From Rhynchobatus australiae (taxonomy: Eukaryota): 64,000 nt of DNA. How positions within the stretch are numbered: position 1 is the first letter of the stretch; the number at the start of each line of letters is the position of its first letter. The translations under genes were made by a program, and so were the position numbers. The notes beneath the pieces were generated by a model. That model was not told where the DNA came from. It worked only from the letters and a program-made list of their open reading frames with translations, and ran no database searches. The DNA lies in NCBI GenBank assembly GCA_034780895.1, contig JAUZTB010000080.1, positions 13,160,098-13,224,097 of the forward strand. The letters run 5' to 3'. This document shows positions 1 to 64,000 of the stretch, piece by piece.

Positions 1-172
1 CCTCCGGGTGCTCCGGTTTCCTCCCACATTCCAAAGACATACGGGTTAGGAAGTTGTGGGCGTGCTATGTTGGCACTAGAAGCGTGGTGACACTTGCATG
101 CTGCCCCCACAACACTATGCAAAAGAAGCATTTCACTGTGTGTTTCAATGTACATGTGACAAATAAAGATAT
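1..172 (+). mobile_element. V-SINE, 3' portion
   Basis: V-domain cctccgggtgctccggtttcctcccaca followed by a tail ending gtacatgtgacaaataaag; the same tail occurs alone at about 15419-15481. Confidence 0.8.
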
Positions 173-898
173 GCTATCTACAGTAGAGATTATAGTTGTG
201 GGAAGCTTGGCTTTCAACCTTCAATAAGAACAAAAAGGTAGACAATTTTGTAACGAGGTACAGGATAGCAGATCATATATACAAGTCTACAGAAATTACA
301 GCACAGAACTCAGCTACTTCACATAACACTCCAGCAATCTGCACCATCAGCATATCCCAACATTCAGGTGCAATGAAAGAATTGAATCTGTAGCTGGCAG
401 ATGTCATAATAGTTAAGTTAACCATGTTTCCACAAAATGGTCAATTCCCCAGCACATGTATATCATGCAGGACTGTATACTCTAGAGTGCTAATTGAGAG
501 AAGGGATCAGAAGTTTATAGCAAATGAGTTCTTATAGGGCACACCCAGATACCTACACTGCTCTAAAAACAAGAGTGCCAGACCACCTAAAGAACTATTT
601 TGTAAGTGAACCAAAACATTAGGTACCCCAAACATAGCACAGGAAGTGGGTAGAGCACTTGCTTCAGGGGAATGAATCATCATTTTCTCCTAAGCTCCAC
701 TGCAAGGCTTCAATATTTTGGGGAAGTTATTAGAAGCACCTTTATTTAAAAACTCTTCCTCTACATCACTAATAACCGTACTTAAACTTTCCTTTCTCTT
801 CCTCCAAACTTGCACAGCTCTGAACAATTTTCTTCCATTGCCCCAGGTTAAGCATTGGGATCAAGTAATTACCACAGTTAAACTAGTCTGACAGCTGA

Positions 899-1221
899 NN
901 NNNNNNNNNNNNNNNNNNNNNNNNNNNNNNNNNNNNNNNNNNNNNNNNNNNNNNNNNNNNNNNNNNNNNNNNNNNNNNNNNNNNNNNNNNNNNNNNNNNN
1001 NNNNNNNNNNNNNNNNNNNNNNNNNNNNNNNNNNNNNNNNNNNNNNNNNNNNNNNNNNNNNNNNNNNNNNNNNNNNNNNNNNNNNNNNNNNNNNNNNNNN
1101 NNNNNNNNNNNNNNNNNNNNNNNNNNNNNNNNNNNNNNNNNNNNNNNNNNNNNNNNNNNNNNNNNNNNNNNNNNNNNNNNNNNNNNNNNNNNNNNNNNNN
1201 NNNNNNNNNNNNNNNNNNNNN
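899..1221. other. Assembly gap. Others: 3689-3788, 12340-12582, 20957-21215, 23328-23427, 27287-27296, 29194-29293, 33232-33249, 37534-37633, 39708-39807, 49256-49355, 52083-52626, 60176-60275, 61574-61673
   Basis: Runs of N; many are exactly 100 nt, probably unknown-size placeholders. Confidence 0.98.
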
Positions 1222-1959
1222 CCATACAATGGCCCAGTAACTCATTCATTCTAATACTTTACTGAATGGCTGGCTTTCTCATGCGAATGTGCCCTTGGGC
1301 ATCACCTAGACAACTAACTGCACAGCACACAGAATCAGGGAAAAACCCAATTGGTTCATTGGATGCTCCAACAATGATGGCCACTGACCCCACTTAGAAA
1401 TCTTTCATTACATCGGAAAGTAAAAAAAACACAACTTGGCAAGGCTATACTTCTGCTTCTCACTTTAACTCTGACTTCCGTAGCATTTTACAGAACTATA
1501 GACATGGCTCCATTAAATCCAGCAAGTGCCACCTCCAGTGTCATACCCTCATCATTTGGTTTCAACAAACATTCTTGCTTCAACAGTTTGTCTTTTTCTC
1601 CTAATTTTCCAGCTATACTTTGATCATCTTCCACTGAAATAGGAAAGCTAACATCTGTCATGATTTCTCTGTTGTTTACCCTAGTTCCTTTGAATCACTT
1701 AACTTTGATCTACTTTAGTTATGTTGCTCACTCCTTTCATCTTTGGTCTCAGTATATTGATAGTAACTACTTGAGTTATTCCAGCAAGAATCATCAACTC
1801 TCATCTTCTGCTGGCGATACATTAAAAATACAGGTAAAGTTAACAAAGCATCATATTGCCCACCAAACAGGTGGCACCAACACTTGGTACTCAGAACTCA
1901 GCATCTCAGGAATTCCCTGGATCAACTGCTTCCAAACTCTGGGTGAGGGGACAATGCAG

Positions 1960-2215
1960 TCTTGGGCAAGGGCACCATTATGCACTGAGATAAAGAGGAA
2001 TTTTTTCATTGAGGGTGATGAATCTTTTGAACTCTCTACCCTGGAGGGCTAAGGAGGCTCAGTCAATGAGTTTGTTCAAAAGAGAGAGATAGATTTCTGA
2101 TATTACGGGAATCAAGGAATAGGAGGTGCAGGAAAATGGCACAGATAGATTACCCATGATTCTCATGAATAGCAGAGCAGGCTTGAAAAGGGCAAGTTCA
2201 TCTGGTTCTGCTCTT
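1960..2215 (+). mobile_element. CR1 3' fragment
   Basis: aggaatttttttcattgagggtgatgaatc...gcagagcaggcttgaaa. Similar fragments at about 7570-7860, 28140-28410, 35000-35310 and 59780-60020. Confidence 0.7.
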
Positions 2216-3094
2216 CATTTTTTTTTCTTATTTGCTTAACATTCTGGCTAATGAAGACCCTGTAATCAAGGTCAATTGACATATTTCCTGCTCAATTGTC
2301 CTATTTTAAGTCTGTGTTTTGAAACCTAGAAAATAAAAGCTATTTCTAATTCTGCTATTTAGTTAGTAGATAGATCCTGCATCAGAACACCAAGCATCGT
2401 TAACACCCACAGCTTTGCATATTGGGGTATTGATCTACTGGTACATTTCGTGTCACCAATGAAGTCCCATTCTATGCTAGAAGACTCAAAAGAAAACATC
2501 TGTAAATATCTCTCCCCACTGCCAGCTTCAACGTTTTAAAAAAACATTTCTGTAGTTTAACATTGCCTCAAACTGCAAAATACTTTGCAGCAGGTATTCT
2601 ATTGAATAAGGACGAGAACATTTAGGCACCTCAGTTTCTTCATTTGACAAAAATCATGACAATATAAAATTCACCTACACCCCCTTTGTGATAGGATCCA
2701 TACATCTGGCACAGCAAGTCAGGTAATGAGGTCAGCTTCCTGCTTTGGCCAACTGGAATCACTGCTACTCTCTCAAAGATGATATCCACTTACTACTCAA
2801 ACCCCATGCTGTCTGATTCCCCTTGTGTCTACGTCCTTCTCAACCTTTAACTTACTTGACAACTGACTATCCAAACCTTTAAGGTAAAGAATTTAAAGAT
2901 TCACCATTCATTGAATAAAGAAAATTTTCCATCTTCGCCCTTAATGGCCAACTCCACATCTTGAAGCTATGCCACATGATTGTAGACTCTTCAGCTAGGA
3001 GTTTCTAGTCTCAAGTCTCACCAACTTCCCACGTGCCATACGTTTCCATTGGGCCCAGAGCCCATGCCAGCTCAGAAGAACAACCTAATTCTCC

Positions 3095-3345
3095 CACTAC
3101 TTTTCCTGGTAACCTGTCCTCCCCTCATGCCTATTAACTTCTAAGATTCTACCACTCAACCACACCAGAGCCTAATTAACCTACCAACCCACATGTCCAT
3201 GACCTGTGGGAGGAAACCAGAGCACCCATACGGTCACTGGAAGTGTGCGCAAAGTCCACACAGACAGCACCAGAGATCAGAATTAAACCCGGGTTGCCAG
3301 AGCTATGAAGCAGCAGCTCTACCAGCTGAACCACCCTGCTGCCCA
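3095..3345 (-). mobile_element. V-SINE (tRNA-derived, HE1-like)
   Basis: Reverse V-domain tgtgggaggaaaccagagcaccc and reverse tRNA-like head. Confidence 0.75.
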
Positions 3346-3879
3346 CATTAGAGGCCACTGCCATTAAATCTTCAGCTATAAACATCTAATTACTCTCATC
3401 ATTTCATTTGACTTGGAACTTCCACATTTTCTACTGCAAGGTAATTTATGAACTTGCTTGTGTTTCTACATCATTTGCATTTAATACTCTGCTCCAAATT
3501 CTAGACCTAGAAACCTTCATCTCTACTTCCACAAAAACACTGCCTAGAAGAAAGATCAAACTATTAGCTTATCATCCTCCAATATTTAACTTCCCTCCAC
3601 TGCCTTCTTTAGTTTTAACTAGTACTATTTTGGATCAATGCTGTTCTGAAATTCCATAATCGTTTGATCTGTACAATATGCTACCTTANNNNNNNNNNNN
3701 NNNNNNNNNNNNNNNNNNNNNNNNNNNNNNNNNNNNNNNNNNNNNNNNNNNNNNNNNNNNNNNNNNNNNNNNNNNNNNNNNNNNNNNNATGGTCTGAGCA
3801 CAGAGCAGCCCATTCAGAATGAACGGGAGACAAGTTATTATGCGGTGAAACATTTCAAATGCTGCCCATTTGGGGAGAT

Positions 3880-4700
3880 GTAAAGTCATTGTCACGTGTA
3901 CCAAGGTACATCGAAGAAAATGCTTTGCATGGCATCCATACGGATAATTTCCTCCGATCAGTGCATTGAAAGATGAAAAGGTAAAACAATAACACAATGC
4001 AGAATAGATGTTACCTTTACACAGGAAGTGCAGTGTAGGCAGACAATAAGGCGCAAGTTCATAACGAGGGAGATTGTGAGGTCAAGAGTCCATTTTATCG
4101 GACAAGAGGTCTGTTTAGTGGTCTGATAACTGCGGGATACAATCTGTCCTTGAGCCTTCAAGAGTGGTAAGAGCTTTCGGGCTATTGCATCTTCTACCGA
4201 ACAGAAGGGGTGAAAAGATTGAATGCCATGAGAGTAAGAGGTATTTGATTATATCGGCTGCTTTACTGAGGTAGCGAGAAGAGCAGACAAGGTCCATGTA
4301 GGGCAGGCTGATTATTTTTCGTGATGCCCTGAGCTCTGTCCACATCTCTCTGCAGTTTCTCGGGGTCCCGGGTCCCGGGCAGTACAGTTGCTGTGACAAG
4401 CAGTGATGCATCTGGTAAAGTGCTTTCTATGGACCCGTACAATTTCTGCGCATCTGTAAAATAATGCTGAAACTCGACGGGGATATTTCTAATTTCTGTT
4501 GTCTCATGAGAAAGTACAGCTGCTGTTGCAATTTTTGGCCGTAGTTTCTCCGTGATTGTACCAGGACAACCGAATGGTGATATTTACAACAAGGGACCTG
4601 AAGATTTTAACCAGTTTGTAACTCGGATTAGCAACTCACTACCAGCGAACCGCATGAATTAACCAACCTGCACACGGGAGCACTAAAGAGGAATGGACGT
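3880..4700 (-). mobile_element. Rex1/Babar-type LINE 3' fragment (diverged)
   Basis: Reverse-complement similarity to 11340-11715 (gattgtgaggtcaagagtccat, gtgcagtgtaggcagacaataagg). Confidence 0.7.
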
Positions 4701-5750
4701 AAAAAATGTAGCACTTCAGTGAACTTCATCAGCGGGTCGGAAATAATGATCTGGCGCTGCCATCCCAACAGCCAGTGAATGATGCATTTGAAGAGACCGC
4801 ACTTTACTCCGGACGAGATCGCAATTGCAATTAGGTGAATGACAAGAGAAAGAAAACAAAACAGAGGATTCATTGTCAGACCCAGAGGTAAAGAAACGGT
4901 TTGATAGGATGAGGTTGTGCACGTCCATGTTGTTGTTCACTCAGCGATAGACACCAGTTCCTGGACCATGACAAGACACAGAAAGTTTGCGATGTTAGGT
5001 AGCGGCGCCGCTGTCCATAATGCTACCGCTCAGTGGTATGAATAACGCAGCTTTTAGTTCAAATGTGGATAATTCACATAGTTTGTTCAGCTGGGGATGA
5101 TTACCAAGCACCAACCAGGGAGGCCAAATGTAGCTAATTAAATACAGTCCTCCACACCATAACTTTCCCTGATAACCATACTTCTTCATCACTCGCGATT
5201 AGTTCAAACAACTCAAATATTCGTTGCATAATTGAAATAATAATTTAAGATTTCAGTTTCACAACCTTAAAACTGATTAACTCTTTAGTTTCCCAAACTC
5301 TTGAGTTTACTTCCAAAATTTACGCAATTTACAACTTATATTCAGTTATTACACATTCTCGTCCGCGGAGTTGCGGCCATTGGTTATCTCGTAGGGCGTT
5401 GTTTTATGCACTTCTTTTCAGACCGTCCAGACATGGCTTAATTTTTCACAGCCAACAAAGCAGATATGTGAAATACTCATCCATATGTTCGTGTTCCTGT
5501 AACCCCTTCTATGTCCTGCTACCACATTCCATAATTACCTCAACTATTGGTCGCTTAATTATCACGCATCTGTTTCTGCTTTTACAACCAATCCCTTCCA
5601 GAAGTTGTGAATTCGTCAGACATCTGTACCTGCTTATTCTTTGCCCAGACTTGTGTTGGCACAACTCAATTGTATCACGTTAGTACTGACCAGGATCGGA
5701 CCATGTTATTCCCCCTGACAGCGCCCTTTGTCCCTGTGTACCCATCATTA

Positions 5751-5790
5751 TCTCCTCTCTGTCTCTCTGTCTCTCTCTCTCTCTCTCTCT
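5751..5790 (+). repeat. Imperfect (CT)n microsatellite
   Basis: tctcctctctgtctctctgtctctctctctctctctctct. Confidence 0.9.
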
Positions 5791-8284
5791 GCCTCGCTCG
5801 TTCGTTGCGTTTCGGGACAGTTGAAAGAGCTCTGATAGCTGGAAAAGGAACAGAAAGGTTTACTAAAATATTAAGGGATATTCGTGTGGGTGAGACGGCA
5901 TTATCCTTTTTTTGTTTCAAAATTAGAAAAATGTTAATTGTGCAGGTCGCAGAGCTCTCTGAGATCCATTAAACCAGCTGTCCTAATGCGTGCTTCAGCA
6001 AAGACACCTGTGAAGCTGGTACGAATCATCTGAGTCGACGTAGGAGTAATGTCAACGTTGATGGAACATCTCGATGACCACGTATCACACAGCATTGAAG
6101 GCTTTGGACAAAGTGCAAGTAAATAGGACTTGGTTTGATGTGCACTTGATTGTCGGCATAGATATGGTGCGGTGAACAGCAATTCTGCATGTCTCTGTGA
6201 ACACCAGTAAACTGCACGTTCTGGAAATAGGAAACTAAACAGTAAAAGAAAACAAAATCGGGCAAACATACAACCCGTCAGGCAGCAACTGTGGAAATGG
6301 TCAGCGTTTCCGTTCCGGGATCTTCCAAAGGAGATGCAAATTATTTCATGTTTCACACGTTACCTGTTGGAAAATTAAATCTTGATTAAAAATGTTATTT
6401 CCAACAACACGCAGTTGGGACCCAACGGACCAATCCTGTCCATTACAACAATTAGTGACTAAATCCCGAAAGTATGTACTACATACGGCAGATATGACCC
6501 GACATTTGTAACTTCTCGGTATCCCCTTCTCACCTCTGTGTATTCCACCCAACTTACGTTACAACCAATCTCTTTTGACATAGTCAAACACAGCAATCAC
6601 ACGCTGTACATTCATTCAAATCAATAATCTAATTTGTACAGAGTTGAATTCACTGATCCTTCTGCCGCACTAGTCGTTACTTCTCTCCGATAATACCAGG
6701 CTCATTTATACAAAGTCAGCTTTATTTTTCCCAGGCACTTTTCTATCTTGGGCAACACGCGCTTACCTCCGACAACACGCGCTTTTACGTTGTGCAGTAA
6801 CTTTTGATGTGACAGTGTGTCAGTTCCTTCTGGAAATTTATTGCGAATCCATCTCCGGTTATCTTTTATCCACAGCACAAAAAAAAAGAATAAGTCAGTC
6901 AAACAAGTCACTTCAGAAAAGAGACTACTCCTATTTACTGGGAGTTTTCTAAGATTCCACCGGTAAAATCTTCTCTAATTGTCATGGTTCTGATTACTGG
7001 TCCTTGATTAGGCTCCTCAGATGCCTTGTTGTACAGTACATGGATTCCATGCTGGACAGATTGTATAATGACACACACCTGAGCCCATCAGCGGCCTAGC
7101 ATAAGTACCTGGGTTTCTCTAGCACTAATTGCCAGAGTATTGGTCAACCTTTGGGTATACTTTGGCTCCTGGCTGTTTAGAGTGGTCTACTCTAGAGCAG
7201 CCTTGTGTTCTCTGTTCCTCTTTGAATATCCAGTTCATGTTGGGATTCCTCATCAGATCTCCAAGGCAAGATTCCTTCCAGTTGCTGCCCATGTTTGGTC
7301 CTGAGGAAGTATCCTGACTCCAGTTTTGTACCAGTGAGCTTGCTCTTGGCTCAACATTGTGACAATTTTGTATTTTAAAGTGACACCCAACACAGCTGGA
7401 TTGCGAAATGTTTATGTTGACCAAAAAAAACTGCTAGAAAAATGGGGTCAACGCTGACTTGTCACTTGCATCGAATGTTTGCAGTATCCTGATCTCCATG
7501 CGGTGACTTTGGGATGCTCGAATGTTTATTCTTAATGATCTCATTGAAGCACAACTTTGAGGAGGACTGACAGGAGAGATAGAGAAGATGATTTCAGTCT
7601 CCCCCAGTGAGGACATCTAGAACTAGAGGCAGCATTTTGGAATAAGAGATGACCCTTTAAAACTGTGACTCTCTGGAATTCTCTACCCCAGTGAGCTGTG
7701 GAATTGGAGTCATTGACTATTTTCAAGGGAGAGACAGCTTTGAAAAAGGAATCAAGGAGTACAGGGAAGACTGGGAAAGAAACACCGAGGCCAAGTCTGG
7801 ATCAGCTAAAATCTTACTGAATGGGGGAAGCAGGCTCGAGGTCAAAGTGGCCTCATTTTTCTTCTGTTGTTCTTTAGATCTGGACTTCTTCATTCTTAGT
7901 TTTGTACTGCTCCACAAGTGGCCCTTCAATCTTTGGACTCTTGCTTTTGGAACTCCTTGTCCCTGCATTCCTCCTTGATCCTAAAATAACTTCTCTCTAA
8001 TCAGACGTCAATCAACCTTTCCTGCAGCTCTCCACTTTTCCTTTATCACCCATCCACTGGGTAAGCACTGCTTTATCTTAAGTGCTCATTGGACCTTTAC
8101 ACATTAAAAAATACTACAAATAAATAAAAGTTGCTGTCACCCAACCCAGGAAGTGGTTGCAAAATTTTGTTTTCAGTTCAGTGTTTAGTATTTTTCTTTT
8201 AAAATATTTCAAACACTCAAAAGTACAGCAAGTCCACAGCCAGGCATTTAATGAATGGCCTCAAGGTTCACAAGAATTAAATGG

Positions 8285-9050
8285 AAGCAAGACTATCAAA
8301 TGTGGGTGTTGCCGGTATGGCCAGCAATGATTTACCATCACTGATCAGCCTCAAGGTAGTTGTGCTGGGCTGCTGTTCTGAAACGCAGCAATTCTTCCGA
8401 AGGTACTCCACAGTAATGTTGAGGAAGTTGTTCTCGGATTTAGACGCAGCAATGATGATGGAATGGTGATATATCTGCAAACAAGGCATGCAGATAGATC
8501 ACCGTACTTCCATGTTCATCTAGGAGGCAAAGGTCATGTTTGAGAGGTGCTGTCACAGTGGCGTAGACAAATCACTGCAGCCATATTACATAGATGGGAG
8601 GGAAATAATATTTAGAATGGCAGATGAGGTGCCAATCAAACAGGCTGCTCTGTCCTGAATGGTGCTGAGATTTCAGTGTTGTTGGAGCTGCACTCACCGT
8701 GCAAGTAGAAAGTATTCCATTTTGCTCCTAACATGCGTCTAGAGATGGGGGAAGAACCTTGAGGGAGTCAGAAGGTGAGACACTCACCACAGGATACACT
8801 GGCTCTGACCTACTCTTGTAGTTGAGGTGGTCCAGGTGAATATCTGGTCATCTCTCACCATCCCCTTTCATTCCTTACGAAGGGGATGTTGGAGCATGGG
8901 CCAACACTGTGAATGTTAAAGATAGATGGCTAGAACTATTTTTGTTGAAGATAATTACCTGGCACTTGCGTAGTGTGAGTATTACTTGTCATTTGTGAGC
9001 CAGACTGAATATCACCTAGGTCTTAAGGTATATATACAGGTGTGAACTCC
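8285..9050 (-). mobile_element. CR1/L2-group LINE 3' fragment, same family as 36690-39292
   Basis: gtgccaatcaaacaggctgctctgtcctgaatggtgctgag is the reverse of the family's RT C-terminus. Confidence 0.6.
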
Positions 9051-9289
9051 TTCACTTTAAGTGGTGCAAATAGAACAAGGGAACAGGCTAAATTGGGTCA
9101 CACAGGAGACTGCTGATGTGGGAATTTGGAGTAACAAATAATTTGCTGGAAGAATTCAGCAGGCCAAGCAGCATTTGTGGCAGGAAAGGAATTTTCAACA
9201 TTAAGTCAAAACCTTGCCACAAGAACAGGCCAATGATCTTGTGTGGGAAGCTTTAGAGAAAAGTGACCAATACAGAAAAATACTTCCTT

Positions 9290-11165
9290 AAGAATGAAAA
9301 TGAAGCATTCAACCCAAAAATAGGGTCTTAAGTCTAAAAAGGGGAAGTATAAAACTATGAGGAGTGAATTGGCTATAACAGATCAGGGTACTTTATTTAA
9401 TGGCTTACAATAGATTGGCAATGGCTTACATTTCAGGAAGAAATGCAAGAACTGCCAACAATTATGCATTCCGCTCTGGCACAAGAACACAAAAGGTAAA
9501 GTATCCCAACCATGACTAACAAAGCTTAAGGACAATATTAGATCCAAAGAAGAGTCAAATAAAACTTCAAATAAATGTCTCTTACAGTTAGAGAAAGGAG
9601 ACTTTTATAATCAGGGACAAAGAAATAGCAATTAAACAAATAGTTTGGTTCTGTCTTTATGTAAAAGTGACATAAATGGTTCCCTTGCATTTCTGAGAAG
9701 TTAGAGTCTAATGAAAAGGAGGAATTAAAAGGAAATTAGTATTAGTAAAAATAGTGATGGAGAAATTAGTAGGCCTGAAAGCTGATAAATCCCTGGGCCT
9801 GAATCTGCATCCCACAGTAGTAAAAGTAGTCAGTCCTTCGATAGAAGTTTGGAAAATGACAACCAATAGATGCATTGGTTGTCATTTTCCAAAATTCTAC
9901 AGCAAGGCTCCTGCAAATTGGAGTGTGGCAAGTGTAATCCCATTACTTTGATAAAAAAGGGAAAAAACTACAGACCAGCTAGCCTTACATTAGTAGAGAA
10001 ACAGCTAGGGTTTATTGTAAAAGATGTGATAACAGATTGTGAAAATATCAATGGGATTAGACAAAAAGTGGACATGAATTTACTAAAGTGAAAATGCATT
10101 TAGCAAACCTATTGGTCTTTTTTTGGGGATATAAATGGTAGAATAAATAAGAACCAGTACATGTGATGTTTGTAACTTCAGAAGGCCTTTGATAAAGTCC
10201 CACATGAAAGGTTATTGTGCAAAGTTAACACGGGGATTGGGGTATCATAGCAGCACACTGTGAAGACTGGCTGACAAACAGAAGGCAGTAGGAATAAGTT
10301 GGTCTTTCTGGAGGTGACAGACAGTACCATTGGGATCAGTGCTTGGGCCCCAGCTAGTCACAACATGTGACATGATATGGATGTGATATTTCTAGATTGG
10401 ACAATGAGAAGAAAAATGGGTGGGTTTCTGAGATGCAAACAACCTTCAAATGATTTAGACAAGTTGAGTGGGTGGGCAAGCACATGGCAGATATAGTACA
10501 ACTTGGATAAATGTGAAGTCACCAATTTAGGTGGAAGGAACAAAGGCAGAATATTAGTTAAATAGTGATGGACTGGCAAATACAAGTGTGCCAAGGGATT
10601 TGCATGTCTCTGCACACCAGTCACTAAAGGTGTAGCAAGCAGTTAAGGTGGCAAGTGGTACTTTAGCCTTCATTGCAAGAAGTTTTGAGTACAGGAGCAA
10701 GGATGTTTTACTACAATTAATATGGAGTCACAAGAGGCTACAGATGCTAGAATCTAGAGCAAAAAACAAACTCCTAGAGGAGCTCAGCAGGTCAGCTAGC
10801 ATCTGCGGAGGGAAATGGACAAAGGACATTTCGGGTCAAGACCCTTCATTTAGACTTCATCTTACTACAATTATACAGGTCCTTGGTGAGATCACACCTG
10901 GAACTGTGTACAGTTATGGTCTCCTTACCCAAGAAAGTATATACTTGCCAGAGAAGGAGTGCAACAAGGGTTCACAGACTGACTCCTGGGATAGCAGGAC
11001 AGGAGGATGAGGAGAGATCAGATCCACTAGGCTTGTATTCACTAGACTTCAGAAGAGTGAGAGAAGACATCATTGAAATTGAGGACTCTGGTTGGTTGGA
11101 TGAAGGATCGTTCTCCCAGAACCCGAGGTCATGGTCTCAGCATAGAAAGACATTTAAGATATAGG
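9290..11165 (+). mobile_element. Degenerate CR1 LINE ORF2 (RT)
   Basis: Fragments LVGLKADKS, NYRPASLT, FQKAFDKVPH, LAFIARSFEYRSKDVLLQL; many stops and frameshifts. Confidence 0.88.
10720..10861 (-). mobile_element. Short Penelope-terminus element inserted in CR1 with a 12-bp TSD
   Basis: ttactacaatta at 10708-10719 and 10862-10873; the CR1 sequence resumes after the second copy. Confidence 0.8.
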
Positions 11166-11339
11166 TAAGAAGTTGCTTCCCTCTTCTCGTTATCATCAGG
11201 TTTTCCAAAATTCAAGCTTGTTGTCACAATCACTACTTTGACTTAGCTGAGCCATTTTCCAACTCTGCCTGTACTCATGGCCCTTGATTATTAGCAACCC
11301 ATACAGAACTAGCCATTTCTGTCTCCACTTCTCACTGCC

Positions 11340-11715
11340 CTGGTAAAGCAGCCAGCATAATTAAAGACCCCATCTACCCCGTACATTTCTCTTCTCCCCC
11401 TTCCCATTGGGCAGAACTTACAAAAGCCTGAAAGCATGAACCACCAGGCTCAAGAGCAGCTTCTATCCTGCTGTTATATGACTTTTAAGCAGTTCCCTAG
11501 TACAATAAGATGGACTCTTGACCTCACAATCTACCTTGCACCTTATTGTCTGCCTGCACTGCACTTTCTCTGTAGCTGTTGCACTTTATTTTGCATTCTG
11601 TTATTGTTTTTACTTGCACTACCTGAATGCACTGTGTAATGAATTGTCTTGCATACCCTTCATACAGATCAAGTTTTTCCACCATACCTCGGTACAAGTG
11701 ACAATAATAAACGAA
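11340..11715 (+). mobile_element. Rex1/Babar-type LINE 3' end
   Basis: gcagccagcataattaaagaccc...aagagcagcttctatcc (RT C-terminus) plus 3'UTR ending acaataataaac. Confidence 0.75.
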
Positions 11716-11759
11716 TTCCAATTCTGACTTCAGTCGACATGGGTGGCCTTGTGCTTTCA

Positions 11760-12015
11760 GTCACCTGTTTACTGTAATTCTCCATCCCACTCTGACATTG
11801 CCATTGGCTTCCAATGAAGCACAAGCTTGAGGAACACCAGCTCATCTTCCAATTAGGCAAGTTACAGCCCTTAGGATGAAACAATGAATTCAATAACATC
11901 AGATAACCAGCCTTTGCAGCTTGTAGCAGGACTGGACAATTCTAGAGAAAGGACATCAATAACTTTGTTTTTCCTCTCTCCCCACAGATTCTGCCTGACC
12001 TGCTAGGTATCTTCA
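11760..12015 (+). mobile_element. Penelope-like element 3' fragment (end of GIY-YIG domain plus terminal repeat)
   Basis: aagcttgaggaacaccagctcatcttccaattaggc encodes KLEEHQLIFQLGKLQPLG.NNEFN, followed by the cacagattctgcctgacctgct terminal motif. Confidence 0.7.
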
Positions 12016-15000
12016 TTAACCTGAATGAAGTTTGTAATTTCATGCCATGCTTACATTCTCAGGGATATCAGTCCCTACAAAGCCAATACCAAATCTATGC
12101 AGTCATCATGACTTCCACAGTGAAATGCCAGCCAAGGAACACTGTGTATAATGCATGCCAGGAATTTCATATACATCAGGAACTTAACTTTTGATGGATT
12201 ATGCACTTCCAAACAGCATTCAATTGTATGACACTCAAGTACAACAAAGGAAAATTTAAAAGTACAACTAAAAGCAAACTGATTCAACTATCAGTTCAAG
12301 TGCAAGCTCATCAGTGACATATTGGAAGCTAAATTAGTGNNNNNNNNNNNNNNNNNNNNNNNNNNNNNNNNNNNNNNNNNNNNNNNNNNNNNNNNNNNNN
12401 NNNNNNNNNNNNNNNNNNNNNNNNNNNNNNNNNNNNNNNNNNNNNNNNNNNNNNNNNNNNNNNNNNNNNNNNNNNNNNNNNNNNNNNNNNNNNNNNNNNN
12501 NNNNNNNNNNNNNNNNNNNNNNNNNNNNNNNNNNNNNNNNNNNNNNNNNNNNNNNNNNNNNNNNNNNNNNNNNNNNNNNNNNATCTACATGAACATTATC
12601 TCCTTCTCAACCCCCGTCTTTGGTTGCTGGCCTCAAGCAACTTTTGGACAGCTTCTGTTTTTCAATCTGATGCTGGCTATTTTAGGTCTTCACTCTCCTG
12701 CTTCAGTGTACGTCTCACTTGATGAAGTGCAAGGCTCCCTGCTCAAAACACGTAATGGTTTAAATCTAAAAATAGGTGCTGTTGCACTTTTCTCCATACA
12801 TCAGGGATGAAAGTTGCTGCAAAGTGGTCTGAAGACTGTCTGGTGAGAAACCATGGAGGGCTCCAGAGGGGAGAGCAGCAGATCGTCCCCTGGGAAACTT
12901 TGCTCTAATGAAGTGGTGTGGTATATATTTTCCCCACAGGGAGAGTCAAATTTACAATCCAGATTATTTACGATGCCAATCAGGAGAAAAGCAGCTTCCC
13001 AATCATTGTTTCATTTCCATTTCCACTAGACAGAATACTCTTGATGAGATTAGCAATATAACAAACACGTATTCATGCAATACAGTACGACAGTTGTAAA
13101 CATGGGCCCCATCTCCACGTTACATTTCATTGGCCTTCCTGAAACAGGCTGTTGCACCAGCGTACAGGAAACAGCACAAAGTATCCATCAGATAAGAGAA
13201 AACAGCACGAGCCAAGACTACCTAGATGCAACTACCTAGAAACAGGACAGGAGCCTCCATGTTACAGGCCATCTTTACTTTACAGAGCTAAATCGGCCAT
13301 CAATAAAAGATGGAAAACTGAAGGCCTAGGTCTCTCCTGAACAGTTTTAGACCAAATTCACTGAATGCACCTGATGCAGATTCCACTAAAAATAAGAATG
13401 GAAATATTTTCATTTAATCAGCAGATTTATATTCTAGATCACTAAGAATGAGCCCGTGAAATCCAGCGTTTTGATCTAGCTAATGATGGCCTGAGATGAA
13501 TTACACACCATTTTTCTTTGTATTGACTGCTACCTGAACAGTACACACGTACCAAAGCCAATGAAGTTCTCATCCACCTACCATCGCAGTCATCAAACAG
13601 CTACAAGGTGAAGGAGGATGAAAAAATAACCTGAATACATTTTGAAACAAGTTAATCCAGTTGCAGAAGGTAGAACAAATATAAAAATACCCAAAATAGA
13701 AGCTCAAAAATACAGCAACTTTTACCACTGGGAATAAGTTAGATATTACAAACTAGGGACAAATGGGCTTTACATTCTGCCCTCATGTCAGATAATGAAG
13801 GGAACAGCATTCTCAGTGTAGCAGCCCTCTATCTGGAAGAGATAAAAACAAGATTAAACTCAAGCTACCTACTCAGAAATATCCACCCCACCAATGGAAT
13901 CCTCTTACTTCCAAACTTGTTACACCAGTGACCATCCTCAGAGGTGGACTACTCATGTCCCAAAAACTAGCCAGGGTTTCCACATTCAGATTTCTAATTA
14001 AATCAACAAACGCCCTTCGATGTTTTGAGATTATTTTCTTCCACCTTGCTAATATTTCCATGATTTTTTCTTGGAGTTTCTTGCAATGGTGTCCAGACAC
14101 TAATCTTTAATTCCAGGAGGAAGTGGGGAAATCCTAGTGGACTAGCAAACCTACAAGAAGCAATCGTTCAAATTTCCATTAGAGCAGTCTTGTGAGAACC
14201 AAGTCAAATCATAAACACCACAATACATGGCAGGATTTAGTTTATATGTTAAAAAACAAATTACAATGCTGTCTCTTGTAGGCATTCAGGACATTAAAAT
14301 GACCTCTACTTCAATTTCCTTAATAATTCCGGTCACATTAACTTTCATGGTGAGATGATTGTATTATTGCAACCAAATCAACAACAGCAATTCTTTGAAT
14401 TGCTCAAAAGGTTTTTAAAACTGATTTTCCTCCTTTCTAAACCACTAGTCTTTAACTCTTAATGGGAAGGTTTACTTTTGATCCATCAATTCTACATTTA
14501 GCAGAAAAATTCATTACTATGTAGATTATAACGACTGAAGCCAATCTTCAATGTGCTAAGATTCCACTACAGCTCTATGATCAAGAGCAAAACTATTTAG
14601 TACTGAAAATTTCAAATAAACTTGCCTCCATAATCTTTTGAAGGAAGAAAATTTTACATCTTACACTTCCAGAATTCTAGTATGGAGAAAATGTGCTTCC
14701 CAGTTTCACTGCTGAATACTACATGCCCTTCCCAAGTTACGAACACCAGCAGGATGGATTTGCCAGCTGTTCCGGGGCTGCAGGTATTTTCTGCCGGGCT
14801 GGAATGGGGCATAGCTAAATCAGGGGCTGGTCAAGCCAAGCAGAACTGGGAGCGCTGAGCAAACTGGCTCACTTGCAGAATCAGCAAGGCTGGCTGGCAG
14901 CTGCTCTTCCCATGCCTGCTTGCTTTCCCATCAAAGCGGTTTCCCTGATCCTGTGCCACACACTGTTTTCTATTCATTTCTGACTCACGAACAGTTCAAG

Positions 15001-17229
15001 TTACAAACAGTTCTCAGCAATGAAACCCTGCCATAACCTGGGGACTGCTTGTCCTTGTATTTTAAAGTGGTGCCACAACCAGGATTCTTCCATTTACCAG
15101 CGTTCCATTATGAATTTTCACCAATAACACCGCTATTTCTATTATAGCAAAGAATAAATTAAAATTTATTTTTTGCCATAACAAATAGTGCACCAATCTG
15201 CTCATGGCAGTACACTATATCAAAATATTCATAAGGCAATTTACCTTCAAATTTATGAAATTTCACTTAAAGTACTTTCCAGGAATGCAAAGCTTTTGTA
15301 AACAGAGGAATATGTATACCGGAGGAAACAGTTGCTTTGTTGTCAACTTGTTATCCTCTTAACACAATTAGATCAACACAAGACCTTCTAAATGCAAGGT
15401 ATTACAAATTATATTTACAACACACTATGCAAAAAGATGTATTTCACTCTGTGTTTTGATGTACATGTGACTAATAAAGAAATTTTCTCTTATCTTTATG
15501 TCCCTTATTATTCACACGGATGATGCTGCTCGTGAAACTTTACCAGACCTGTTGATGTTGTGGAAAGATCTAAATGGATATTCTACTAATCTCACTGCAA
15601 TGAAATAGTTTGAACTACTTCCCCATTTAAGCAATTGCTTTAATCCATTGTGTTTGAATGCCTGGGTGCACATAATTTATTTGCAACTTCAATCTAGGTA
15701 GATTTCACATTACCTTCTGCTGTGAGGGTGGGAAATTGGATAAAGTACAACTTGCTCTTTGCAACACAATTATCCAGGTAGTGCTTTTTGTATGAAATGT
15801 CTGTCACAATATATTCATATGAACTTCAAATACTTCTGCATTCAGTATGATAATGTCAGATGACAACTAAACCTGCCCTCATTTTTTTCTACTTCTATCA
15901 CAAAAGCACCAGTGCTGGTCGGGGACAATTCTGGACCAAGTCATAAAACTCTGGCACATCACCCTAGACCCCAAAATCATTTGTGGTAAACCTAGTTCAC
16001 AAGAATTGGCAGACCACCTCAATGTAAAGATGGGGCAGAGTGTAGTGGACATGTGCAGGGGAGCACCATAGTGCCCTAAAATACCCTCTGACACACAACC
16101 TTCAGTGACCAGAAGGACTCTCTAATTAATTGCTGCAGAAGCACTGAAGATTAGCAGATCTTTAGGAATGAACACAAGGATTTCTCAGTAGGCAGCATAC
16201 CCACCCAGTCACATTAACTAACAATGAAAATTGTGGGTGCTCAGCAAAAGCAGGCCAAAACATGGCTGTCTTGTGTCATGAAGACTGGAATGCATGTGCA
16301 TTCTATTATTAGCATCATAGGTTTAGGCCTACAATATCCCCAACAGAAGACCATCTCAGAGCACTCTGAAGCAGTGCCAGATGAAGGTACGAGGAATTAG
16401 ACCAAGGCTGCTGTTACGTACCTACTGTCATTGGTAGATGCCCTGCTCAACTGGGACTTGCAGGTCAGGGAAAAATACATTCATTGTACTTTACTGACTT
16501 ATAACCTGCACTTTCCCACAGCAAAACTTCAGTACGAGTTGGGGTGGATGGGGGAAAGAACCTATATATTAGCTGTTTGTTTTGTTTCCCCTGTAATGGG
16601 CCGTTTGCAATAACAACTTAAACACAGACCAATGTGGTACTTTCACAACAGGTTGGCAGTGAATTTTGAACCACAATTACCATAAGATGCTTACTATGTA
16701 TTTTCCCATCATCATCACTATGTTGAATTTCAGGGATTTTAACATGGGATCTTTTATTTGAAAGGGATTTTTTAAATGAAAAAGTCTTCATGGGACAATA
16801 CCCATAGATGTCAATAAGTTTTTAGAAAATGATTTACTGTAACCACAGATCCAATACCCTGCTTTGCCCTCAAACAACCAGACAACTGTACAAACATACA
16901 AAGTAGGTTCAGTTTTAGATTTCATGTCCTTAAATCTCAGGACCCTATTGCAGAAGTCAGCCGTTCTCCAATATAACACACATGAACCCAGAAAGCGTGT
17001 GTTGCCCTTTCATCATGGTAGGCCGGTCAATCCCACCAGTTGCTGGCTAGAGATAAGATCACACACTGGACTTTCCTTTCCTGCCCAGGGATAATTAGGT
17101 TAATTACTGCACGACTACGACTTAAAACAGAGAGAAAAGGGAAGGATGAATTGACTTTACACAGGCCATTTCACAACCCTGCATGTCCTAATTCAGTTTT
17201 CAGCAATTATTTTTAAAAGTGCAAATCAA

Positions 17230-17415
17230 GTTGCAGATGCTGCAAATCTGAAACCAAACCAAAGCTGGAAACATTTAGGCAGCACTTGTAGAAAGAGAGT
17301 TAATGTTTCAGGTCTGAGACACTTCAAAATATTTTGGACCTGAAACATTAACTGTTTCTCTTTCCACAGATGTGCTCAACCTGCTGAGTGATTCCAGCAT
17401 TTTCTGTTTTTATTT
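17230..17415. mobile_element. Palindromic Penelope-terminus-derived element
   Basis: gttaatgtttcaggtc ... gacctgaaacattaac inverted pair centred near 17325. Confidence 0.7.
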
Positions 17416-17419
17416 CTTT

Positions 17420-17665
17420 TTGAAGTGCAGCTACTGTTGCAATGAGAGGAAGTTCTGCAGCCAATACAGACAGCTAGGCTCCAAAGACAAATATTCAGAT
17501 AACCCATCTTTGGTGTCTATTAAGGGAAAACAAGTCACCAGAACTCCATGCTCTGCTTGGAACCAAGTGATGGAACCTTTTACATCCACCTCAGAAAGTA
17601 GAAAAATCTTGGTGTAACATTTCATGAGGTCTGGCACCAGAGATTCAGCAGCATTCCCTCAGCAG
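17420..17665 (-). mobile_element. Deu-domain SINE (SacSINE/AmnSINE-like), old
   Basis: ttttacatccacctcag and cagcagcattccctcag are the reverse of the Deu core. Further copies at about 18900-19130 (-), 33410-33690 (+) and 62250-62510 (-). Confidence 0.6.
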
Positions 17666-19354
17666 CAGAGGATTACTGCTGGCCTCCAGCACAGAGGGGG
17701 AAGCACAGTACAAAAATCATACAGGAAAATGTGTTCAAAGTAGTAAGACCAAGGTCAGGATACCACAATTTAAAATCCAACCAATCGCCTTCATTTAACC
17801 CATAAAAACAAAGGAAAATTGAAACTGGTTTCTTTAAAAAAAATCAATTTGAACAGCAGGGCTTTTTCTCTAATAGGCAAGTACCTCAAGGGGAAATCTT
17901 ACCAGAGTTGGGTGTTCAAAGAAACGTAGATTGGCACAACAATCTCCATGCAAGGGGTGTTTCTCAACCAGTTAGTCAATGCATCTCTTTTTCCCAATAC
18001 CCATTTCCCATAATTTACTTGTGCTGCAGCCGAACCACTCTCAAGCTTTGTTCCTTCTTTTCCACCTAATTAGCACAGACGTTCAGTACATTCTCTGCAG
18101 TACATTCCACTTCTGCCTTGCTAAACTCTGCCAAAACTATATGCTCAAAAATAATTAAGGTTTATAATACACTAGAAAAATAAAAACAACAAGATGGGGC
18201 CAAGGGCAGTCAATGGCTCTGCAATCCAATGGCAAAATCAGTGGGCCACATACATCAGGTGGCTAATGTCCACTTTCCACAATTGCTGGCTGACCTCGTG
18301 ATGAGTCATCTGCTGTTAAGACTTCTGCTTTGGACATTCAGCCTGACCACATAAACTAAGAATCGACAAACTTTTGGTCTGCTAATAAGACAACATAAAA
18401 AGAACTCCAAGACTTAAAGCTTGCAAAACTCCAAAGTCACAAAACAAGAAGTAATTTTATTGTTACGGCCTTTGAGGACCTTGATTTAGGGAATGAGTGA
18501 TTACTTTAAATGTCACTAGATTTCATTCTCCGCAGGAGTACAGCACTAGGAACTTTTACCTCTTCTGCCTTATCCATTACATATATGGTAGACTGGCCTC
18601 TGGCATTCATGCATGTTGAAAGTTGATGCCGTGTTTTGCCATCAAGGAATGCTTCTGACAGCAACTTGCAAGGCCCATCACATGAAGATGTGTAGAAGTG
18701 CAGTGAGAAAAACTGCATTATTTGGTAGAAGTGCTGGCTCAAGTTTTTAGGCAGCAGTGGCTCCAAGTATTTTAGTCCAAACTGCACTTCAGGCTTTCCA
18801 GTGTAATACCTATAACATAGCTGAGTGTTTATGTGCATATATACCATAGCTTTAAGATAATGCAAGAAACAATTCTTAAAAGAAAGGGGCCTTCAATTAG
18901 CCACTCTGTTACATCTCTGAAATGAGGCTCAGCAGCCATTCTGCGCATTGCAGGGTGCTCATGTTTCCAATGGTGTTGACAGAAGGACAATGTGACGCCA
19001 GGGAAACTTCCTGTTCTCTGAAAGATTCCATAGGATCAACACCCGCCTGAACCAGTCAAGGAGGCAGACACGAGTCCACGAGATGGGATCAAGTCCACAA
19101 CTGCTTGCCTAGAAGTGAAAGCCACAGCTGACAGGAATTTGGGCTCAAAGTCTCAAACCCATTTCCAGGTTTCAGAAATGAAACTTCAAGACCTTCTTCT
19201 GCAGACTCCACTAAAAAAACAAACTGTTTAATCTGTTGGGCTTTTGCAGCAAAGGAGGATGGTTTTACCCCACTCTGGACTCTGCTGCTGAATCCTCTGA
19301 TTATTCCAGGTGTATATGAAAGGAGTGATGGGAGTGGGGTTAAACATTTCTTTC

Positions 19355-19552
19355 AATGTGAGTGCACTGCCTGGGGTGATGGTGGAGGCAGGTACATCTG
19401 TCAAATTCAAGAGATTGCTAGATAAGCACATGGAGGAACTTAAAATAGAGGGATATGTGGGAGGAAGGGGCTAGATAGTCTTAGGCGAGGTTTAAAGGTC
19501 GGCACAACATGGTGGGCCGAAGGGCCTGTATAGTGCTGTACTGTTCTATGTT
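19355..19552 (+). mobile_element. CR1 LINE 3' end, relatively young
   Basis: ggtggaggcaggtaca...ggtcggcacaacatggtgggccgaagggcctg...ctgttctatgttcta tail with CpGs intact. Confidence 0.85.
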
Positions 19553-21332
19553 CTACACTCTTCCAGGTCAACGTGTAAGATCACAGGGACCTGGGACATG
19601 GCATCTGATCAATTCCAATTTCCATCACAACACCAAAACTGGTGGAGAGTCAGGGATAACCAAGCATAAACACCGATCTCAGCCTCTTTCTCCATTATTA
19701 GCCTGCCTGGGATTAAGGTACAAAAGCTAATTTCTGTCCTTTCCCCTTTAAAAAGTGCTGCATGGGAAGAGAAAGAACCAAACAGAATTACATAGTACTT
19801 AAAAAAAGTCCATTTGTTCCAATGCAATGTCATTGTTTATGCTTCACAAGCACCCTTCTAATATCTGCATATACTTACAGTCCTTTCTTTTCTGTGTACA
19901 TATCTTGCTTCCCCTTAAATTCACCAATGCCATCTGCTTCAATTACCTCATGATGTTAGCACGAGTCACATTCCATAGGCAACTGCGCATAAAGATTCAT
20001 CCTGAATTGTTCAGATAGCACAAATTGAAATGTGGATGCATTATCACAAGTCTAAATGATCAGTCTCCATTAGGTCACTTCCCAGTCTTCTCCTTTACAG
20101 CCCCTGCCCATCAGATCTTTGCTGATGTATCACGTAACATGATTAAGAATACCATTTCTAATCAAACGTCTTCCCGGTCAAATGTAACTTGTGAACTATG
20201 TCTGTGTTAGCTTCAACACTCCACTAAGGGGAATTACAATTTTTCATAATTGATTGATCTCTCAGGTATATCACAAGCCCCTTCACCTGAAAGCGAGCAC
20301 CTATTACAAAGCAGATCTCCCTCAGTCTCTCATCTGCTGCAGAAGAAGTGCTGCCAGTTGAGTCCAGCTGCCACTGTCAGCAGGTGAGACTGTCATGACT
20401 GACCACTTCATGCTTGGCACTCACCATGTCACCAAAATGGTTCATCTCCATGCGAAATGTATGTTTACCCACTGAATACTCCAGGTTATGACGTTTAATG
20501 TTTTTGAGGTTTTCCTCCCATATTAATCTCCTCCACTTTTCTTCATTCTATGTATAAAAGCAAAGCAAAAAATGATAACTTTATCACAAAAAAACAAGCA
20601 GGATCAGATTATACGGTCTCTGAGACTGCTCTGCCATTCAGTAAGATTGACAATCTTAAAACCAATCTCCACACCCCTTAATTCCCTTAGAGTACAGCCT
20701 TGAATACACCCAGTAAATGAATAACCACAAAATTCCAAAGGCTTTCACCTTTCTAAGGAAAAATTTCTCAACATTTCGGTTATAAATATCCAAGTCCTTA
20801 TATCACTAGCCCAAGGAAAGAGCCTCTTACTGAAACACTTAAATACTCAGGAACAAATGTAGCAAAAACAGTAATGGGTATGGTCAACTGTTAAAGTATT
20901 ATGATGGCATTTGAAATTGTCTGTTAAAAATATTGAAGTTAGTAACTTAGTGAAATNNNNNNNNNNNNNNNNNNNNNNNNNNNNNNNNNNNNNNNNNNNN
21001 NNNNNNNNNNNNNNNNNNNNNNNNNNNNNNNNNNNNNNNNNNNNNNNNNNNNNNNNNNNNNNNNNNNNNNNNNNNNNNNNNNNNNNNNNNNNNNNNNNNN
21101 NNNNNNNNNNNNNNNNNNNNNNNNNNNNNNNNNNNNNNNNNNNNNNNNNNNNNNNNNNNNNNNNNNNNNNNNNNNNNNNNNNNNNNNNNNNNNNNNNNNN
21201 NNNNNNNNNNNNNNNTTTGCAACCATGCACACATTGCCTAAAGTGTCAAAATGGCACCATAAACTTCATCTAAAATGGAAAGAACTTCCCGCAGCTCTTG
21301 TTATGACTCTACACTGAACAGCGAGTACTTAC

Positions 21333-21398
21333 GTGGCATGATTCCCTGGCTGGCCAGCTCTTCGCGTGTCCGCCGTTGCTGAAGCTTTAGCTGCAGTA
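21333..21398 (-). CDS. MRTFA: RPEL repeat 1 exon of MRTF-A: (V)LQLKLQQRRTREELASQGIMP(P)
   Basis: 66-nt phase 1-1 exon. Branch point CACTAAC (21424-21430), pyrimidine tract and ...ctggcag| acceptor; CCAC|gtaagt donor. LQLKL..REEL..SQG is the MRTF-A form (MRTF-B has LQLRL..REQLVDQG). Too short to appear in the ORF track. Confidence 0.96.
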
Positions 21399-22679
21399 CT
21401 GCCAGAGAAAAGGGAGGGACATGGTTAGTGCTGCTGAGCAAGTGCTACAACACCCTACTTCTTTGAGAAGGTTCTCCATTCCTAACTTCACTTTTTGCAG
21501 AAGTGGTAACACGTCTAGTGTTTCCGCCCAGCTGCCTCTGCGTAGGAAATAACAAAGCTGTCTGTCATTCTGATAAGCTCTACAATAAGATTTTGCAACT
21601 TTTTTTTGTTATAAATAAATCTTGAGGGTTTAAGTTCTCTCCTCACTCCTCTTTTCAGTACAACACTTTGCAGCTTTAAAAAAAACTGCTTCTATGTAAA
21701 CCACAAGACAGTTATGAAAGTAAGCCAAGTACTCCACCACATAGCAGCAGTGCAGGACCTGAAATTTTAAGTCAGGGGTCAGAGATTACCATCAACCTTA
21801 GACATGATCCACAGGATGGTGGGGGAGAGGAAGCACAACCTCACTCTGTACAAAGACAGGCCTAAAATCCCATTTCAGTTTCTTCCACTAAGTGATCTAG
21901 AAAGCCCATGGTGTCTGTTGATCACAGCACAGGACTTGCATTTCAGCACCAGTTTTCAACCTAACCAGTTGAACTACTGTTCCATTTTATTCTTGGCCAA
22001 ATCAAGTTTGAAATCGAAATTTACACTGATCTGTGACATTTGCTCGCCACTTATATTTTCTCCTATCCTTTCTTTCAAGCCCAAGACAGTCAAGTCGCCA
22101 TTCACTGTCTTCATAATTCAACTGCGTGATCAGGCTTGTGCATCTTCTCTGCCTACTTCCAGCACCCAAATCACATGCAGGAACTGGATGTAGAGAGTAA
22201 AGATCATTGCAACTCCACCATAATTTCCTCTGGCTTGACGATAAAATTCAACACCACTCCGATACCCCAAGAATCCAACCACAAGACTGAACAGCGACAC
22301 CATCACACGAACCAGTTTAAAAGCAAAATGGCCATTGCATGTCTGCTCAGAAGAGGAGATAGCAAGTGAAGTAGAAACACAAAGATAAGCCCCATTCCAT
22401 ATAGTCATGAAAAATCAGTTTTCCCCTCCTGATCAGATACCCTTTAAAATTAGGGCAGCAACAATGAGACTCCAATGTAAATGTCCTCCATTCAACAATT
22501 CCAATGCTCTGCTCTGCATGTAAAGTGATCACAAATAAGTTGCAAAGAGTAGAGTTGAATACAAAATTGTGTGCGTCAGTCTATGGAGGTTTTAAATCAA
22601 GGGTCAGGGATTACCATCAAACTTCTACATGACCCACAGAATGGTTGAGGGAAGACAAAACACAGCCTTGCTAAAGAAA

Positions 22680-22812
22680 GTGTAGGTGCTGGAATCTGGG
22701 GCAACACACAAATGAAGCCTCCAGATGAAGGGTCTCGACCTGAAACGTCGACTGCCCATTTCCCTCCATAGATGCCGCCTGACCCACTGAGTTCCTCCAG
22801 CACTTTCTGTGT
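22680..22812 (+). mobile_element. Penelope-terminus element with a hammerhead-like motif
   Basis: ccagatgaagggtctcgacctgaaacgtcgactg followed by gatgccgcctgacccactgagttcctccagc. Confidence 0.75.
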
Positions 22813-23427
22813 AGGCCATTAATATGGTGGCTTTTAACAAATGTCATTGTACTACCGACTTGGAATAGGGAGCAGACCTTGGAGTCACACAGAACAATTT
22901 TAAGTTCAAGATGGGGCCAGCATGCTTTCTAGAAGGATTAAAACACCACTTCTAAATAAGAGTTATAAGACACTCAAAACCAATCCTCATCAAAAAGGCT
23001 ATTATGGCAGATGCCAAAAAAGTTTTGTCAAAGTGCTAGGCTTCAAACTGCATCTTATGGATGAACCTCAAATAAAATGAGATAGATAGCCTCCTCCTTC
23101 TAGAATTGAGTGGTATCTACAAAAGCATTTCCCTTTGCTACCTTCTAGACAGCCTGCAATGATAATAGCGCTGAAAATGATCAACAGAATCAATATTGTT
23201 GGAGAACAATTCCAAGATTCAAGATTTACTTTGTCATTTCTTTGAGTATTTCCATACACAAAAAAATGAAATACTGTTTCTCACCAGCTCATATCAGTGC
23301 AACAAAAAGAACAGTGATAAATATCTANNNNNNNNNNNNNNNNNNNNNNNNNNNNNNNNNNNNNNNNNNNNNNNNNNNNNNNNNNNNNNNNNNNNNNNNN
23401 NNNNNNNNNNNNNNNNNNNNNNNNNNN

Positions 23428-24045
23428 GTGAGCAGACTAAACAGTAAAGGGCTCAGGACGCAGCCTTGAGGTGAGCCTGTGCTCACTGAGATGGTTCCTG
23501 ATGTGTGACTGCCAACTCTAACTATCTGCTGCCGCTGCGTCAGGAAATTGAGGACCCAATTGCAAATGCCAGTGTCCACCTCTAACAGCCTCAGCTTTTC
23601 CACCAGTTGTGGAATGATCGTGTTAAATGCTGTGCTGAAGTCAATGAAGAGGATCCTGGCATATGTATTCTTCTCCTCCAGATGCGACAGCGTGAGGTGG
23701 ACCGAAGTGGAGATTGCTTCCTCTGTGGATCGATTGACTCTATATGCAAACTGTAGGGGGTCTAAGTTTGCAAGGAAACAGGTCTTAATATGCTGTGTGA
23801 CCAATTGCTCAAAGTATTTCATTATTAAGGGCCACAGGGCAGAAATCATTCAGGCAAGCTGGGTTTGACTTTTTAGCGACAGGAATAATAATGGCATTTT
23901 TGAGGCAGGTGGGCACTACTGCCTGGCTGAGCGAGATATTAAATATGTCTGCAAAGACATCCTTCAGCTGCTCGGCACAATCCTTTAAAACACATCCAGG
24001 GACGTTATCCAGCCCCGCAGCTTTATGTGGGTTGACGTTGGCGTA
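23428..24045 (-). mobile_element. Rex1/Babar LINE reverse-transcriptase fragment
   Basis: ORF 23325-23849 gives [47 protein letters not shown], characteristic of Rex1 RT. Confidence 0.9.
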
Positions 24046-24584
24046 TTGATTTTAGGATAAGTTTCTTAATGGTGAGAATTCTTTGATGTAACATGACTGT
24101 GTGTCATAATGTTAATTCTTCAGCTCCAGTGAAATGAGCCAAAGTAGCATCCAGTGCCATCAACACAGATCCATGCTACCTTGAATCAGCTATTCTCAGA
24201 GCATTAACTGGCTTGTTTCCATAGTTACATGTGTGGGGATGGGAAGAACAAATCAACCCACCTTCCTTCTTTTCATCAGAAGGAATGAAGGAGGCTGGGA
24301 ATTAGGAATGCATTTCTTCAGACAAATACCATTGGGCAAGATAGTGAAGAACAGAGGGAAATCCAGAGAAAATAATGGCATATGCACGAGCTTTGAGCTA
24401 CAGTGTTAACATATGCCACAAAGTCAACTGCAGCCAAATAGACTGATTAAAAAATATGCTCAAATGAAGAATGATTACTATGAGGTTACAAACAGTACCC
24501 AATGAACAAAACACCATATTTACAGCCTTTAAAACGGGAAGGGATATAACAGCAAAGAGTTTCTTGAAATCAAGCACTAGCACC

Positions 24585-24830
24585 AAAATGGCTCCTAAAG
24601 TCAAGTGACATCCTGTTTAGCAGCAATAAGTTAACTGGTCTCTCGTCACTTCTGCTGCTTTTGACAGTGTTGACCACACCATCCTCCCCCAACACTACAT
24701 CACATTCACTTAACAGGGCAGCACCACATTTGCTTGGTTCCACTCTTGTCCATCCAGTCATAGGCACAGAAATTCCTGCAGCTGCTTCCCATCCCACAGT
24801 TACCCCTGGAGTCCTCTCAATATTTATTTC
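24585..24830 (+). mobile_element. L2 LINE RT fragment
   Basis: tctgctgcttttgacagtgttgaccacaccatcctc encodes SAAFDSVDHTIL. Confidence 0.65.
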
Positions 24831-27001
24831 CTTATCAAAGTGCTGCACTCCTACTGTATCCAGTTTTGGCCAATGCAAAGAGGCGGCAGCTGCTCAAAGA
24901 AGATTCCTTTCAATGATGGCAAGGCAAAGACTGAAGCAGTCACCATTTTCAACTAGAAGTATCAAGTTGGTATTCAATCTCAGCCTACTCCCCGAGATCC
25001 CCACCAAGGAAGCCAGCCTTCAGTCAATTCAACTTACTGCAAGAATTGGCCAAGTCTACTGATTGCAGCAAAAACTGGGAATGTACAAGTATCCTGGCTG
25101 CAGTACTGAACATGTGCTCCAGAGCAAACTATGTTTCTATATCAAGTCACTACAACAGCACCGAAGACAAAATCAATTCTAGTTATTTATACCTAATCAA
25201 TCTGCTCTCAAAGTAATGGAAGGTGTCACTGAAAGTGCCATCAAGTGGCACTTACTCACCAATAATCTGCTCAGTGATGCCTAGTTTGGACTTGGCCAAG
25301 CTCTAGACCCGAACACAGCCTTGGTTTCAACAAGAACCAGAAAGCTAAATTCTAGAGATGAAATGAGAGCGACTGCCCTCGACGTCAAGGCAGAACTTGA
25401 CCAAGTGTGGCATCAAGGCACCCTGCTAGACCCGTTATGCAACTGTGCTGCCCTATTGTGTGCCTTGATTCTTGTTCTCATAATCCTCCATGGTCCTGCT
25501 GCTCCCTCTCTCCAACTTTCTCAAGCTCAGAAAGAAAGGTGTACGAATTTAATTGCTCTACCACTGGCAACCTTACCTTCAACTGCTCAGCTCTAGAATT
25601 CGCTCCAGCCTTTAACTCCTTTGTTCTTTTCTTGCTCTAAAAGCCCCCAGTATCCTAAGTAGGAATGTACTACAGCTAGCTACATTAATAGTACTATTCA
25701 CTGTTGCAGTTGTGCCTTCTAAAAGCTTTAAGATTTTAAATACCTCTGCCCTATAAAACTGCAGCAACAAAAAAAATGGCTTGACCTTTCTTCAGTTTCC
25801 CAAGTTCATTACATTCAGAAATAAGGAACAAAGCATGCATGAGGGAAAAGCAGAGCTTCTCAGCCTTGCTACTGAACACCCACATACAAAGGCTTAGCCT
25901 TCACTTATGAAAGTGAATGCAATCTTTGCCTGTCTGATAACATGCTGTTCTTTCTGCTTGAAGATCCCTGACAAATACAACTGCACCTTTGGAATTAAGA
26001 GATCTCAACTTCCATGGACAGGCAAGGAAAATCACAGATGTCCCTTTGCCCAATTTATCTTCTACCCCTCCTCCATCACATACACCACGTAAACAAAAAT
26101 GTTTATGCCAGTCCTAGCTTCAATAAGCAACTCTGCAAGATGAGAGTCTATGATACAAAAGGACAACAGACATGAAAAATTCTTTCAAAAGCTGCCCTTT
26201 TTTGAAAAAAGTCAGGGCATTCACCCAAGGAAAATGATCAGATAAATTCCTGAGGATTCACATAGGTCCACACTGCTTCAAGTCACAGGGGTAGATTTTA
26301 CTTACAAAATTTGTATTAAGTATATTGATCTACTAACTGCAATTATTTGTCGATAAAATCTTGCTTTTGAGAGGCACTCATCTTTCAGTAAACTTCATTT
26401 GGCCCCATGCCCTGCCCAGTGTCTATCAATGACCCAAGTTTCACTTCACATGTGTAAATGATTTGATAAAAAGTAGTGCTATTCTCAGTGAAACTGCCCC
26501 CATCCTGTCTGGATGATCCCATGATAACCATATTTACTTCACAGAAAATACCTCCTCATCCAACGTGCAATACAGGAAAACATGGCAAGAGCAGAGGAAC
26601 TTTGCAAAAAATTACAGAAGTTAGTTCAAAGCTGTCAAACCTCAGATTTTGTTTGTAGACTGATATCATCTGGCTTTGCCTTCCTTCCAAAATGTCATCA
26701 TCACAACATAAATGAAACTTCAATTAACTCATTAATTACCTGTGACATACAGCTAAATTTTTTCCTCAGTATTTACTATATAACATTTCCCTTGGGATGC
26801 CACCAAGTGATGGAGGAACTAATCAAATGATACACCTTTGTTCCTGCTGTTTGACATTACTGAGCCATGTTTCCCCTGTTAGTAAATAGGTGTAATACAT
26901 TATCAGTGTCCTGTTTACAAGAATTTTAGTTTTGAAGAATGCAGGAAAGAGGGGCTGTATTGTATCAGTATTGTGATCACAGATCATTGGGAGAAACCAT
27001 A

Positions 27002-27350
27002 GGGCAGCATGGTAGCACAGCCAGTAGAGCTGATACCTCAGAACCCCAGCAACCCAGGTTCAGTCCTGACCTTGGGTGCTGCCTCTACGCATGGAGTAGA
27101 GTTTTCAAGTTTTCCCTGGTGTCTACATGGGTTTCCTCCGGGTGCTCCTGTTTCCTCCCATATCTGAAGGACATGTGATTTTGTAGGTTAATTAGCTGCT
27201 CTAAATTGTTCCTAATGTGTAACTGAGGGGTAGAATCTGGTGGGAATTGACAGCAACATGGGGAAAATAAAAAAAAGAATTAATGTNNNNNNNNNNAATT
27301 AATGTAGGGTTAGTGTAAATGGGTGCTTGACAGTCAGCATGGACTCAGTA
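27002..27350 (+). mobile_element. V-SINE (tRNA-derived, HE1-like)
   Basis: Head gggcagcatggtagcacag with a B-box-like ggttcagtcc, then V-domain gggtttcctccgggtgctcc. Confidence 0.85.
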
Positions 27351-27784
27351 CCCTGACGGACAATCAGTTTGCACAAAAACCAGAGGCTGTGCTACAGCCA
27401 GGAAGCTCCTAAAACGAAGTGCAACACACCATTTCACCAGTTCTCTTCATAAATTATTTGGAGGGAGCCGAAATGACAAAAGCACACATCCATCATTTTC
27501 CGATTATATATTTGCTGTCTAGAGTTTGAAACACTTGTCTCATATCATTCATCCATATATAAATACTAAAACACAGATTTTTAGATACATTTTCCTCAAA
27601 GCATGCAGGAAAGTTCCTTTCTGGAACTTCACATGGCAGCTATGTAACTGGACTTTGGTTCCTTGCATGTTCCTTCAGGATTGAGCAGCTGGTCTTTATC
27701 ACTCCAGTCTACATTCAAATACCAATGCATTTCTGCCCATGGATTTCCAATACATTAATGACAGTTCTCTAAGGCAGGTCTCAG

Positions 27785-28000
27785 AATCAGATTTATTATC
27801 ACTGACAATGTGAAATTTGGTGTATAGTGCAAAGACAAAAATCTATAAATTACAAAAATAGTGCAAACAAAAAGGAATAATGAGATAGTGTTCATGGGTA
27901 CATGGACCGTTCAGAAATCTGATGGTGGAGGGGAAGAAGCTGGTCCTGAATCATTGAGTTTGGGTCTTCAAGCTCCTGTACCTTCTCCCCAATGGCAGGG
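27785..28000 (-). mobile_element. Rex1-type LINE 3' end
   Basis: Reverse of the tail at 29640-29845 and 59560-59766 (aatcagatttattatcactg, gttcagaaatctgatgg). Confidence 0.75.
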
Positions 28001-28964
28001 AAGCATGCTAAAGCAGGAATAATCAAAGAATGTTTTAACATTTGAGAGAAATATTTAAAAATATGATGAGAATGACAGGGAAACTACACACTATAACCAC
28101 AGAAAGGACGTTTCAAAAGTAGTCCTTCTGAGTTCCAGTGTACAGTACTGGTCCAAGCTTGGATGGAGAATGGAGGAGAGAGGACAGCATAGAGGTAAAC
28201 ACTAGCTCACTTGTAATCAATTGAGACATTTGGAGGTGGTGGTGGAGGCAGAGATTTTCATAACATTCAGGTAGTATCTGAACAAGCATTAAACTGGCAA
28301 GGCATAGACAGCTATTGACCAATTGCTGGAAAATGGGATTAGTATTGATGGGCACTTGTTAGTCAGCACACACAGTGGTCCAGAGGGCCCATTGCTGTGC
28401 TGTACAACTCAATCATTTAGTATCTCCAAGACAGTTTTGTTTGTGACATACAAATTACACCTTTTCCACTCATGAGCCCATCATCTTTTGCTTTAATTTC
28501 CATTAAGTACAGCCATCCTCCTCCATTTTCCATGGCAAGAATAACCCCTTACACCTCTAATTTTCATCACATCAGTGGGTTTGCCTTCACTCAAGGCTTG
28601 GAATTCCCTTCCTAAACCCCTCCTACCTCTTTCTTCCTTTTACATGCTACCTTCATAACAATGCACCAGTCTTCTTCCCAGTTAGTCCTTGTGGTTGGGT
28701 ATCAAATTTTGTCTGAGAACACCCTTGAGAATTGATTTAGCTATATTAAAGATGCTATATTAATGCAAACTCATTGCGTAGAATAGAAATTTCAAGGACT
28801 GCATGGCCATAAATAAGAAACACTTCTGAAGCAAGATACCATGCAAAACGATGATTAAAAATGAGCTGTAGTCTAACAATCTGAGGTTTGACATTATGGC
28901 TGTGAGACACCAAATATAATCGAGTCCCACCATAAACAAATATCTATGATTCTTCATGGGATTT

Positions 28965-29845
28965 GCTGGCAGCTCCATCACAGGCATAACCCTCCCCACC
29001 ATTGTTTGTCATCTATATCAATGATTTGGATAAGAATGTACAAGGCATGATTAGTAAGTTTGCAGATGACACTAAAATAGGTGGTATCATGGACAATGAA
29101 GGTGGTTCATGCCACACCTTGCACTTGTGTGAATATAAACACCATTTGAATTTCTTGGCCCACTTACTCAGCTGATCGAGATCCCCCTGTAATNNNNNNN
29201 NNNNNNNNNNNNNNNNNNNNNNNNNNNNNNNNNNNNNNNNNNNNNNNNNNNNNNNNNNNNNNNNNNNNNNNNNNNNNNNNNNNNNNNNNNNNNCCACCTA
29301 TTTTAGTAAGTTCGCAAATGACACTAGAATCTGTGGTACAATGGGCAATGGTTATCAAAAATTACAGAGGGATCTTGATCAGCTGATTAAGTGGGCCAAG
29401 GAATGTTAAGTGGTGTTTAATTCTAGTAAGTGTGAGGTGTTGCATGAACCACCTCCATTGTCCACTATACCATCTATTTTAGTGTCATCTGCAAACTTAC
29501 TAATAATGCCTTGTAACTCCTTATCCAAATCATTGGTATTGATGACAAACTACACTGGGCCTCGAGTAGGTGGTATCCATCACTGAGGACCTCAACATCT
29601 GGGATATGCCCTCTTTTGTCAGTACCATCAGGGAGGAGATACAGCAGCCTGAAGACCCACAAATCGACAATTCAAACAGCTTCTTCCACTCCATCATCAG
29701 ATTTCTGAACAGTTCATGAACACTACCTCAATATTCTTTTCTTTGCACCGTTTTCGTAATTTATAATTTTATGTCTTTGCACTGTACTGCTGCCACAAAA
29801 CAAATTTCAAGTCATCTAAGGCAGTGATAATAAACCTGATTCTGA
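28965..29845 (+). mobile_element. Rex1-type LINE 3' fragment interrupted by a CR1-derived fold-back (29004-29550)
   Basis: cagctccatcacaggcataaccctccccacc before the palindrome and catccatcactgaggacc after it are collinear with the copy at 59440-59766. Confidence 0.7.
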
Positions 29846-32800
29846 TATGACATCACTTCTGACAAAGGATAACACATTAAAATGTGGGTGATACTATTCT
29901 TAAAGGGCCAACAGCTCAGATTCTTTATAAATTTAGGAACTCAAGGCAGAATACCAAAACACATTGAATAAAGGATGGGCAGAGGAGTTAAAACAGATTA
30001 AGGGAGGAAAAAAAACGAAGGACAGGAGTTCTGTGAACCTGAACTACAGAAGAAAAATAAAGAGCTGCAGTTTCAATTTCATTACAATGGAGCTGTAGGG
30101 AAGAGAAAAAATACATAGGATGATGCATTTAAAATCTGGAAGGAAGAATATACTGCAGCTTTACATTCCAAGTTACTATACAGGAACCTAATCAAAACAG
30201 AACATCTGAGTCACCACTGCACAGTACAACTGATCAAAAACTCAAATGGACCAGCCACTTAAATACTGTGATTTCAAGAGCAGGACAGAAGCTGGGTATC
30301 TGACAGTACCCGACTTACCTATTGATACTCCAAAATCTTTGCCACATCTATAAAGGCACAAATTAGGAGCATGGGGGAAACTCCACACATCTGGATGAGT
30401 GGAGCTCCAACAACCTCAACACCATCTAGGATAAGGCAGCCCACTTGACTGGAGCCCTATATTCCTTATAAGATGTATTGCAGTTGCACATACATTAGAA
30501 TGATGTGCAACCCCTCCAAATTGCACATCATCCTGACTTAGGAACATATTGGCATTCATTCAGGGTTGCTGGATCTAAATCCTGGAACTCCTTCAGGATG
30601 GGAGGCAATTCAATGTGGCAACTCGCCACCACCTTCTCATGAATTGATTCAACATAGGCAATATATGATGGTATCACTGAACCTCCCCCCCACTAAAAAC
30701 ATGAATAACTTAAAAAGATCAGGACAAATCATCAACACATTAGTCACAGATGTTGATTTTGATTAACATCATAAATGACAGATGAGAGGGAAGGTAGTTG
30801 GAGGGAAAAAGTTTAGGGAAGGAACCTAGAACAGCTGAAGACTTAACTACTAATGGATACATAGAGAGAAAGCAGGGAGTATAAACAAAAAGGAACACGA
30901 TGAAAGAGAAGGATCACCCACCAAAGTGCCTTCCAACACACCCTGTCCAAAAATGCAGAATGCCAGAAGACCCTCTGCTAATGTGGGAGTGGTATTTAGG
31001 TCACGGACAGTGATCAAATGATCAAGAAAGGTTTGGACTCAAAAAGTTCAAACTTAATTAGATTGCAACTTCGAAAACACCCAAGTTATAATTTTTTTTC
31101 TTTGATAGCACATGGAGACTTCCAACATTGCTGGATGATGCAGACAGTAAGTAACCCCCATGAAGCTAATGCAGAACCACCAAGACTGAAGTAATAAAAG
31201 CAGAATGATTAGCTGTTTATCAACAAGTTTCAATTCCAAAAAATTTACATAGGGCAGCCAGTGCGTAGAATTAATACAAAGCACTTAAAATAAAGAAGTG
31301 TTTGGCGCTTTGAGACAGCTCATTTCCCTTTTCAAACAAACATACTGAAGTGAAATTCTATGAAAGAAACTGTTTGCTGGTAGCATTGTTGAATAAAATG
31401 GAGCTTTAATGTGTAATTAGGGGCAGATTATCTTGAATGAGGAAGAAAAAAATGAAAGGAAATGCTGGTAGAGTTAGAGTGGGAGGAAGCTCACATGGAG
31501 CATAAACACCAGCAAGTGGAATTGATCTGAACAGTCTGTGCTGTATGCTCTACATCATTCTATGTGAAACAAACAGATGATGGATATGGGTCCATTTTCT
31601 TTGACTTTGTCCTCAAAAGGTGCCTGGCAGAATTACTATTCCAACATACCGACCATACAAATAGAATGGCTTGCACTTTAGTGCCTTTGATGTCCCCACA
31701 CCAACTTCACTGCCAATTAACCAATCACACAAACAAACACATTTGGATACAAAAACTGCAGTAATTTGTACCGTCTTTGTCAGGTTTTGCAGTCTATACA
31801 TGTAATATGTTGAGCTAGTTTAATTTAGTTGTTCCAGTGAAAGATTGAATGCAGGCCAGGAGTAAACCATGCTTTTCAATAAGGTGTCTTTGGGAATTTT
31901 TCTCCCCAAGCTGAATAAGCATGTTGCACTTTGGCTTAATCTGATACCATGGCATATCTCAAGTGTTGCATTAGTCTGAATTATTTACTTGAAGTCTTAT
32001 AATGGGGCTCAAACCAGTAATTTTCTGATTGAGATACAAACACACTGCTTGCAAGCTGTTAAAGCTTCCTTGGCAATAAATAATTCTAGACTTACAAACT
32101 TCATTAGTCAATGAATTGCTATCCATTTCAAACTTGCTTGGTGTTGCAACTCAAAGAGAAAATTAAACATCCTACTGGACAATGTCTGCAGTTCATTTTT
32201 TAAACTCAGCTAATGAAAAGAACTCCATGCAGGAAACAAATGCTTCACAAGCAACAAGTGGAGATGATAATAAAGAAATCTTTGAAAGAGCGCTCCTATT
32301 TAATAAGGATAGGCCAAGATGGTTTTCCACTTGGTCTATATTTACCAACCAATGTGTAAAGTCTCCATTAGCATTTAGAGGTCAGTACTCTATATTCTTT
32401 GGCGTGTAAACAAATGAGATGGTGGTTTGCTTTTGGCTCAAGTTTGCTGAGAGTTCTGTACTAAAAACAAAGTACTGGACTTAGCGTAAACGGCACAGTG
32501 CAAGTGTCATAGATGAACCAACCGTTGCACTGTTCAGGCTGTAAAAGTGAAGCTCTTAAATACAAAGGACACTTCCTGCTCACAAGATGCAAGTCTGGGT
32601 CAATAGTTTCATACTTTCTTACAAAAATACCATTTTAAAAGTCAGATTCTAATAAACACTCCGGAGACATCCAAATGCTCACAGAAAGGGTTTCAATTTC
32701 CTCAATAATACACATCATCTCAATAACCACATCAAAGCTTTTCAATAATTACCAATATATCCTGCTCAAATTTACCTGCAATTAGTATGAAAGCAGCTCA

Positions 32801-35800
32801 AAAAACAAACCCAAATTTTATCCTCTTTCTAAAGTAGGTAGAGGATTTGCCTCTTAGCTGACAATGTCTTTATAGAGAAAAGTCAACAGAAAACAATGAA
32901 GGGTGCACAAATAATTTGCAATGTGGATTGGGACACATTTAAATTTCAGAGCCAGGTAATTGCATTGGCTTGCCAAATAAAAAAAATCAAACCTGGAAGC
33001 TTCTGGTCATTGTATTTAATAGGGAAAGTGCTGGGGCTAACAGACAGGGTCCAGGGAGTTAATGCTATTTTTTACGTTACCTAAATGTTTACACCCAAAC
33101 TCAGACAGCACATATTTCCATTCCACACCCCATTTCTGGGTGAGAGGATCAGTCAGCTTCAGTTGTGATGACTATCGACCGCTTTCAATCTCTGAAACTG
33201 TACTCAATAGGAAGTGGTTTGACACTCCATCNNNNNNNNNNNNNNNNNNCCCATGCAGTCAACAGGAGAGACCTTCAGCTAGACTAGAAGCATGCCCAGG
33301 ACAAAAAGTTAAATTACTGCACTAATTAGTCCTCTGGAAAGAAAATGGTTTCAGTTGTTAAAAATATTTGCTGTTCACTTTCAATAAAGTTAATATAAGA
33401 ACCAAGGGTACACGGTATGGTTGCTACTTCAGTTCAGCACTCTAGGAGGTGCTGTCTTTCAAGCAATGAAGCTGAATCAAAGCCAACAGGTGGATGTAAA
33501 TGATCCCACACCACCATTCAAAATAGTTCTGGAAACACTGTACCTTGGCCAAGATTCCTCCCTCAACCACCAACACATTACCAAGTTCCTTCCTTCTGCA
33601 TGACCTTGATGCATGCATATTAGCCAACACTTTGTCTAAATAACAAGTCAATACACTATACTGGTTTAATGGATATGCAGTGCCCTGGAAGAGCTCAAAG
33701 AATACATATTCCTTTATAAACTAGCATGAAAGAAAAAAAAATCACAAAAGGAGCAAGCACAGTTGAAGAGGTCTAATAAGGGCAAGTTACTGATACCTTG
33801 CTACATCTACCTTTCTCACTACATTGTCAAAAGTACTTATACATCAGTCCATAGCTCAGTGGGGAGAATGGTTCATGGCCATGCTCTCTATTTACATTAC
33901 TAAGGCACTCCCTTACAACAACTGCAGAAATGGTATTGAATCTATCATTCTGCCCTGAAGTGCATAGTTATCCACACAAAATGCAAAAGGATAAATTTCT
34001 TTTTGAAATGCAAGCAGACCAACTACACACAAGAACTAGGAAGCAGTAACTTCATAAGTGTCTCCCTCAGCCTGTCAGAATGCACACAAAAGGATACATT
34101 TCAAAAATGGATGCAGAAATATTATCACTAATTTAAAAGGATACAAATGTATATACACCACATAACATAAAATCATCTCACAAATGGGCAGAGTACAAAC
34201 TACAGGGATTAATGAGATGAAAAAGCTGTCCATAGGCAAGGTCTAACCAATAGGTTTTTAAATAGCTTTTGATGGCAGATTGCAAGGCATAGTGCCTCTG
34301 AAAAATGGTCTAATGACTCAAACATCAGGAGGCAGATGGTGAACAAAAATAAACTTCACTGCTTTAATGTATCACCTTTCTAGAGGACTTTCTTCTCTAC
34401 ATTTGTATTTATCAGAAGAGTTTTCAATCAGGACCTCTTTGAAAATTCTAGGTGAAAGTTTGTGTAATGATTTACTCAATCCAATGACAGTTTTTATTGA
34501 CATGCTCCACTTTGATAAGTTCCTCATTCAGAAACCAAACCCTTCAAATCAGAGTTAATCAGACAGAAGAAAACAGCCTCTCGGCCCAAATATAACTTCA
34601 TGTCATCCATGCAGGTCATTGGACAACTTCTCTCATCAATACAATCTATTTATAAAGCTCGTGTATAGACTTACCAGCTGCAGAGCACTGAGCTATAATT
34701 ACATTTTCACAGCTATTTTAATTTATCGTGGCATCAGTAAAACTAATAATAAGAATGAAGTAAACATCAATATAAAATCATAAATCCTACAGTAGGGAAA
34801 GTTGCTTGGTCTATTGGACACGTTAAGTTTCGTGAAAGCATTATCCAATTATGTCCACTCCCTCGCTCTCTTAAAATTTGCCCTGTAAATAGTTTCTGTT
34901 CAAGTATCTCTCTAATACCCATTTAATTGTTACTACTTAATCTGCTTCTACCACAGTTACAGTGCATTCCTGATCATGACTGTGGCATCTAATATAATAA
35001 AGCAATCATGAAACATGGGTTCAGCAAACAATGCGAATAGCAAATAGCACATTGAGCTTTTTTGCAAGGGGCTTGGAGTTCAAATGGAAGGAAACTTGGG
35101 CAACTATGCAGAGCTCTGTGAGACTCTACCTAGAGAAATGTGCGCAGTTTAGGGCTCATTATCCAGGAAGAATATTCATACCTAGAAGGTAATTAATTTC
35201 CGAAGGGTTGTCCTCTGAAGAGAGGTTATGATTGCCCAATACTCAATGAAGCTTGAAAGAGTGAAAAGGTGATCTTTTAGACACAAGATTACAAGAGGGA
35301 CTGAGAGGAGATGCTGAAAATCCACAATCTTTTGCTTGAGTCTACATCAACATTACGGAAGTGCCCTCATCCACCCTCAAAAGAAAAACACAACAAATCC
35401 CTGATAGCTCTCCTTTACCAGTTTATGTTTGCTCAGTTTCCTTCCCCATAACTAGGATTAAACTAACTGACCCATGATTGCCAGTTTAACCTTCTTCATT
35501 GTGTGGAACAGGTGCATATTTGCCACCATCCTGTACCCCAGAAGTATTGAAGTTTGCAGGTTCACTATCAAAATTAACACTTCCACTTTCCTCTGCCACC
35601 TCAGAATCATCTCAACCTGGAGGGGTGACTCATCTACCTGAATCTTTTTCATACCTCTATTTCCTACCTGGATTTTACAGTTTACAGACAACCCTCTCAT
35701 TTACTGCAGCTTTGGCAAAGTCTTTTTCTTTGGTACACACTGATACAATGACTTTACTTGATACTTTAACTAACAAAGCGCCATCTTGGTTCCTCATCAG

Positions 35801-36689
35801 TCCCACTGCTCCTCTGACATTTTTATTGCTACAACACAAAGGATCACTTCTCATGTAAAACTTCAGAGAATCCTGCCTGTTCTTGTATTGTCTCTTTGCC
35901 CTTTCCTTTTTCAGTTCCATGTGCATATTTTCAATCCACATTCCTCTTCCATTATCATGGTGACATCTGTCATACAAAACTTTCTATACCAACCAACTCA
36001 TCTCTGCTGGTTATGGATGGAACACCAGCTTTGGGTTGCCTTCCCTTTCCCCCTTGTGGGTACATCCCTAAACTGCAACCAATTATTTCTGCCTCTCAAT
36101 CTCCAAGCCCTCATGAATTAGTTTAGCTCTATTACAACACCATCTTTAACCATCCTCTGAGGTTATTCATTTCTCCCAACTCTGGGACCAATTCGGTGGC
36201 AGAAAACTTGGTCAAGCTGGACAGCTCAAAGTATTGGAAACCCACCTTCCCATGTCTATCCATGCATCAACTTGACACTTCTTCCCATCTTTCACATCTC
36301 ATCACCAAGGGGTATTGCAAGTCATCCAGAGATCATTCAGGGTTGTCCTTTAACTCCTTAAGCTGATCGCTGAACCTCAATGCTCTTCCTCCCAATATCA
36401 TTAATTCTGACACTGGACACCAGCCTTGCTTTTCCCCTTCCTCTGCAAAATGTTCTGTATTCTGTTGTGACATGCCATATTCCCATACTTGTTAATGAAA
36501 GAGTTAGGTCAGCTCAGAGCTGATTAGGTGCCTTGTTGGAGCACCAATCTGGCTCCAGTCCATATTAGTTAACAATAAAAAAAATAAGAGCAAATCTGTT
36601 CTAAATCCAGGATATTCAGAATATTCCAATAATAGAGTCAATGTGGTTGAGTTTTAAATGCGCACCAAAATGACCTAGCAACCCTTTAA

Positions 36690-39292
36690 TATGTACAATC
36701 ACTGCTAGGCTAAAAGAATAAAACCAGACGGGGCACTAGCATTGATCGAGACACCAAATTTGGACACAGTGGAACTCCTCCCAGCCTGATTCACCTTGGA
36801 AAGTCCTCCTCTCAAGCATGTGGGGACTAGTGACTAAATTGGGAGAGCTGCCCCACAGACTAATCCAGCAACAGCCTGACTAGTCCTCAAATAATCATAC
36901 CTTACCAACATGATAGATTCCACCTCAATATGGGCACATTATTCCCCACTGACGAGACTGACCCACCAAAGGCACAGTAAATGTCAGAAGCTAGGAGCTT
37001 TGGAAGTCCTCAAGACTGATTCTAGACCCTAAAGTCTCATAGTATCAGGTCAAACATAGTCAAAGAAATCTCTTCCTGATTACCACCTATCGTCCTCCCT
37101 CGGCTCAAATCAGGACTGCTCCACGTTGAACCAAAAGTTAGAAGATGCACCAAAGGGAACAGAATGCACTCTGGGGATTTCTATGTCAAACCACTTGGTG
37201 GTTTCAGCAGATATGGTCCTGAAGGATCTGCCAAATTCAATATGCAGCAGAAAATATGTGAACCGATACGAAGAATAAACCTACTTGTCCTCAAACTACA
37301 GTGCCAGATACATGTCTAGGATGGTATTAGTTGCACTACTGCACAGTCCTTATGCAGTCAGAGTTCCTTCCTTAAACCCAGATACCCTCTATTGTGTTGT
37401 GATGCTACAAACATGCTAAATGGGACAGTCTCAGAACAGATCCGACAGCTCATAGATAAAACAAACGTGGACCATTGGCAATCAGCAACAATGTATACTG
37501 ACACGATCTGCAACCTCTGCTCTTACTCTCAAGNNNNNNNNNNNNNNNNNNNNNNNNNNNNNNNNNNNNNNNNNNNNNNNNNNNNNNNNNNNNNNNNNNN
37601 NNNNNNNNNNNNNNNNNNNNNNNNNNNNNNNNNAAGCTAGGGGTCATCCGGGTCCAATAACTGCATGCCAGCAACAGCACAAGGCGTGTCTTAAAGATGA
37701 GATGATAATGCATGTGCTAAGCAGCAAACATAGCAAGCAATGGATAGTTGAGTTATTGTGTAACCAACAGATCAGGGAAAATTTCTGCAGTCATAAATGG
37801 CAGTGGACAATTAATCCAGCTCCAAGGACATCCCCATGCTTAGCAACAGAGGAGCCCAGTATTCGCAAACACGTTCACACAGAAATGCTGAGCAGATGAT
37901 CCATCTCAGCTTCCTCCCAAGACCTACATTGTCACAGAAGCAGGTCTTCAGCCGATTCAATTTATTCCATATGATAGCAAGAGACTGCTAAAAGCATGGG
38001 TTATGGGATGAAAGCAAGAGATATGGGAACAGGAATATTCAAGCTGTAGTACTGAAAAGTTGTGCACCAGAATTACCCACACCTAGTCAAACTATTCTGG
38101 TGCAGTTACAACACTGGCATTGACCTGACAACGTGGCAGGTTGCCCAGCTATATCCTGTTCACGAGCAGGAAAAGTCCAAACTGGTCAATTAACCACCCT
38201 CAATCAGCAGCAAAATGATGTGAAATGTCATCAAAAGTGCTATCAAGCAGCACTTACTCACTAGTAATCTGCTTGTGAACCATTTGGTTCCAGAGCTCAT
38301 CACCTTTGCCCAAATATGGACCAAAATGCTGAATTCCGGAGTCTTTGGCATCAAGGCAGCATTTGACTGAACGTCTTATAAAGGAGGCCTATGAAGAATG
38401 AAGTCAATGGGCATCACTGGAGAAACATTCCAATAACTGGTACCTTATATAAAAGGAAGATTGTTGTGGTTGTTGGAGAGCAAATCATCCCAGCCCTGGG
38501 ACACTGTTGCTCATGTTCTTCGAGGGCATTGTCTTTGGCTCAATGTTCAGCTACTTCATCAATGGCCTTTTTCTCCCCCAACACAAGGTCAGAAATGGGG
38601 ATGTTGACCAATGGATTGTCCAACTCCTTGACAACTGAATCTGCAAGATCTGGACATCAGCCAAACATTGACCAATTTGTGGCATGTAACATTTTACCAC
38701 AAAAAATGCCAGGCAATGACCATTTAAACAAGAAAAACAAATCGATCTGCTACATAAATATTGTGACTATAAGAGTAGATTAGAGGCCAGGTACCCTGTA
38801 ACAATCACTCACCTCATTTTCAATAAAGCAGTCAGGAGTGTGTGGGAAAACCCTCCACTTGAATGATTGCCATTCCAACAACTTCCAAGGTGCTCACACC
38901 TTCCAGAACAAAACTGCCCACTTGGCTCCACTTGCACCTGAAACATTCATACCCTCTACCACTGCTGCAATTTGGCTGCATCATCATCAAAATACACCAC
39001 AGTTACCTGCACGATCTACTGCAACAACATTTCCCAAGCCCATGACCTCCACGACCAAGAAGGACCAGGTGTAAGGAAACATATTCCCCTCCAAGTCAGC
39101 CCAATTTGGAAATATATATCCACAATTCCTTCACCGGTGCTGGAACCAAATCCTGGAACTGCCTCCCCAACCACATTGTGAAGTTCCTTCACTAGAAGGA
39201 CTACAGCAGTTCAAGTTGCAACTCTCCCACCTTCAAGGTAATAAATGGTGACCTTAGCAGTGACACCCAGATCCTGAAAAACAAATAAAAGT
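36690..39292 (+). mobile_element. Degenerate non-LTR LINE of the CR1/L2 group (endonuclease + RT + tail)
   Basis: ggcatcaaggcagcatttgac (RT DxKxAFD region) and gtactgaaaagttgtgcaccagaa. Related fragments at about 8290-9050 (-), 25060-25430 (+), 30270-30710 (+) and 40100-41090 (-). Confidence 0.7.
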
Positions 39293-40501
39293 TAGTGACT
39301 GCAACACAGCAACTGGATTCACTATAGTCCGGTATTAGTAGGAATTTGGTTCTCGTTTCCAATTACCCAGGTGACCCCTTGACAGCACAGAGAGAGAAGG
39401 ATATCTTTCAATGGCCTATTAATTCTCATCACTTGTACTCACTGAAGATACAGCTTGGAGACAATTTTCTTTGATTGCCGAGACCAACAAGGAAGTGGGG
39501 ATACAGAGATCCAGCACTACAGAGACAGCTTACGAGTGGCACATAAAGATAAAATTATTCACATTACTGGCAACTAGAATGAAGTTCCCTTTTATTACAG
39601 TGCACAAGTTTAGGAGATGCAAAGCATTCATTTTTTCACTTTCAATTTTGACAAGGCATACATTTAATTTTAATGAAAATATTTATTTATTGGATGCAGT
39701 TTATTGANNNNNNNNNNNNNNNNNNNNNNNNNNNNNNNNNNNNNNNNNNNNNNNNNNNNNNNNNNNNNNNNNNNNNNNNNNNNNNNNNNNNNNNNNNNNN
39801 NNNNNNNTTTAATGAAAATATTTATTTTTAAGGAAGAGCAACAGTTCCAATAATTCCATGTTTATGCTACAAGAGAAATAAAAAGACAAAGCTAATATAG
39901 TAACTAGAATTGAAGACAACACCAGATATATACAAATGCAACACTACTTCCTTGCTTTTGCACTCAATGCCTATGTTGCCCAGGATCCTCTAGGTTTACT
40001 CACCACTTTCAATAGTCCTGCAGGCTAATGGACACTTGTTTCTGTTCCTGCAAACCCTTTAGAATTATCCTTAATGTCCTCATTCTGCGCCACACTCCAA
40101 TGTGAGCCTTGTGCCTGTCAGTGACAATCACAGTAGCACAACTAATGTACCACAGAGCTTTAGGGCATTGCAACAAGGTTTTATCTGTTCAAGTTGGTTT
40201 TCTTGTGTTGTAAACCCCATCTGCCAATGTGCCATCCAGGACTCTGCCAACTTGGTCAGTAGGACAACCAAGCCATTCCCACCCAGAGAGCATTCTCTGC
40301 CCACATTAGCTACACTCTTTCTTGCTAGTGACATTCAGCAAAGAGTCCTGAGAGAAGGATAGATGGTAATCGGCAGGAGGTCCATGGCTTGTATTTGACT
40401 TAAAGGGGTCCAGAGTCAATTCAGGTCTCTAGGTCTTCCTCTCAACTATACCACCATCTGTTGGTGATTCTCTCCTGCCAGTGGGATAGATGTAGGATGT
40501 T

Positions 40502-40642
40502 GACACAAGAGACTGCAGGTGCTGGAATCTGGAGCAAAATACAAACTGGTGGAGGAACTCAGTGGGTCAGTCAGCATCTATGGAGACAGAGGGATAGTCG
40601 ATATTTTGAGTCAAGACCCTTCATCAGGACTGAGTGTCAAGG
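40502..40642 (-). mobile_element. Short Penelope-terminus element with a 13-bp TSD
   Basis: gatgtaggatgtt at 40489-40501 and 40643-40655; minus strand carries AGTC-CTGATGA-AGGGTCTTGACTC. Confidence 0.8.
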
Positions 40643-41145
40643 GATGTAGGATGTTCTTGGATTTTGGCTGATGGGTGTGACTTTGTGCTTTGGACTCGCC
40701 CAAGGGACAACCCTATCAGTTTCGGCACTAGTCCCCGGTGACAGGTTTGACTAGGCTGATTGCGGCTTTGTCACACCCATTGCCCAAGTTGATTCCAGAT
40801 TCTCTGTCAGATCTTTATCACAATGCTCATGTTAGCTGGGTCATTTCAGATGGCAATCAAGGCTCAACCACATTTCTATGGGTCACTCAAGTCAGAATGG
40901 ATACATTTAGCGAAGCAGGTTGGTTTTTAAGCAAGTGTGACAATTACACGGTCAGTATTCTGGTATAGGCTTAGTATTCCACATTTGTTTAATTATCCAA
41001 ATTAAATTCCCAGTTGACGTCATGGCATGCATATCTAGATCATTAGTTCAGAGCTTTGGGTTTCTAGTTCATTTATACATCTACTGCACTCCTGTAGCAA
41101 ACATTCCTGCCGCATTCTATCAGTGCTCAAAAGCAGAAAACTAAC

Positions 41146-41272
41146 CTTCTTTTATACCACGGTAACCGTGCTGAATACTATCAGTGCAGCACTGTCCTTT
41201 CCATGTGCTGCCGCCAGTGACAGACAGAATCTCAGACAAGACAGACTTGATTTTCCTGCTCTTGTCCAGCAT
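41146..41272 (-). CDS. MRTFA: Putative alternative first coding exon of MRTFA: MLDKSRKIKSVLSEILSVTGGSTWKGQCCTDSIQHGYRGIKE, spliced to VLQLKLQQ
   Basis: ACCATGC start context, 127 nt (42 codons + 1) with no stop, donor GAAG|gttagt in phase 1 matching the RPEL1 acceptor. Resembles the human MRTF-B N-terminus MIDSSKK..EILT..KECLE..SLKE|VLQL (from memory). Non-repetitive, with CpGs retained upstream. Confidence 0.72.
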
Positions 41273-41880
41273 GGTAAAAGGCTGCTCGAGGCAAGAAGTT
41301 TCAGAGCTTTTCTAAGACAAACCGTTGCCTGCAGTGGTGAGCTTTGACAGTGCAGTGAGAACTCCTCCAACCCTTGTATCCAACTCTTGATATTCGATCC
41401 GTGTGACCTGATTCGCTCTGCACAGAAGCTTGCTTTTTAAAAAAGAGCAAATCTTTGTTTATAATCTAACATATGAAACAAGATCCGAAAATCACACAGA
41501 TTAAGAAGTTAGACAGATGTCCAACAGAAGTAGTCGGCAATTATGTGATGTAGGTTAACATTTGCATAGTCTGCACTTTACAAGACGGGCAACACACAGC
41601 AACAACCGACTCGATGCAACCAAAATAGTAAACACACAGCTGCCTGCTTAGCTCCAATCAACACATGCTGCTTAATTTTTTTTTAAAAAAGAAAGAAAGG
41701 TTTTTAATATCACTGAATCCATCAAGTTCCTTATTTATTTTCTGAGTAACACCACAGATGTTTATCCTTTTATCTTCCAGTCCTCCAGGTCTGTTACTGA
41801 CATTCAATGTAACCGTGCACACGAGTCGCTTGTCATCTGGGAAAGTACCACATCGCAAAACAGTCCCTCCGACATGAATT
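41273..41880 (-). promoter_or_regulatory. Candidate 5'UTR/promoter of the 41272 alternative exon
   Basis: Non-repetitive, with visibly more CpGs than the flanks, directly upstream of the ATG. Confidence 0.4.
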
Positions 41881-42139
41881 CTTGTGCTTTAAAATTGACT
41901 TGGACAATTATTTCAAGGTACAATCAGCCATTATTTCTACAGAATTATTTTCATCAAGTTAAGGATGATCAGAGGTGTGGGAGAGGTGGGGGGGTTTATG
42001 GTTGGTGAAAAGAAAAGTCAAATTCAGCCAGGTTCCTTGATCTTTCTGTCAGAAGGTGCTAGAGGAATAAAAGAGAATGGGGTTCAATTAGACTGCCCTT
42101 CACAGCTATATTATCTTACTCTTCCTCCCGGAAGAAAAC

Positions 42140-42620
42140 AACACATGAAAATAGGAGCAGGAGTCAGCCACTTGGCCCCTCAAGCCTATCCCATCATTCA
42201 TTAGGATCACAGCTGATCTACACCAGCTTAAACTCCTCTTCCATGCCACTTCCCCATAGCCCTCAATCTTTCAAATATTTATCACCTTAAAAGGAGGAGA
42301 CAGGACAATGAGGTTGAGGGGGAAAAATAAAATCAGCCATGATTGAATGGCGGAGTATACTCAATGGGCTGAATGACTTAATTCTTCACCTATGTCTTTA
42401 TGGTCTTAAATACTTCTAAAGTTTTAGCCTGCACCCATTCTGGGGCAGAGAATTCCAGAAATTAGGCAGCCTCGGAAATTTCTATGCACCTCAGTTTTAA
42501 ATGATCGGCCCCTTATCTTGTAACTACGTCCCCTCTTTTGACACACTCCTACTAGTGAAAGTCAAGCCCCTATAGGATCTGATGAGTGTGAATGAGGTCA
42601 CCCCTCATTCTCCTAAATTA
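42140..42620 (-). mobile_element. CR1 3' fragment with a nested plus-strand CR1 tail (about 42310-42410)
   Basis: aaataggagcaggagtcagcca (minus-strand tail) interrupted by aaatcagccatgattgaatggcggag (plus-strand tail). Confidence 0.65.
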
Positions 42621-45600
42621 AAAGGAATAACCCTGGATGGGGGAAAGAGGCTGCTGGAAAGTGGCACAAGTGTCAGTGTTAGGAGGAGGAGTAAGCAGCA
42701 ACATTCACCATATTTAGTGGGAGCTTCACTGAAGTTAAGAAAATTCTTTTCATTAAGCATGTGCGATATAGTGCTGGAATCTTTCTATGCTACTCCACCA
42801 TGCTATGGATGATGAATTTTGATGAACTCAGACAAGTTTTTCATGAACCCAATTGAGTCTTCAGCCATGCAATGGTGTTCATAAAATATTGATTCAAGGG
42901 TAGGGAGATAAAATTGGCTACTCCAAAACATCAGCCCGCCACTGGGATTGATCCTACACTAGTGAAAGCTGACTGTAGTTCTTTCAGAGGGCTACAGACC
43001 TATGACACATCACCCACATCTTTTGATAGAAGTATTATACTTTTAACTATGTGAGAACGAGACATTGATTTATCATTAACTAAACTGTGAGACATAGGAT
43101 ATTTTGCAACAATTCAGACTACGTCAGCAGACCAAGCAGTTAGCTCAAAATAATTGGGCTGTTTGTACAATAGATTGTTTTCTTTGGCTCTGTTGCTTCA
43201 AAATATCACTACACCACATAGCACTAACACAATTAAGTTATGTGGGCTGATTATGTCGCATTTAAAAACTAGGTACTGGAGTAAAATAGACATCTACCTT
43301 TCACCTCTGATCATTATTCAAATCCAGCCTTGAAAGATCAGAGGAATTTCCCTCCATCTGCTGGCTGTGAAGATCCTGTCTTAACCTAGTTCGCAAAACA
43401 CATGTGCCTACAGCATTCAATTCATTACTAGTTATTGGCTTCATTCAAGACAATGGATCAATCAACAAGGGAATTCAGGGATAAAGGTATCACTGGTGAA
43501 GAGATGGGTAGATGTGGTTTTGGCCGATACACAATGAGAGATAAAAATATGCAACATCTATGTTACAGCTAATCTGTGAGCACTTCATGCTGGTATTGGA
43601 TGCCTCAAGAGATTCATTCCATGGCATATTCATTCCACACATTGCAATTTTTAAAAAGTTCTTTGTGCTCCATGAAATTGTAAAGCTAGAGACTTTGCCT
43701 TTGATTTTTTCCGTTGTCCTCTTATCCATATTGTATCCTTCAATCTCAGTACCTTTGCCCATGTAGCAGACTACATTTAACTCATGGGGAAAGCATCAAT
43801 TATGATGGTACTGCAATTATTTTGAAGACAACTAAAGCACATTTCAGTTGACCATTAGCCAAGCTATTCCAACATCTTTAACTTCAAATACCTTTGAGGG
43901 ATCGTGCAGCAAACTGAGTTCCAGCAGTTCAAAGTATGCTCAAAAGCAGTCTCCATCAACAAGATGAAGCCAGCATCAAAACACAGGCCCAGAATTATAA
44001 TTTCCAGAGAACTTCACCATCAGAGGCTGATGTTATTGTATCAAAGTCTCAGGAAATTGCTATAAACATGACTTGCAACTTTAATTCATGATCTACATAC
44101 CCAAGACGTTTGCACCGATCAGCCAACTTATTTTTAAAATCAAACTGTTAATACAGCTGCAGCTCTATAACTATAACGGTGATTAGAAATCCATTGAATG
44201 TATAGTACTCCAATCATTGCTGCTACATGGAAAATTACAGAACACCCTGCTGGGTCCAGTGCATTTGGCACAATCACACAAATCTTATTTACTTTTTAAA
44301 ATATTTATTCACTCTGAAGTAATTATTATTCATAGAAGTCACTCATTTCACGCAGTTTCTAATGGAGTGAACAGCCATTATCACTGCTGGCTAAAATACT
44401 GCTATTGAATTATTTTTAAGTTTTAACAAATTTAGAACTGGGCATCTATTAGACTCAATGGGATTTCTCTAACGAAGATGATGCATCTAGTTAAATCAGT
44501 TATAACACAGCGGAAAGAAAAGCAACAAATGATTTCAGTATTGACTTCACTTGATTGGTTTAGTTTAAAAAGGTAGTCTATTAGAGATGCATTATTTTCA
44601 AATTAAAATTAATTTTCATCTTGTCTGCCCAAATGTACTCTCACAACTTTCCTATTGCATACTCTTTTCCCAGTCACTTAATGCATTCTCATTTCCACTG
44701 GAGAATTCTTGATCTCCAAGGTTACAATCTGTGCACCATTACTGATGGCAATCAGTGCCTATGCATGTCCATATCCAAACTGGAAATATCCTTTCAAATT
44801 AACAGAGCATATTTGAAAGTGGAAACATTACTTCTGGCTATCACTGATATGCATTCAACTCAATTTTTCTGATCAGATTAATAAAACTAGTGCACTCAAT
44901 TCTTGAAGATTGGATTGTGATACCCATGCATCTCTTCACACATTGCTAAATACTCAAATAAACCTAGGATAATACTTGGCTGCAAATATCTCTTGGAACA
45001 TGTTTTATACAATACTTCCAAAAGCCCATTTTGACGTTAAACAAACAGAAATACAAGAACATTTCCCAATCAGTTTCTCCCAGCAGAGCCTTAAGAAATA
45101 CCATCAGTTATATTAGAATCACGTTCTAAGTAACCCTTGTTCTTATGTGAGTATTCCTGTTTGAATCTGCATCATTTCATTGGCTCCTCCTCTCGAGTTG
45201 CTGTTTTAATTTCAGTGGTTCTCCCAGTAATTTTGGGGTAAGTGTGCTACTGGAATCAGGGCCATGCATCAGTTCAAATGCTGTGATCAATGTCAGCTCT
45301 GCAGGTAACTCCGAGCTACCGCTGAACTAGCAAAGTCCAAACACTAACCCACTGAGCACTCCAAGTTCACTCCCCTACTGCTCCCTATAATTTTGGAAAC
45401 TGTTTTTTTCAAAAAAGGCTTGTATTCCATTTATTATCCCAACTCATCTGACTTGATGGAAATTTGATACACAGATATATTAATTATAAAGCATATACAA
45501 CAACAGCTGTCAGCATCGACTACCCTTGATTGTATACAAGCTGTTTCGCCTGCAACTTTCCTCCCCGACACCCTCCCAACCATTTCTCTGACCCGACTGC

Positions 45601-46771
45601 ACTATTGTTGCCTTCCAGCCTCCTGTGATAGCAATATTTATTCCAATCAGGCTAGAAGTCAAGGCAGTTCCACAAACCCTCTCAATAACTTGAAATTACT
45701 CCTACTCTGCAAACGGATGATTGCAGACATCCTTGACTACATGGATGAGCCGTTCTCAGCCATGCACGCTATGAAAGGACAGTAAAAGAGAAGCGGGGAG
45801 GAAATGAAGAGCAAGAGACACGATTCAGAGAGTAAAATATTCTCTAAACCATTAGAGAACCCAGAGATTTGAAGTATGGTAACATTTTCTAGCAAAATGG
45901 AGGTAAATAACCACAACTTCCACAATTGAACTTCACATTTTCATCCTCAAGAGGGAAGTGCTCTAAACAACCACCACAGACTGGGGGAATTCTCAGCACC
46001 AGCCACCGCGTTAGTTCAGTGGCTTTCTAGTTCTACATTAGTAGGTTTATATATAGAAGAATTTGCAGCTACAAACATTACAAAACCTGAGCACATACCC
46101 TAAATGCGAGCCATCTCCTGTGTAAAGCCCAGAAGGGGAGAGAAAGACAGGTTCAACCCTAAAGGACAAATTTATTGCTAGTGTCAGACAGCTCTCAATC
46201 AGAATTGAAGAACCAACTGGACAGTTGTGGAGGCAAAACTCTTACTGAAGTTTAGTGCCTCCGTGGGAATTTTTAGATAAGAAATGATGAAAAAGGTATG
46301 AGTCCTTTGTCAGTAATTATCTAAAAGTATTTGTCAGGGCCTGTATCCTACCAACAGGTGGTGAAATCTGAGACCCAGGCCTGCTGCCCTGAGCCTGAGG
46401 GGTCAGTGAAGGCAAATTCTGCAAAGCAGGATTGTACCTAGATCAAAGACAATGCACTGACAGGAGTGCATATGTTCTTTGTCAGATACCATTCAAGAAG
46501 TTATGAAGTAGAATAATGCAGATTATTACTTGCTTTTACTCCAGATCCCGAGCATTGGCCAGTCACTTCTTACTTATAAATGGGTGCAACTTGCTAAGGA
46601 AAAAAAAAAGCAGCAATAAAATGGTGTTCCCAAATGTACAGACTGTTTGTCATTAGGTCAAATGCCCATCATCATAGATGCTCAAATCTGTTAAAGAGAA
46701 ATTAGATGATCCTCTTACAGATTAGCAATCGATTAGTACAGCTTGAAAAGAGAAAAATCAATTAATTTAGT

Positions 46772-46960
46772 GCAACACAATCTGCTGGACGAACTTAACA
46801 GGTTGGCCAGCATCTGTGGAGGGGGAAAGGAATGCCGACGTTTCTTGTCGAAACATCAATCGCTTCTCTTCCCCAAACTCCAGATGCTGCTCGACCTACT
46901 GAGTTCCTCCAGCAGATTGCGTTGCTTCAGGTTCTAGCATCAGCAGTCTCTTGTGCCTCC
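46772..46960. mobile_element. Head-to-head (palindromic) Penelope-terminus element
   Basis: gcaacacaatctgctgga at 46772 pairs with tccagcagattgcgttgc ending at 46925. Confidence 0.75.
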
Positions 46961-48133
46961 ATATTTAAATTCAGTAATTGGTTAAACCAATTCAGACAAA
47001 ATGGCATGATTAATCTCAGTTTTGGACTCTATCTGGCTTGCTGCGAAACTGACTTCGAAGTGCCAACTTATTTCCCAACCATGACTGCATTGATCCTTGG
47101 AACAAAAATACTCAGGAATTGTTTACTTATTAAACAGGATCACAGAACAATGTAGAACTCCAGACTGCAACAGAGAGCCTAACCATATTAGGAAACATGA
47201 ATGCTAGTTGAAAGCACTCTTTTATAGAAAAGATTTTGTCCTGTAAAGGCCTGAATTTTGTATTAATGAAGCCTCAAAAATATGAAAACTAGTATACTCT
47301 AGGACAGATCGTCTCATCCTAACCTAATCAGTCAGGTGAGGACCTTACAGAAACAGGATACCCTGCCTAATTCTACATACACTCATACTCAAGAGAGTGG
47401 GGTGGGGGAAGGTGAGGGATGCCTGTGACCAAACTAATCCAGTTAGCTCCCCACCAGGTGCAAGGGGCTCATACTATCATCACCAGACCTGCCAAATATT
47501 TACAATAGACCTTCAAAAAGGACCATCACCCTCTTGTTCAGGCATTTTTCTGCATCATTAAAGAGCAGAGTGGCAGATATTTGACAGGTCTGCACATCTG
47601 CCCAAACTTTATTCAGTTAGCAAAAGGAAATTTGTTACTTTTCACTATGCCTGGAGGAACTCAATGCCTCAATGAGGCCGGGAACTTATTTTGTACTGCC
47701 TAGGCAAAGATTCACACAGAAACAATAAAAATAACCGCCAGCCAATTGGTTCAATTTAATCCTGCCAAAGAAAGCATTGATTCAAAGTCAATTCAATAGC
47801 ATTTCCTCTCCCATTGTTTTTAAGCATCATCACCCACCCTTGTTAAGTTTTCATCACCTTGCAATGTAGGCTCTTCCTGTTTAACATGATCTATGTGCTC
47901 TTTCAGATTTGGTATTTTTAAAATAGTTTGCTTTCTTTGAAAGAAAGATCTCTCTGCCCTTTCCCCACCATTTGCCTCCATACTTTACTACTTCGAAGAC
48001 CTAAGCGCTCTCTTTTTCTGTTGCACTATGACACTAGCGTTGTTCCAGTTCAGGTGAAGCCATTGCATCAGTGGTCTCAAATTCAGAGCAATGAACCCAT
48101 CTTCATTTAGTGTGTAAAAAAAAAAATAATTAC

Positions 48134-48197
48134 CTGACCTGGCCTTTGTGGAAGTTGCTGTTGCTAGCTTCATAGAAACAGACCTAATCCATCTCAT
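48134..48197 (-). CDS. MRTFA: Putative short alternative first coding exon of MRTFA: MRWIRSVSMKLATATSTKARS, spliced to VLQLKLQQ (second ATG at 48173)
   Basis: 64 nt (21 codons + 1), donor TCAG|gtaatt in phase 1. Ends KARS|VLQL, like myocardin KFRS|VLQL and BSAC/MKL1_S AVQS|VLQL. Confidence 0.55.
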
Positions 48198-49499
48198 CTG
48201 CAGCTCTCCTTTCTTAACTGATGAGTTTATTTTTTTTATTCACTAGGCTGATTATGAGAGCGTTGGTGCCTCTGGAGGGGTGAGATCATAAACTTACTGA
48301 GTGCCTCCTCAGACCATGACTGTCACTAACTAGACTAGTTGTATTGTGGCTGCACTTTGTTTCATTTGGGATCTGGGCAAGCCCAGCATTTATTGATTGC
48401 CCTGAGAAGATGGCTGTAGACCTCATTACTTTGTACTGTTTTCATATAATTGAATGACTGCATGGTCAGCTCAGATGGCATGCAAAGGGCAACCTGGTTG
48501 TTGTGCTACTGGAGACACATTTTCCCATATTGGGTAAAGGCATCCTTCTTTTAAGGACACCAGTGAACCAGTTAGGTTTCTATGACAGCTTTACTAATAC
48601 AAACTAGTAATTTTCATTTTAAATTGAATCTGATTTCCCATATGACCATGGTGAGATTTAATCTCTTATTGCCTGGATAAATAATCCAGTATGTAATCAC
48701 TACACTACTGCACCTAGTTCCTGAGGCTGGGTTCAAAGGATCCATTGGTCACTGGGGCTATGGAGGGACCTATATCTTAAGATTTCTTGGTTTCTTGTCC
48801 CATGCCCATTGAAATACAATCAGATGCCCATGAACTTTGGTGCCAGTAGCCTTCAGCCTGCTTGTTATCACAATTGAAAACATGGGCAAGATGTCTTAGG
48901 TTTTTCAAGACAGGAATTGGACTGAGATACAGAAATTCAAGGAGGTGGTGGACCTCGTCTACAGATCATCCAGATCAGCTTTTTTCCTTGGTGGTCTCCA
49001 TGCACCATTCATTCAGAGCAAGCAGGGCAACAATGTGAGTCACTGATCTATACTTGAGCTGTGTATGAGGCAGAAAGAGAGGTATCACATTTAGCCTCAA
49101 TGCCAATGGGTATGGAGAATACAAGTTGATTAGGGTTCTTGCTCCTAAATTATGCTAACTGCTTCCCTGGAAAGTATGTGTTAATTTGTTTAGGTGGGTT
49201 TAAGTATGTATTGAGAGTACTGAGCAGAATCACACCCAGGTTTCACCCCATGGCANNNNNNNNNNNNNNNNNNNNNNNNNNNNNNNNNNNNNNNNNNNNN
49301 NNNNNNNNNNNNNNNNNNNNNNNNNNNNNNNNNNNNNNNNNNNNNNNNNNNNNNNTAAGAGTCTATCCAATGTAGATTCAAATAAAATTCTTACCGAAGG
49401 ATACTACTCCAGGTCCGCTAACATTCAGAAAGCATCTGCCGAGTAGTCTTTTCAGATTCATGCATCACAGAAATGGGCCTTTTTGCCCACCGAGTCCAC

Positions 49500-49745
49500 A
49501 CTAATAATCAAGCACCCATGTATACAAGCCCCATTTTATTCTCCCCACATTCCCAACACTTCTAATTCTACTACTCATATTTCAGTGGTCAATTAGCCTA
49601 TAAACGATTTAATTATGCAAAGAAGCCCGAGTACCTGGGGGAACCCAACAGAGAACATGCAAACTCCACACAGACAGCACAAAAAGTCAGGCTCAAATCC
49701 AGGTCATTGGAGCTACACGGCAGTGGCTCAACTAGCTGCAACACT
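49500..49745 (-). mobile_element. V-SINE
   Basis: gagaacatgcaaactccacacagacagcac, same family as 3095-3345. Confidence 0.7.
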
Positions 49746-50059
49746 CTTCCTGACCAGTTCCCATGCAATTATAAATGCCATATATTAACCACAAACTTCA
49801 CACCCAAGACCTAGGCAAACCCCCTACAATACACAAAAAGAACAGCTCCTTCTAAATAACCCTTCCCACTACACATTGACAGCTAAGTGAGATTTAATGT
49901 CATTCTTAAAAACCCATATTCATTGATAAATGATTCACAATTCCTCTCAGGTCTTGTCCCATTCCAAACATCTACTAAGCCAGCTTACACTCTGCACATA
50001 ACCTAGATGCAGCTTATTTTGCACCACATTCCGTCTACCAACAGCATGGCCTCCAGCCT

Positions 50060-52060
50060 TTCGTGCGATATTCACTTAAAATCATACATCACAGAAACAA
50101 GCCCTTTGGCTCACCATGCCCATGCCAACCGTCAAGTATCCTTCTTTACCAGTCCCATTTGCCAACATTTGATTCATAACCAATATGCCCTGGCAATTCA
50201 ACTGCTCATCCAGATACTCAAAAGTTGTGGCAGTACCTACCTCCATCACCTTCATTCGAGATTCTTTCACTGCAGGCTTTTCTCTGCATCATTAAAAAGC
50301 AGGAAGGCAGATATTTGATACTCAGCCTCTCCTCAACCTAAATGTGCCATTCCAGGCAAAACCCTGGTGAATATCCTCTGCACCCTCTCCAGTATAATTG
50401 CATCTTCCCAATAGCAGTGACCAGAACTGTATACAGGCTCCAGCTGTGGCCCGACCCAAGTTTTATAAAGTTGTACCATGGCATCCATGCTCAAATATAC
50501 CATGATTCAGCCAATGAAGGACATCCTGTATGCTTTCTTCATCAGCTTATCTACCCATGCTGCCACCCTTTGAGCAACAGATGTGCACCAAGGTCCCTCT
50601 GCTCCTAATAGTTCTGAGGGCCCTATCATTCATGGTGTACATTCTACCTCCCATAGACCTCCCAAAATCCATCACCTCATATCAGAGGCTGTGATATCTG
50701 TTACCGGAGTCTCCAACCACTGAAGACATCCTCCCTGTACCTGGTCTGTTTAAAGCTGTTAGAATTTTATTTTCAGATCCCCTCATTTTCCCCCATTCTC
50801 CAGTGAACAAGCCTTGCTGACCTAATCTCTCCTCATCCATTAAGCTTGCCATCCCAGGAATCAGTAAATCTTTGCTGCACTCCTTCTACGGCATGAACAG
50901 TGGTCCTGGATAAGGGACCATGTGGCTAGAATGGTACTGCTGCAGCCTTAAAGATGGCAGAGGTATATAAGAACACAAGAAATAGGAGGTGTAAGCCATC
51001 TGTCCCGTCGAGCCTACTCCGTCATTCAATAAGATCATGGCTGATCCGGCCGTGGACTCAGGTCCACCTTTCCTTTATATTGGAAACAATTGGTTAAATA
51101 CTATAAACAATTGGTTAAAGATCTATATTCTTTGGAGTTTGATGAGGAGTAATCTTACTGAAAGACCAGGTGCTTAGAGGTCATAACAGGGTAAACATCT
51201 GGATATTTCCACCAGTGAAAGAATCTCAAATGAAGTGACACAGGTACAAGATTGGCAATAGGTTAAAACTAAAGTGTGTTGAAATTTCATCTTGTAGGGA
51301 AGACACACATCTCTAGAATTCTTTACCTCGTATGGTTGTTGGGACCAGATCATTGGGAGTCATTAAGGAGGAAGTAAATAAACTTGAAAGATCAGGGAAT
51401 TGAGGGCTGTTTGGAACTGGCATAGAGAAGATGCAGCCTGGAGCAGATCAGCCACAGTCATACTGAATAGTGGGACAGGCAAAAGGGGACAAGCAGTCTT
51501 CTCTTATGTTCATATAACTCTTCAGAAACAGAAGCACCAGTATGTCATACATTCCTTTCAGCCTGCTCTATCATTCATTATTATGGCTGGTTTTCTACCT
51601 TACACATTTTGACCCATTTACCTTTTATTCTGTTAAGGTCCCTTACTGTTGCTCTCAGCTTTAAATTTCTCTACCTGAAGGGTTTGAGAATATTCAAATC
51701 CCACAGCCTTCTGAATAATGAAATTCCTCTTGACCCAAGTCATAAATAGCCATTCTTCACTATGATTGGTCCCAGTCCTAGACTCCTCAACTGGGAGAAA
51801 TCAGAATCTATCCTCCTAAAAATCCCTTTCAGAATCTTGTCTCTCAATAAGATCATTTCTATCTAAATTCCAGTGGGGATAGGCTGATCTTACACAACCT
51901 CTCCTTCACATGAAGGAGACAGGTACATGAATATGCAGGAAATGGAGGGATGTGAATCATGTGCAGACAGATCGGTTTAGTTTAAATGGGGCACCACTGT
52001 CAGCACAGACAGTGTGGACTGAAGGGCCTGTCCTTGTGCTGTACTGTTCCATGTTTTAGG
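50060..52060. mobile_element. Cluster of CR1 fragments in both orientations
   Basis: Several CR1 3' ends, e.g. aagaacacaagaaataggag at about 50970 and gactgaagggcctg at about 52017. Confidence 0.7.
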
Positions 52061-54119
52061 CTCACAGAACAATCCCCTTACCNNNNNNNNNNNNNNNNNN
52101 NNNNNNNNNNNNNNNNNNNNNNNNNNNNNNNNNNNNNNNNNNNNNNNNNNNNNNNNNNNNNNNNNNNNNNNNNNNNNNNNNNNNNNNNNNNNNNNNNNNN
52201 NNNNNNNNNNNNNNNNNNNNNNNNNNNNNNNNNNNNNNNNNNNNNNNNNNNNNNNNNNNNNNNNNNNNNNNNNNNNNNNNNNNNNNNNNNNNNNNNNNNN
52301 NNNNNNNNNNNNNNNNNNNNNNNNNNNNNNNNNNNNNNNNNNNNNNNNNNNNNNNNNNNNNNNNNNNNNNNNNNNNNNNNNNNNNNNNNNNNNNNNNNNN
52401 NNNNNNNNNNNNNNNNNNNNNNNNNNNNNNNNNNNNNNNNNNNNNNNNNNNNNNNNNNNNNNNNNNNNNNNNNNNNNNNNNNNNNNNNNNNNNNNNNNNN
52501 NNNNNNNNNNNNNNNNNNNNNNNNNNNNNNNNNNNNNNNNNNNNNNNNNNNNNNNNNNNNNNNNNNNNNNNNNNNNNNNNNNNNNNNNNNNNNNNNNNNN
52601 NNNNNNNNNNNNNNNNNNNNNNNNNNTGGCTGCTTAATGCATCACCATCTCCAGTTTTGATGAAAGGTCATTGACCCTAATGTTAACCATTTTTCTCTCC
52701 ACAGATGCTACCTAGCAATAAGTATTCCCAGCATGTTGTTTTCTTTCTGGATTTCCAGAAACCTCCAGAAGGTAAAACTCAAAGCACAGTAAAGCAGTAG
52801 GTGATTTGTTGATGTAGGAACCTGTGACACTAGAATCTATCGTCAGAATAAAATATGAAAGTAGTAAGGGCAAGCACCATCTTAGATGATGCACTTCAAA
52901 CAAGCAATTATATCATTAGTGAAACAGAGTATATTCTATCAACTGCAGGCACTGACCTGTGCTAAAACAAGATTTTTCTTTTAATGCAAAAGCCAAAATA
53001 TGATCTGGGTCACTGTACCAAAAGTGACCTTTTGTCAACACCCCAGCCCAGCAGCCAACCACCACCCCCTCCCCATGTTCTTCCCCCCACCCCGGCCAGA
53101 AATAGACTTGTGCATCTCACCTTGTAGCAACCTCTCCTCCTGTTGGCTGAATGTGGAGTGGCACTGGCGTCTAAGGCGTGGAGAAATCCGCCCTTCGTTT
53201 GCCTGCCCTTCCATCTGAGGTCCAGTTTCAGAGGAGTGCTCTTTGGGGAAGAAGAGTAGAGAGTCAATCTATCTCACAGCTCAGAAAAGTCCATCAGCAC
53301 TACTACCCCAGCCGCACAAAACAAAACTCCTGCTTTGAGACCAGGATGATGGATAGTCAGATATTGAAGTATAATGCTTTTGGGGGACTAAACAAGTTGA
53401 ATAAACAATGAAGCACCACAGACACTGCAGTGGAACTTCACTGGTAACCAATGCACAACATTCTACAGTAAAGCACAAGCTGCTTCATCCTTTGCCAAGC
53501 ACAGTCACAAATAATTTCCAGATTTCAGCCAAAAATAATGAATGCAAGTCCTAAAGAAACTGCCAAATGTTTTACTAACTCAAGAACTAAGGACATCACA
53601 TAGTAGCAGTCAAATGACAATGCCACCAACATAAAACACTTGCAATACCAATATTTAAATGCAAACATTTGATTGTCCCCAACTTCAGTCTGGCTGTGTA
53701 TCATAAAATACAGATTCCAGCCCTGTCTGCCAATGCTGACAACCTAGGTAGTGGAGTGGGTCAGATAGGGATTACCCCTTCTGTAGGGGTGCACCCACTG
53801 CCATGCACTGTGCTGTCACAAAGCTCAGACTGGGAACTACCTGGAGGCTATAGGTATGAAGATAGGCTTCACTATTCCAAGGTTCAGTTTGCAAATTTAT
53901 CATGTTGCATCAGGCATTCCCTCAAAGCAACCTACTTCTCCTTGCTTATCCAACGATAGACAAAGGCAAGTGTAAACTCCTGTGTCATGTGGAGAACTTC
54001 TTTAAACCTTCAAAAATATAATCTATTCATACAATTTCAAATACATACAATGCAGAAAATGCCAGTAAACAGTTCCATCACATGTAACATGACTCCAATT
54101 ACTTAACATTAGCATGACT

Positions 54120-54460
54120 TTAGTCATCATTTAGTTACAACCCTTAAGTAAACTTTTCCCTAAACTTTGGCCCTGCCCCAGAGAACCCTCGCAGTGGCTG
54201 CATCCAGCTTCAGCAAGTTGCTCAACACGTAGTCCTGGTGCTTGGAGCGTGCCTGTTTGCAGCCCTTTGTCATGGACAACACCTTGCTCTGGAACACCAG
54301 CGAGTTTCAGACAGACCAGAGTGGGGGGTCTCCAGCAGCAGATGATAGTGGCCCCCACCCCCCTGGGAACTGCCTCACACCAGAGTCCCATGTTGTGGAT
54401 GAATCTAACCTAAGAAAAACCCTTACCACGTCTTCCCACACCTTGTGTTGCACGAAATAA
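54120..54460 (-). mobile_element. Tx1/L1-clade LINE ORF2 C-terminal fragment
   Basis: Minus-strand translation across frameshifts gives KVWEDV..CCWR..LWSV..LVFQSKVLS..QDYVL..LKLDAA..LWG, typical of fish Tx1 3' ends. Confidence 0.65.
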
Positions 54461-57400
54461 TCAAGTCTTACCAATATCTCTGGAGCTGCCAATGAAATTG
54501 GGGGCACAGCATAGAACATAACATAGGAGAAACTGCTACTGCATTTGGGTGAGATATTAAACAAAGAATGCATCTAACTTTTCTCATGGATGCAATAAGA
54601 TTCCACTAAAGCTATGTGGCCTATTTACCATCCCCACCACAAACTAAAAGCAAACAAATTAAATGGCCATTCATTATATTTTCTTTGCAGAGTTTTGCTT
54701 GTGCAACAATGACAACCCTTTTAATGCAATCCATTGTTTGCATCGGAACATTCTGAAAGAGTGAAATGCGCTCTTTAAATCAAGCCCTTTGCTCAGAATT
54801 GAATTCCAACTGTGAGGCAACAGGAGAAATGGTAAACCAAAATCTGGTCTCTTTCTCATTGGCCAACAGCCATGCACAAGTCTTGTTGGGAGGGCCAGGT
54901 CAATAACCTGAATCACTTCCAAGGGTCACATATGCCACTGGGGAAAACCCAATCTACGAAAGGGCCACAGTGTTATCATCATCTCAGCCAGTTCTGACAT
55001 CAGACTTGTGGACCAAAGCGCATCGCCAATCAAAGACAACTTTGTGCAATGTCCTGGGGTTAATGCTGCAAAATCTGGGCTGTAAAGTTAAACTCGGCTT
55101 GACTAGGGCAGCAGCAGAAACTACATTTTAATGGAGGCCAGGAAGCTTCAGATTAGAGCTTTTGAATTAATTTGGTTAATTTCTTTAATTTTAAGTGCTT
55201 TCTAAAATTTTGTGTTTAATTATTTTTAAATTTGTAGCAATTAAAGTAATAACTCTTTCATTGTTTTTGAATATCTTCGCAATGTTTCTGTAATGTTAGC
55301 AATAGTCAAATGTTCAAAATATTGAGTTTTTGATAACCTGCGAGTTGGGTCTCTGGCTCAGTCAGCTGTCAAAGCATCCCTGGGGCAAGGAGGCCCTGAA
55401 CTCCAGAGGCTCACCAACATGGGACCTAGTTGCTACTGCAGACAGGTGCAAGTAGGGGGAGGCAGTGATCACACACAGCTCACTGTTCACACCACTAAAC
55501 CAGGATTATATCCCATCAAATAGAACTTCAAAAGGAATGCACATTTATAATCAAGCGTGCTTTATTTCAAAGTTGATGCTGTTTAGACATATCATGACAT
55601 ATGTATATATCCAGTCTCTTTCTCTGGAGTGAGGAGCAACAGAAGCCTGCAGAAACTTTTCAAGAATAAATGCAGGATAATTGCTGCCCCTCTTGTCACA
55701 GCCATCCTGGATCCAAAAAGCAATTCAATTATATCACTATGCAAACAAGTTGCAGGGGCATTAAGTACTGACACAAGGTTGATCATAAACCTAGTTTGCA
55801 TAAAAAGACACCTAACCAACTTGCAAAACGTCTGTCTATAGCACTTCATTAATACAGTGCAATTAATGTGGAATCATTCATGAGAGGTCAAACACGTGTT
55901 GTCCTAAAACAGATTTGATGGAGTCCTTTAGCAGAACACAGCAAGAATTTAACCTCAGGAGGAGAGGCAACTTTGCTTAATTCCTTAAAGTGATAAACAT
56001 AAAAATTGAGAGTCTCGGATTCTGTGGAATGTTACCGTTTCATTGCTGTGCACAAGCTGTGATACCCCTGTGTCCACACGCCCCTCTTTTGTAGGAAAAT
56101 GCATTAAGTACAGCTTGCAATACGTAATATAATACCCCACCGCCTTTCACCAGTGAACAAAGCAGACAAAAATGTGCAAGCCCCCAAAAGAGATATTTTG
56201 AAAAATAATCAAAACCTTGCTTAGAGCCAGGTTTTAAGGTGTGACTTAATTGGGGAGTGAAGTACAGAGCTGGAGGACATTACAGAATTCCGGAGTTCAA
56301 GACCCAGAGGGTGCGGCACTGACAGTCATACACATGGCAAGAGGCCAAAATACACCAGTGTTGATGGCACTGTTCAGTGGTGGAAGTTAGTGAGCTGCAG
56401 CTGGGGATGATTTCAGGAACTCCACAGCAAAGCAATTAAGTAGAAGTTGGATGCCTTTCAGCTGAAACACCACAGTTCCAGGGAACTGGCAAAAGACCAA
56501 AGCTACACAAGATACCTGCTGCATCAGAGCTTAAAAAATATTCTTCATTTGCCTGAAAGCCAATTCTGGAGGTGGGTTAGTGAAGTCTGATCATTTGCCT
56601 CTGTGCTCATTTCATTGATGTCAGAGAATCAGGGGGCACAGTCTGCAGTAGTAACCAGAGGTTCATTAATTCATAGACTATTTCTAATCCCATCATGGCA
56701 GTTGGGGAATTTAACTTCAATTAATCAATCCCAGAATTTAAAAACTATGTTGACCATGAAATTATCAGATTGTTATTAAAAATAATAAATGTCCTAGAGA
56801 AGGAAAGCCGTTGTCCTTGCTTGATCTGGCCTATATGTGACTCCAAACCCATCAATGTGGTCAACTCCCTTCCAAAATAGTAAACCATCAGGATCAAGGA
56901 AATTAGGGATGGACTATAAATGCTCCCCTTGTCATCAAGTAACTGAATGTATGAATAAAAAGTAAAGAATGGATAAAATGATAGGGAAAACCAGATTAAC
57001 TAATTCATCTCCTTTTCCTGGAAACCACCCCACCCCCCACACACACGCAAAAAAAACACATCAGGGTATGTAAACAAGATGAAAGTTCAAATTGTTGCAG
57101 TAGAAATGCTTAATTCATCAGTTGGCTCCCCTCAAAATCAAGATGCTGCCCTGCACATTCACCCTTTCAGTCCCCAGTTGTATCAGGGCTTTGAAACTCA
57201 AAGTTGATGCAAGTTTGCCAACAAGGATCACCTGTAAACATAACCACATATTTTGCCTGGATTTTGTTGATAATGCCAGCAGTTCCAAGAAGATCATCTC
57301 TGAAGGGGAGGCAACGATTACAACATTTCAGTCTGTGGTGTTGATTCCCCTTTTGCAGAGGTTAACTATAGGCTGTAGTGCAAGGATCTCCCTGGCATCC

Positions 57401-59144
57401 AGCGACCACAATAGAATCGAATGAGCTGTACAACTAATCAAGGATTTACATGAATCGAGGGGGTAAGCTTTTTTGGCTAATATTTTTAGAGTACTAAAAG
57501 TTTGGAACTTACAAGATTAATGTACTAACACAATGAAACTTGAAAATCTACTGAACTTTAAAATATTTGCAGGTAAAATTACAGCTCACAAAATTAGATT
57601 TTTAGGATTACAGAATTTGCTCAACAGCAATTATGGATTGGTATACCAATAAAATCTCATTGTATAACAATACAAATTTCCCCAGATACGCACCCCACTC
57701 AAAAGGCCACACCTAGAGTTGAGGGGGAAAAAAGAGAAAGGCAAAACAAAAAGTTTGAGCATTCCCTGCCAGATAAGCATTGATTTTTCATACATTTGAT
57801 CTTATACAAGGGCCTTCCCTATTTCAAACCAATGAAGTGCTTAACCGGCATCATAACACTAGCTTAGCAAGTTAATGGACTGCAATAGTATATATACCTC
57901 AGATTTGACTCCCAATGTTCAGAGTCTGAAGTGTAGAGACATCAGCTGCTGATCTTCTAACACAGAACAAAGCACAACATTAAGCTCGAGCCATTGGAGT
58001 CCTGACATTTTTATCACAACTCCCAAATAGGTGAAGGCGTTTGGAGGGGGTTAAGGGGAAATATGAAAAATTCAAAACAGTGTTGAGTCCATAAACAGCA
58101 CCAAGAATTGCGTGGCACATATTCAACTTGCTATGCTAAGAGACAAGTGAGAAACAGCAAAAGAATGTGTTCAAATTATCAGTAAATTGGCCATCCAAGC
58201 AGGATTGCAAAATAAAAGTTAAACTACAGTACTCTATCCCCAGGGCTCAATTCTCTCTGGAAATCAATCTCCCTCAGATAACTGGGACAAGAACAGTGTT
58301 AGTCCACTCCACAGCAAATCAAGCTGTCCAGCAGTGAACAGCCACTTGAACCAAATTCCACACAACCCTACCCAGTCATGTGCTGCTTTACCTGCACTAT
58401 ACATAGTGGATAACGAGCATCAGATTTCTTGTTCCAAACAATGCCATTCTTATGCAGTCGCTCGTAGTACTTTGTCTTGGCCACAGCAGCTTCACCAGTC
58501 TTTTTGCACAGACATATCACTGGACACAACTGAGTATACAGGCATGTTCTGATGTAGTCCCCTCCCATTAATATTTAGGTGGAGCCAACATGCATGAGCT
58601 CACCCTTAGAGAACAGCCTTGAATACACAATGCTTTCACTGCGCTGTGAACTTTATCCTGTGAGGACAATCACTCGCTTTCTTCCACAAAGAACGTTAAC
58701 CCTTTCATTCAGCTTGCTTTTTTTAAAAAAAAGAGAAAAGACTGCATGCACCAACTTCCTTTCTGAAGTGATGAAATGAAACATCTTTGTCTCTTCTACT
58801 CTCAAATATTCCTTTGCAGGTGTTTAAAAACTGTGGAGCTTTTCCTCTAGTCTTTCCTTCCACATACAGTCAAGCTCGGGTCTGGAATTATTTCCAAATG
58901 CACAAAGTGCCCAGGTTTCTTCCATCCACCTCGGTAACTATAATATGGGCCCATACCTTCCAATTTAAAATAAATCAATGCTTCCCAAGTGAGGTTGAGG
59001 TTCTTAAAATTGAGATAACTTTACAAACCCTTTATGAAAACTGGTGCCACCTTGAGTCCATTCAAAATCTACATCAACAATCACACACTTATTAGTGACC
59101 AATCTCAGGAAGGTAGTGTCCTTAAAATATTTCCGGCTAGAGAG

Positions 59145-59766
59145 ATAACACAGTCTTCATCGAGGGGTTAGTGGTAGAAAGAACGAGCAACTTAGAGTTC
59201 CTGGACATCAGCATCTCAGAGGATCTATCCTGGGCCCAACACATCAATGCAATCAAGGCGGCGGCATGCTAGTGGCTCTACTTCATTGGGAGTTAGAGGA
59301 GATTTGGTTTATCACCAAACACTCTTGCAAAGTTCTATACATGTATGGTGGAGAGCATTCTGACTGGTTGCATCACTGCCTGGTATGGAGGCTCCAATGA
59401 GCAGGATTGAAAGAGGCTGTAGAGGGTTGTAGACTCAGCCAGCTCTGTCATGGGCACAACCCTCCTCACCACGGAGGACACCAAGAGGCAGCACCCATCA
59501 CTAAGGACCCTCACTATCTGGGACATACCGTCTTCTCATTACTGCAATTGGGGGAGGAGGTACAGGAGCCTGAAGACCCACACTATGTTTTAAGAACAGC
59601 TTCTTCCCCTCTGCCATCAGATTTCTGAACGGTCCAAGAACCTTTGAACACTGCTGTGGTATTCTGCTTTTGCACTATTTCTTGTACCTTATCGTAATTT
59701 GTCTTTCACCATACTGCTGCCACAAAACAACAAATTTCACAACATATGTCTATGATAATAAACCTG
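59145..59766 (+). mobile_element. Rex1-type LINE 3' fragment
   Basis: gtggagagcattctgactggttgcatcactgcctggtatgg (VESILTGCITAWYG), the Rex1 C-terminal motif. Confidence 0.85.
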
Positions 59767-61364
59767 AAAAAAAGGTTTAATATGAGTTGGAGTTCTAGAG
59801 GGGATCAGAAGAAGAATTTTTTCACCCAGTAGGTTGTTGTAATCTGGAATGCACTGCCAGAGTGGTGCTGGAGGTAGACACTCTCACAACATTTAACTAG
59901 CCTTGAATCGCCAAAGCACGAAGTGCTGGGAAATGGGATTATTATAGACAAGATTTAATGGTCAGCATTAAAGTGGTGGGCTGAAGGGCCCGTTCTATGT
60001 TGAAATGGCTTTATGACTCTGAGACCCCTGAGCTGCAATCAGAATTTACAGCTTATCGTGATGTGGTTTTTGTGCTGGTTGGCCAAAGGGAGCTTCATAC
60101 ACTCTGTTTCCAGACTTGATATTTAACATAATTTAGGTCAGGTTGAATGGGAAAAATGGATCAAGTTTATGAGGANNNNNNNNNNNNNNNNNNNNNNNNN
60201 NNNNNNNNNNNNNNNNNNNNNNNNNNNNNNNNNNNNNNNNNNNNNNNNNNNNNNNNNNNNNNNNNNNNNNNNNNNTGAGGAATTTCACTGAGACCAGGTG
60301 GTGCTAGAACACTTCAGGTCAAGTAAATGGCATTGCTGTCATCAGTAAAGTACACTCTAGAGCAGGTTCATTGGGGGCATAAGGGAGCGAGATGTACTCG
60401 AAACACAGTTAAAAGAATTACCGAGTCAAAATCCAATAAAGCAGATTATAGTGGTTGTGCAGGATTAAAGATAAAATACACCTCAGTGGTATACTGGAGA
60501 TATGCTAGACTATGGCTAAATACTCAAACATTCTCCGACTCTGAAGTCATTATTTTAAATTCTGTTAAGGCAGCCGAGGACAAGTAATTAAATTAATTTG
60601 GAATGAAAAAGGCAGTTAATAGGAACAAGGGATTGTTTGAAACATGACCATTGCCCTTAGCTGATCAGGCCTGTTACCCAACTCCAGACATACCTGTGTG
60701 ATTGACATTTAACCAAGATGGATTTAGCAAACCACTCAGAATGGGCAATAAATGTTGGTCTTGTCAATTATAACCATACTCCAGCAAAGAAAAATGTCAG
60801 GGTAAATCAGATTACATTAGGTGGCAGAGTAGCCAAAACATTGATATTCAAACAATAGGTATACTTTCTACCATTAGGGCCACCTTGATGATCATATTAA
60901 GGACAATCAGAGTCAGGGACAATGTGTATTATCTTAGTTGTTTTCACATTTGAAATCAGACAACACAAGAAAACAACTTGATGATCTGCATTTTGCAGAT
61001 TATAATCAACATGTAAAATGAATATTTGGAATAATGATACCAATTAAGCAGAAAGCAATGAAACAACCACCTAAGAACCTGATACTCATGATCTACTAAA
61101 AAAAACTGCATCTTACAACATGGTGCACAGAAAAATCCACATTATATATTATTGTAGCATTTGTTTGTGCTCCCTTACAACCCCCTGAAAAACTTGCACT
61201 TTAAGTTGCCTTTTAAAATGCCAGGAATAGAGCCTCAATGGGAGCCCTCGATACATGTCAGGGCCAGATCACGCCAGATTGGATCAGTACTTTATCCAGG
61301 TCAGGACGACTTATTTCACATCACTGCTTAGGTAGTGAGGAGGAACAAAGGGATTACACAGCAC

Positions 61365-62080
61365 AAACATGCCAATCATTAAAAATTGTGCTACAGGTTA
61401 TAAAAGGCCATTAAAACAAAAAAAAACTAGACAAGAACAAGGGCTTATTTCGAAAGGGATAGAAATGAAAAGTTGGGCAGTAACGTTAATCCTGTGTCAG
61501 GCTTTGGTTAGACCACATTCAGAGTGGCTTATAGATCAAGGCACCATATTGTAAACAAGACGAGGTTCTGGAGNNNNNNNNNNNNNNNNNNNNNNNNNNN
61601 NNNNNNNNNNNNNNNNNNNNNNNNNNNNNNNNNNNNNNNNNNNNNNNNNNNNNNNNNNNNNNNNNNNNNNNNNTGTTGCAAGAATGTTTACAAGGATTGG
61701 ACTAGTAATGTGAGAGTTTTTCGTACTAGCAAAATATAAGCAGACTGGGTTTCTTTTTTGAGAAGAAAGTTGAGGGGGGTCTTTAAAGTTACAAAAGGTT
61801 GTGACAGAGATAAAATGGTTATGATTTTCTTCAAGGTGGAAACAGAGGCCATCAGTACCAGATGAAATCCAAGAAGTCTAATAGGGAATTCACAGGAAAC
61901 TTTGTGATCCAATGAGTAAAGGAATATGTAATTCACTCTCAAGGGAGGGTTGAAGCAAAAGGTAGCTACTCGCAAGGGATGGTTGGACAAGCATGTGAGA
62001 GAGAAGGGAATAGAAGGGGTAAACAATGATAGTTCTAGATGAGAGAAGGTAAGAGATTCAAGTGGACTGTACTGTGTATA
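61365..62080 (+). mobile_element. CR1 3' fragment spanning a gap
   Basis: ttggttagaccacattcagag (LVRPH motif) and CR1-type tail. Confidence 0.65.
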
Positions 62081-62249
62081 CTATGAATACTATAAAGATG
62101 ATTATTCTTAGGATGACAATTGGGTCAGATATAGAAAAGTGATTAATTCAGATTGGACATGGTCAGGTCAGAGCTGGGCTGGATTTTGATTTTTATACCC
62201 AGCAGACCTCTAACCAGAGGTCACAAAACAATTTTGAATTATTGAAATG

Positions 62250-62510
62250 TCTTTGAAGCAGAGTCGTTGTGATGTAGGAAACATCAGCCCAATTGTTTAC
62301 TGAAAACTCCAACAAACAACAAAGGTACAAATGCTCTAGTGATGTTTGCTGGGGGATAAACATTGGCTCATAATACTAGAGCAATTCCCTTGATGTTCCT
62401 TCAAAGTGGTGCCATGAGATTCATCTTGCATTTATTTACCCAAGTGATTCTTAGTTTAACATCTCACCTGAAAGACAACATGTTTGACAGCGTAGCATTC
62501 CACTACAGTA
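62250..62510 (-). mobile_element. Deu-domain SINE
   Basis: gggataaacattggc, gtgccatgagat, tttaacatctcacctgaaagac. Confidence 0.65.
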
Positions 62511-63049
62511 CATTCCACTTCTATAACTAAAATTAAACATAAGAAATGGAAGGAGGAAGCCAATCAACCCTATGCTGCTCCACCACCATTCAATACAACC
62601 ATGGATGCTAACTTTTTGTGCCCCCGTGATGCTTTTCTGCACCAACTCCATTTGTTAATACTCAAAAATGAATCAACGTCTAACTCAAATATATTCAGCA
62701 AACCTTCTGTCTCATCACTAGTAAACAGCTGCAATTAAGCCATGTACCTTCTCCTCTACATGGTCACAACATAGTATTCTCCTGTACTTGGTCACAATAT
62801 AATATTAGCACTCTGCTGGATGAAGACACACAACACAACATGATCATCCTTCCTTTATGCAGCAAGTGATGGCAAGATATTCAACTATACAAGACTTCAC
62901 AGTTGGGCTTGAACTTCTCATCTCTCCCAATAGCTTTTCAGTGGGCCTCCTGAGAACCACTGGTTTCGGTACTGGATATGGACAGGATCACAAACAGTCT
63001 GTCACAACACAAGCCACTGCTACGTGATATGCACTTGGGAGATGCTCAC

Positions 63050-63239
63050 CATTTTTCCTCTTGTTCAAAGGCGAAAAGCCGTTGCTTGACTGCAGCGTGA
63101 GCTCTTGCAGTTCATTTGCGACCGCTTCACTCTGTGGACTCGGAGCTGATCCATCTTCTTCACTATCGCCAACCCCACCACCGTCTGACCCATTACCAGA
63201 AACGGCGAGGGGAAGGCTCACTTCATTCGGCAAATCCAC
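63050..63239 (-). CDS. MRTFA: MRTF-A long-isoform N-terminal coding exon. Whole exon is 63050-63257; coding from a putative GTG start at 63239: VDLPNEVSLPLAVSGNGSDGGGVGDSEEDGSAPSPQSEAVANELQELTLQSSNGFSPLNKRKN
   Basis: Acceptor ttccctctccaccttctgttttcattgttacag|G at 63258/63257 and donor AATG|gtgagc at 63050/63049 (phase 1). The PSPQSEAVANELQEL and PLxxRKN motifs match the MRTF-A N-terminus. Joins in frame to the RPEL1 exon (G+TA = Val). Confidence 0.93.
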
Positions 63240-64000
63240 TTTGACTTGAATATTAACCTGTAACAATGAAAACAGAAGGTGGAGAGGGAATTGATTAAAA
63301 AATGAACACATTCTGACCACTGTACTATGTTCTAACAAATGAACAATAAAAACAGGTGAAAATCAATTAATTTTCAATTTGGAAAATTAAGCTCTTTGCA
63401 GCCATTAGTAATGTGAATCTGCTCTGAGAACTTTGCATGACAAGCCCCTGGAAAACATAGATCGCTTTCTTTGTCTCAGGATCAAACTTACAGCAAAGAT
63501 AAGCACCCATAACCAAATTCACCACTACCTCAGTATATACCAGCAGTTTTTGAATATCATTAACTCAAACCTACCACCAAGCTTGTGGTCTTCATGACAG
63601 CAATAGTCCCCACTTTACACTGCAGAGGTGCAGACCATCTGCAGCAGCAACCTCAAAGCACTGAAGATGACCACTGGTATCTCATAAAGTCCTCCAAATC
63701 CACTGGAGTGGGGAACCAGGCAGTGTGTACTTCCTAGCCAATGTGCCCAGCATCGTGGCTCTAATTACATTCAAATAACTCTGATGGATGGGACATACCA
63801 TCTAAGCTCCATAATAGTAAGACATTTCCACAAGGACAAAGTGTTTCAAGGATGTTCTCAAAGGCTCCATTAAGCAAATGAGACATTATAGGAATGGAGG
63901 AGCACCACTTGGGCAGGCACTGGGCATCTGAAGTCTCTTCAATGACAGCACAATGAGGATGAGTGAAAACAAAGGAGCACAGAACCTCCAAGCAATGTGT

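Follow-up and report, generated by a model that had tools for sequence, protein, structure and literature searches.

Alternative 5' exons upstream of a shared RPEL1 exon in the MRTF-A gene of a ray

Mammalian MRTF-A is known in several isoforms, described as full-length or MKL1_L, BSAC or MKL1_S, MELODY and MKL1met (PMC3821035, PMC8079280). The human long forms initiate at a GTG in exon 3 (PMC8079280). In mouse MRTF-A the ERK docking motif, which BSAC lacks, overlaps with RPEL1; it spans the junction of the RPEL1 exon with the upstream exon here called class 1, and that upstream exon carries the nuclear export signal, at NELQELSLQ (PMC4963197). That paper states the biological purpose of the mammalian isoform switch as open, and its figure 8B may already align some of the N-termini considered here. 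Mouse MRTF-B, with isoforms 1-3 and SOLOIST/MRTFB i4, likewise uses separate 5' exons and has an insert at RKN/VLQL, a 21-aa microexon that breaks the docking motif (PMC8593110). Neuron-specific use is a feature of SOLOIST. In the literature that was searched, neither an evolutionary study of these exons or of the GTG start, nor microexons at the MRTF docking site, were found beyond the cited papers.

The window analysed here is a stretch of 64,000 nucleotides from Rhynchobatus australiae. Judged by its coding sequence, the gene in it is ray MRTF-A (MKL1), represented by its 5' region (Table 1). The remaining gene lies 16-45 kb beyond the start of the window. In a tblastn search with shark MRTF-A, RPEL1-3 and then the later exons lined up collinearly on C80. 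The mapped layout is that of MRTF-A: three RPEL motifs and, after them, the basic, Q-rich, SAP and leucine-zipper regions and the C-terminal activation region. In a last-exon tree of 23 rows (midpoint root, myocardin rows absent) the gene groups with batoid MRTF-A, and the branch between A and B has a support of 100/100; the RPEL2-3 exon by itself is nearer to tetrapod MRTF-B and is not diagnostic for A versus B. Like mammalian MRTF-A, the locus has alternative 5' exons that lead onto a single RPEL1 exon and a short myocardin-like exon between the long-form exon and RPEL1; in mammals the long form arises from an internal exon and begins at a non-AUG codon, which the ray gene would probably do as well (PMC3821035, PMC8079280). 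Unlike it, the ray has a broken class-2 frame and commonly includes a 40-aa cassette. It should be noted here that most of the homologues compared are computed XP_ models, and that the set contains no lamprey, hagfish, chimaera or gar, so that statements on the age of the exon set apply within jawed vertebrates. Five CArG-like boxes, counted without a chance estimate, occur in the 64 kb; the sole one near 1 kb upstream of the ATG of a real exon is at 42285 (~1.0 kb from 41272).

Table 1. Features of the MRTF-A 5' region in the window
Feature	Position	Strand	Description
Class 1 ('ERKN') exon	63050-63257	-	208 nt, phase 0 to 1, internal
In-frame GTG	63237-63239	-	AAA-GTG-G context; candidate non-AUG start of long isoform
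Class 2 exon, coding part	58392-58447	-	56 nt ATG to donor, phase-1 donor, frameshifted
'QQEE' cassette exon	53121-53240	-	120 nt, phase 1 to 1, in-frame ATG 53214; absent from earlier note
Middle exon candidate of earlier note	48134-48197	-	ATG-open frame-GT; rejected as likely chance
Class 3 ('LKE/LRE') exon, coding part	41146-41272	-	42 codons + 1, phase-1 donor
Shared RPEL1 exon	21333-21398	-	66 nt, phase 1 to 1; AG acceptor before 21398

The class 1 exon had been read as a first exon. Since it lacks an in-frame ATG and is preceded by a polypyrimidine/AG acceptor, it is internal. It matches Mobula P0135 with an E of 2e-38 (tblastn), and the class 1 profiles of MRTF-A and MRTF-B match each other with an E of 4e-19. 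The exon encodes an S33-like SP site and NELQELTLQ, which resembles NES1. It also contributes the first half of the ERK docking motif; the second half, VLQL, comes from the RPEL1 exon. The NES1, S33 and docking motifs of the ray exon and junction match, as sequence motifs only, those in PMC4963197, and an S98-type site is also present in ray MRTF-A. By analogy with known long forms, the GTG at 63239 is probably the start of the long isoform. The exon upstream of 63257-63050 is out of frame and the GTG stands in a strong context; KVD is present in 65 of the 70 class-1 MRTF-A N-termini, and two more start at that residue (P0215, P0217).

The cassette is 97.5% identical to that of Mobula (tblastn) and is found in 36 of the 70 chondrichthyan MRTF-A models, covering 16 of 19 species; its peptide matched no Pfam family. 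Two spliced contigs of a relative (X1 and X2, from one study and presumed to be RNA) join 63050>53240 and 53121>21398. They cover 53121-53241 and their loose ends match the adjoining exons at 30/30 and 29/30 positions. Thus class 1 and the cassette are used together in the relative, and the earlier view that the N-termini are mutually exclusive, which overlooked both 58447-58392 and 53240-53121, does not hold. Among the chondrichthyan models, 11 of 70 carry class 1 with the cassette and 6 of 70 class 2 with the cassette; class 1 and class 3 occur together in 6 of 167 bony-vertebrate models. The cassette sits in frame between RKN and VLQL, like a SOLOIST-type insert. Unlike SOLOIST, the ray insert is in MRTF-A, is 40-41 aa long and not 21, has an ATG of its own and shares no sequence similarity: in the comparison with the 21-aa mammalian microexon 811 of 1000 shuffles scored as high, which gives no indication of homology.

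It had been proposed that the donors at 63050, 48134 and 41146 end three mutually exclusive first exons, one for each paralogue class, with the full set only in cartilaginous fish. The donors are indeed GT, phase 1 and on the minus strand, and all are in frame with the acceptor at 21398. Chondrichthyan MRTF-A models that join class 1 (6/70) or class 3 (9/70) directly to RPEL1 would fit this proposal. The candidate at 48134 has a KARS ending that resembles the myocardin ending, lies outside the stretches compared with the contigs of relatives, and has a fair donor, ranking seventh among 620 ATG-open frame-phase-1-GT candidates between 21399 and 63260 by a simple donor score; three unsupported candidates of at least 12 aa outscore it. 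However, no homologue of its peptide was found, and the peptide scores at the level of its shuffles. No tblastn match was found with 152 distinct MRTF N-termini, and against myocardin/BSAC-type peptides 830 of 2000 shuffles scored as high with one of its possible starts and 1191 with the other. Against 245 distinct N-termini, 6 of 100 shuffles reached its best local score, which came from a ferret-specific leader and not from a myocardin-type exon. The candidate was rejected as a MYOCD/BSAC-type exon and is probably spurious. With class 1 internal, the cassette co-included and all three classes present in tetrapod MRTF-A, the first-exon proposal as a whole is highly improbable.

The match to the myocardin/BSAC-type exon is instead at 58447-58392, which we identify by similarity as the true exon, its open frame being lost in this genome. 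The shark class-2 profile matches it with an E of 3e-6, and none of 2000 shuffles scored as high against the myocardin, MRTF-B and tetrapod BSAC peptides; for the 14-aa class-2 peptide of Stegostoma, one of four from sharks, 515 of 2000 did. The exon is placed between class 1 and RPEL1, as in MRTF-B on C127. The length from ATG to donor is 56 nt here, compared with 58 in sharks and 55 in myocardin, and with this length the frame runs into a TAG at 58399-58397. An assembly error could account for the frameshift. From an inner ATG, at 58404, four residues are encoded in frame with the class-2 donor, and the Pristis model P0252 starts with the identical four residues. DNA contigs X6 and X7 extend across the exon; X1 and X2 leave 58392-58447 uncovered, which speaks neither for nor against its use. 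A further BSAC-like profile match, at 44384, has neither ATG nor donor and was dropped.

The class 3 exon, on the other hand, was correctly recognised by the earlier note as a real exon, and is probably an alternative first exon. Its open frame is identical at 39 of 42 positions to Hemitrygon P0471, at 28 of 42 to Heptranchias P0121 and at 28-31 of 42 to sharks. Alignments of contigs X1-X4 over 21310-41309 were dominated by short repeats and left the bin of 41146 uncovered, which carries no weight for or against the exon. The class 3 profile matches the tetrapod MRTF-A LRE class with an E of 2e-5 and the MRTF-B MIDSS class with an E of 5e-5. Database models of MRTF-A from mammals, reptiles, birds and coelacanth also contain the class, and in the cited MRTF isoform papers a class-3 isoform of MRTF-A is not described. 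It might be argued that class 1, either alone or with the cassette, is all that matters in rays, classes 2 and 3 being relics that give little or no protein. The full class-2 peptide occurs in 0 of 8 batoid against 5 of 11 shark species (Fisher p 0.045, species not being independent), a class-3 model exists in only one of the eight batoid species, and X1 and X2 display solely the path through class 1 and the cassette. Nevertheless, contigs lose rare forms, the Pristis model implies that the class-2 exon is still spliced, and the 42-codon frame of class 3 is open and conserved to the degree given above; we consider the relic explanation unlikely.

Comparison across the family showed that the classes are common to several paralogues, and do not each derive from a different family member as had been supposed. 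MRTF-A and MRTF-B share classes 1 and 3; class 2 is found in both of them and also in myocardin. The further suggestion that the N-terminus classes are old is borne out by these homologues, and the three exon classes probably predate the split of MRTF-A and MRTF-B. Cartilaginous fish are not alone in having the full set, since the MRTF-A of marmot (P0328/P0333/P0188), Zootoca (P0354/P0361/P0359) and Microcaecilia (P0227/P0384/P0382) carries all three. Among the named models compared, classes 1, 2 and 3 are each seen joined to RPEL1. The idea of cartilaginous fish as a living ancestor falls with it. In the present genome, MRTF-B (C127) has the exon order class 1 > class 2 > RPEL1, as in MRTF-A, and no class-3 exon was detected between its class 2 and RPEL1 (4137 of 27826 bases being N). 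A class-2 exon is also present on C62. This gene, here called myocardin-like, contains a phase-1 exon of 18 codons that resembles 58447-58392 (at the DNA level, 8 of 1000 shuffles scored as high). Unlike ray MRTF-A, it has no class-1 or class-3 match in the 114 kb upstream of its RPEL1 exon, of which 10.5 kb is N.

Inserts at the docking junction are found in shark/ray MRTF-A, caecilian MRTF-A, catshark MRTF-B and mammalian MRTF-B. They have a common position and phase, which would fit a single origin, and it could be possible that they come from one ancestral exon diverged past recognition, while the class-3 exons of MRTF-A and MRTF-B, the similarity of which is weak, arose independently. Yet the four cassettes have lengths of 41, 34, 17 and 21 aa, their distribution is patchy and none of the six pairs beats shuffles (best 161/1000), and the class-3 peptides of the paralogues share a length of 40-43 aa, an M-[LI]-D start and an L-[KR]-E end. 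This alternative is unlikely, and a shared class 3 with unrelated cassettes is preferred.

Direct observations comprise the exons with their phases and homologues, and also the 63050>53240>21398 splice path of the relative. Taken together, the 5' region of ray MRTF-A has the in-frame exons 63257-63050 and 41272-41146, the frameshifted 58447-58392 and the cassette upstream of the shared RPEL1 exon, and the choice among these exons probably modulates ERK input and nuclear export in the manner known from mouse. All the phase-1 donors would join 21398 in frame; the choice of exon alters the residues directly before RPEL1, as had been anticipated. By analogy with mouse, the long form from GTG 63239 would carry the export signal NES1 and S33, and only the direct 63050>21398 join would build the ERK docking motif KRKN/VLQL, which would be needed for phosphorylation of S98 and the consequent loosening of actin binding. 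Inclusion of the cassette is predicted to keep NES1 and to move the basic residues 40 residues away from VLQL, giving a form that would be more cytoplasmic and ERK-insensitive; one Arg is left before LLQVLQL at the cassette junction, and thus some docking could persist. A start in class 3 is predicted to yield a form without NES1 and without the docking motif. Class-2 transcripts would have lost the BSAC-like peptide and would begin translation at 58404 or 53214, or else at the ATG ending the RPEL1 exon.

The N-terminal exon switch itself is already known from mammals, and the ray locus is no new kind of system. The new elements are modest. One is an ancient set of three exons that the paralogues have sorted in different ways, the other the insertion of unrelated cassettes at one docking junction in four lineages. 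We tentatively raise the possibility that the RKN/VLQL junction is a recurrent evolutionary switch, at which unrelated cassettes uncoupling ERK docking from export were gained independently at least four times. As part of the same tentative picture, the cassette form would be the main long isoform in sharks and rays, the myocardin-type first exon of rays would now be an untranslated leader, and the three-exon set, older than the split of MRTF-A and MRTF-B, would have been kept whole by MRTF-A, with MRTF-B keeping classes 1 and 2 in cartilaginous fish and classes 1 and 3 in tetrapods. The comparison also suggests that mammals have a class-3 isoform of MRTF-A, and the shark and ray cassettes offer natural variants of the docking junction. 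Through MRTF-A, the state of actin and the signalling by ERK are linked to the genes that SRF targets. An exon set older than the paralogue split, together with repeated inserts at the docking site, suggests long selection for separating ERK input from export.

The gene was assigned to MRTF-A by its last exon, which clusters within batoid MRTF-A in a midpoint-rooted tree with 22 named proteins, without a myocardin row, where the A/B branch is supported at 100/100; the remainder of the gene lies 16-45 kb past the window start. MRTF proteins were collected from three sets of homologues (best 120 of 2715, best 120 of 3458 and 14/14) plus three cluster look-ups, and the sequence ahead of RPEL1 was excised as the N-terminus. 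With the 152 distinct N-termini, tblastn gave strong matches at three places in the window, namely class 1, the cassette and class 3. Exon order on the minus strand is class 1, class 2, cassette, class 3, RPEL1. The phase-1 GT donors that the earlier note reported after 63050, 48134 and 41146 on this strand are present, but its exon set was incomplete, as it missed class 2 and the cassette.

MRTF N-terminal exons and other features of the ray genome (G000). Positions without a contig or locus are those of the window, G000:C80:13160098-13224097
Feature	Position	Strand	Remarks
73-nt upstream exon	L023:9251-9179	-	about 40 kb 5' of 63257
Class 1 exon	63257-63050	-	strong tblastn match (extent 63257-63050); GT donor, phase 1
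Class 2 exon	58447-58392	-	match to further shark isoforms (tblastn extent 58447-58391)
Cassette	53240-53121	-	strong tblastn match (extent 53241-53122)
Class 3 exon	41272-41146	-	strong tblastn match (extent 41272-41147); GT donor, phase 1
RPEL1 exon	21398-21333	-	shared acceptor exon
Reverse-transcriptase fragment, LINE-type remnant	23849-23427	-	Pfam RVT_1, E 1e-14; adjoins N gap
Lone cathepsin propeptide exon	20547-20425	-	Pfam I29, E 6e-12; AG and GT ends
MRTF-B myocardin-type first exon	C127:16350972-16351026 (L049)	-	intact frame

The myocardin/BSAC-type exon that had been placed at 48134 is likely spurious. It has no tblastn match among the 152 N-termini, and its score against five class-2 peptides (the G000 myocardin-like and MRTF-B exons and three sarcopterygian BSAC types) was equalled by 830 of 2000 shuffles, as against none of 2000 for the 58447 peptide. 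Its best match among 245 N-termini, to a peptide that is not class-2, was equalled by 6 of 100 shuffles. The interval holds 620 candidates with an ATG, an open frame and a phase-1 GT, among which 48134 ranks seventh by a simple frequency-based donor score; three other unsupported candidates of at least 12 aa outscore it. Lacking a homologue and scoring at shuffle level, 48134 is best treated as a chance candidate.

The class 2 exon of the ray measures 56 nt from its ATG to the donor (58 in sharks, 55 in the G000 myocardin-like and MRTF-B exons), so that its frame stops at 58399-58397. This frameshift may be an assembly error. An ATG further in, at 58404, shares the donor's frame and encodes four residues, with which the Pristis model P0252 also opens. 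Of 11 shark species, 5 have models with the full class-2 peptide, and of 8 batoid species none (Fisher p 0.045, the species not being independent and the models incomplete). Among the MRTF-B matches listed, a myocardin-type first exon is present in 17 of 86 chondrichthyan models versus none of 108 from bony vertebrates.

The class 1 exon, judged from sequence, is internal; an acceptor is present and an in-frame ATG is absent. A GTG lies at 63239 in the context AAA-GTG-G, and KVD is found at this site in 65 of 70 class-1 MRTF-A N-termini; a further two begin there, and three are without it. Human long MRTF-A is described as starting at a GTG in exon 3 (PMC8079280), and the ray GTG would be the same codon. 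The 73-nt upstream exon fits a non-coding leader, because its frame does not match class 1 and a short upstream frame ends just ahead of the GTG; it is given as coding in some shark models and is out of frame in the ray. At L027:4546-4629 (+) lies the CpG-rich start of a gene for a PPPDE peptidase, pointing in the direction opposite to MRTF-A. This gene, whose Pfam PF05903 match at E 0.007 is below the cut-off, is probably DESI1 and would mark the limit of the MRTF-A 5' end.

The N-terminal isoform system itself is already known; the open-access papers searched included none on these exons in cartilaginous fish. Of 70 chondrichthyan MRTF-A models among the matches listed, 36 contain the cassette (120 nt, phase 1 to 1), as do 16 of 19 species; it lies behind class 1 in 11 models, behind class 2 in 6 and as start or behind other leaders in 19. 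Its last 31 residues are identical at 24-30 positions in eight of nine compared models and at 16 in one with an indel. In each of X1 and X2, contig sets from one study of a relative (7 differences in 121 nt; presumably RNA), a single long contig spans 53121-53241; of its loose ends, one agrees with the RPEL1 exon start (30/30) and the other with the class 1 end (29/30). In the relative, class 1 is thus joined to the cassette and the cassette to RPEL1, which refutes the mutual exclusivity proposed for the N-terminal exons. Since contigs drop rare forms, X1 and X2 are no evidence against other joins. High-copy short repeats (22700-22810, 27100-28000, 29000-29850 and 40500-40640) are abundant in the relative's contigs.

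An N gap occupies 20957-21215. The flanks of the cathepsin exon, which lies in the intron 3' of RPEL1, match C70:4226748-4227263 at 77-79%, and related exons are grouped nearby on C70; the exon is likely a fragment copied from a cathepsin gene. Further RPEL matches on C68, C76 and C98 (L003-L008, L010) presumably represent three PHACTR-type genes.

Top matches, not full samples, gave 167 bony-vertebrate MRTF-A proteins with RPEL1 (38 more without this exon were excluded), distributed as class 1 in 47, class 2 in 51, class 3 in 53, class 1+3 in 6 and other in 10. Marmot, Zootoca and Microcaecilia MRTF-A each carry all three classes, so a full set is not special to the shark lineage, contrary to what had been supposed. 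Class 3 is internal, behind class 1, in turtle models P0230, P0241, P0363, P0365, P0368 and P0372. Among the MRTF-B matches listed, 108 bony-vertebrate proteins, nearly all from tetrapods, have classes 1 and 3 and no class 2, whereas 86 chondrichthyan proteins have classes 1 and 2 and no class 3; the order in G000 is class 1, class 2, RPEL1. Profile comparison of shark class 3 gave E 2e-5 versus tetrapod MRTF-A class 3 and 5e-5 versus MRTF-B class 3 (0.05-0.7 for six controls that paired class 1 with class 3), a weak but consistent indication of class-3 homology across the paralogues. The simplest reading is that the three-exon set predates the A/B split and that MRTF-A retained all of it throughout jawed vertebrates.

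In mouse MRTF-A a docking motif for ERK overlaps RPEL1 and is required for S98 to be phosphorylated, a modification that inhibits the binding of actin; the export signal NELQELSLQ, boosted by S33, sits upstream, and BSAC is described as being without the motif (PMC4963197). RPEL1 itself varies at one residue between rat isoforms (PMC3821035). The motif, RKNVLQL, is broken in mouse MRTF-B SOLOIST by a 21-aa microexon (PMC8593110). In-frame inserts at this junction measure 40-41 aa in shark/ray MRTF-A, 34 in caecilian MRTF-A, 17 in catshark MRTF-B and 21 in mammalian MRTF-B. They may have diverged from one exon; none of six pairs beat shuffles (at best 161 of 1000 as high), and this fits independent gains. 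The ray class 1 exon encodes an SP site, NELQELTLQ and KRKN. A direct join of class 1 to RPEL1 would thus combine export with ERK input, the form containing the cassette would keep export and lose docking, and the class 3 form would have neither export nor ERK input.

Follow-up and report, generated by a model that had tools for sequence, protein, structure and literature searches.

A probable alternative first coding exon in MRTFA of Rhynchobatus australiae and its likely paralogy with the first exon of MRTFB

A stretch of 127 bases in the window, i.e., the whole 64,000 nucleotides of Rhynchobatus australiae DNA analyzed here, probably serves MRTFA as an alternative first coding exon. Shark gene models splice it to the RPEL1 exon in phase 1; it likely goes back to the ancestor shared by MRTFA and MRTFB, and the isoform predicted from it would lack the N-terminal export signal and show weakened ERK docking. 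The exon is real and has orthologues in publicly available predicted models from throughout the jawed vertebrates.

The gene and its N-terminal exons

The gene carried by the window is MRTFA, and MRTFB and myocardin are located on other contigs. Three myocardin-family loci were identified in the genome, on contigs C80 (that of the window), C127, and C62. In a FastTree tree based on 18 sequences and 570 columns, from which the first exons were left out, the window gene groups with shark MRTFA (support 1.000) within the MRTFA clade (0.997). The summed tblastn bit scores are highest on C80 for all four MRTFA queries, on C127 for all three MRTFB queries, and on C62 for both myocardin queries, with small margins in the case of the coelacanth (692 vs 636) and bird (686 vs 599) MRTFA queries. 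The first-pass annotation had taken the gene to be MRTF-A and had named an MRTFB phylogeny as the outcome that would speak against its reading; the phylogeny came out as MRTFA. On C127, an ERCC4 domain was found some 94 kb upstream of that gene's long exon, which fits the ERCC4-MRTFB linkage in humans. ADSL and SGSM3 are presumably the neighbors to be expected for MRTFA; ADSL_C matches occurred on C1 and C3499, and the sole RUN match on C80 lies about 4 Mb off, which is uninformative as regards the synteny of C80. The exon shares 8–12 identical residues with the MRTFB exons and 10–11 with the bird and coelacanth MRTFA exons, as might be the case if the gene were MRTFB and the exon merely its expected first exon, but given the tree, the bit scores, and the separate B-type locus beside ERCC4, this explanation has practically no probability left and was counted as already refuted.

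On the minus strand, the ATG of the exon lies at 41272-41270 in the context ACCATGC, and 42 codons, none of which is a stop, lead to G41146, followed by GTTAGT. The acceptor (...ttttctctggcag/TA) begins at 21398, and the final G and TA together form a valine codon followed by LQLKLQQRRTREELASQGIMP, which corresponds to phase 1 and places the RPEL1 exon in frame. The sequence therefore agrees with the alternative N-terminal coding exon proposed initially, including its exact ATG, length, donor, and phase. Since the stop-to-stop frame around it is only 56 aa long, the exon was missing from the ORF track. The MRTFA intron contains 167 ATG-to-phase-1-GT frames of 30–55 codons, and the case for this exon therefore rests on its conservation. 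No Pfam families were detected with four exon peptides. Apart from one peptide match on C63 (E = 7.9) within an unrelated frame, which was judged to be due to chance, the search in the species' own genome returned only the exon itself.

The order of the exons in the window is the long exon, the MTLL-type remnant, the cassette, the MLD exon studied here, and RPEL1 (Table 1). The roles assigned to the motifs of the long exon are those given in the accessible text of PMC4963197. The cassette exon, which is conserved in the Mustelus and Stegostoma models, would separate RKN from VLQL if inserted after the long exon; the mouse SOLOIST/MRTFB i4 microexon also splits these two elements, and this likeness is one of analogy only. 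The remnant resembles the N-termini of shark MRTFA models and the MTLL peptide of myocardin, and may be decayed, non-coding, or the result of an assembly error. In the intron after the RPEL1 exon, the short frame 20547-20380 on the gene's (minus) strand resembles a cathepsin L-type propeptide. Elsewhere in the window, the fragment 24051-23812 (minus strand) resembles a LINE reverse transcriptase ORF.

Table 1. Features of the MRTFA gene in the window (window positions).
Feature	Position	Strand	Remarks
Long N-terminal exon	63050..63257	-	Phosphosite motif SPQSE, NES1-like stretch NELQELTLQ, and KRKN (one half of the ERK D-box); donor in phase 1
Short first exon of the myocardin/BSAC (MTLL) type, remnant	58392..58447	-	Strong donor CAG/GTAAAG kept, stop in frame; homology by eye
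120-nt phase-1/phase-1 cassette exon	53121..53240	-	Conserved in sharks; joined to RPEL1 in run X1
Putative 5' UTR and promoter region (likely)	41273..41900	-	TATAAA at 41463, raised CpG; partly under the depth-2 contig of X1
Alternative first coding exon, MRTFA	41146..41272	-	ATG at 41272, 42 codons + 1 nt, donor AAG/GTTAGT; orthologues in RefSeq models
Shared RPEL1 exon, peptide VLQLKLQQRRTREELASQGIMP	21333..21398	-	Phase-1 acceptor; both sides spliced in RNA run X1

Conservation in MRTFA and relationship with the first exon of MRTFB

A search with the peptide returned one protein among three candidates, the MRTFA-like isoform X2 of Mustelus asterias (74% identical and spliced to VLQLKL). 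When the exon and the junction were used together, 94 proteins were obtained among 638 candidates; since this search favors carriers, these matches give the range of the exon and not its frequency or prevalence. The ML(D/E)...L(K/R)E-type pattern was present in 91 of the 94, the exceptions being isoform X5 of Arvicanthis, a truncated model from a cichlid, and the Stegostoma copy, which is shorter. The RefSeq/UniRef predicted models carrying an orthologous exon at the same junction belong to sharks, birds, turtles, the coelacanth, the gar, and teleosts (both co-orthologue types). Outside the sharks these exons are 40–47 residues long, and there are 42 residues in Heptranchias, birds, and turtles, as in the window. 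The predicted shark models, all of which join the exon to VLQLKL, have 31 (Mustelus, XP_078093740.1/741.1), 28 (Heptranchias, XP_067830723.1/724.1), and 29 (Stegostoma, XP_048377084.1) of the 42 residues identical. The 41 extra upstream residues of the Mustelus model are excluded in the window by an in-frame stop at 41314. The similarity of the window exon to its database orthologues amounted to z values of 16.8–19.0 in sharks, 8.6 in a bird, and 6.5 in the coelacanth, and was not significant in the case of the Scatophagus exon (z 0.9). The exon had been described as hidden and as surviving in chondrichthyan MRTF-A; neither description holds, as it already stands in public MRTFA models and its carriers extend to bony vertebrates from teleosts to birds.

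The MLD exon also differs from the short N-terminal exons previously described. The exon 3' of MRTF-A BSAC / MKL1_S is likewise an alternative MRTFA first exon; according to the accessible literature, NES1 and the ERK-binding motif are lost with its use, and the three RPELs are retained. It encodes a 15-residue MTLL-type peptide, and its counterpart in the window is likely the remnant at 58447-58392. An identity between the MLD exon and this type (15–18-residue MTLL... peptides) was rejected: the peptides are different, and the turtle and coelacanth clusters contain an MLD exon beside a separate BSAC-type exon. The turtle and zebrafish clusters also contain the long exon, and together these clusters indicate that the MLD exon is an exon in its own right. 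The rat MELODY transcript also comes from MRTFA and has a 5' exon of its own, but it keeps the long-exon Asn before RPEL1, as stated in the accessible text of PMC3821035, and was therefore ruled out.

The sole mammal among the 94 matches was Arvicanthis niloticus, whose MRTFA X5 (P0094) shows 19 identities to the bird exon (0/2000 shuffles) and has Pro instead of Met. The accessible text of a review (PMC8079280) gives five human MRTFA variants, all of which are based on either exon 3 or exon 3'. Since the rodent copy is without its Met and the listed human variants are limited to these two types, the exon has likely decayed in mammalian MRTFA, a conclusion drawn from one rodent model and one list of human variants, and the odd lineage appears to be the mammals and not the sharks. 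No description of this apparent decay was found in the open-licence papers searched. A protein labelled Lampetra planeri (P0045) has a teleost-like MRTFA N-terminus, possibly due to contamination or mislabelling, and was left out as lamprey evidence.

In the database MRTFB models of bat, opossum, lizard, turtle, frogs, and coelacanth, the N-terminus is encoded by a 39–40-residue MID...SLKE exon, which we take to be the start of mouse MRTF-B isoform 1. The numbering of S66 and of RPEL1 (40–65) supports this correspondence (PMC13605766, accessible text), and isoform 1 is reported to be neuron-enriched in the mouse (PMC8593110, likewise). The MID exon and the window exon use the same RPEL1 junction, have similar lengths (39–40 vs 42 residues), both replace the long exon, and share an M-(L/I)-D start and an (L/I)KE end; the window exon differs in that it sits in MRTFA and has few identical residues. 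Compared with eight MRTFB exons, it obtained a mean global score of 31.25 and ranked first among the 167 candidates, the next-best candidate from a different ATG scoring 2.1 and the highest score among 220 candidates of the C127 intron being 4.4. Compared with nine MRTFB exons, it gave z = 7.6, and z = 4.3 once 3 + 4 terminal residues had been trimmed (0/1000 shuffles each). The alignment of the MRTFA exon with the MRTFB exon by hhalign gave P = 5.9e-4, with a probability score of 28.9. With an MRTFB HMM, the window exon ranked first among 2173 frames, but with E = 1.8, and it was absent from the best 6 when the profile was built without sharks.

These data suggest that the MRTFA MLD exon is very probably paralogous to the MRTFB MID exon, and that its origin likely predates the MRTFA/MRTFB duplication, as had been proposed in the first-pass annotation. 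The list of shared motifs given there was overstated: EIL is present, but is common to sharks and MRTFB only, Cys occurs in seven of the nine MRTFB exons, and Ser at position 5 is present in the window exon and replaced by Thr in the other three sharks. The human MRTF-B N-terminus quoted there equals that of the bat MRTFB (P0220), the match being made to the bat sequence. The two exons might also be of independent origin, their likeness resulting from Met starts, the donor consensus, and constraints adjacent to RPEL1. The low identity would fit this explanation, as would the fact that the coelacanth, gar, and teleost MRTFA cores were not above shuffles when compared with MRTFB (68 to 854 of 1000); the rodent core was not significant either, and a phase-1 AG/GT donor can be expected to favor a final codon ending in A. 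We consider it improbable, since even after trimming, the window exon, three shark exons, and the bird and turtle exons score above shuffles (z 3.1–6.1; bird 4.2 and turtle 4.4), and since the last residues of the other exons spliced to this acceptor are unrelated. No MID-type exon was detected in the MRTFB of this genome by tblastn, an HMM, a global scan, or a genome search run without a positive control, and as 7806 of the 58758 bases of the intron are N (13%), this absence is unproven. No description of the exon or of its paralogy with MRTFB was found in the open-licence papers to which the literature search was limited.

A candidate third paralogue was detected in myocardin at L078:1208-1328 (G000:C62:30081208-30081328, plus strand), in the form of a 40-codon MVD...LKG frame with the donor GAG/GTTTGA, located 2.6 kb before RPEL1. 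It ranked first among 2367 candidates in four scans (6.1 vs 2.6 for the next); its trimmed core was not significant (258/2000 shuffles), and it was missing from all the teleost myocardin models among those listed. The myocardin long exon (G000:C62:29962732-29962935, plus strand) ends with PPLTERKN like those of MRTFA and MRTFB (tblastn E about 1e-6), and the myocardin locus of this genome contains a long exon, an MTLL exon, and the candidate MVD frame, in an order matching that of the window. One might tentatively picture an ancestral vertebrate myocardin-family gene with long (...RKN), MTLL-type, and M(L/I/V)D-type exons in this order, all feeding RPEL1, the set of which was partitioned between the paralogues: cartilaginous-fish myocardin would have kept all three, mammalian MRTFA would have lost the third, and mammalian MRTFB would use the third as its reference start.

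Evidence for transcription and splicing

Spliced RNA was available from a relative (run X1), and run X2, which is identical to the window and may be its source, was left out of the count. A 6344-nt contig of X1 covers the RPEL1 exon exactly and continues into the LKSPAAFHE exon downstream; of the 30 letters upstream of RPEL1, 29 agree (by eye) with the cassette exon where it ends at 53121. The junction 41146->21398 was not seen in the reads of this one sample, where the MLD exon is covered only by a separate 170-nt contig of depth 2 over 41205-41365, which ends inside the exon. The exon might thus be rarely used or a decaying relic in this species, as it apparently is in rodents, and the neighboring MTLL-type exon does have a stop here. 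This is nevertheless quite unlikely, given that the ATG, frame, and donor are intact and that identity with the three sharks is so extensive; X1 is moreover a single sample, the contigs of which cannot rank isoforms.

Upstream of the exon, the nearest ATG is at 41472 and an in-frame stop occurs at 41314-41312. Since no phase-1 acceptor was found from this stop through the first 20 codons, the possibility that the exon is an internal one read in frame, as it is in turtle models, was ruled out in this species, and a first coding exon is favored. The CpG o/e ratio in the region upstream is 0.40–0.68 vs 0.22 for the window, and this and the TATAAA are hints of a promoter only. A perfect CArG box (CCTTTTAAGG) is present at 42294-42285 on the minus strand, about 1 kb upstream of the ATG; as it lies within a repeat-rich stretch, it is probably incidental.

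The predicted isoform and its significance

MRTF N-terminal isoforms set the basal nuclear export and the ERK sensitivity of SRF signalling. In mouse MRTF-A, NES1 consists of NELQELSLQ and is potentiated by the phosphorylation of S33, and the D-box overlapping RPEL1 is required for the phosphorylation of S98 by ERK; no S98 phosphorylation was found in BSAC, as far as the accessible text goes, and the legend of Figure 8B gives, for MRTF-A as well as for MRTF-B, variants having or missing NES1 and the docking site (PMC4963197). The ERK docking motif is RKNVLQL (PMC8593110, accessible text). The MLD exon contains neither a NELQELxLQ stretch, nor an S33-type SP site, nor an intact RKNVLQL.

An internal promoter near 41.4–41.9 kb would start the transcript, and the GTTAGT donor would then be joined to 21398, as in the three shark RefSeq models, a junction not seen in the reads here. 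By its sequence, the product would carry the 42 residues in place of the long exon with its SP site, NELQELxLQ stretch, and KRKN half of the D-box, and would retain the three RPEL motifs and everything downstream. Judging from the mouse BSAC data, this protein would still be regulated by G-actin, and both its N-terminal Crm1 export and the ERK-driven phosphorylation of its LKSP serine would be reduced. The proposed isoform would act like MRTF-B isoform 1 or MRTF-A BSAC and would probably be tissue-restricted. We thus predict, with moderate confidence, that the isoform is regulated by actin and that its N-terminal export and its ERK input are weaker.

ERK input may be lost only in part, since one basic residue is kept at the junction (IKE-VLQL vs RKN-VLQL), the Lys before VLQL being retained in nearly all copies, and since S66 of human MRTFB (in the numbering that goes with an N-terminus of 40 residues) is a frequent predicted ERK site, although its peptide is common to isoforms (PMC13605766, accessible text). 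These points would also suit the possible, if somewhat doubtful, case of an exon that is real and ancient and acts as a promoter switch only, its peptide being a neutral spacer and its K-x2-LxL remnant still docking ERK, so that the regulation of the protein is little changed. The middle of the peptide diverges fast among lineages, MRTFB S66 is heavily phosphorylated (PMC13605766), and the rat full-length, BSAC, and MELODY forms all activate SRF, their overexpression having no drastic effect on dendrites according to the accessible texts (PMC3821035, PMC8593110). However, the length (42 aa in sharks and birds), the MLD start, and the L(K/R)E end are kept across jawed vertebrates, the copies of birds and turtles hardly differ, and NES1 is missing regardless of docking.

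As the exon is already present in public predicted models, what is gained here is an evolutionary link and not a new system. If this link is correct, the MRTF-A of chicken, zebrafish, and sharks would have an isoform that mammals appear to be without, which would bear on the comparison of MRTF-A and MRTF-B phenotypes across model species, and the family would clearly exemplify how alternative first exons of an ancestor are shared out among paralogues.

Follow-up and report, generated by a model that had tools for sequence, protein, structure and literature searches.

Initiation of MRTF-A at a codon other than AUG is a mechanism already known from human MRTFA. Sections of a 2021 review (PMC8079280) place the start of MRTFA/MKL1_L (transcript variants 1, 3, and 4) at a GTG in exon 3, with credit to Scharenberg et al. 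2014, and describe the translational control of MRTFA as a subject about which little to nothing is known. A non-AUG long form has also been proposed in rodents, where the isoforms are named MAL(fl) and MAL(met) in mouse and FLMKL1, MKL1met, BSAC, and MELODY in rat; according to excerpts of PMC3821035, the rodent papers favor a CTG that lies eight codons 3' of the GTG. Rat MELODY begins with M-G-G from an alternative first exon, which lies ahead of the GTG-bearing exon (PMC3821035). Mouse S33 is a phosphosite that boosts the N-terminal export signal, and parts of PMC4963197 report that S33 and NES1 promote nuclear export. Conserved non-AUG N-terminal extensions of vertebrates have been catalogued (PMC3105428, in the sections concerned), in a paper whose main text does not name MKL1 or MRTF, and MRTFA/MKL1 was not found in the supplements of PMC9789052 that were searched. 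Titles and abstracts gave no literature on a GUG start in fish MRTF-A, which subscription papers and supplements may cover.

Here, we describe the corresponding region of the cartilaginous fish Rhynchobatus australiae, using a stretch of 64,000 nucleotides (the window) and the neighboring parts of its contig. Judged by sequence comparison, the long MRTF-A isoform of this fish probably starts at the GUG at 63239, the codon reported in human (Table 1). The initial annotation had pointed to this GTG, in the context AAA GTG G, within an exon without an in-frame ATG. Both observations were borne out: the codon reads as described and is in frame with the main ORF, and scanning the exon (exon C) from end to end gave no in-frame ATG. 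The acceptor at 63257 is in phase 0, and the GTG lies 18 nt (6 codons) past it. An in-frame GTG with R at -3 and G at +4 arose within the first 20 codons in 6.2% of 20,000 base shuffles of exon C, and anywhere in the exon in 20%; this chance is not negligible, and the case for the GTG start therefore rests on homology and not on context. No hairpin 3' of the GUG was found beyond what shuffles give (z -0.50; 57 of 200 shuffles fold equally well), and a search for short-protein homologs returned no candidate. The human peptide given in the initial annotation does not agree with the mammalian records seen, a set without a human one, which read VDFSSVVCLPPSV; between these records and the fish extension the first 13 codons do align without gaps, with 6 of 13 residues identical by eye.

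Table 1. Features of the MRTF-A locus, in window positions unless a contig is named.
Feature	Position	Strand	Remarks
Exon A	G000:C80:13263348-13263276 (L005:9251-9179), outside window	-	73 nt; joined to B in 4/4 runs
Exon B	G000:C80:13262921-13262841, outside window	-	81 nt; joined to C in 3/3 RNA-type runs
Putative exon X	G000:C80:13230299-13230248 (L002:6202-6151), outside window, 6.9 kb upstream	-	In-frame weak ATG
Exon C, counterpart of human exon 3	63050..63257	-	208 nt; edges match spliced contigs; AG/GT flanks
GTG codon, likely start of the long MRTF-A isoform	63237..63239	-	A at -3, G at +4; paralog ATG and rat GTG
Five out-of-frame ATGs 3' of the GTG	First bases 63226, 63193, 63154, 63115, 63052	-	63154 has A at -3 and G at +4
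Ser of SPQSE, counterpart of mouse S33	63138..63140	-	Translation; numbering inferred from rat sequence
NELQELTLQ, counterpart of the Crm1-dependent NES1 core (mouse 41-49, NELQELSLQ)	63090..63116	-	Translation
Exon D, cassette exon	53121..53240	-	120 nt; joined to C in 3/3 RNA-type contigs
Coding part of putative alternative 5' exon	41146..41272	-	Own ATG (ACC ATG C); phase 1 into RPEL1 exon
RPEL1 exon (RRTREEL, A-type ending)	21333..21398	-	GIMP Met at 21339-21337

The exon C peptide is 84-90% identical to MRTF-A-like records of Mobula, Chiloscyllium, Hemiscyllium, and Carcharodon (four of nine matches) and approximately 50-57% identical to amniotes. As stated in part of the 2021 review, an RPEL1 of the form RRxxxEL characterizes MRTF-A and a QL ending MRTF-B (PMC8079280); RPEL1 is RRTREEL at this locus and RRTREQL in a paralog on contig C127. 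The N-terminal exon is also of the A type (ANELQEL, not AHEFQEL), AHEFQEL being the reading of the C127 paralog and of a baboon MRTF-B record, and the locus has three RPEL motifs, with RPEL2 and RPEL3 on the same contig (C80) downstream of the window. The genome carries this separate B-type paralog as well as a third paralog on C62. The assignment of the locus to MRTF-A is based on the diagnostic residues, the database names, and the separate paralogs.

The MRTF-B exon (G000:C127, L025) provides a second line of evidence. It aligns to exon C without a gap and places ATG-GAT opposite GTG-GAT; the two exons are similar in length (206 vs. 208 nt), both have A at -3 and G at +4, and the start-type codon lies at equal distances in the two from the donor (190 nt) and from SP[QR]SE (33 codons). 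What sets the paralog apart from exon C is its AUG, with an in-frame stop just upstream (9 nt before the ATG) and another in-frame AUG after 13 codons. Over the 99 nt after the start the two are 34% identical (34 identities), a level matched by 1.3% of 10,000 shuffles, and their ungapped protein score was reached by 2.0% of shuffles; BLASTP of the two extensions aligned the last 32 residues only. Because the spacing from start to motif varies among lineages (40 codons in amniote MRTF-A, 21 in baboon MRTF-B), the match between the paralogs may partly be luck. A gapless alignment in which AUG faces GUG nevertheless gives independent support, short of proof, for this codon as the start position, which possibly predates the MRTF-A/B duplication. 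To the eye, the in-frame stretch that precedes the Met of mammalian MRTF-B in four records (P0166, P0175, P0182, and P0192) is similar to the MRTF-A extension of the ray; it could be either a vestige or an extension of MRTF-B initiated without an AUG.

The Val codon was read directly as GTG only in this genome and in rat, whose cDNA has AAG GTG G at the site. K-V-D occurs in 134 of 165 stored A-type records bearing the SPQSEAV motif, a set that is redundant and mostly amniote; 11 records begin at the V, one reads K-V-E, and two, both Logan calls, begin with M-D, which would point to GTG provided that M is what the caller outputs for a GTG start. The 17 records without K-V-D comprise 11 teleost-type N-termini, 5 that start downstream, and 1 that enters the exon late. 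Sharks, rays, amniotes, caecilians, and newts all have records that retain K-V-D; this motif fixes A at -3 and G at +4, leaving the third base of the Val codon unfixed. Four frog records that fell outside the SPQSEAV motif have R-V-D or I-V-D after an upstream Met, and the turtle, frog, and caecilian models have upstream Met peptides that are consistent within lineages.

Exon C is included in 17 of 33 shark and ray records (six species), all 17 of which have K-V-D and no Met inside the exon; with the identity of the extension to sharks, rays, and amniotes, this agrees with coding constraint on the extension. Ahead of the acceptor, the shark and ray N-termini differ from one another, and exon D is where several RefSeq models begin, as is to be expected when predictors seek an ATG. 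Conservation does not drop at the GUG: in 68 tetrapod records, the seven codons upstream of the V are 79-100% conserved versus 72-100% downstream, and the drop comes at the exon edge, 7 codons upstream of the V. The conservation of the codons before the V may be explained by AUG-bearing exons that read through them.

The initial annotation had proposed that the GUG has been kept since the jawed-vertebrate ancestor. This holds for the origin, which is likely to lie at or before that ancestor given that cartilaginous fish and amniotes share the site and its K-V-D context, but not for every descendant, as the site is lacking from teleost-type exons and the frog records have R or I in place of K. 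In a teleost-type contig (L022), an in-frame stop is followed within this exon by an ordinary ATG, and the Albula and Myripristis records are without K-V-D. We regard the GUG site as likely ancestral but not universal; the comparison supports orthology of this GTG with the published mammalian GUG start, which is likely to be very old, older than the split between sharks and bony fish. The metagenome scan gave at least two loci among the 595 stretches examined, namely L022 and L023, and the latter was dropped as a bacterial chance match. Chimaera, gar, bichir, coelacanth, and lungfish were absent from the homologue matches listed (in one case, the best 120 of 815). Seven teleost-type records (P0009, P0174, P0176, P0177, P0180, P0183, and P0184) have either T-L-A or T-M-A at one site, where ACN precedes and GCN follows the variable codon; this could represent a second, independent non-AUG (CUG or UUG) start in ray-finned fish.

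The leader was traced with RNA-type contigs; they come from runs of a single study on a close relative, and their RNA status is a guess: the run search gave none recorded as RNA, and four runs labeled "RNA?" were used because their contigs proved to be spliced, skipping introns at GT-AG edges. In three of three RNA-type runs, the contigs cover exactly exon C and extend on both sides, and their upstream loose end maps 39.5 kb from exon C, to exon B. The relative's exon C differs at 5 places, 3 of them listed, and the GTG and the exon A stops discussed here were read in R. australiae itself. In the GTG frame, exon A of this genome contains TGA and TAA, 153 and 147 nt upstream of the GTG, and from these stops onward the first in-frame ATG is found only in exon D, also when exon B is skipped. 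An upstream exon with an in-frame ATG would have undermined the initial annotation, and neither the A-B-C nor the A-C leader supplies one, because the exon A stops exclude it whatever the unseen first approximately 69 nt contain; the putative exon X, which is not part of these leaders, does carry a weak in-frame ATG. Exon 1 itself (approximately 69 nt) was not found, and two CpG-rich upstream stretches could not be tied to a transcript. These lie near G000:C80 13298098 and 13405098 (L009 and L020), and one of them may be a promoter or exon 1. Three intronic repeats (L005:1003-1336, 4009-4676, and 7349-8016) have very high summed contig depth in the RNA-type runs and are probably abundant interspersed repeats.

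The leader contains two short upstream ORFs. The first (uORF1) begins at an out-of-frame AUG of exon A in strong context and runs for 17 codons to a stop within exon B; the second (uORF2) has an AUG that overlaps the uORF1 stop, and it ends in exon B after 6 codons, 71 nt short of the GTG. In sharks, exon A translates as N-G-T-E-L, with the letters AAT GGA in this genome, and the amniote exon preceding the GUG exon has W-H-G (27), W-N-G (1), or W-Y-G (1) in 29 records, which were chosen by the W-x-G motif and so give no frequency. The x-G motif is 14 codons from the exon end in shark exon A and 15 in amniotes, and H, N, and Y before G are the residues to be expected from a fixed out-of-frame ATG (x-AT-GG). 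The upstream AUG of exon A is, therefore, likely to be conserved from sharks to amniotes, with the homology of the exons and the ATG of the other lineages deduced from these protein records. The rat FLMKL1 cDNA appears by eye to be without exon A, and no ATG precedes its GTG.

Might the A-B-C transcript start at another near-cognate codon? The best candidate is a CUG in exon B, which would give a protein 26 residues longer. Exon B is open in the GTG frame over all 27 codons and contains in-frame CTG, ATT, TTG, and ACG; the CTG, 78 nt upstream of the GTG, has an equally good context (G at -3 and +4), and CUG is generally the most efficient non-AUG codon according to the relevant part of PMC3105428. 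An open frame of 27 codons is, however, common by chance (approximately 0.27 at 3 stops in 64), the exon B peptide had zero matches among 204 stored proteins, and shark models splice A straight to C. In addition, the CUG sits inside uORF2, 13 nt past the uORF1 stop, and such a distance is too short for efficient reinitiation. We consider a start in exon B quite unlikely.

A different source of a long form would be a 5' exon that carries an AUG of its own, in the manner of MELODY, with the GTG being mostly an internal valine. An in-frame ATG stands 39 nt ahead of a phase-0 GT donor in putative exon X, whose peptide resembles the N-terminus of six RefSeq models for Mobula hypostoma (E 0.04, with 8 of 13 residues matching). 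The published M-G-G before the exon in rat MELODY, the upstream Met peptides of turtle, frog, and caecilian, and the conserved codons before the V all fit this reading. On the other hand, the exon X ATG has C at both -3 and +4, upstream peptides vary between lineages, and exon B, not X, precedes C in all RNA-type contigs, from which exon X is absent (although contigs drop rare forms). An AUG exon of this type would also leave the near-invariant K-V-D and the paralog AUG unexplained, and it can coexist with use of the GUG. As the main source of the long form it is unlikely; long forms started at an AUG may accompany the one started at the GUG. A further stretch of the window, 58447-58391 on the minus strand, is 68% identical (E 4e-5) to Cetorhinus and Carcharodon model N-termini that lead into exon D, with an in-frame stop in the aligned stretch.

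The initial annotation took the GIMP Met at the end of RPEL1 for the first in frame. This is wrong for the spliced form, in which the exon D ATG at 53214-53212 (C at -3, G at +4) comes first, as residue 73 counted from the GTG, with the RR of RPEL1 following 39 codons later; only skipping of exon D would bring the GIMP Met, then residue 84, to first place. Nor did the proposal that leaky scanning yields a form without RPEL1 survive, since the exon D ATG and the five intervening out-of-frame ATGs make such a form unlikely. For the same reasons, we rejected the GIMP Met as the start of a main short form reached by leaky scanning. A short form would more likely retain RPEL1 and lose the N-terminal 72 residues, which hold the S33 and NES1 counterparts. 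Exon D with its Met is found in 19 of 33 shark and ray records, the Met being kept in 19 of the 19 that hold the exon; exon D was not noted among the tetrapod records inspected.

Downstream of exon D, the putative alternative 5' exon at 41272-41146 matches a Chiloscyllium RefSeq N-terminus (tblastn, 74%, E 1e-25). It is analogous to BSAC/MKL1_S, and would yield a putative AUG-started form with three RPEL motifs and without NES1. These two exons raise the question of whether this fish leaves exon C mostly untranslated and has its working starts at the AUG of exon D and in the alternative 41272 exon. The invariance of the exon D Met in sharks and rays, the RefSeq models that begin there, and the strong upstream AUG, which would reduce scanning to the GUG, are in line with this; the high protein identity of exon C to rays and sharks (84-90%) and its kept S33 and NES1 motifs are not, and the five out-of-frame ATGs would give the A-B-C leader poor access to exon D. 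We think it very unlikely that exon C goes largely untranslated.

With the GUG as the preferred start of the long isoform, expression from this locus might proceed as follows. Scanning ribosomes would meet the strong upstream AUG in exon A, with its 17-codon uORF, and then the 6-codon uORF in exon B. Any that bypass these uORFs or reinitiate would arrive at the GUG, 71 nt beyond the second stop, and would start there inefficiently, giving a product with NES1 and an S33-type phosphosite ahead of three RPEL motifs. Ribosomes that miss the GUG would mostly be caught by the five out-of-frame AUGs, and any in-frame AUG product of the A-B-C-D mRNA would start in exon D, retaining RPEL1 but not NES1. 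More tentatively, and with a good deal of doubt, one could imagine a two-part translational throttle on MRTF-A that has operated since before the diversification of jawed vertebrates, in which the ancestral AUG was kept in MRTF-B and weakened to GUG in MRTF-A, and a conserved leader upstream AUG (sharks to mammals) accompanies it. Together, these would set the dose of the isoform with the NES1/S33 export switch against that of the AUG-started isoforms without it, and could make the localization of MRTF-A respond to eIF2-alpha stress or to eIF1/eIF5 start-codon stringency.

What is new here is the cartilaginous-fish case, the comparison with the paralog, exon D, and the lead on the leader upstream AUG. 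The site gains evolutionary depth, and the disagreement between GUG and CUG gains a tie-break: the site occurs in cartilaginous fish, lies opposite a paralog AUG, and persists where the rodent CTG, aligned to CTT here, does not; as CTT is not a near-cognate codon, this favors GUG as the shared start. Long selection keeping the MRTF-A start weak is implied. The differing N-termini, or starts in exon D, suggest that shark and ray annotations are wrong at the 5' end. Because the extension carries NES1 and the S33 site, the choice of start would alter the shuttling of MRTF-A, and the upstream AUG, likely to be conserved, offers a lead on MRTFA translational control.

Compared with published systems, the locus has features of the conserved vertebrate non-AUG extensions, a class catalogued in PMC3105428 and to which Vangl2-Long belongs: a near-cognate codon, a good context, and a conserved extension that carries a localization signal. 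It differs from the HDGF example in PMC3105428, where no out-of-frame AUG lies between the starts; with five of them here, simple leaky scanning does not account for a short form. Rat FLMKL1 cDNA likewise has its GTG with A at -3 and G at +4, and rat MELODY resembles exon X in being an alternative AUG exon that feeds the GUG exon. Human MRTFA, in the parts of its description consulted, shares with it the gene, exon, and codon, a Kozak-type context, untranslated upstream exons, three RPEL motifs, and an alternative AUG-bearing 5' exon that joins the RPEL1 exon. The fish locus departs from it in having an extra 81-nt leader exon and a 120-nt cassette exon between the GUG exon and RPEL1, whose in-frame AUG precedes RPEL1, so that a downstream AUG form would here retain that motif.
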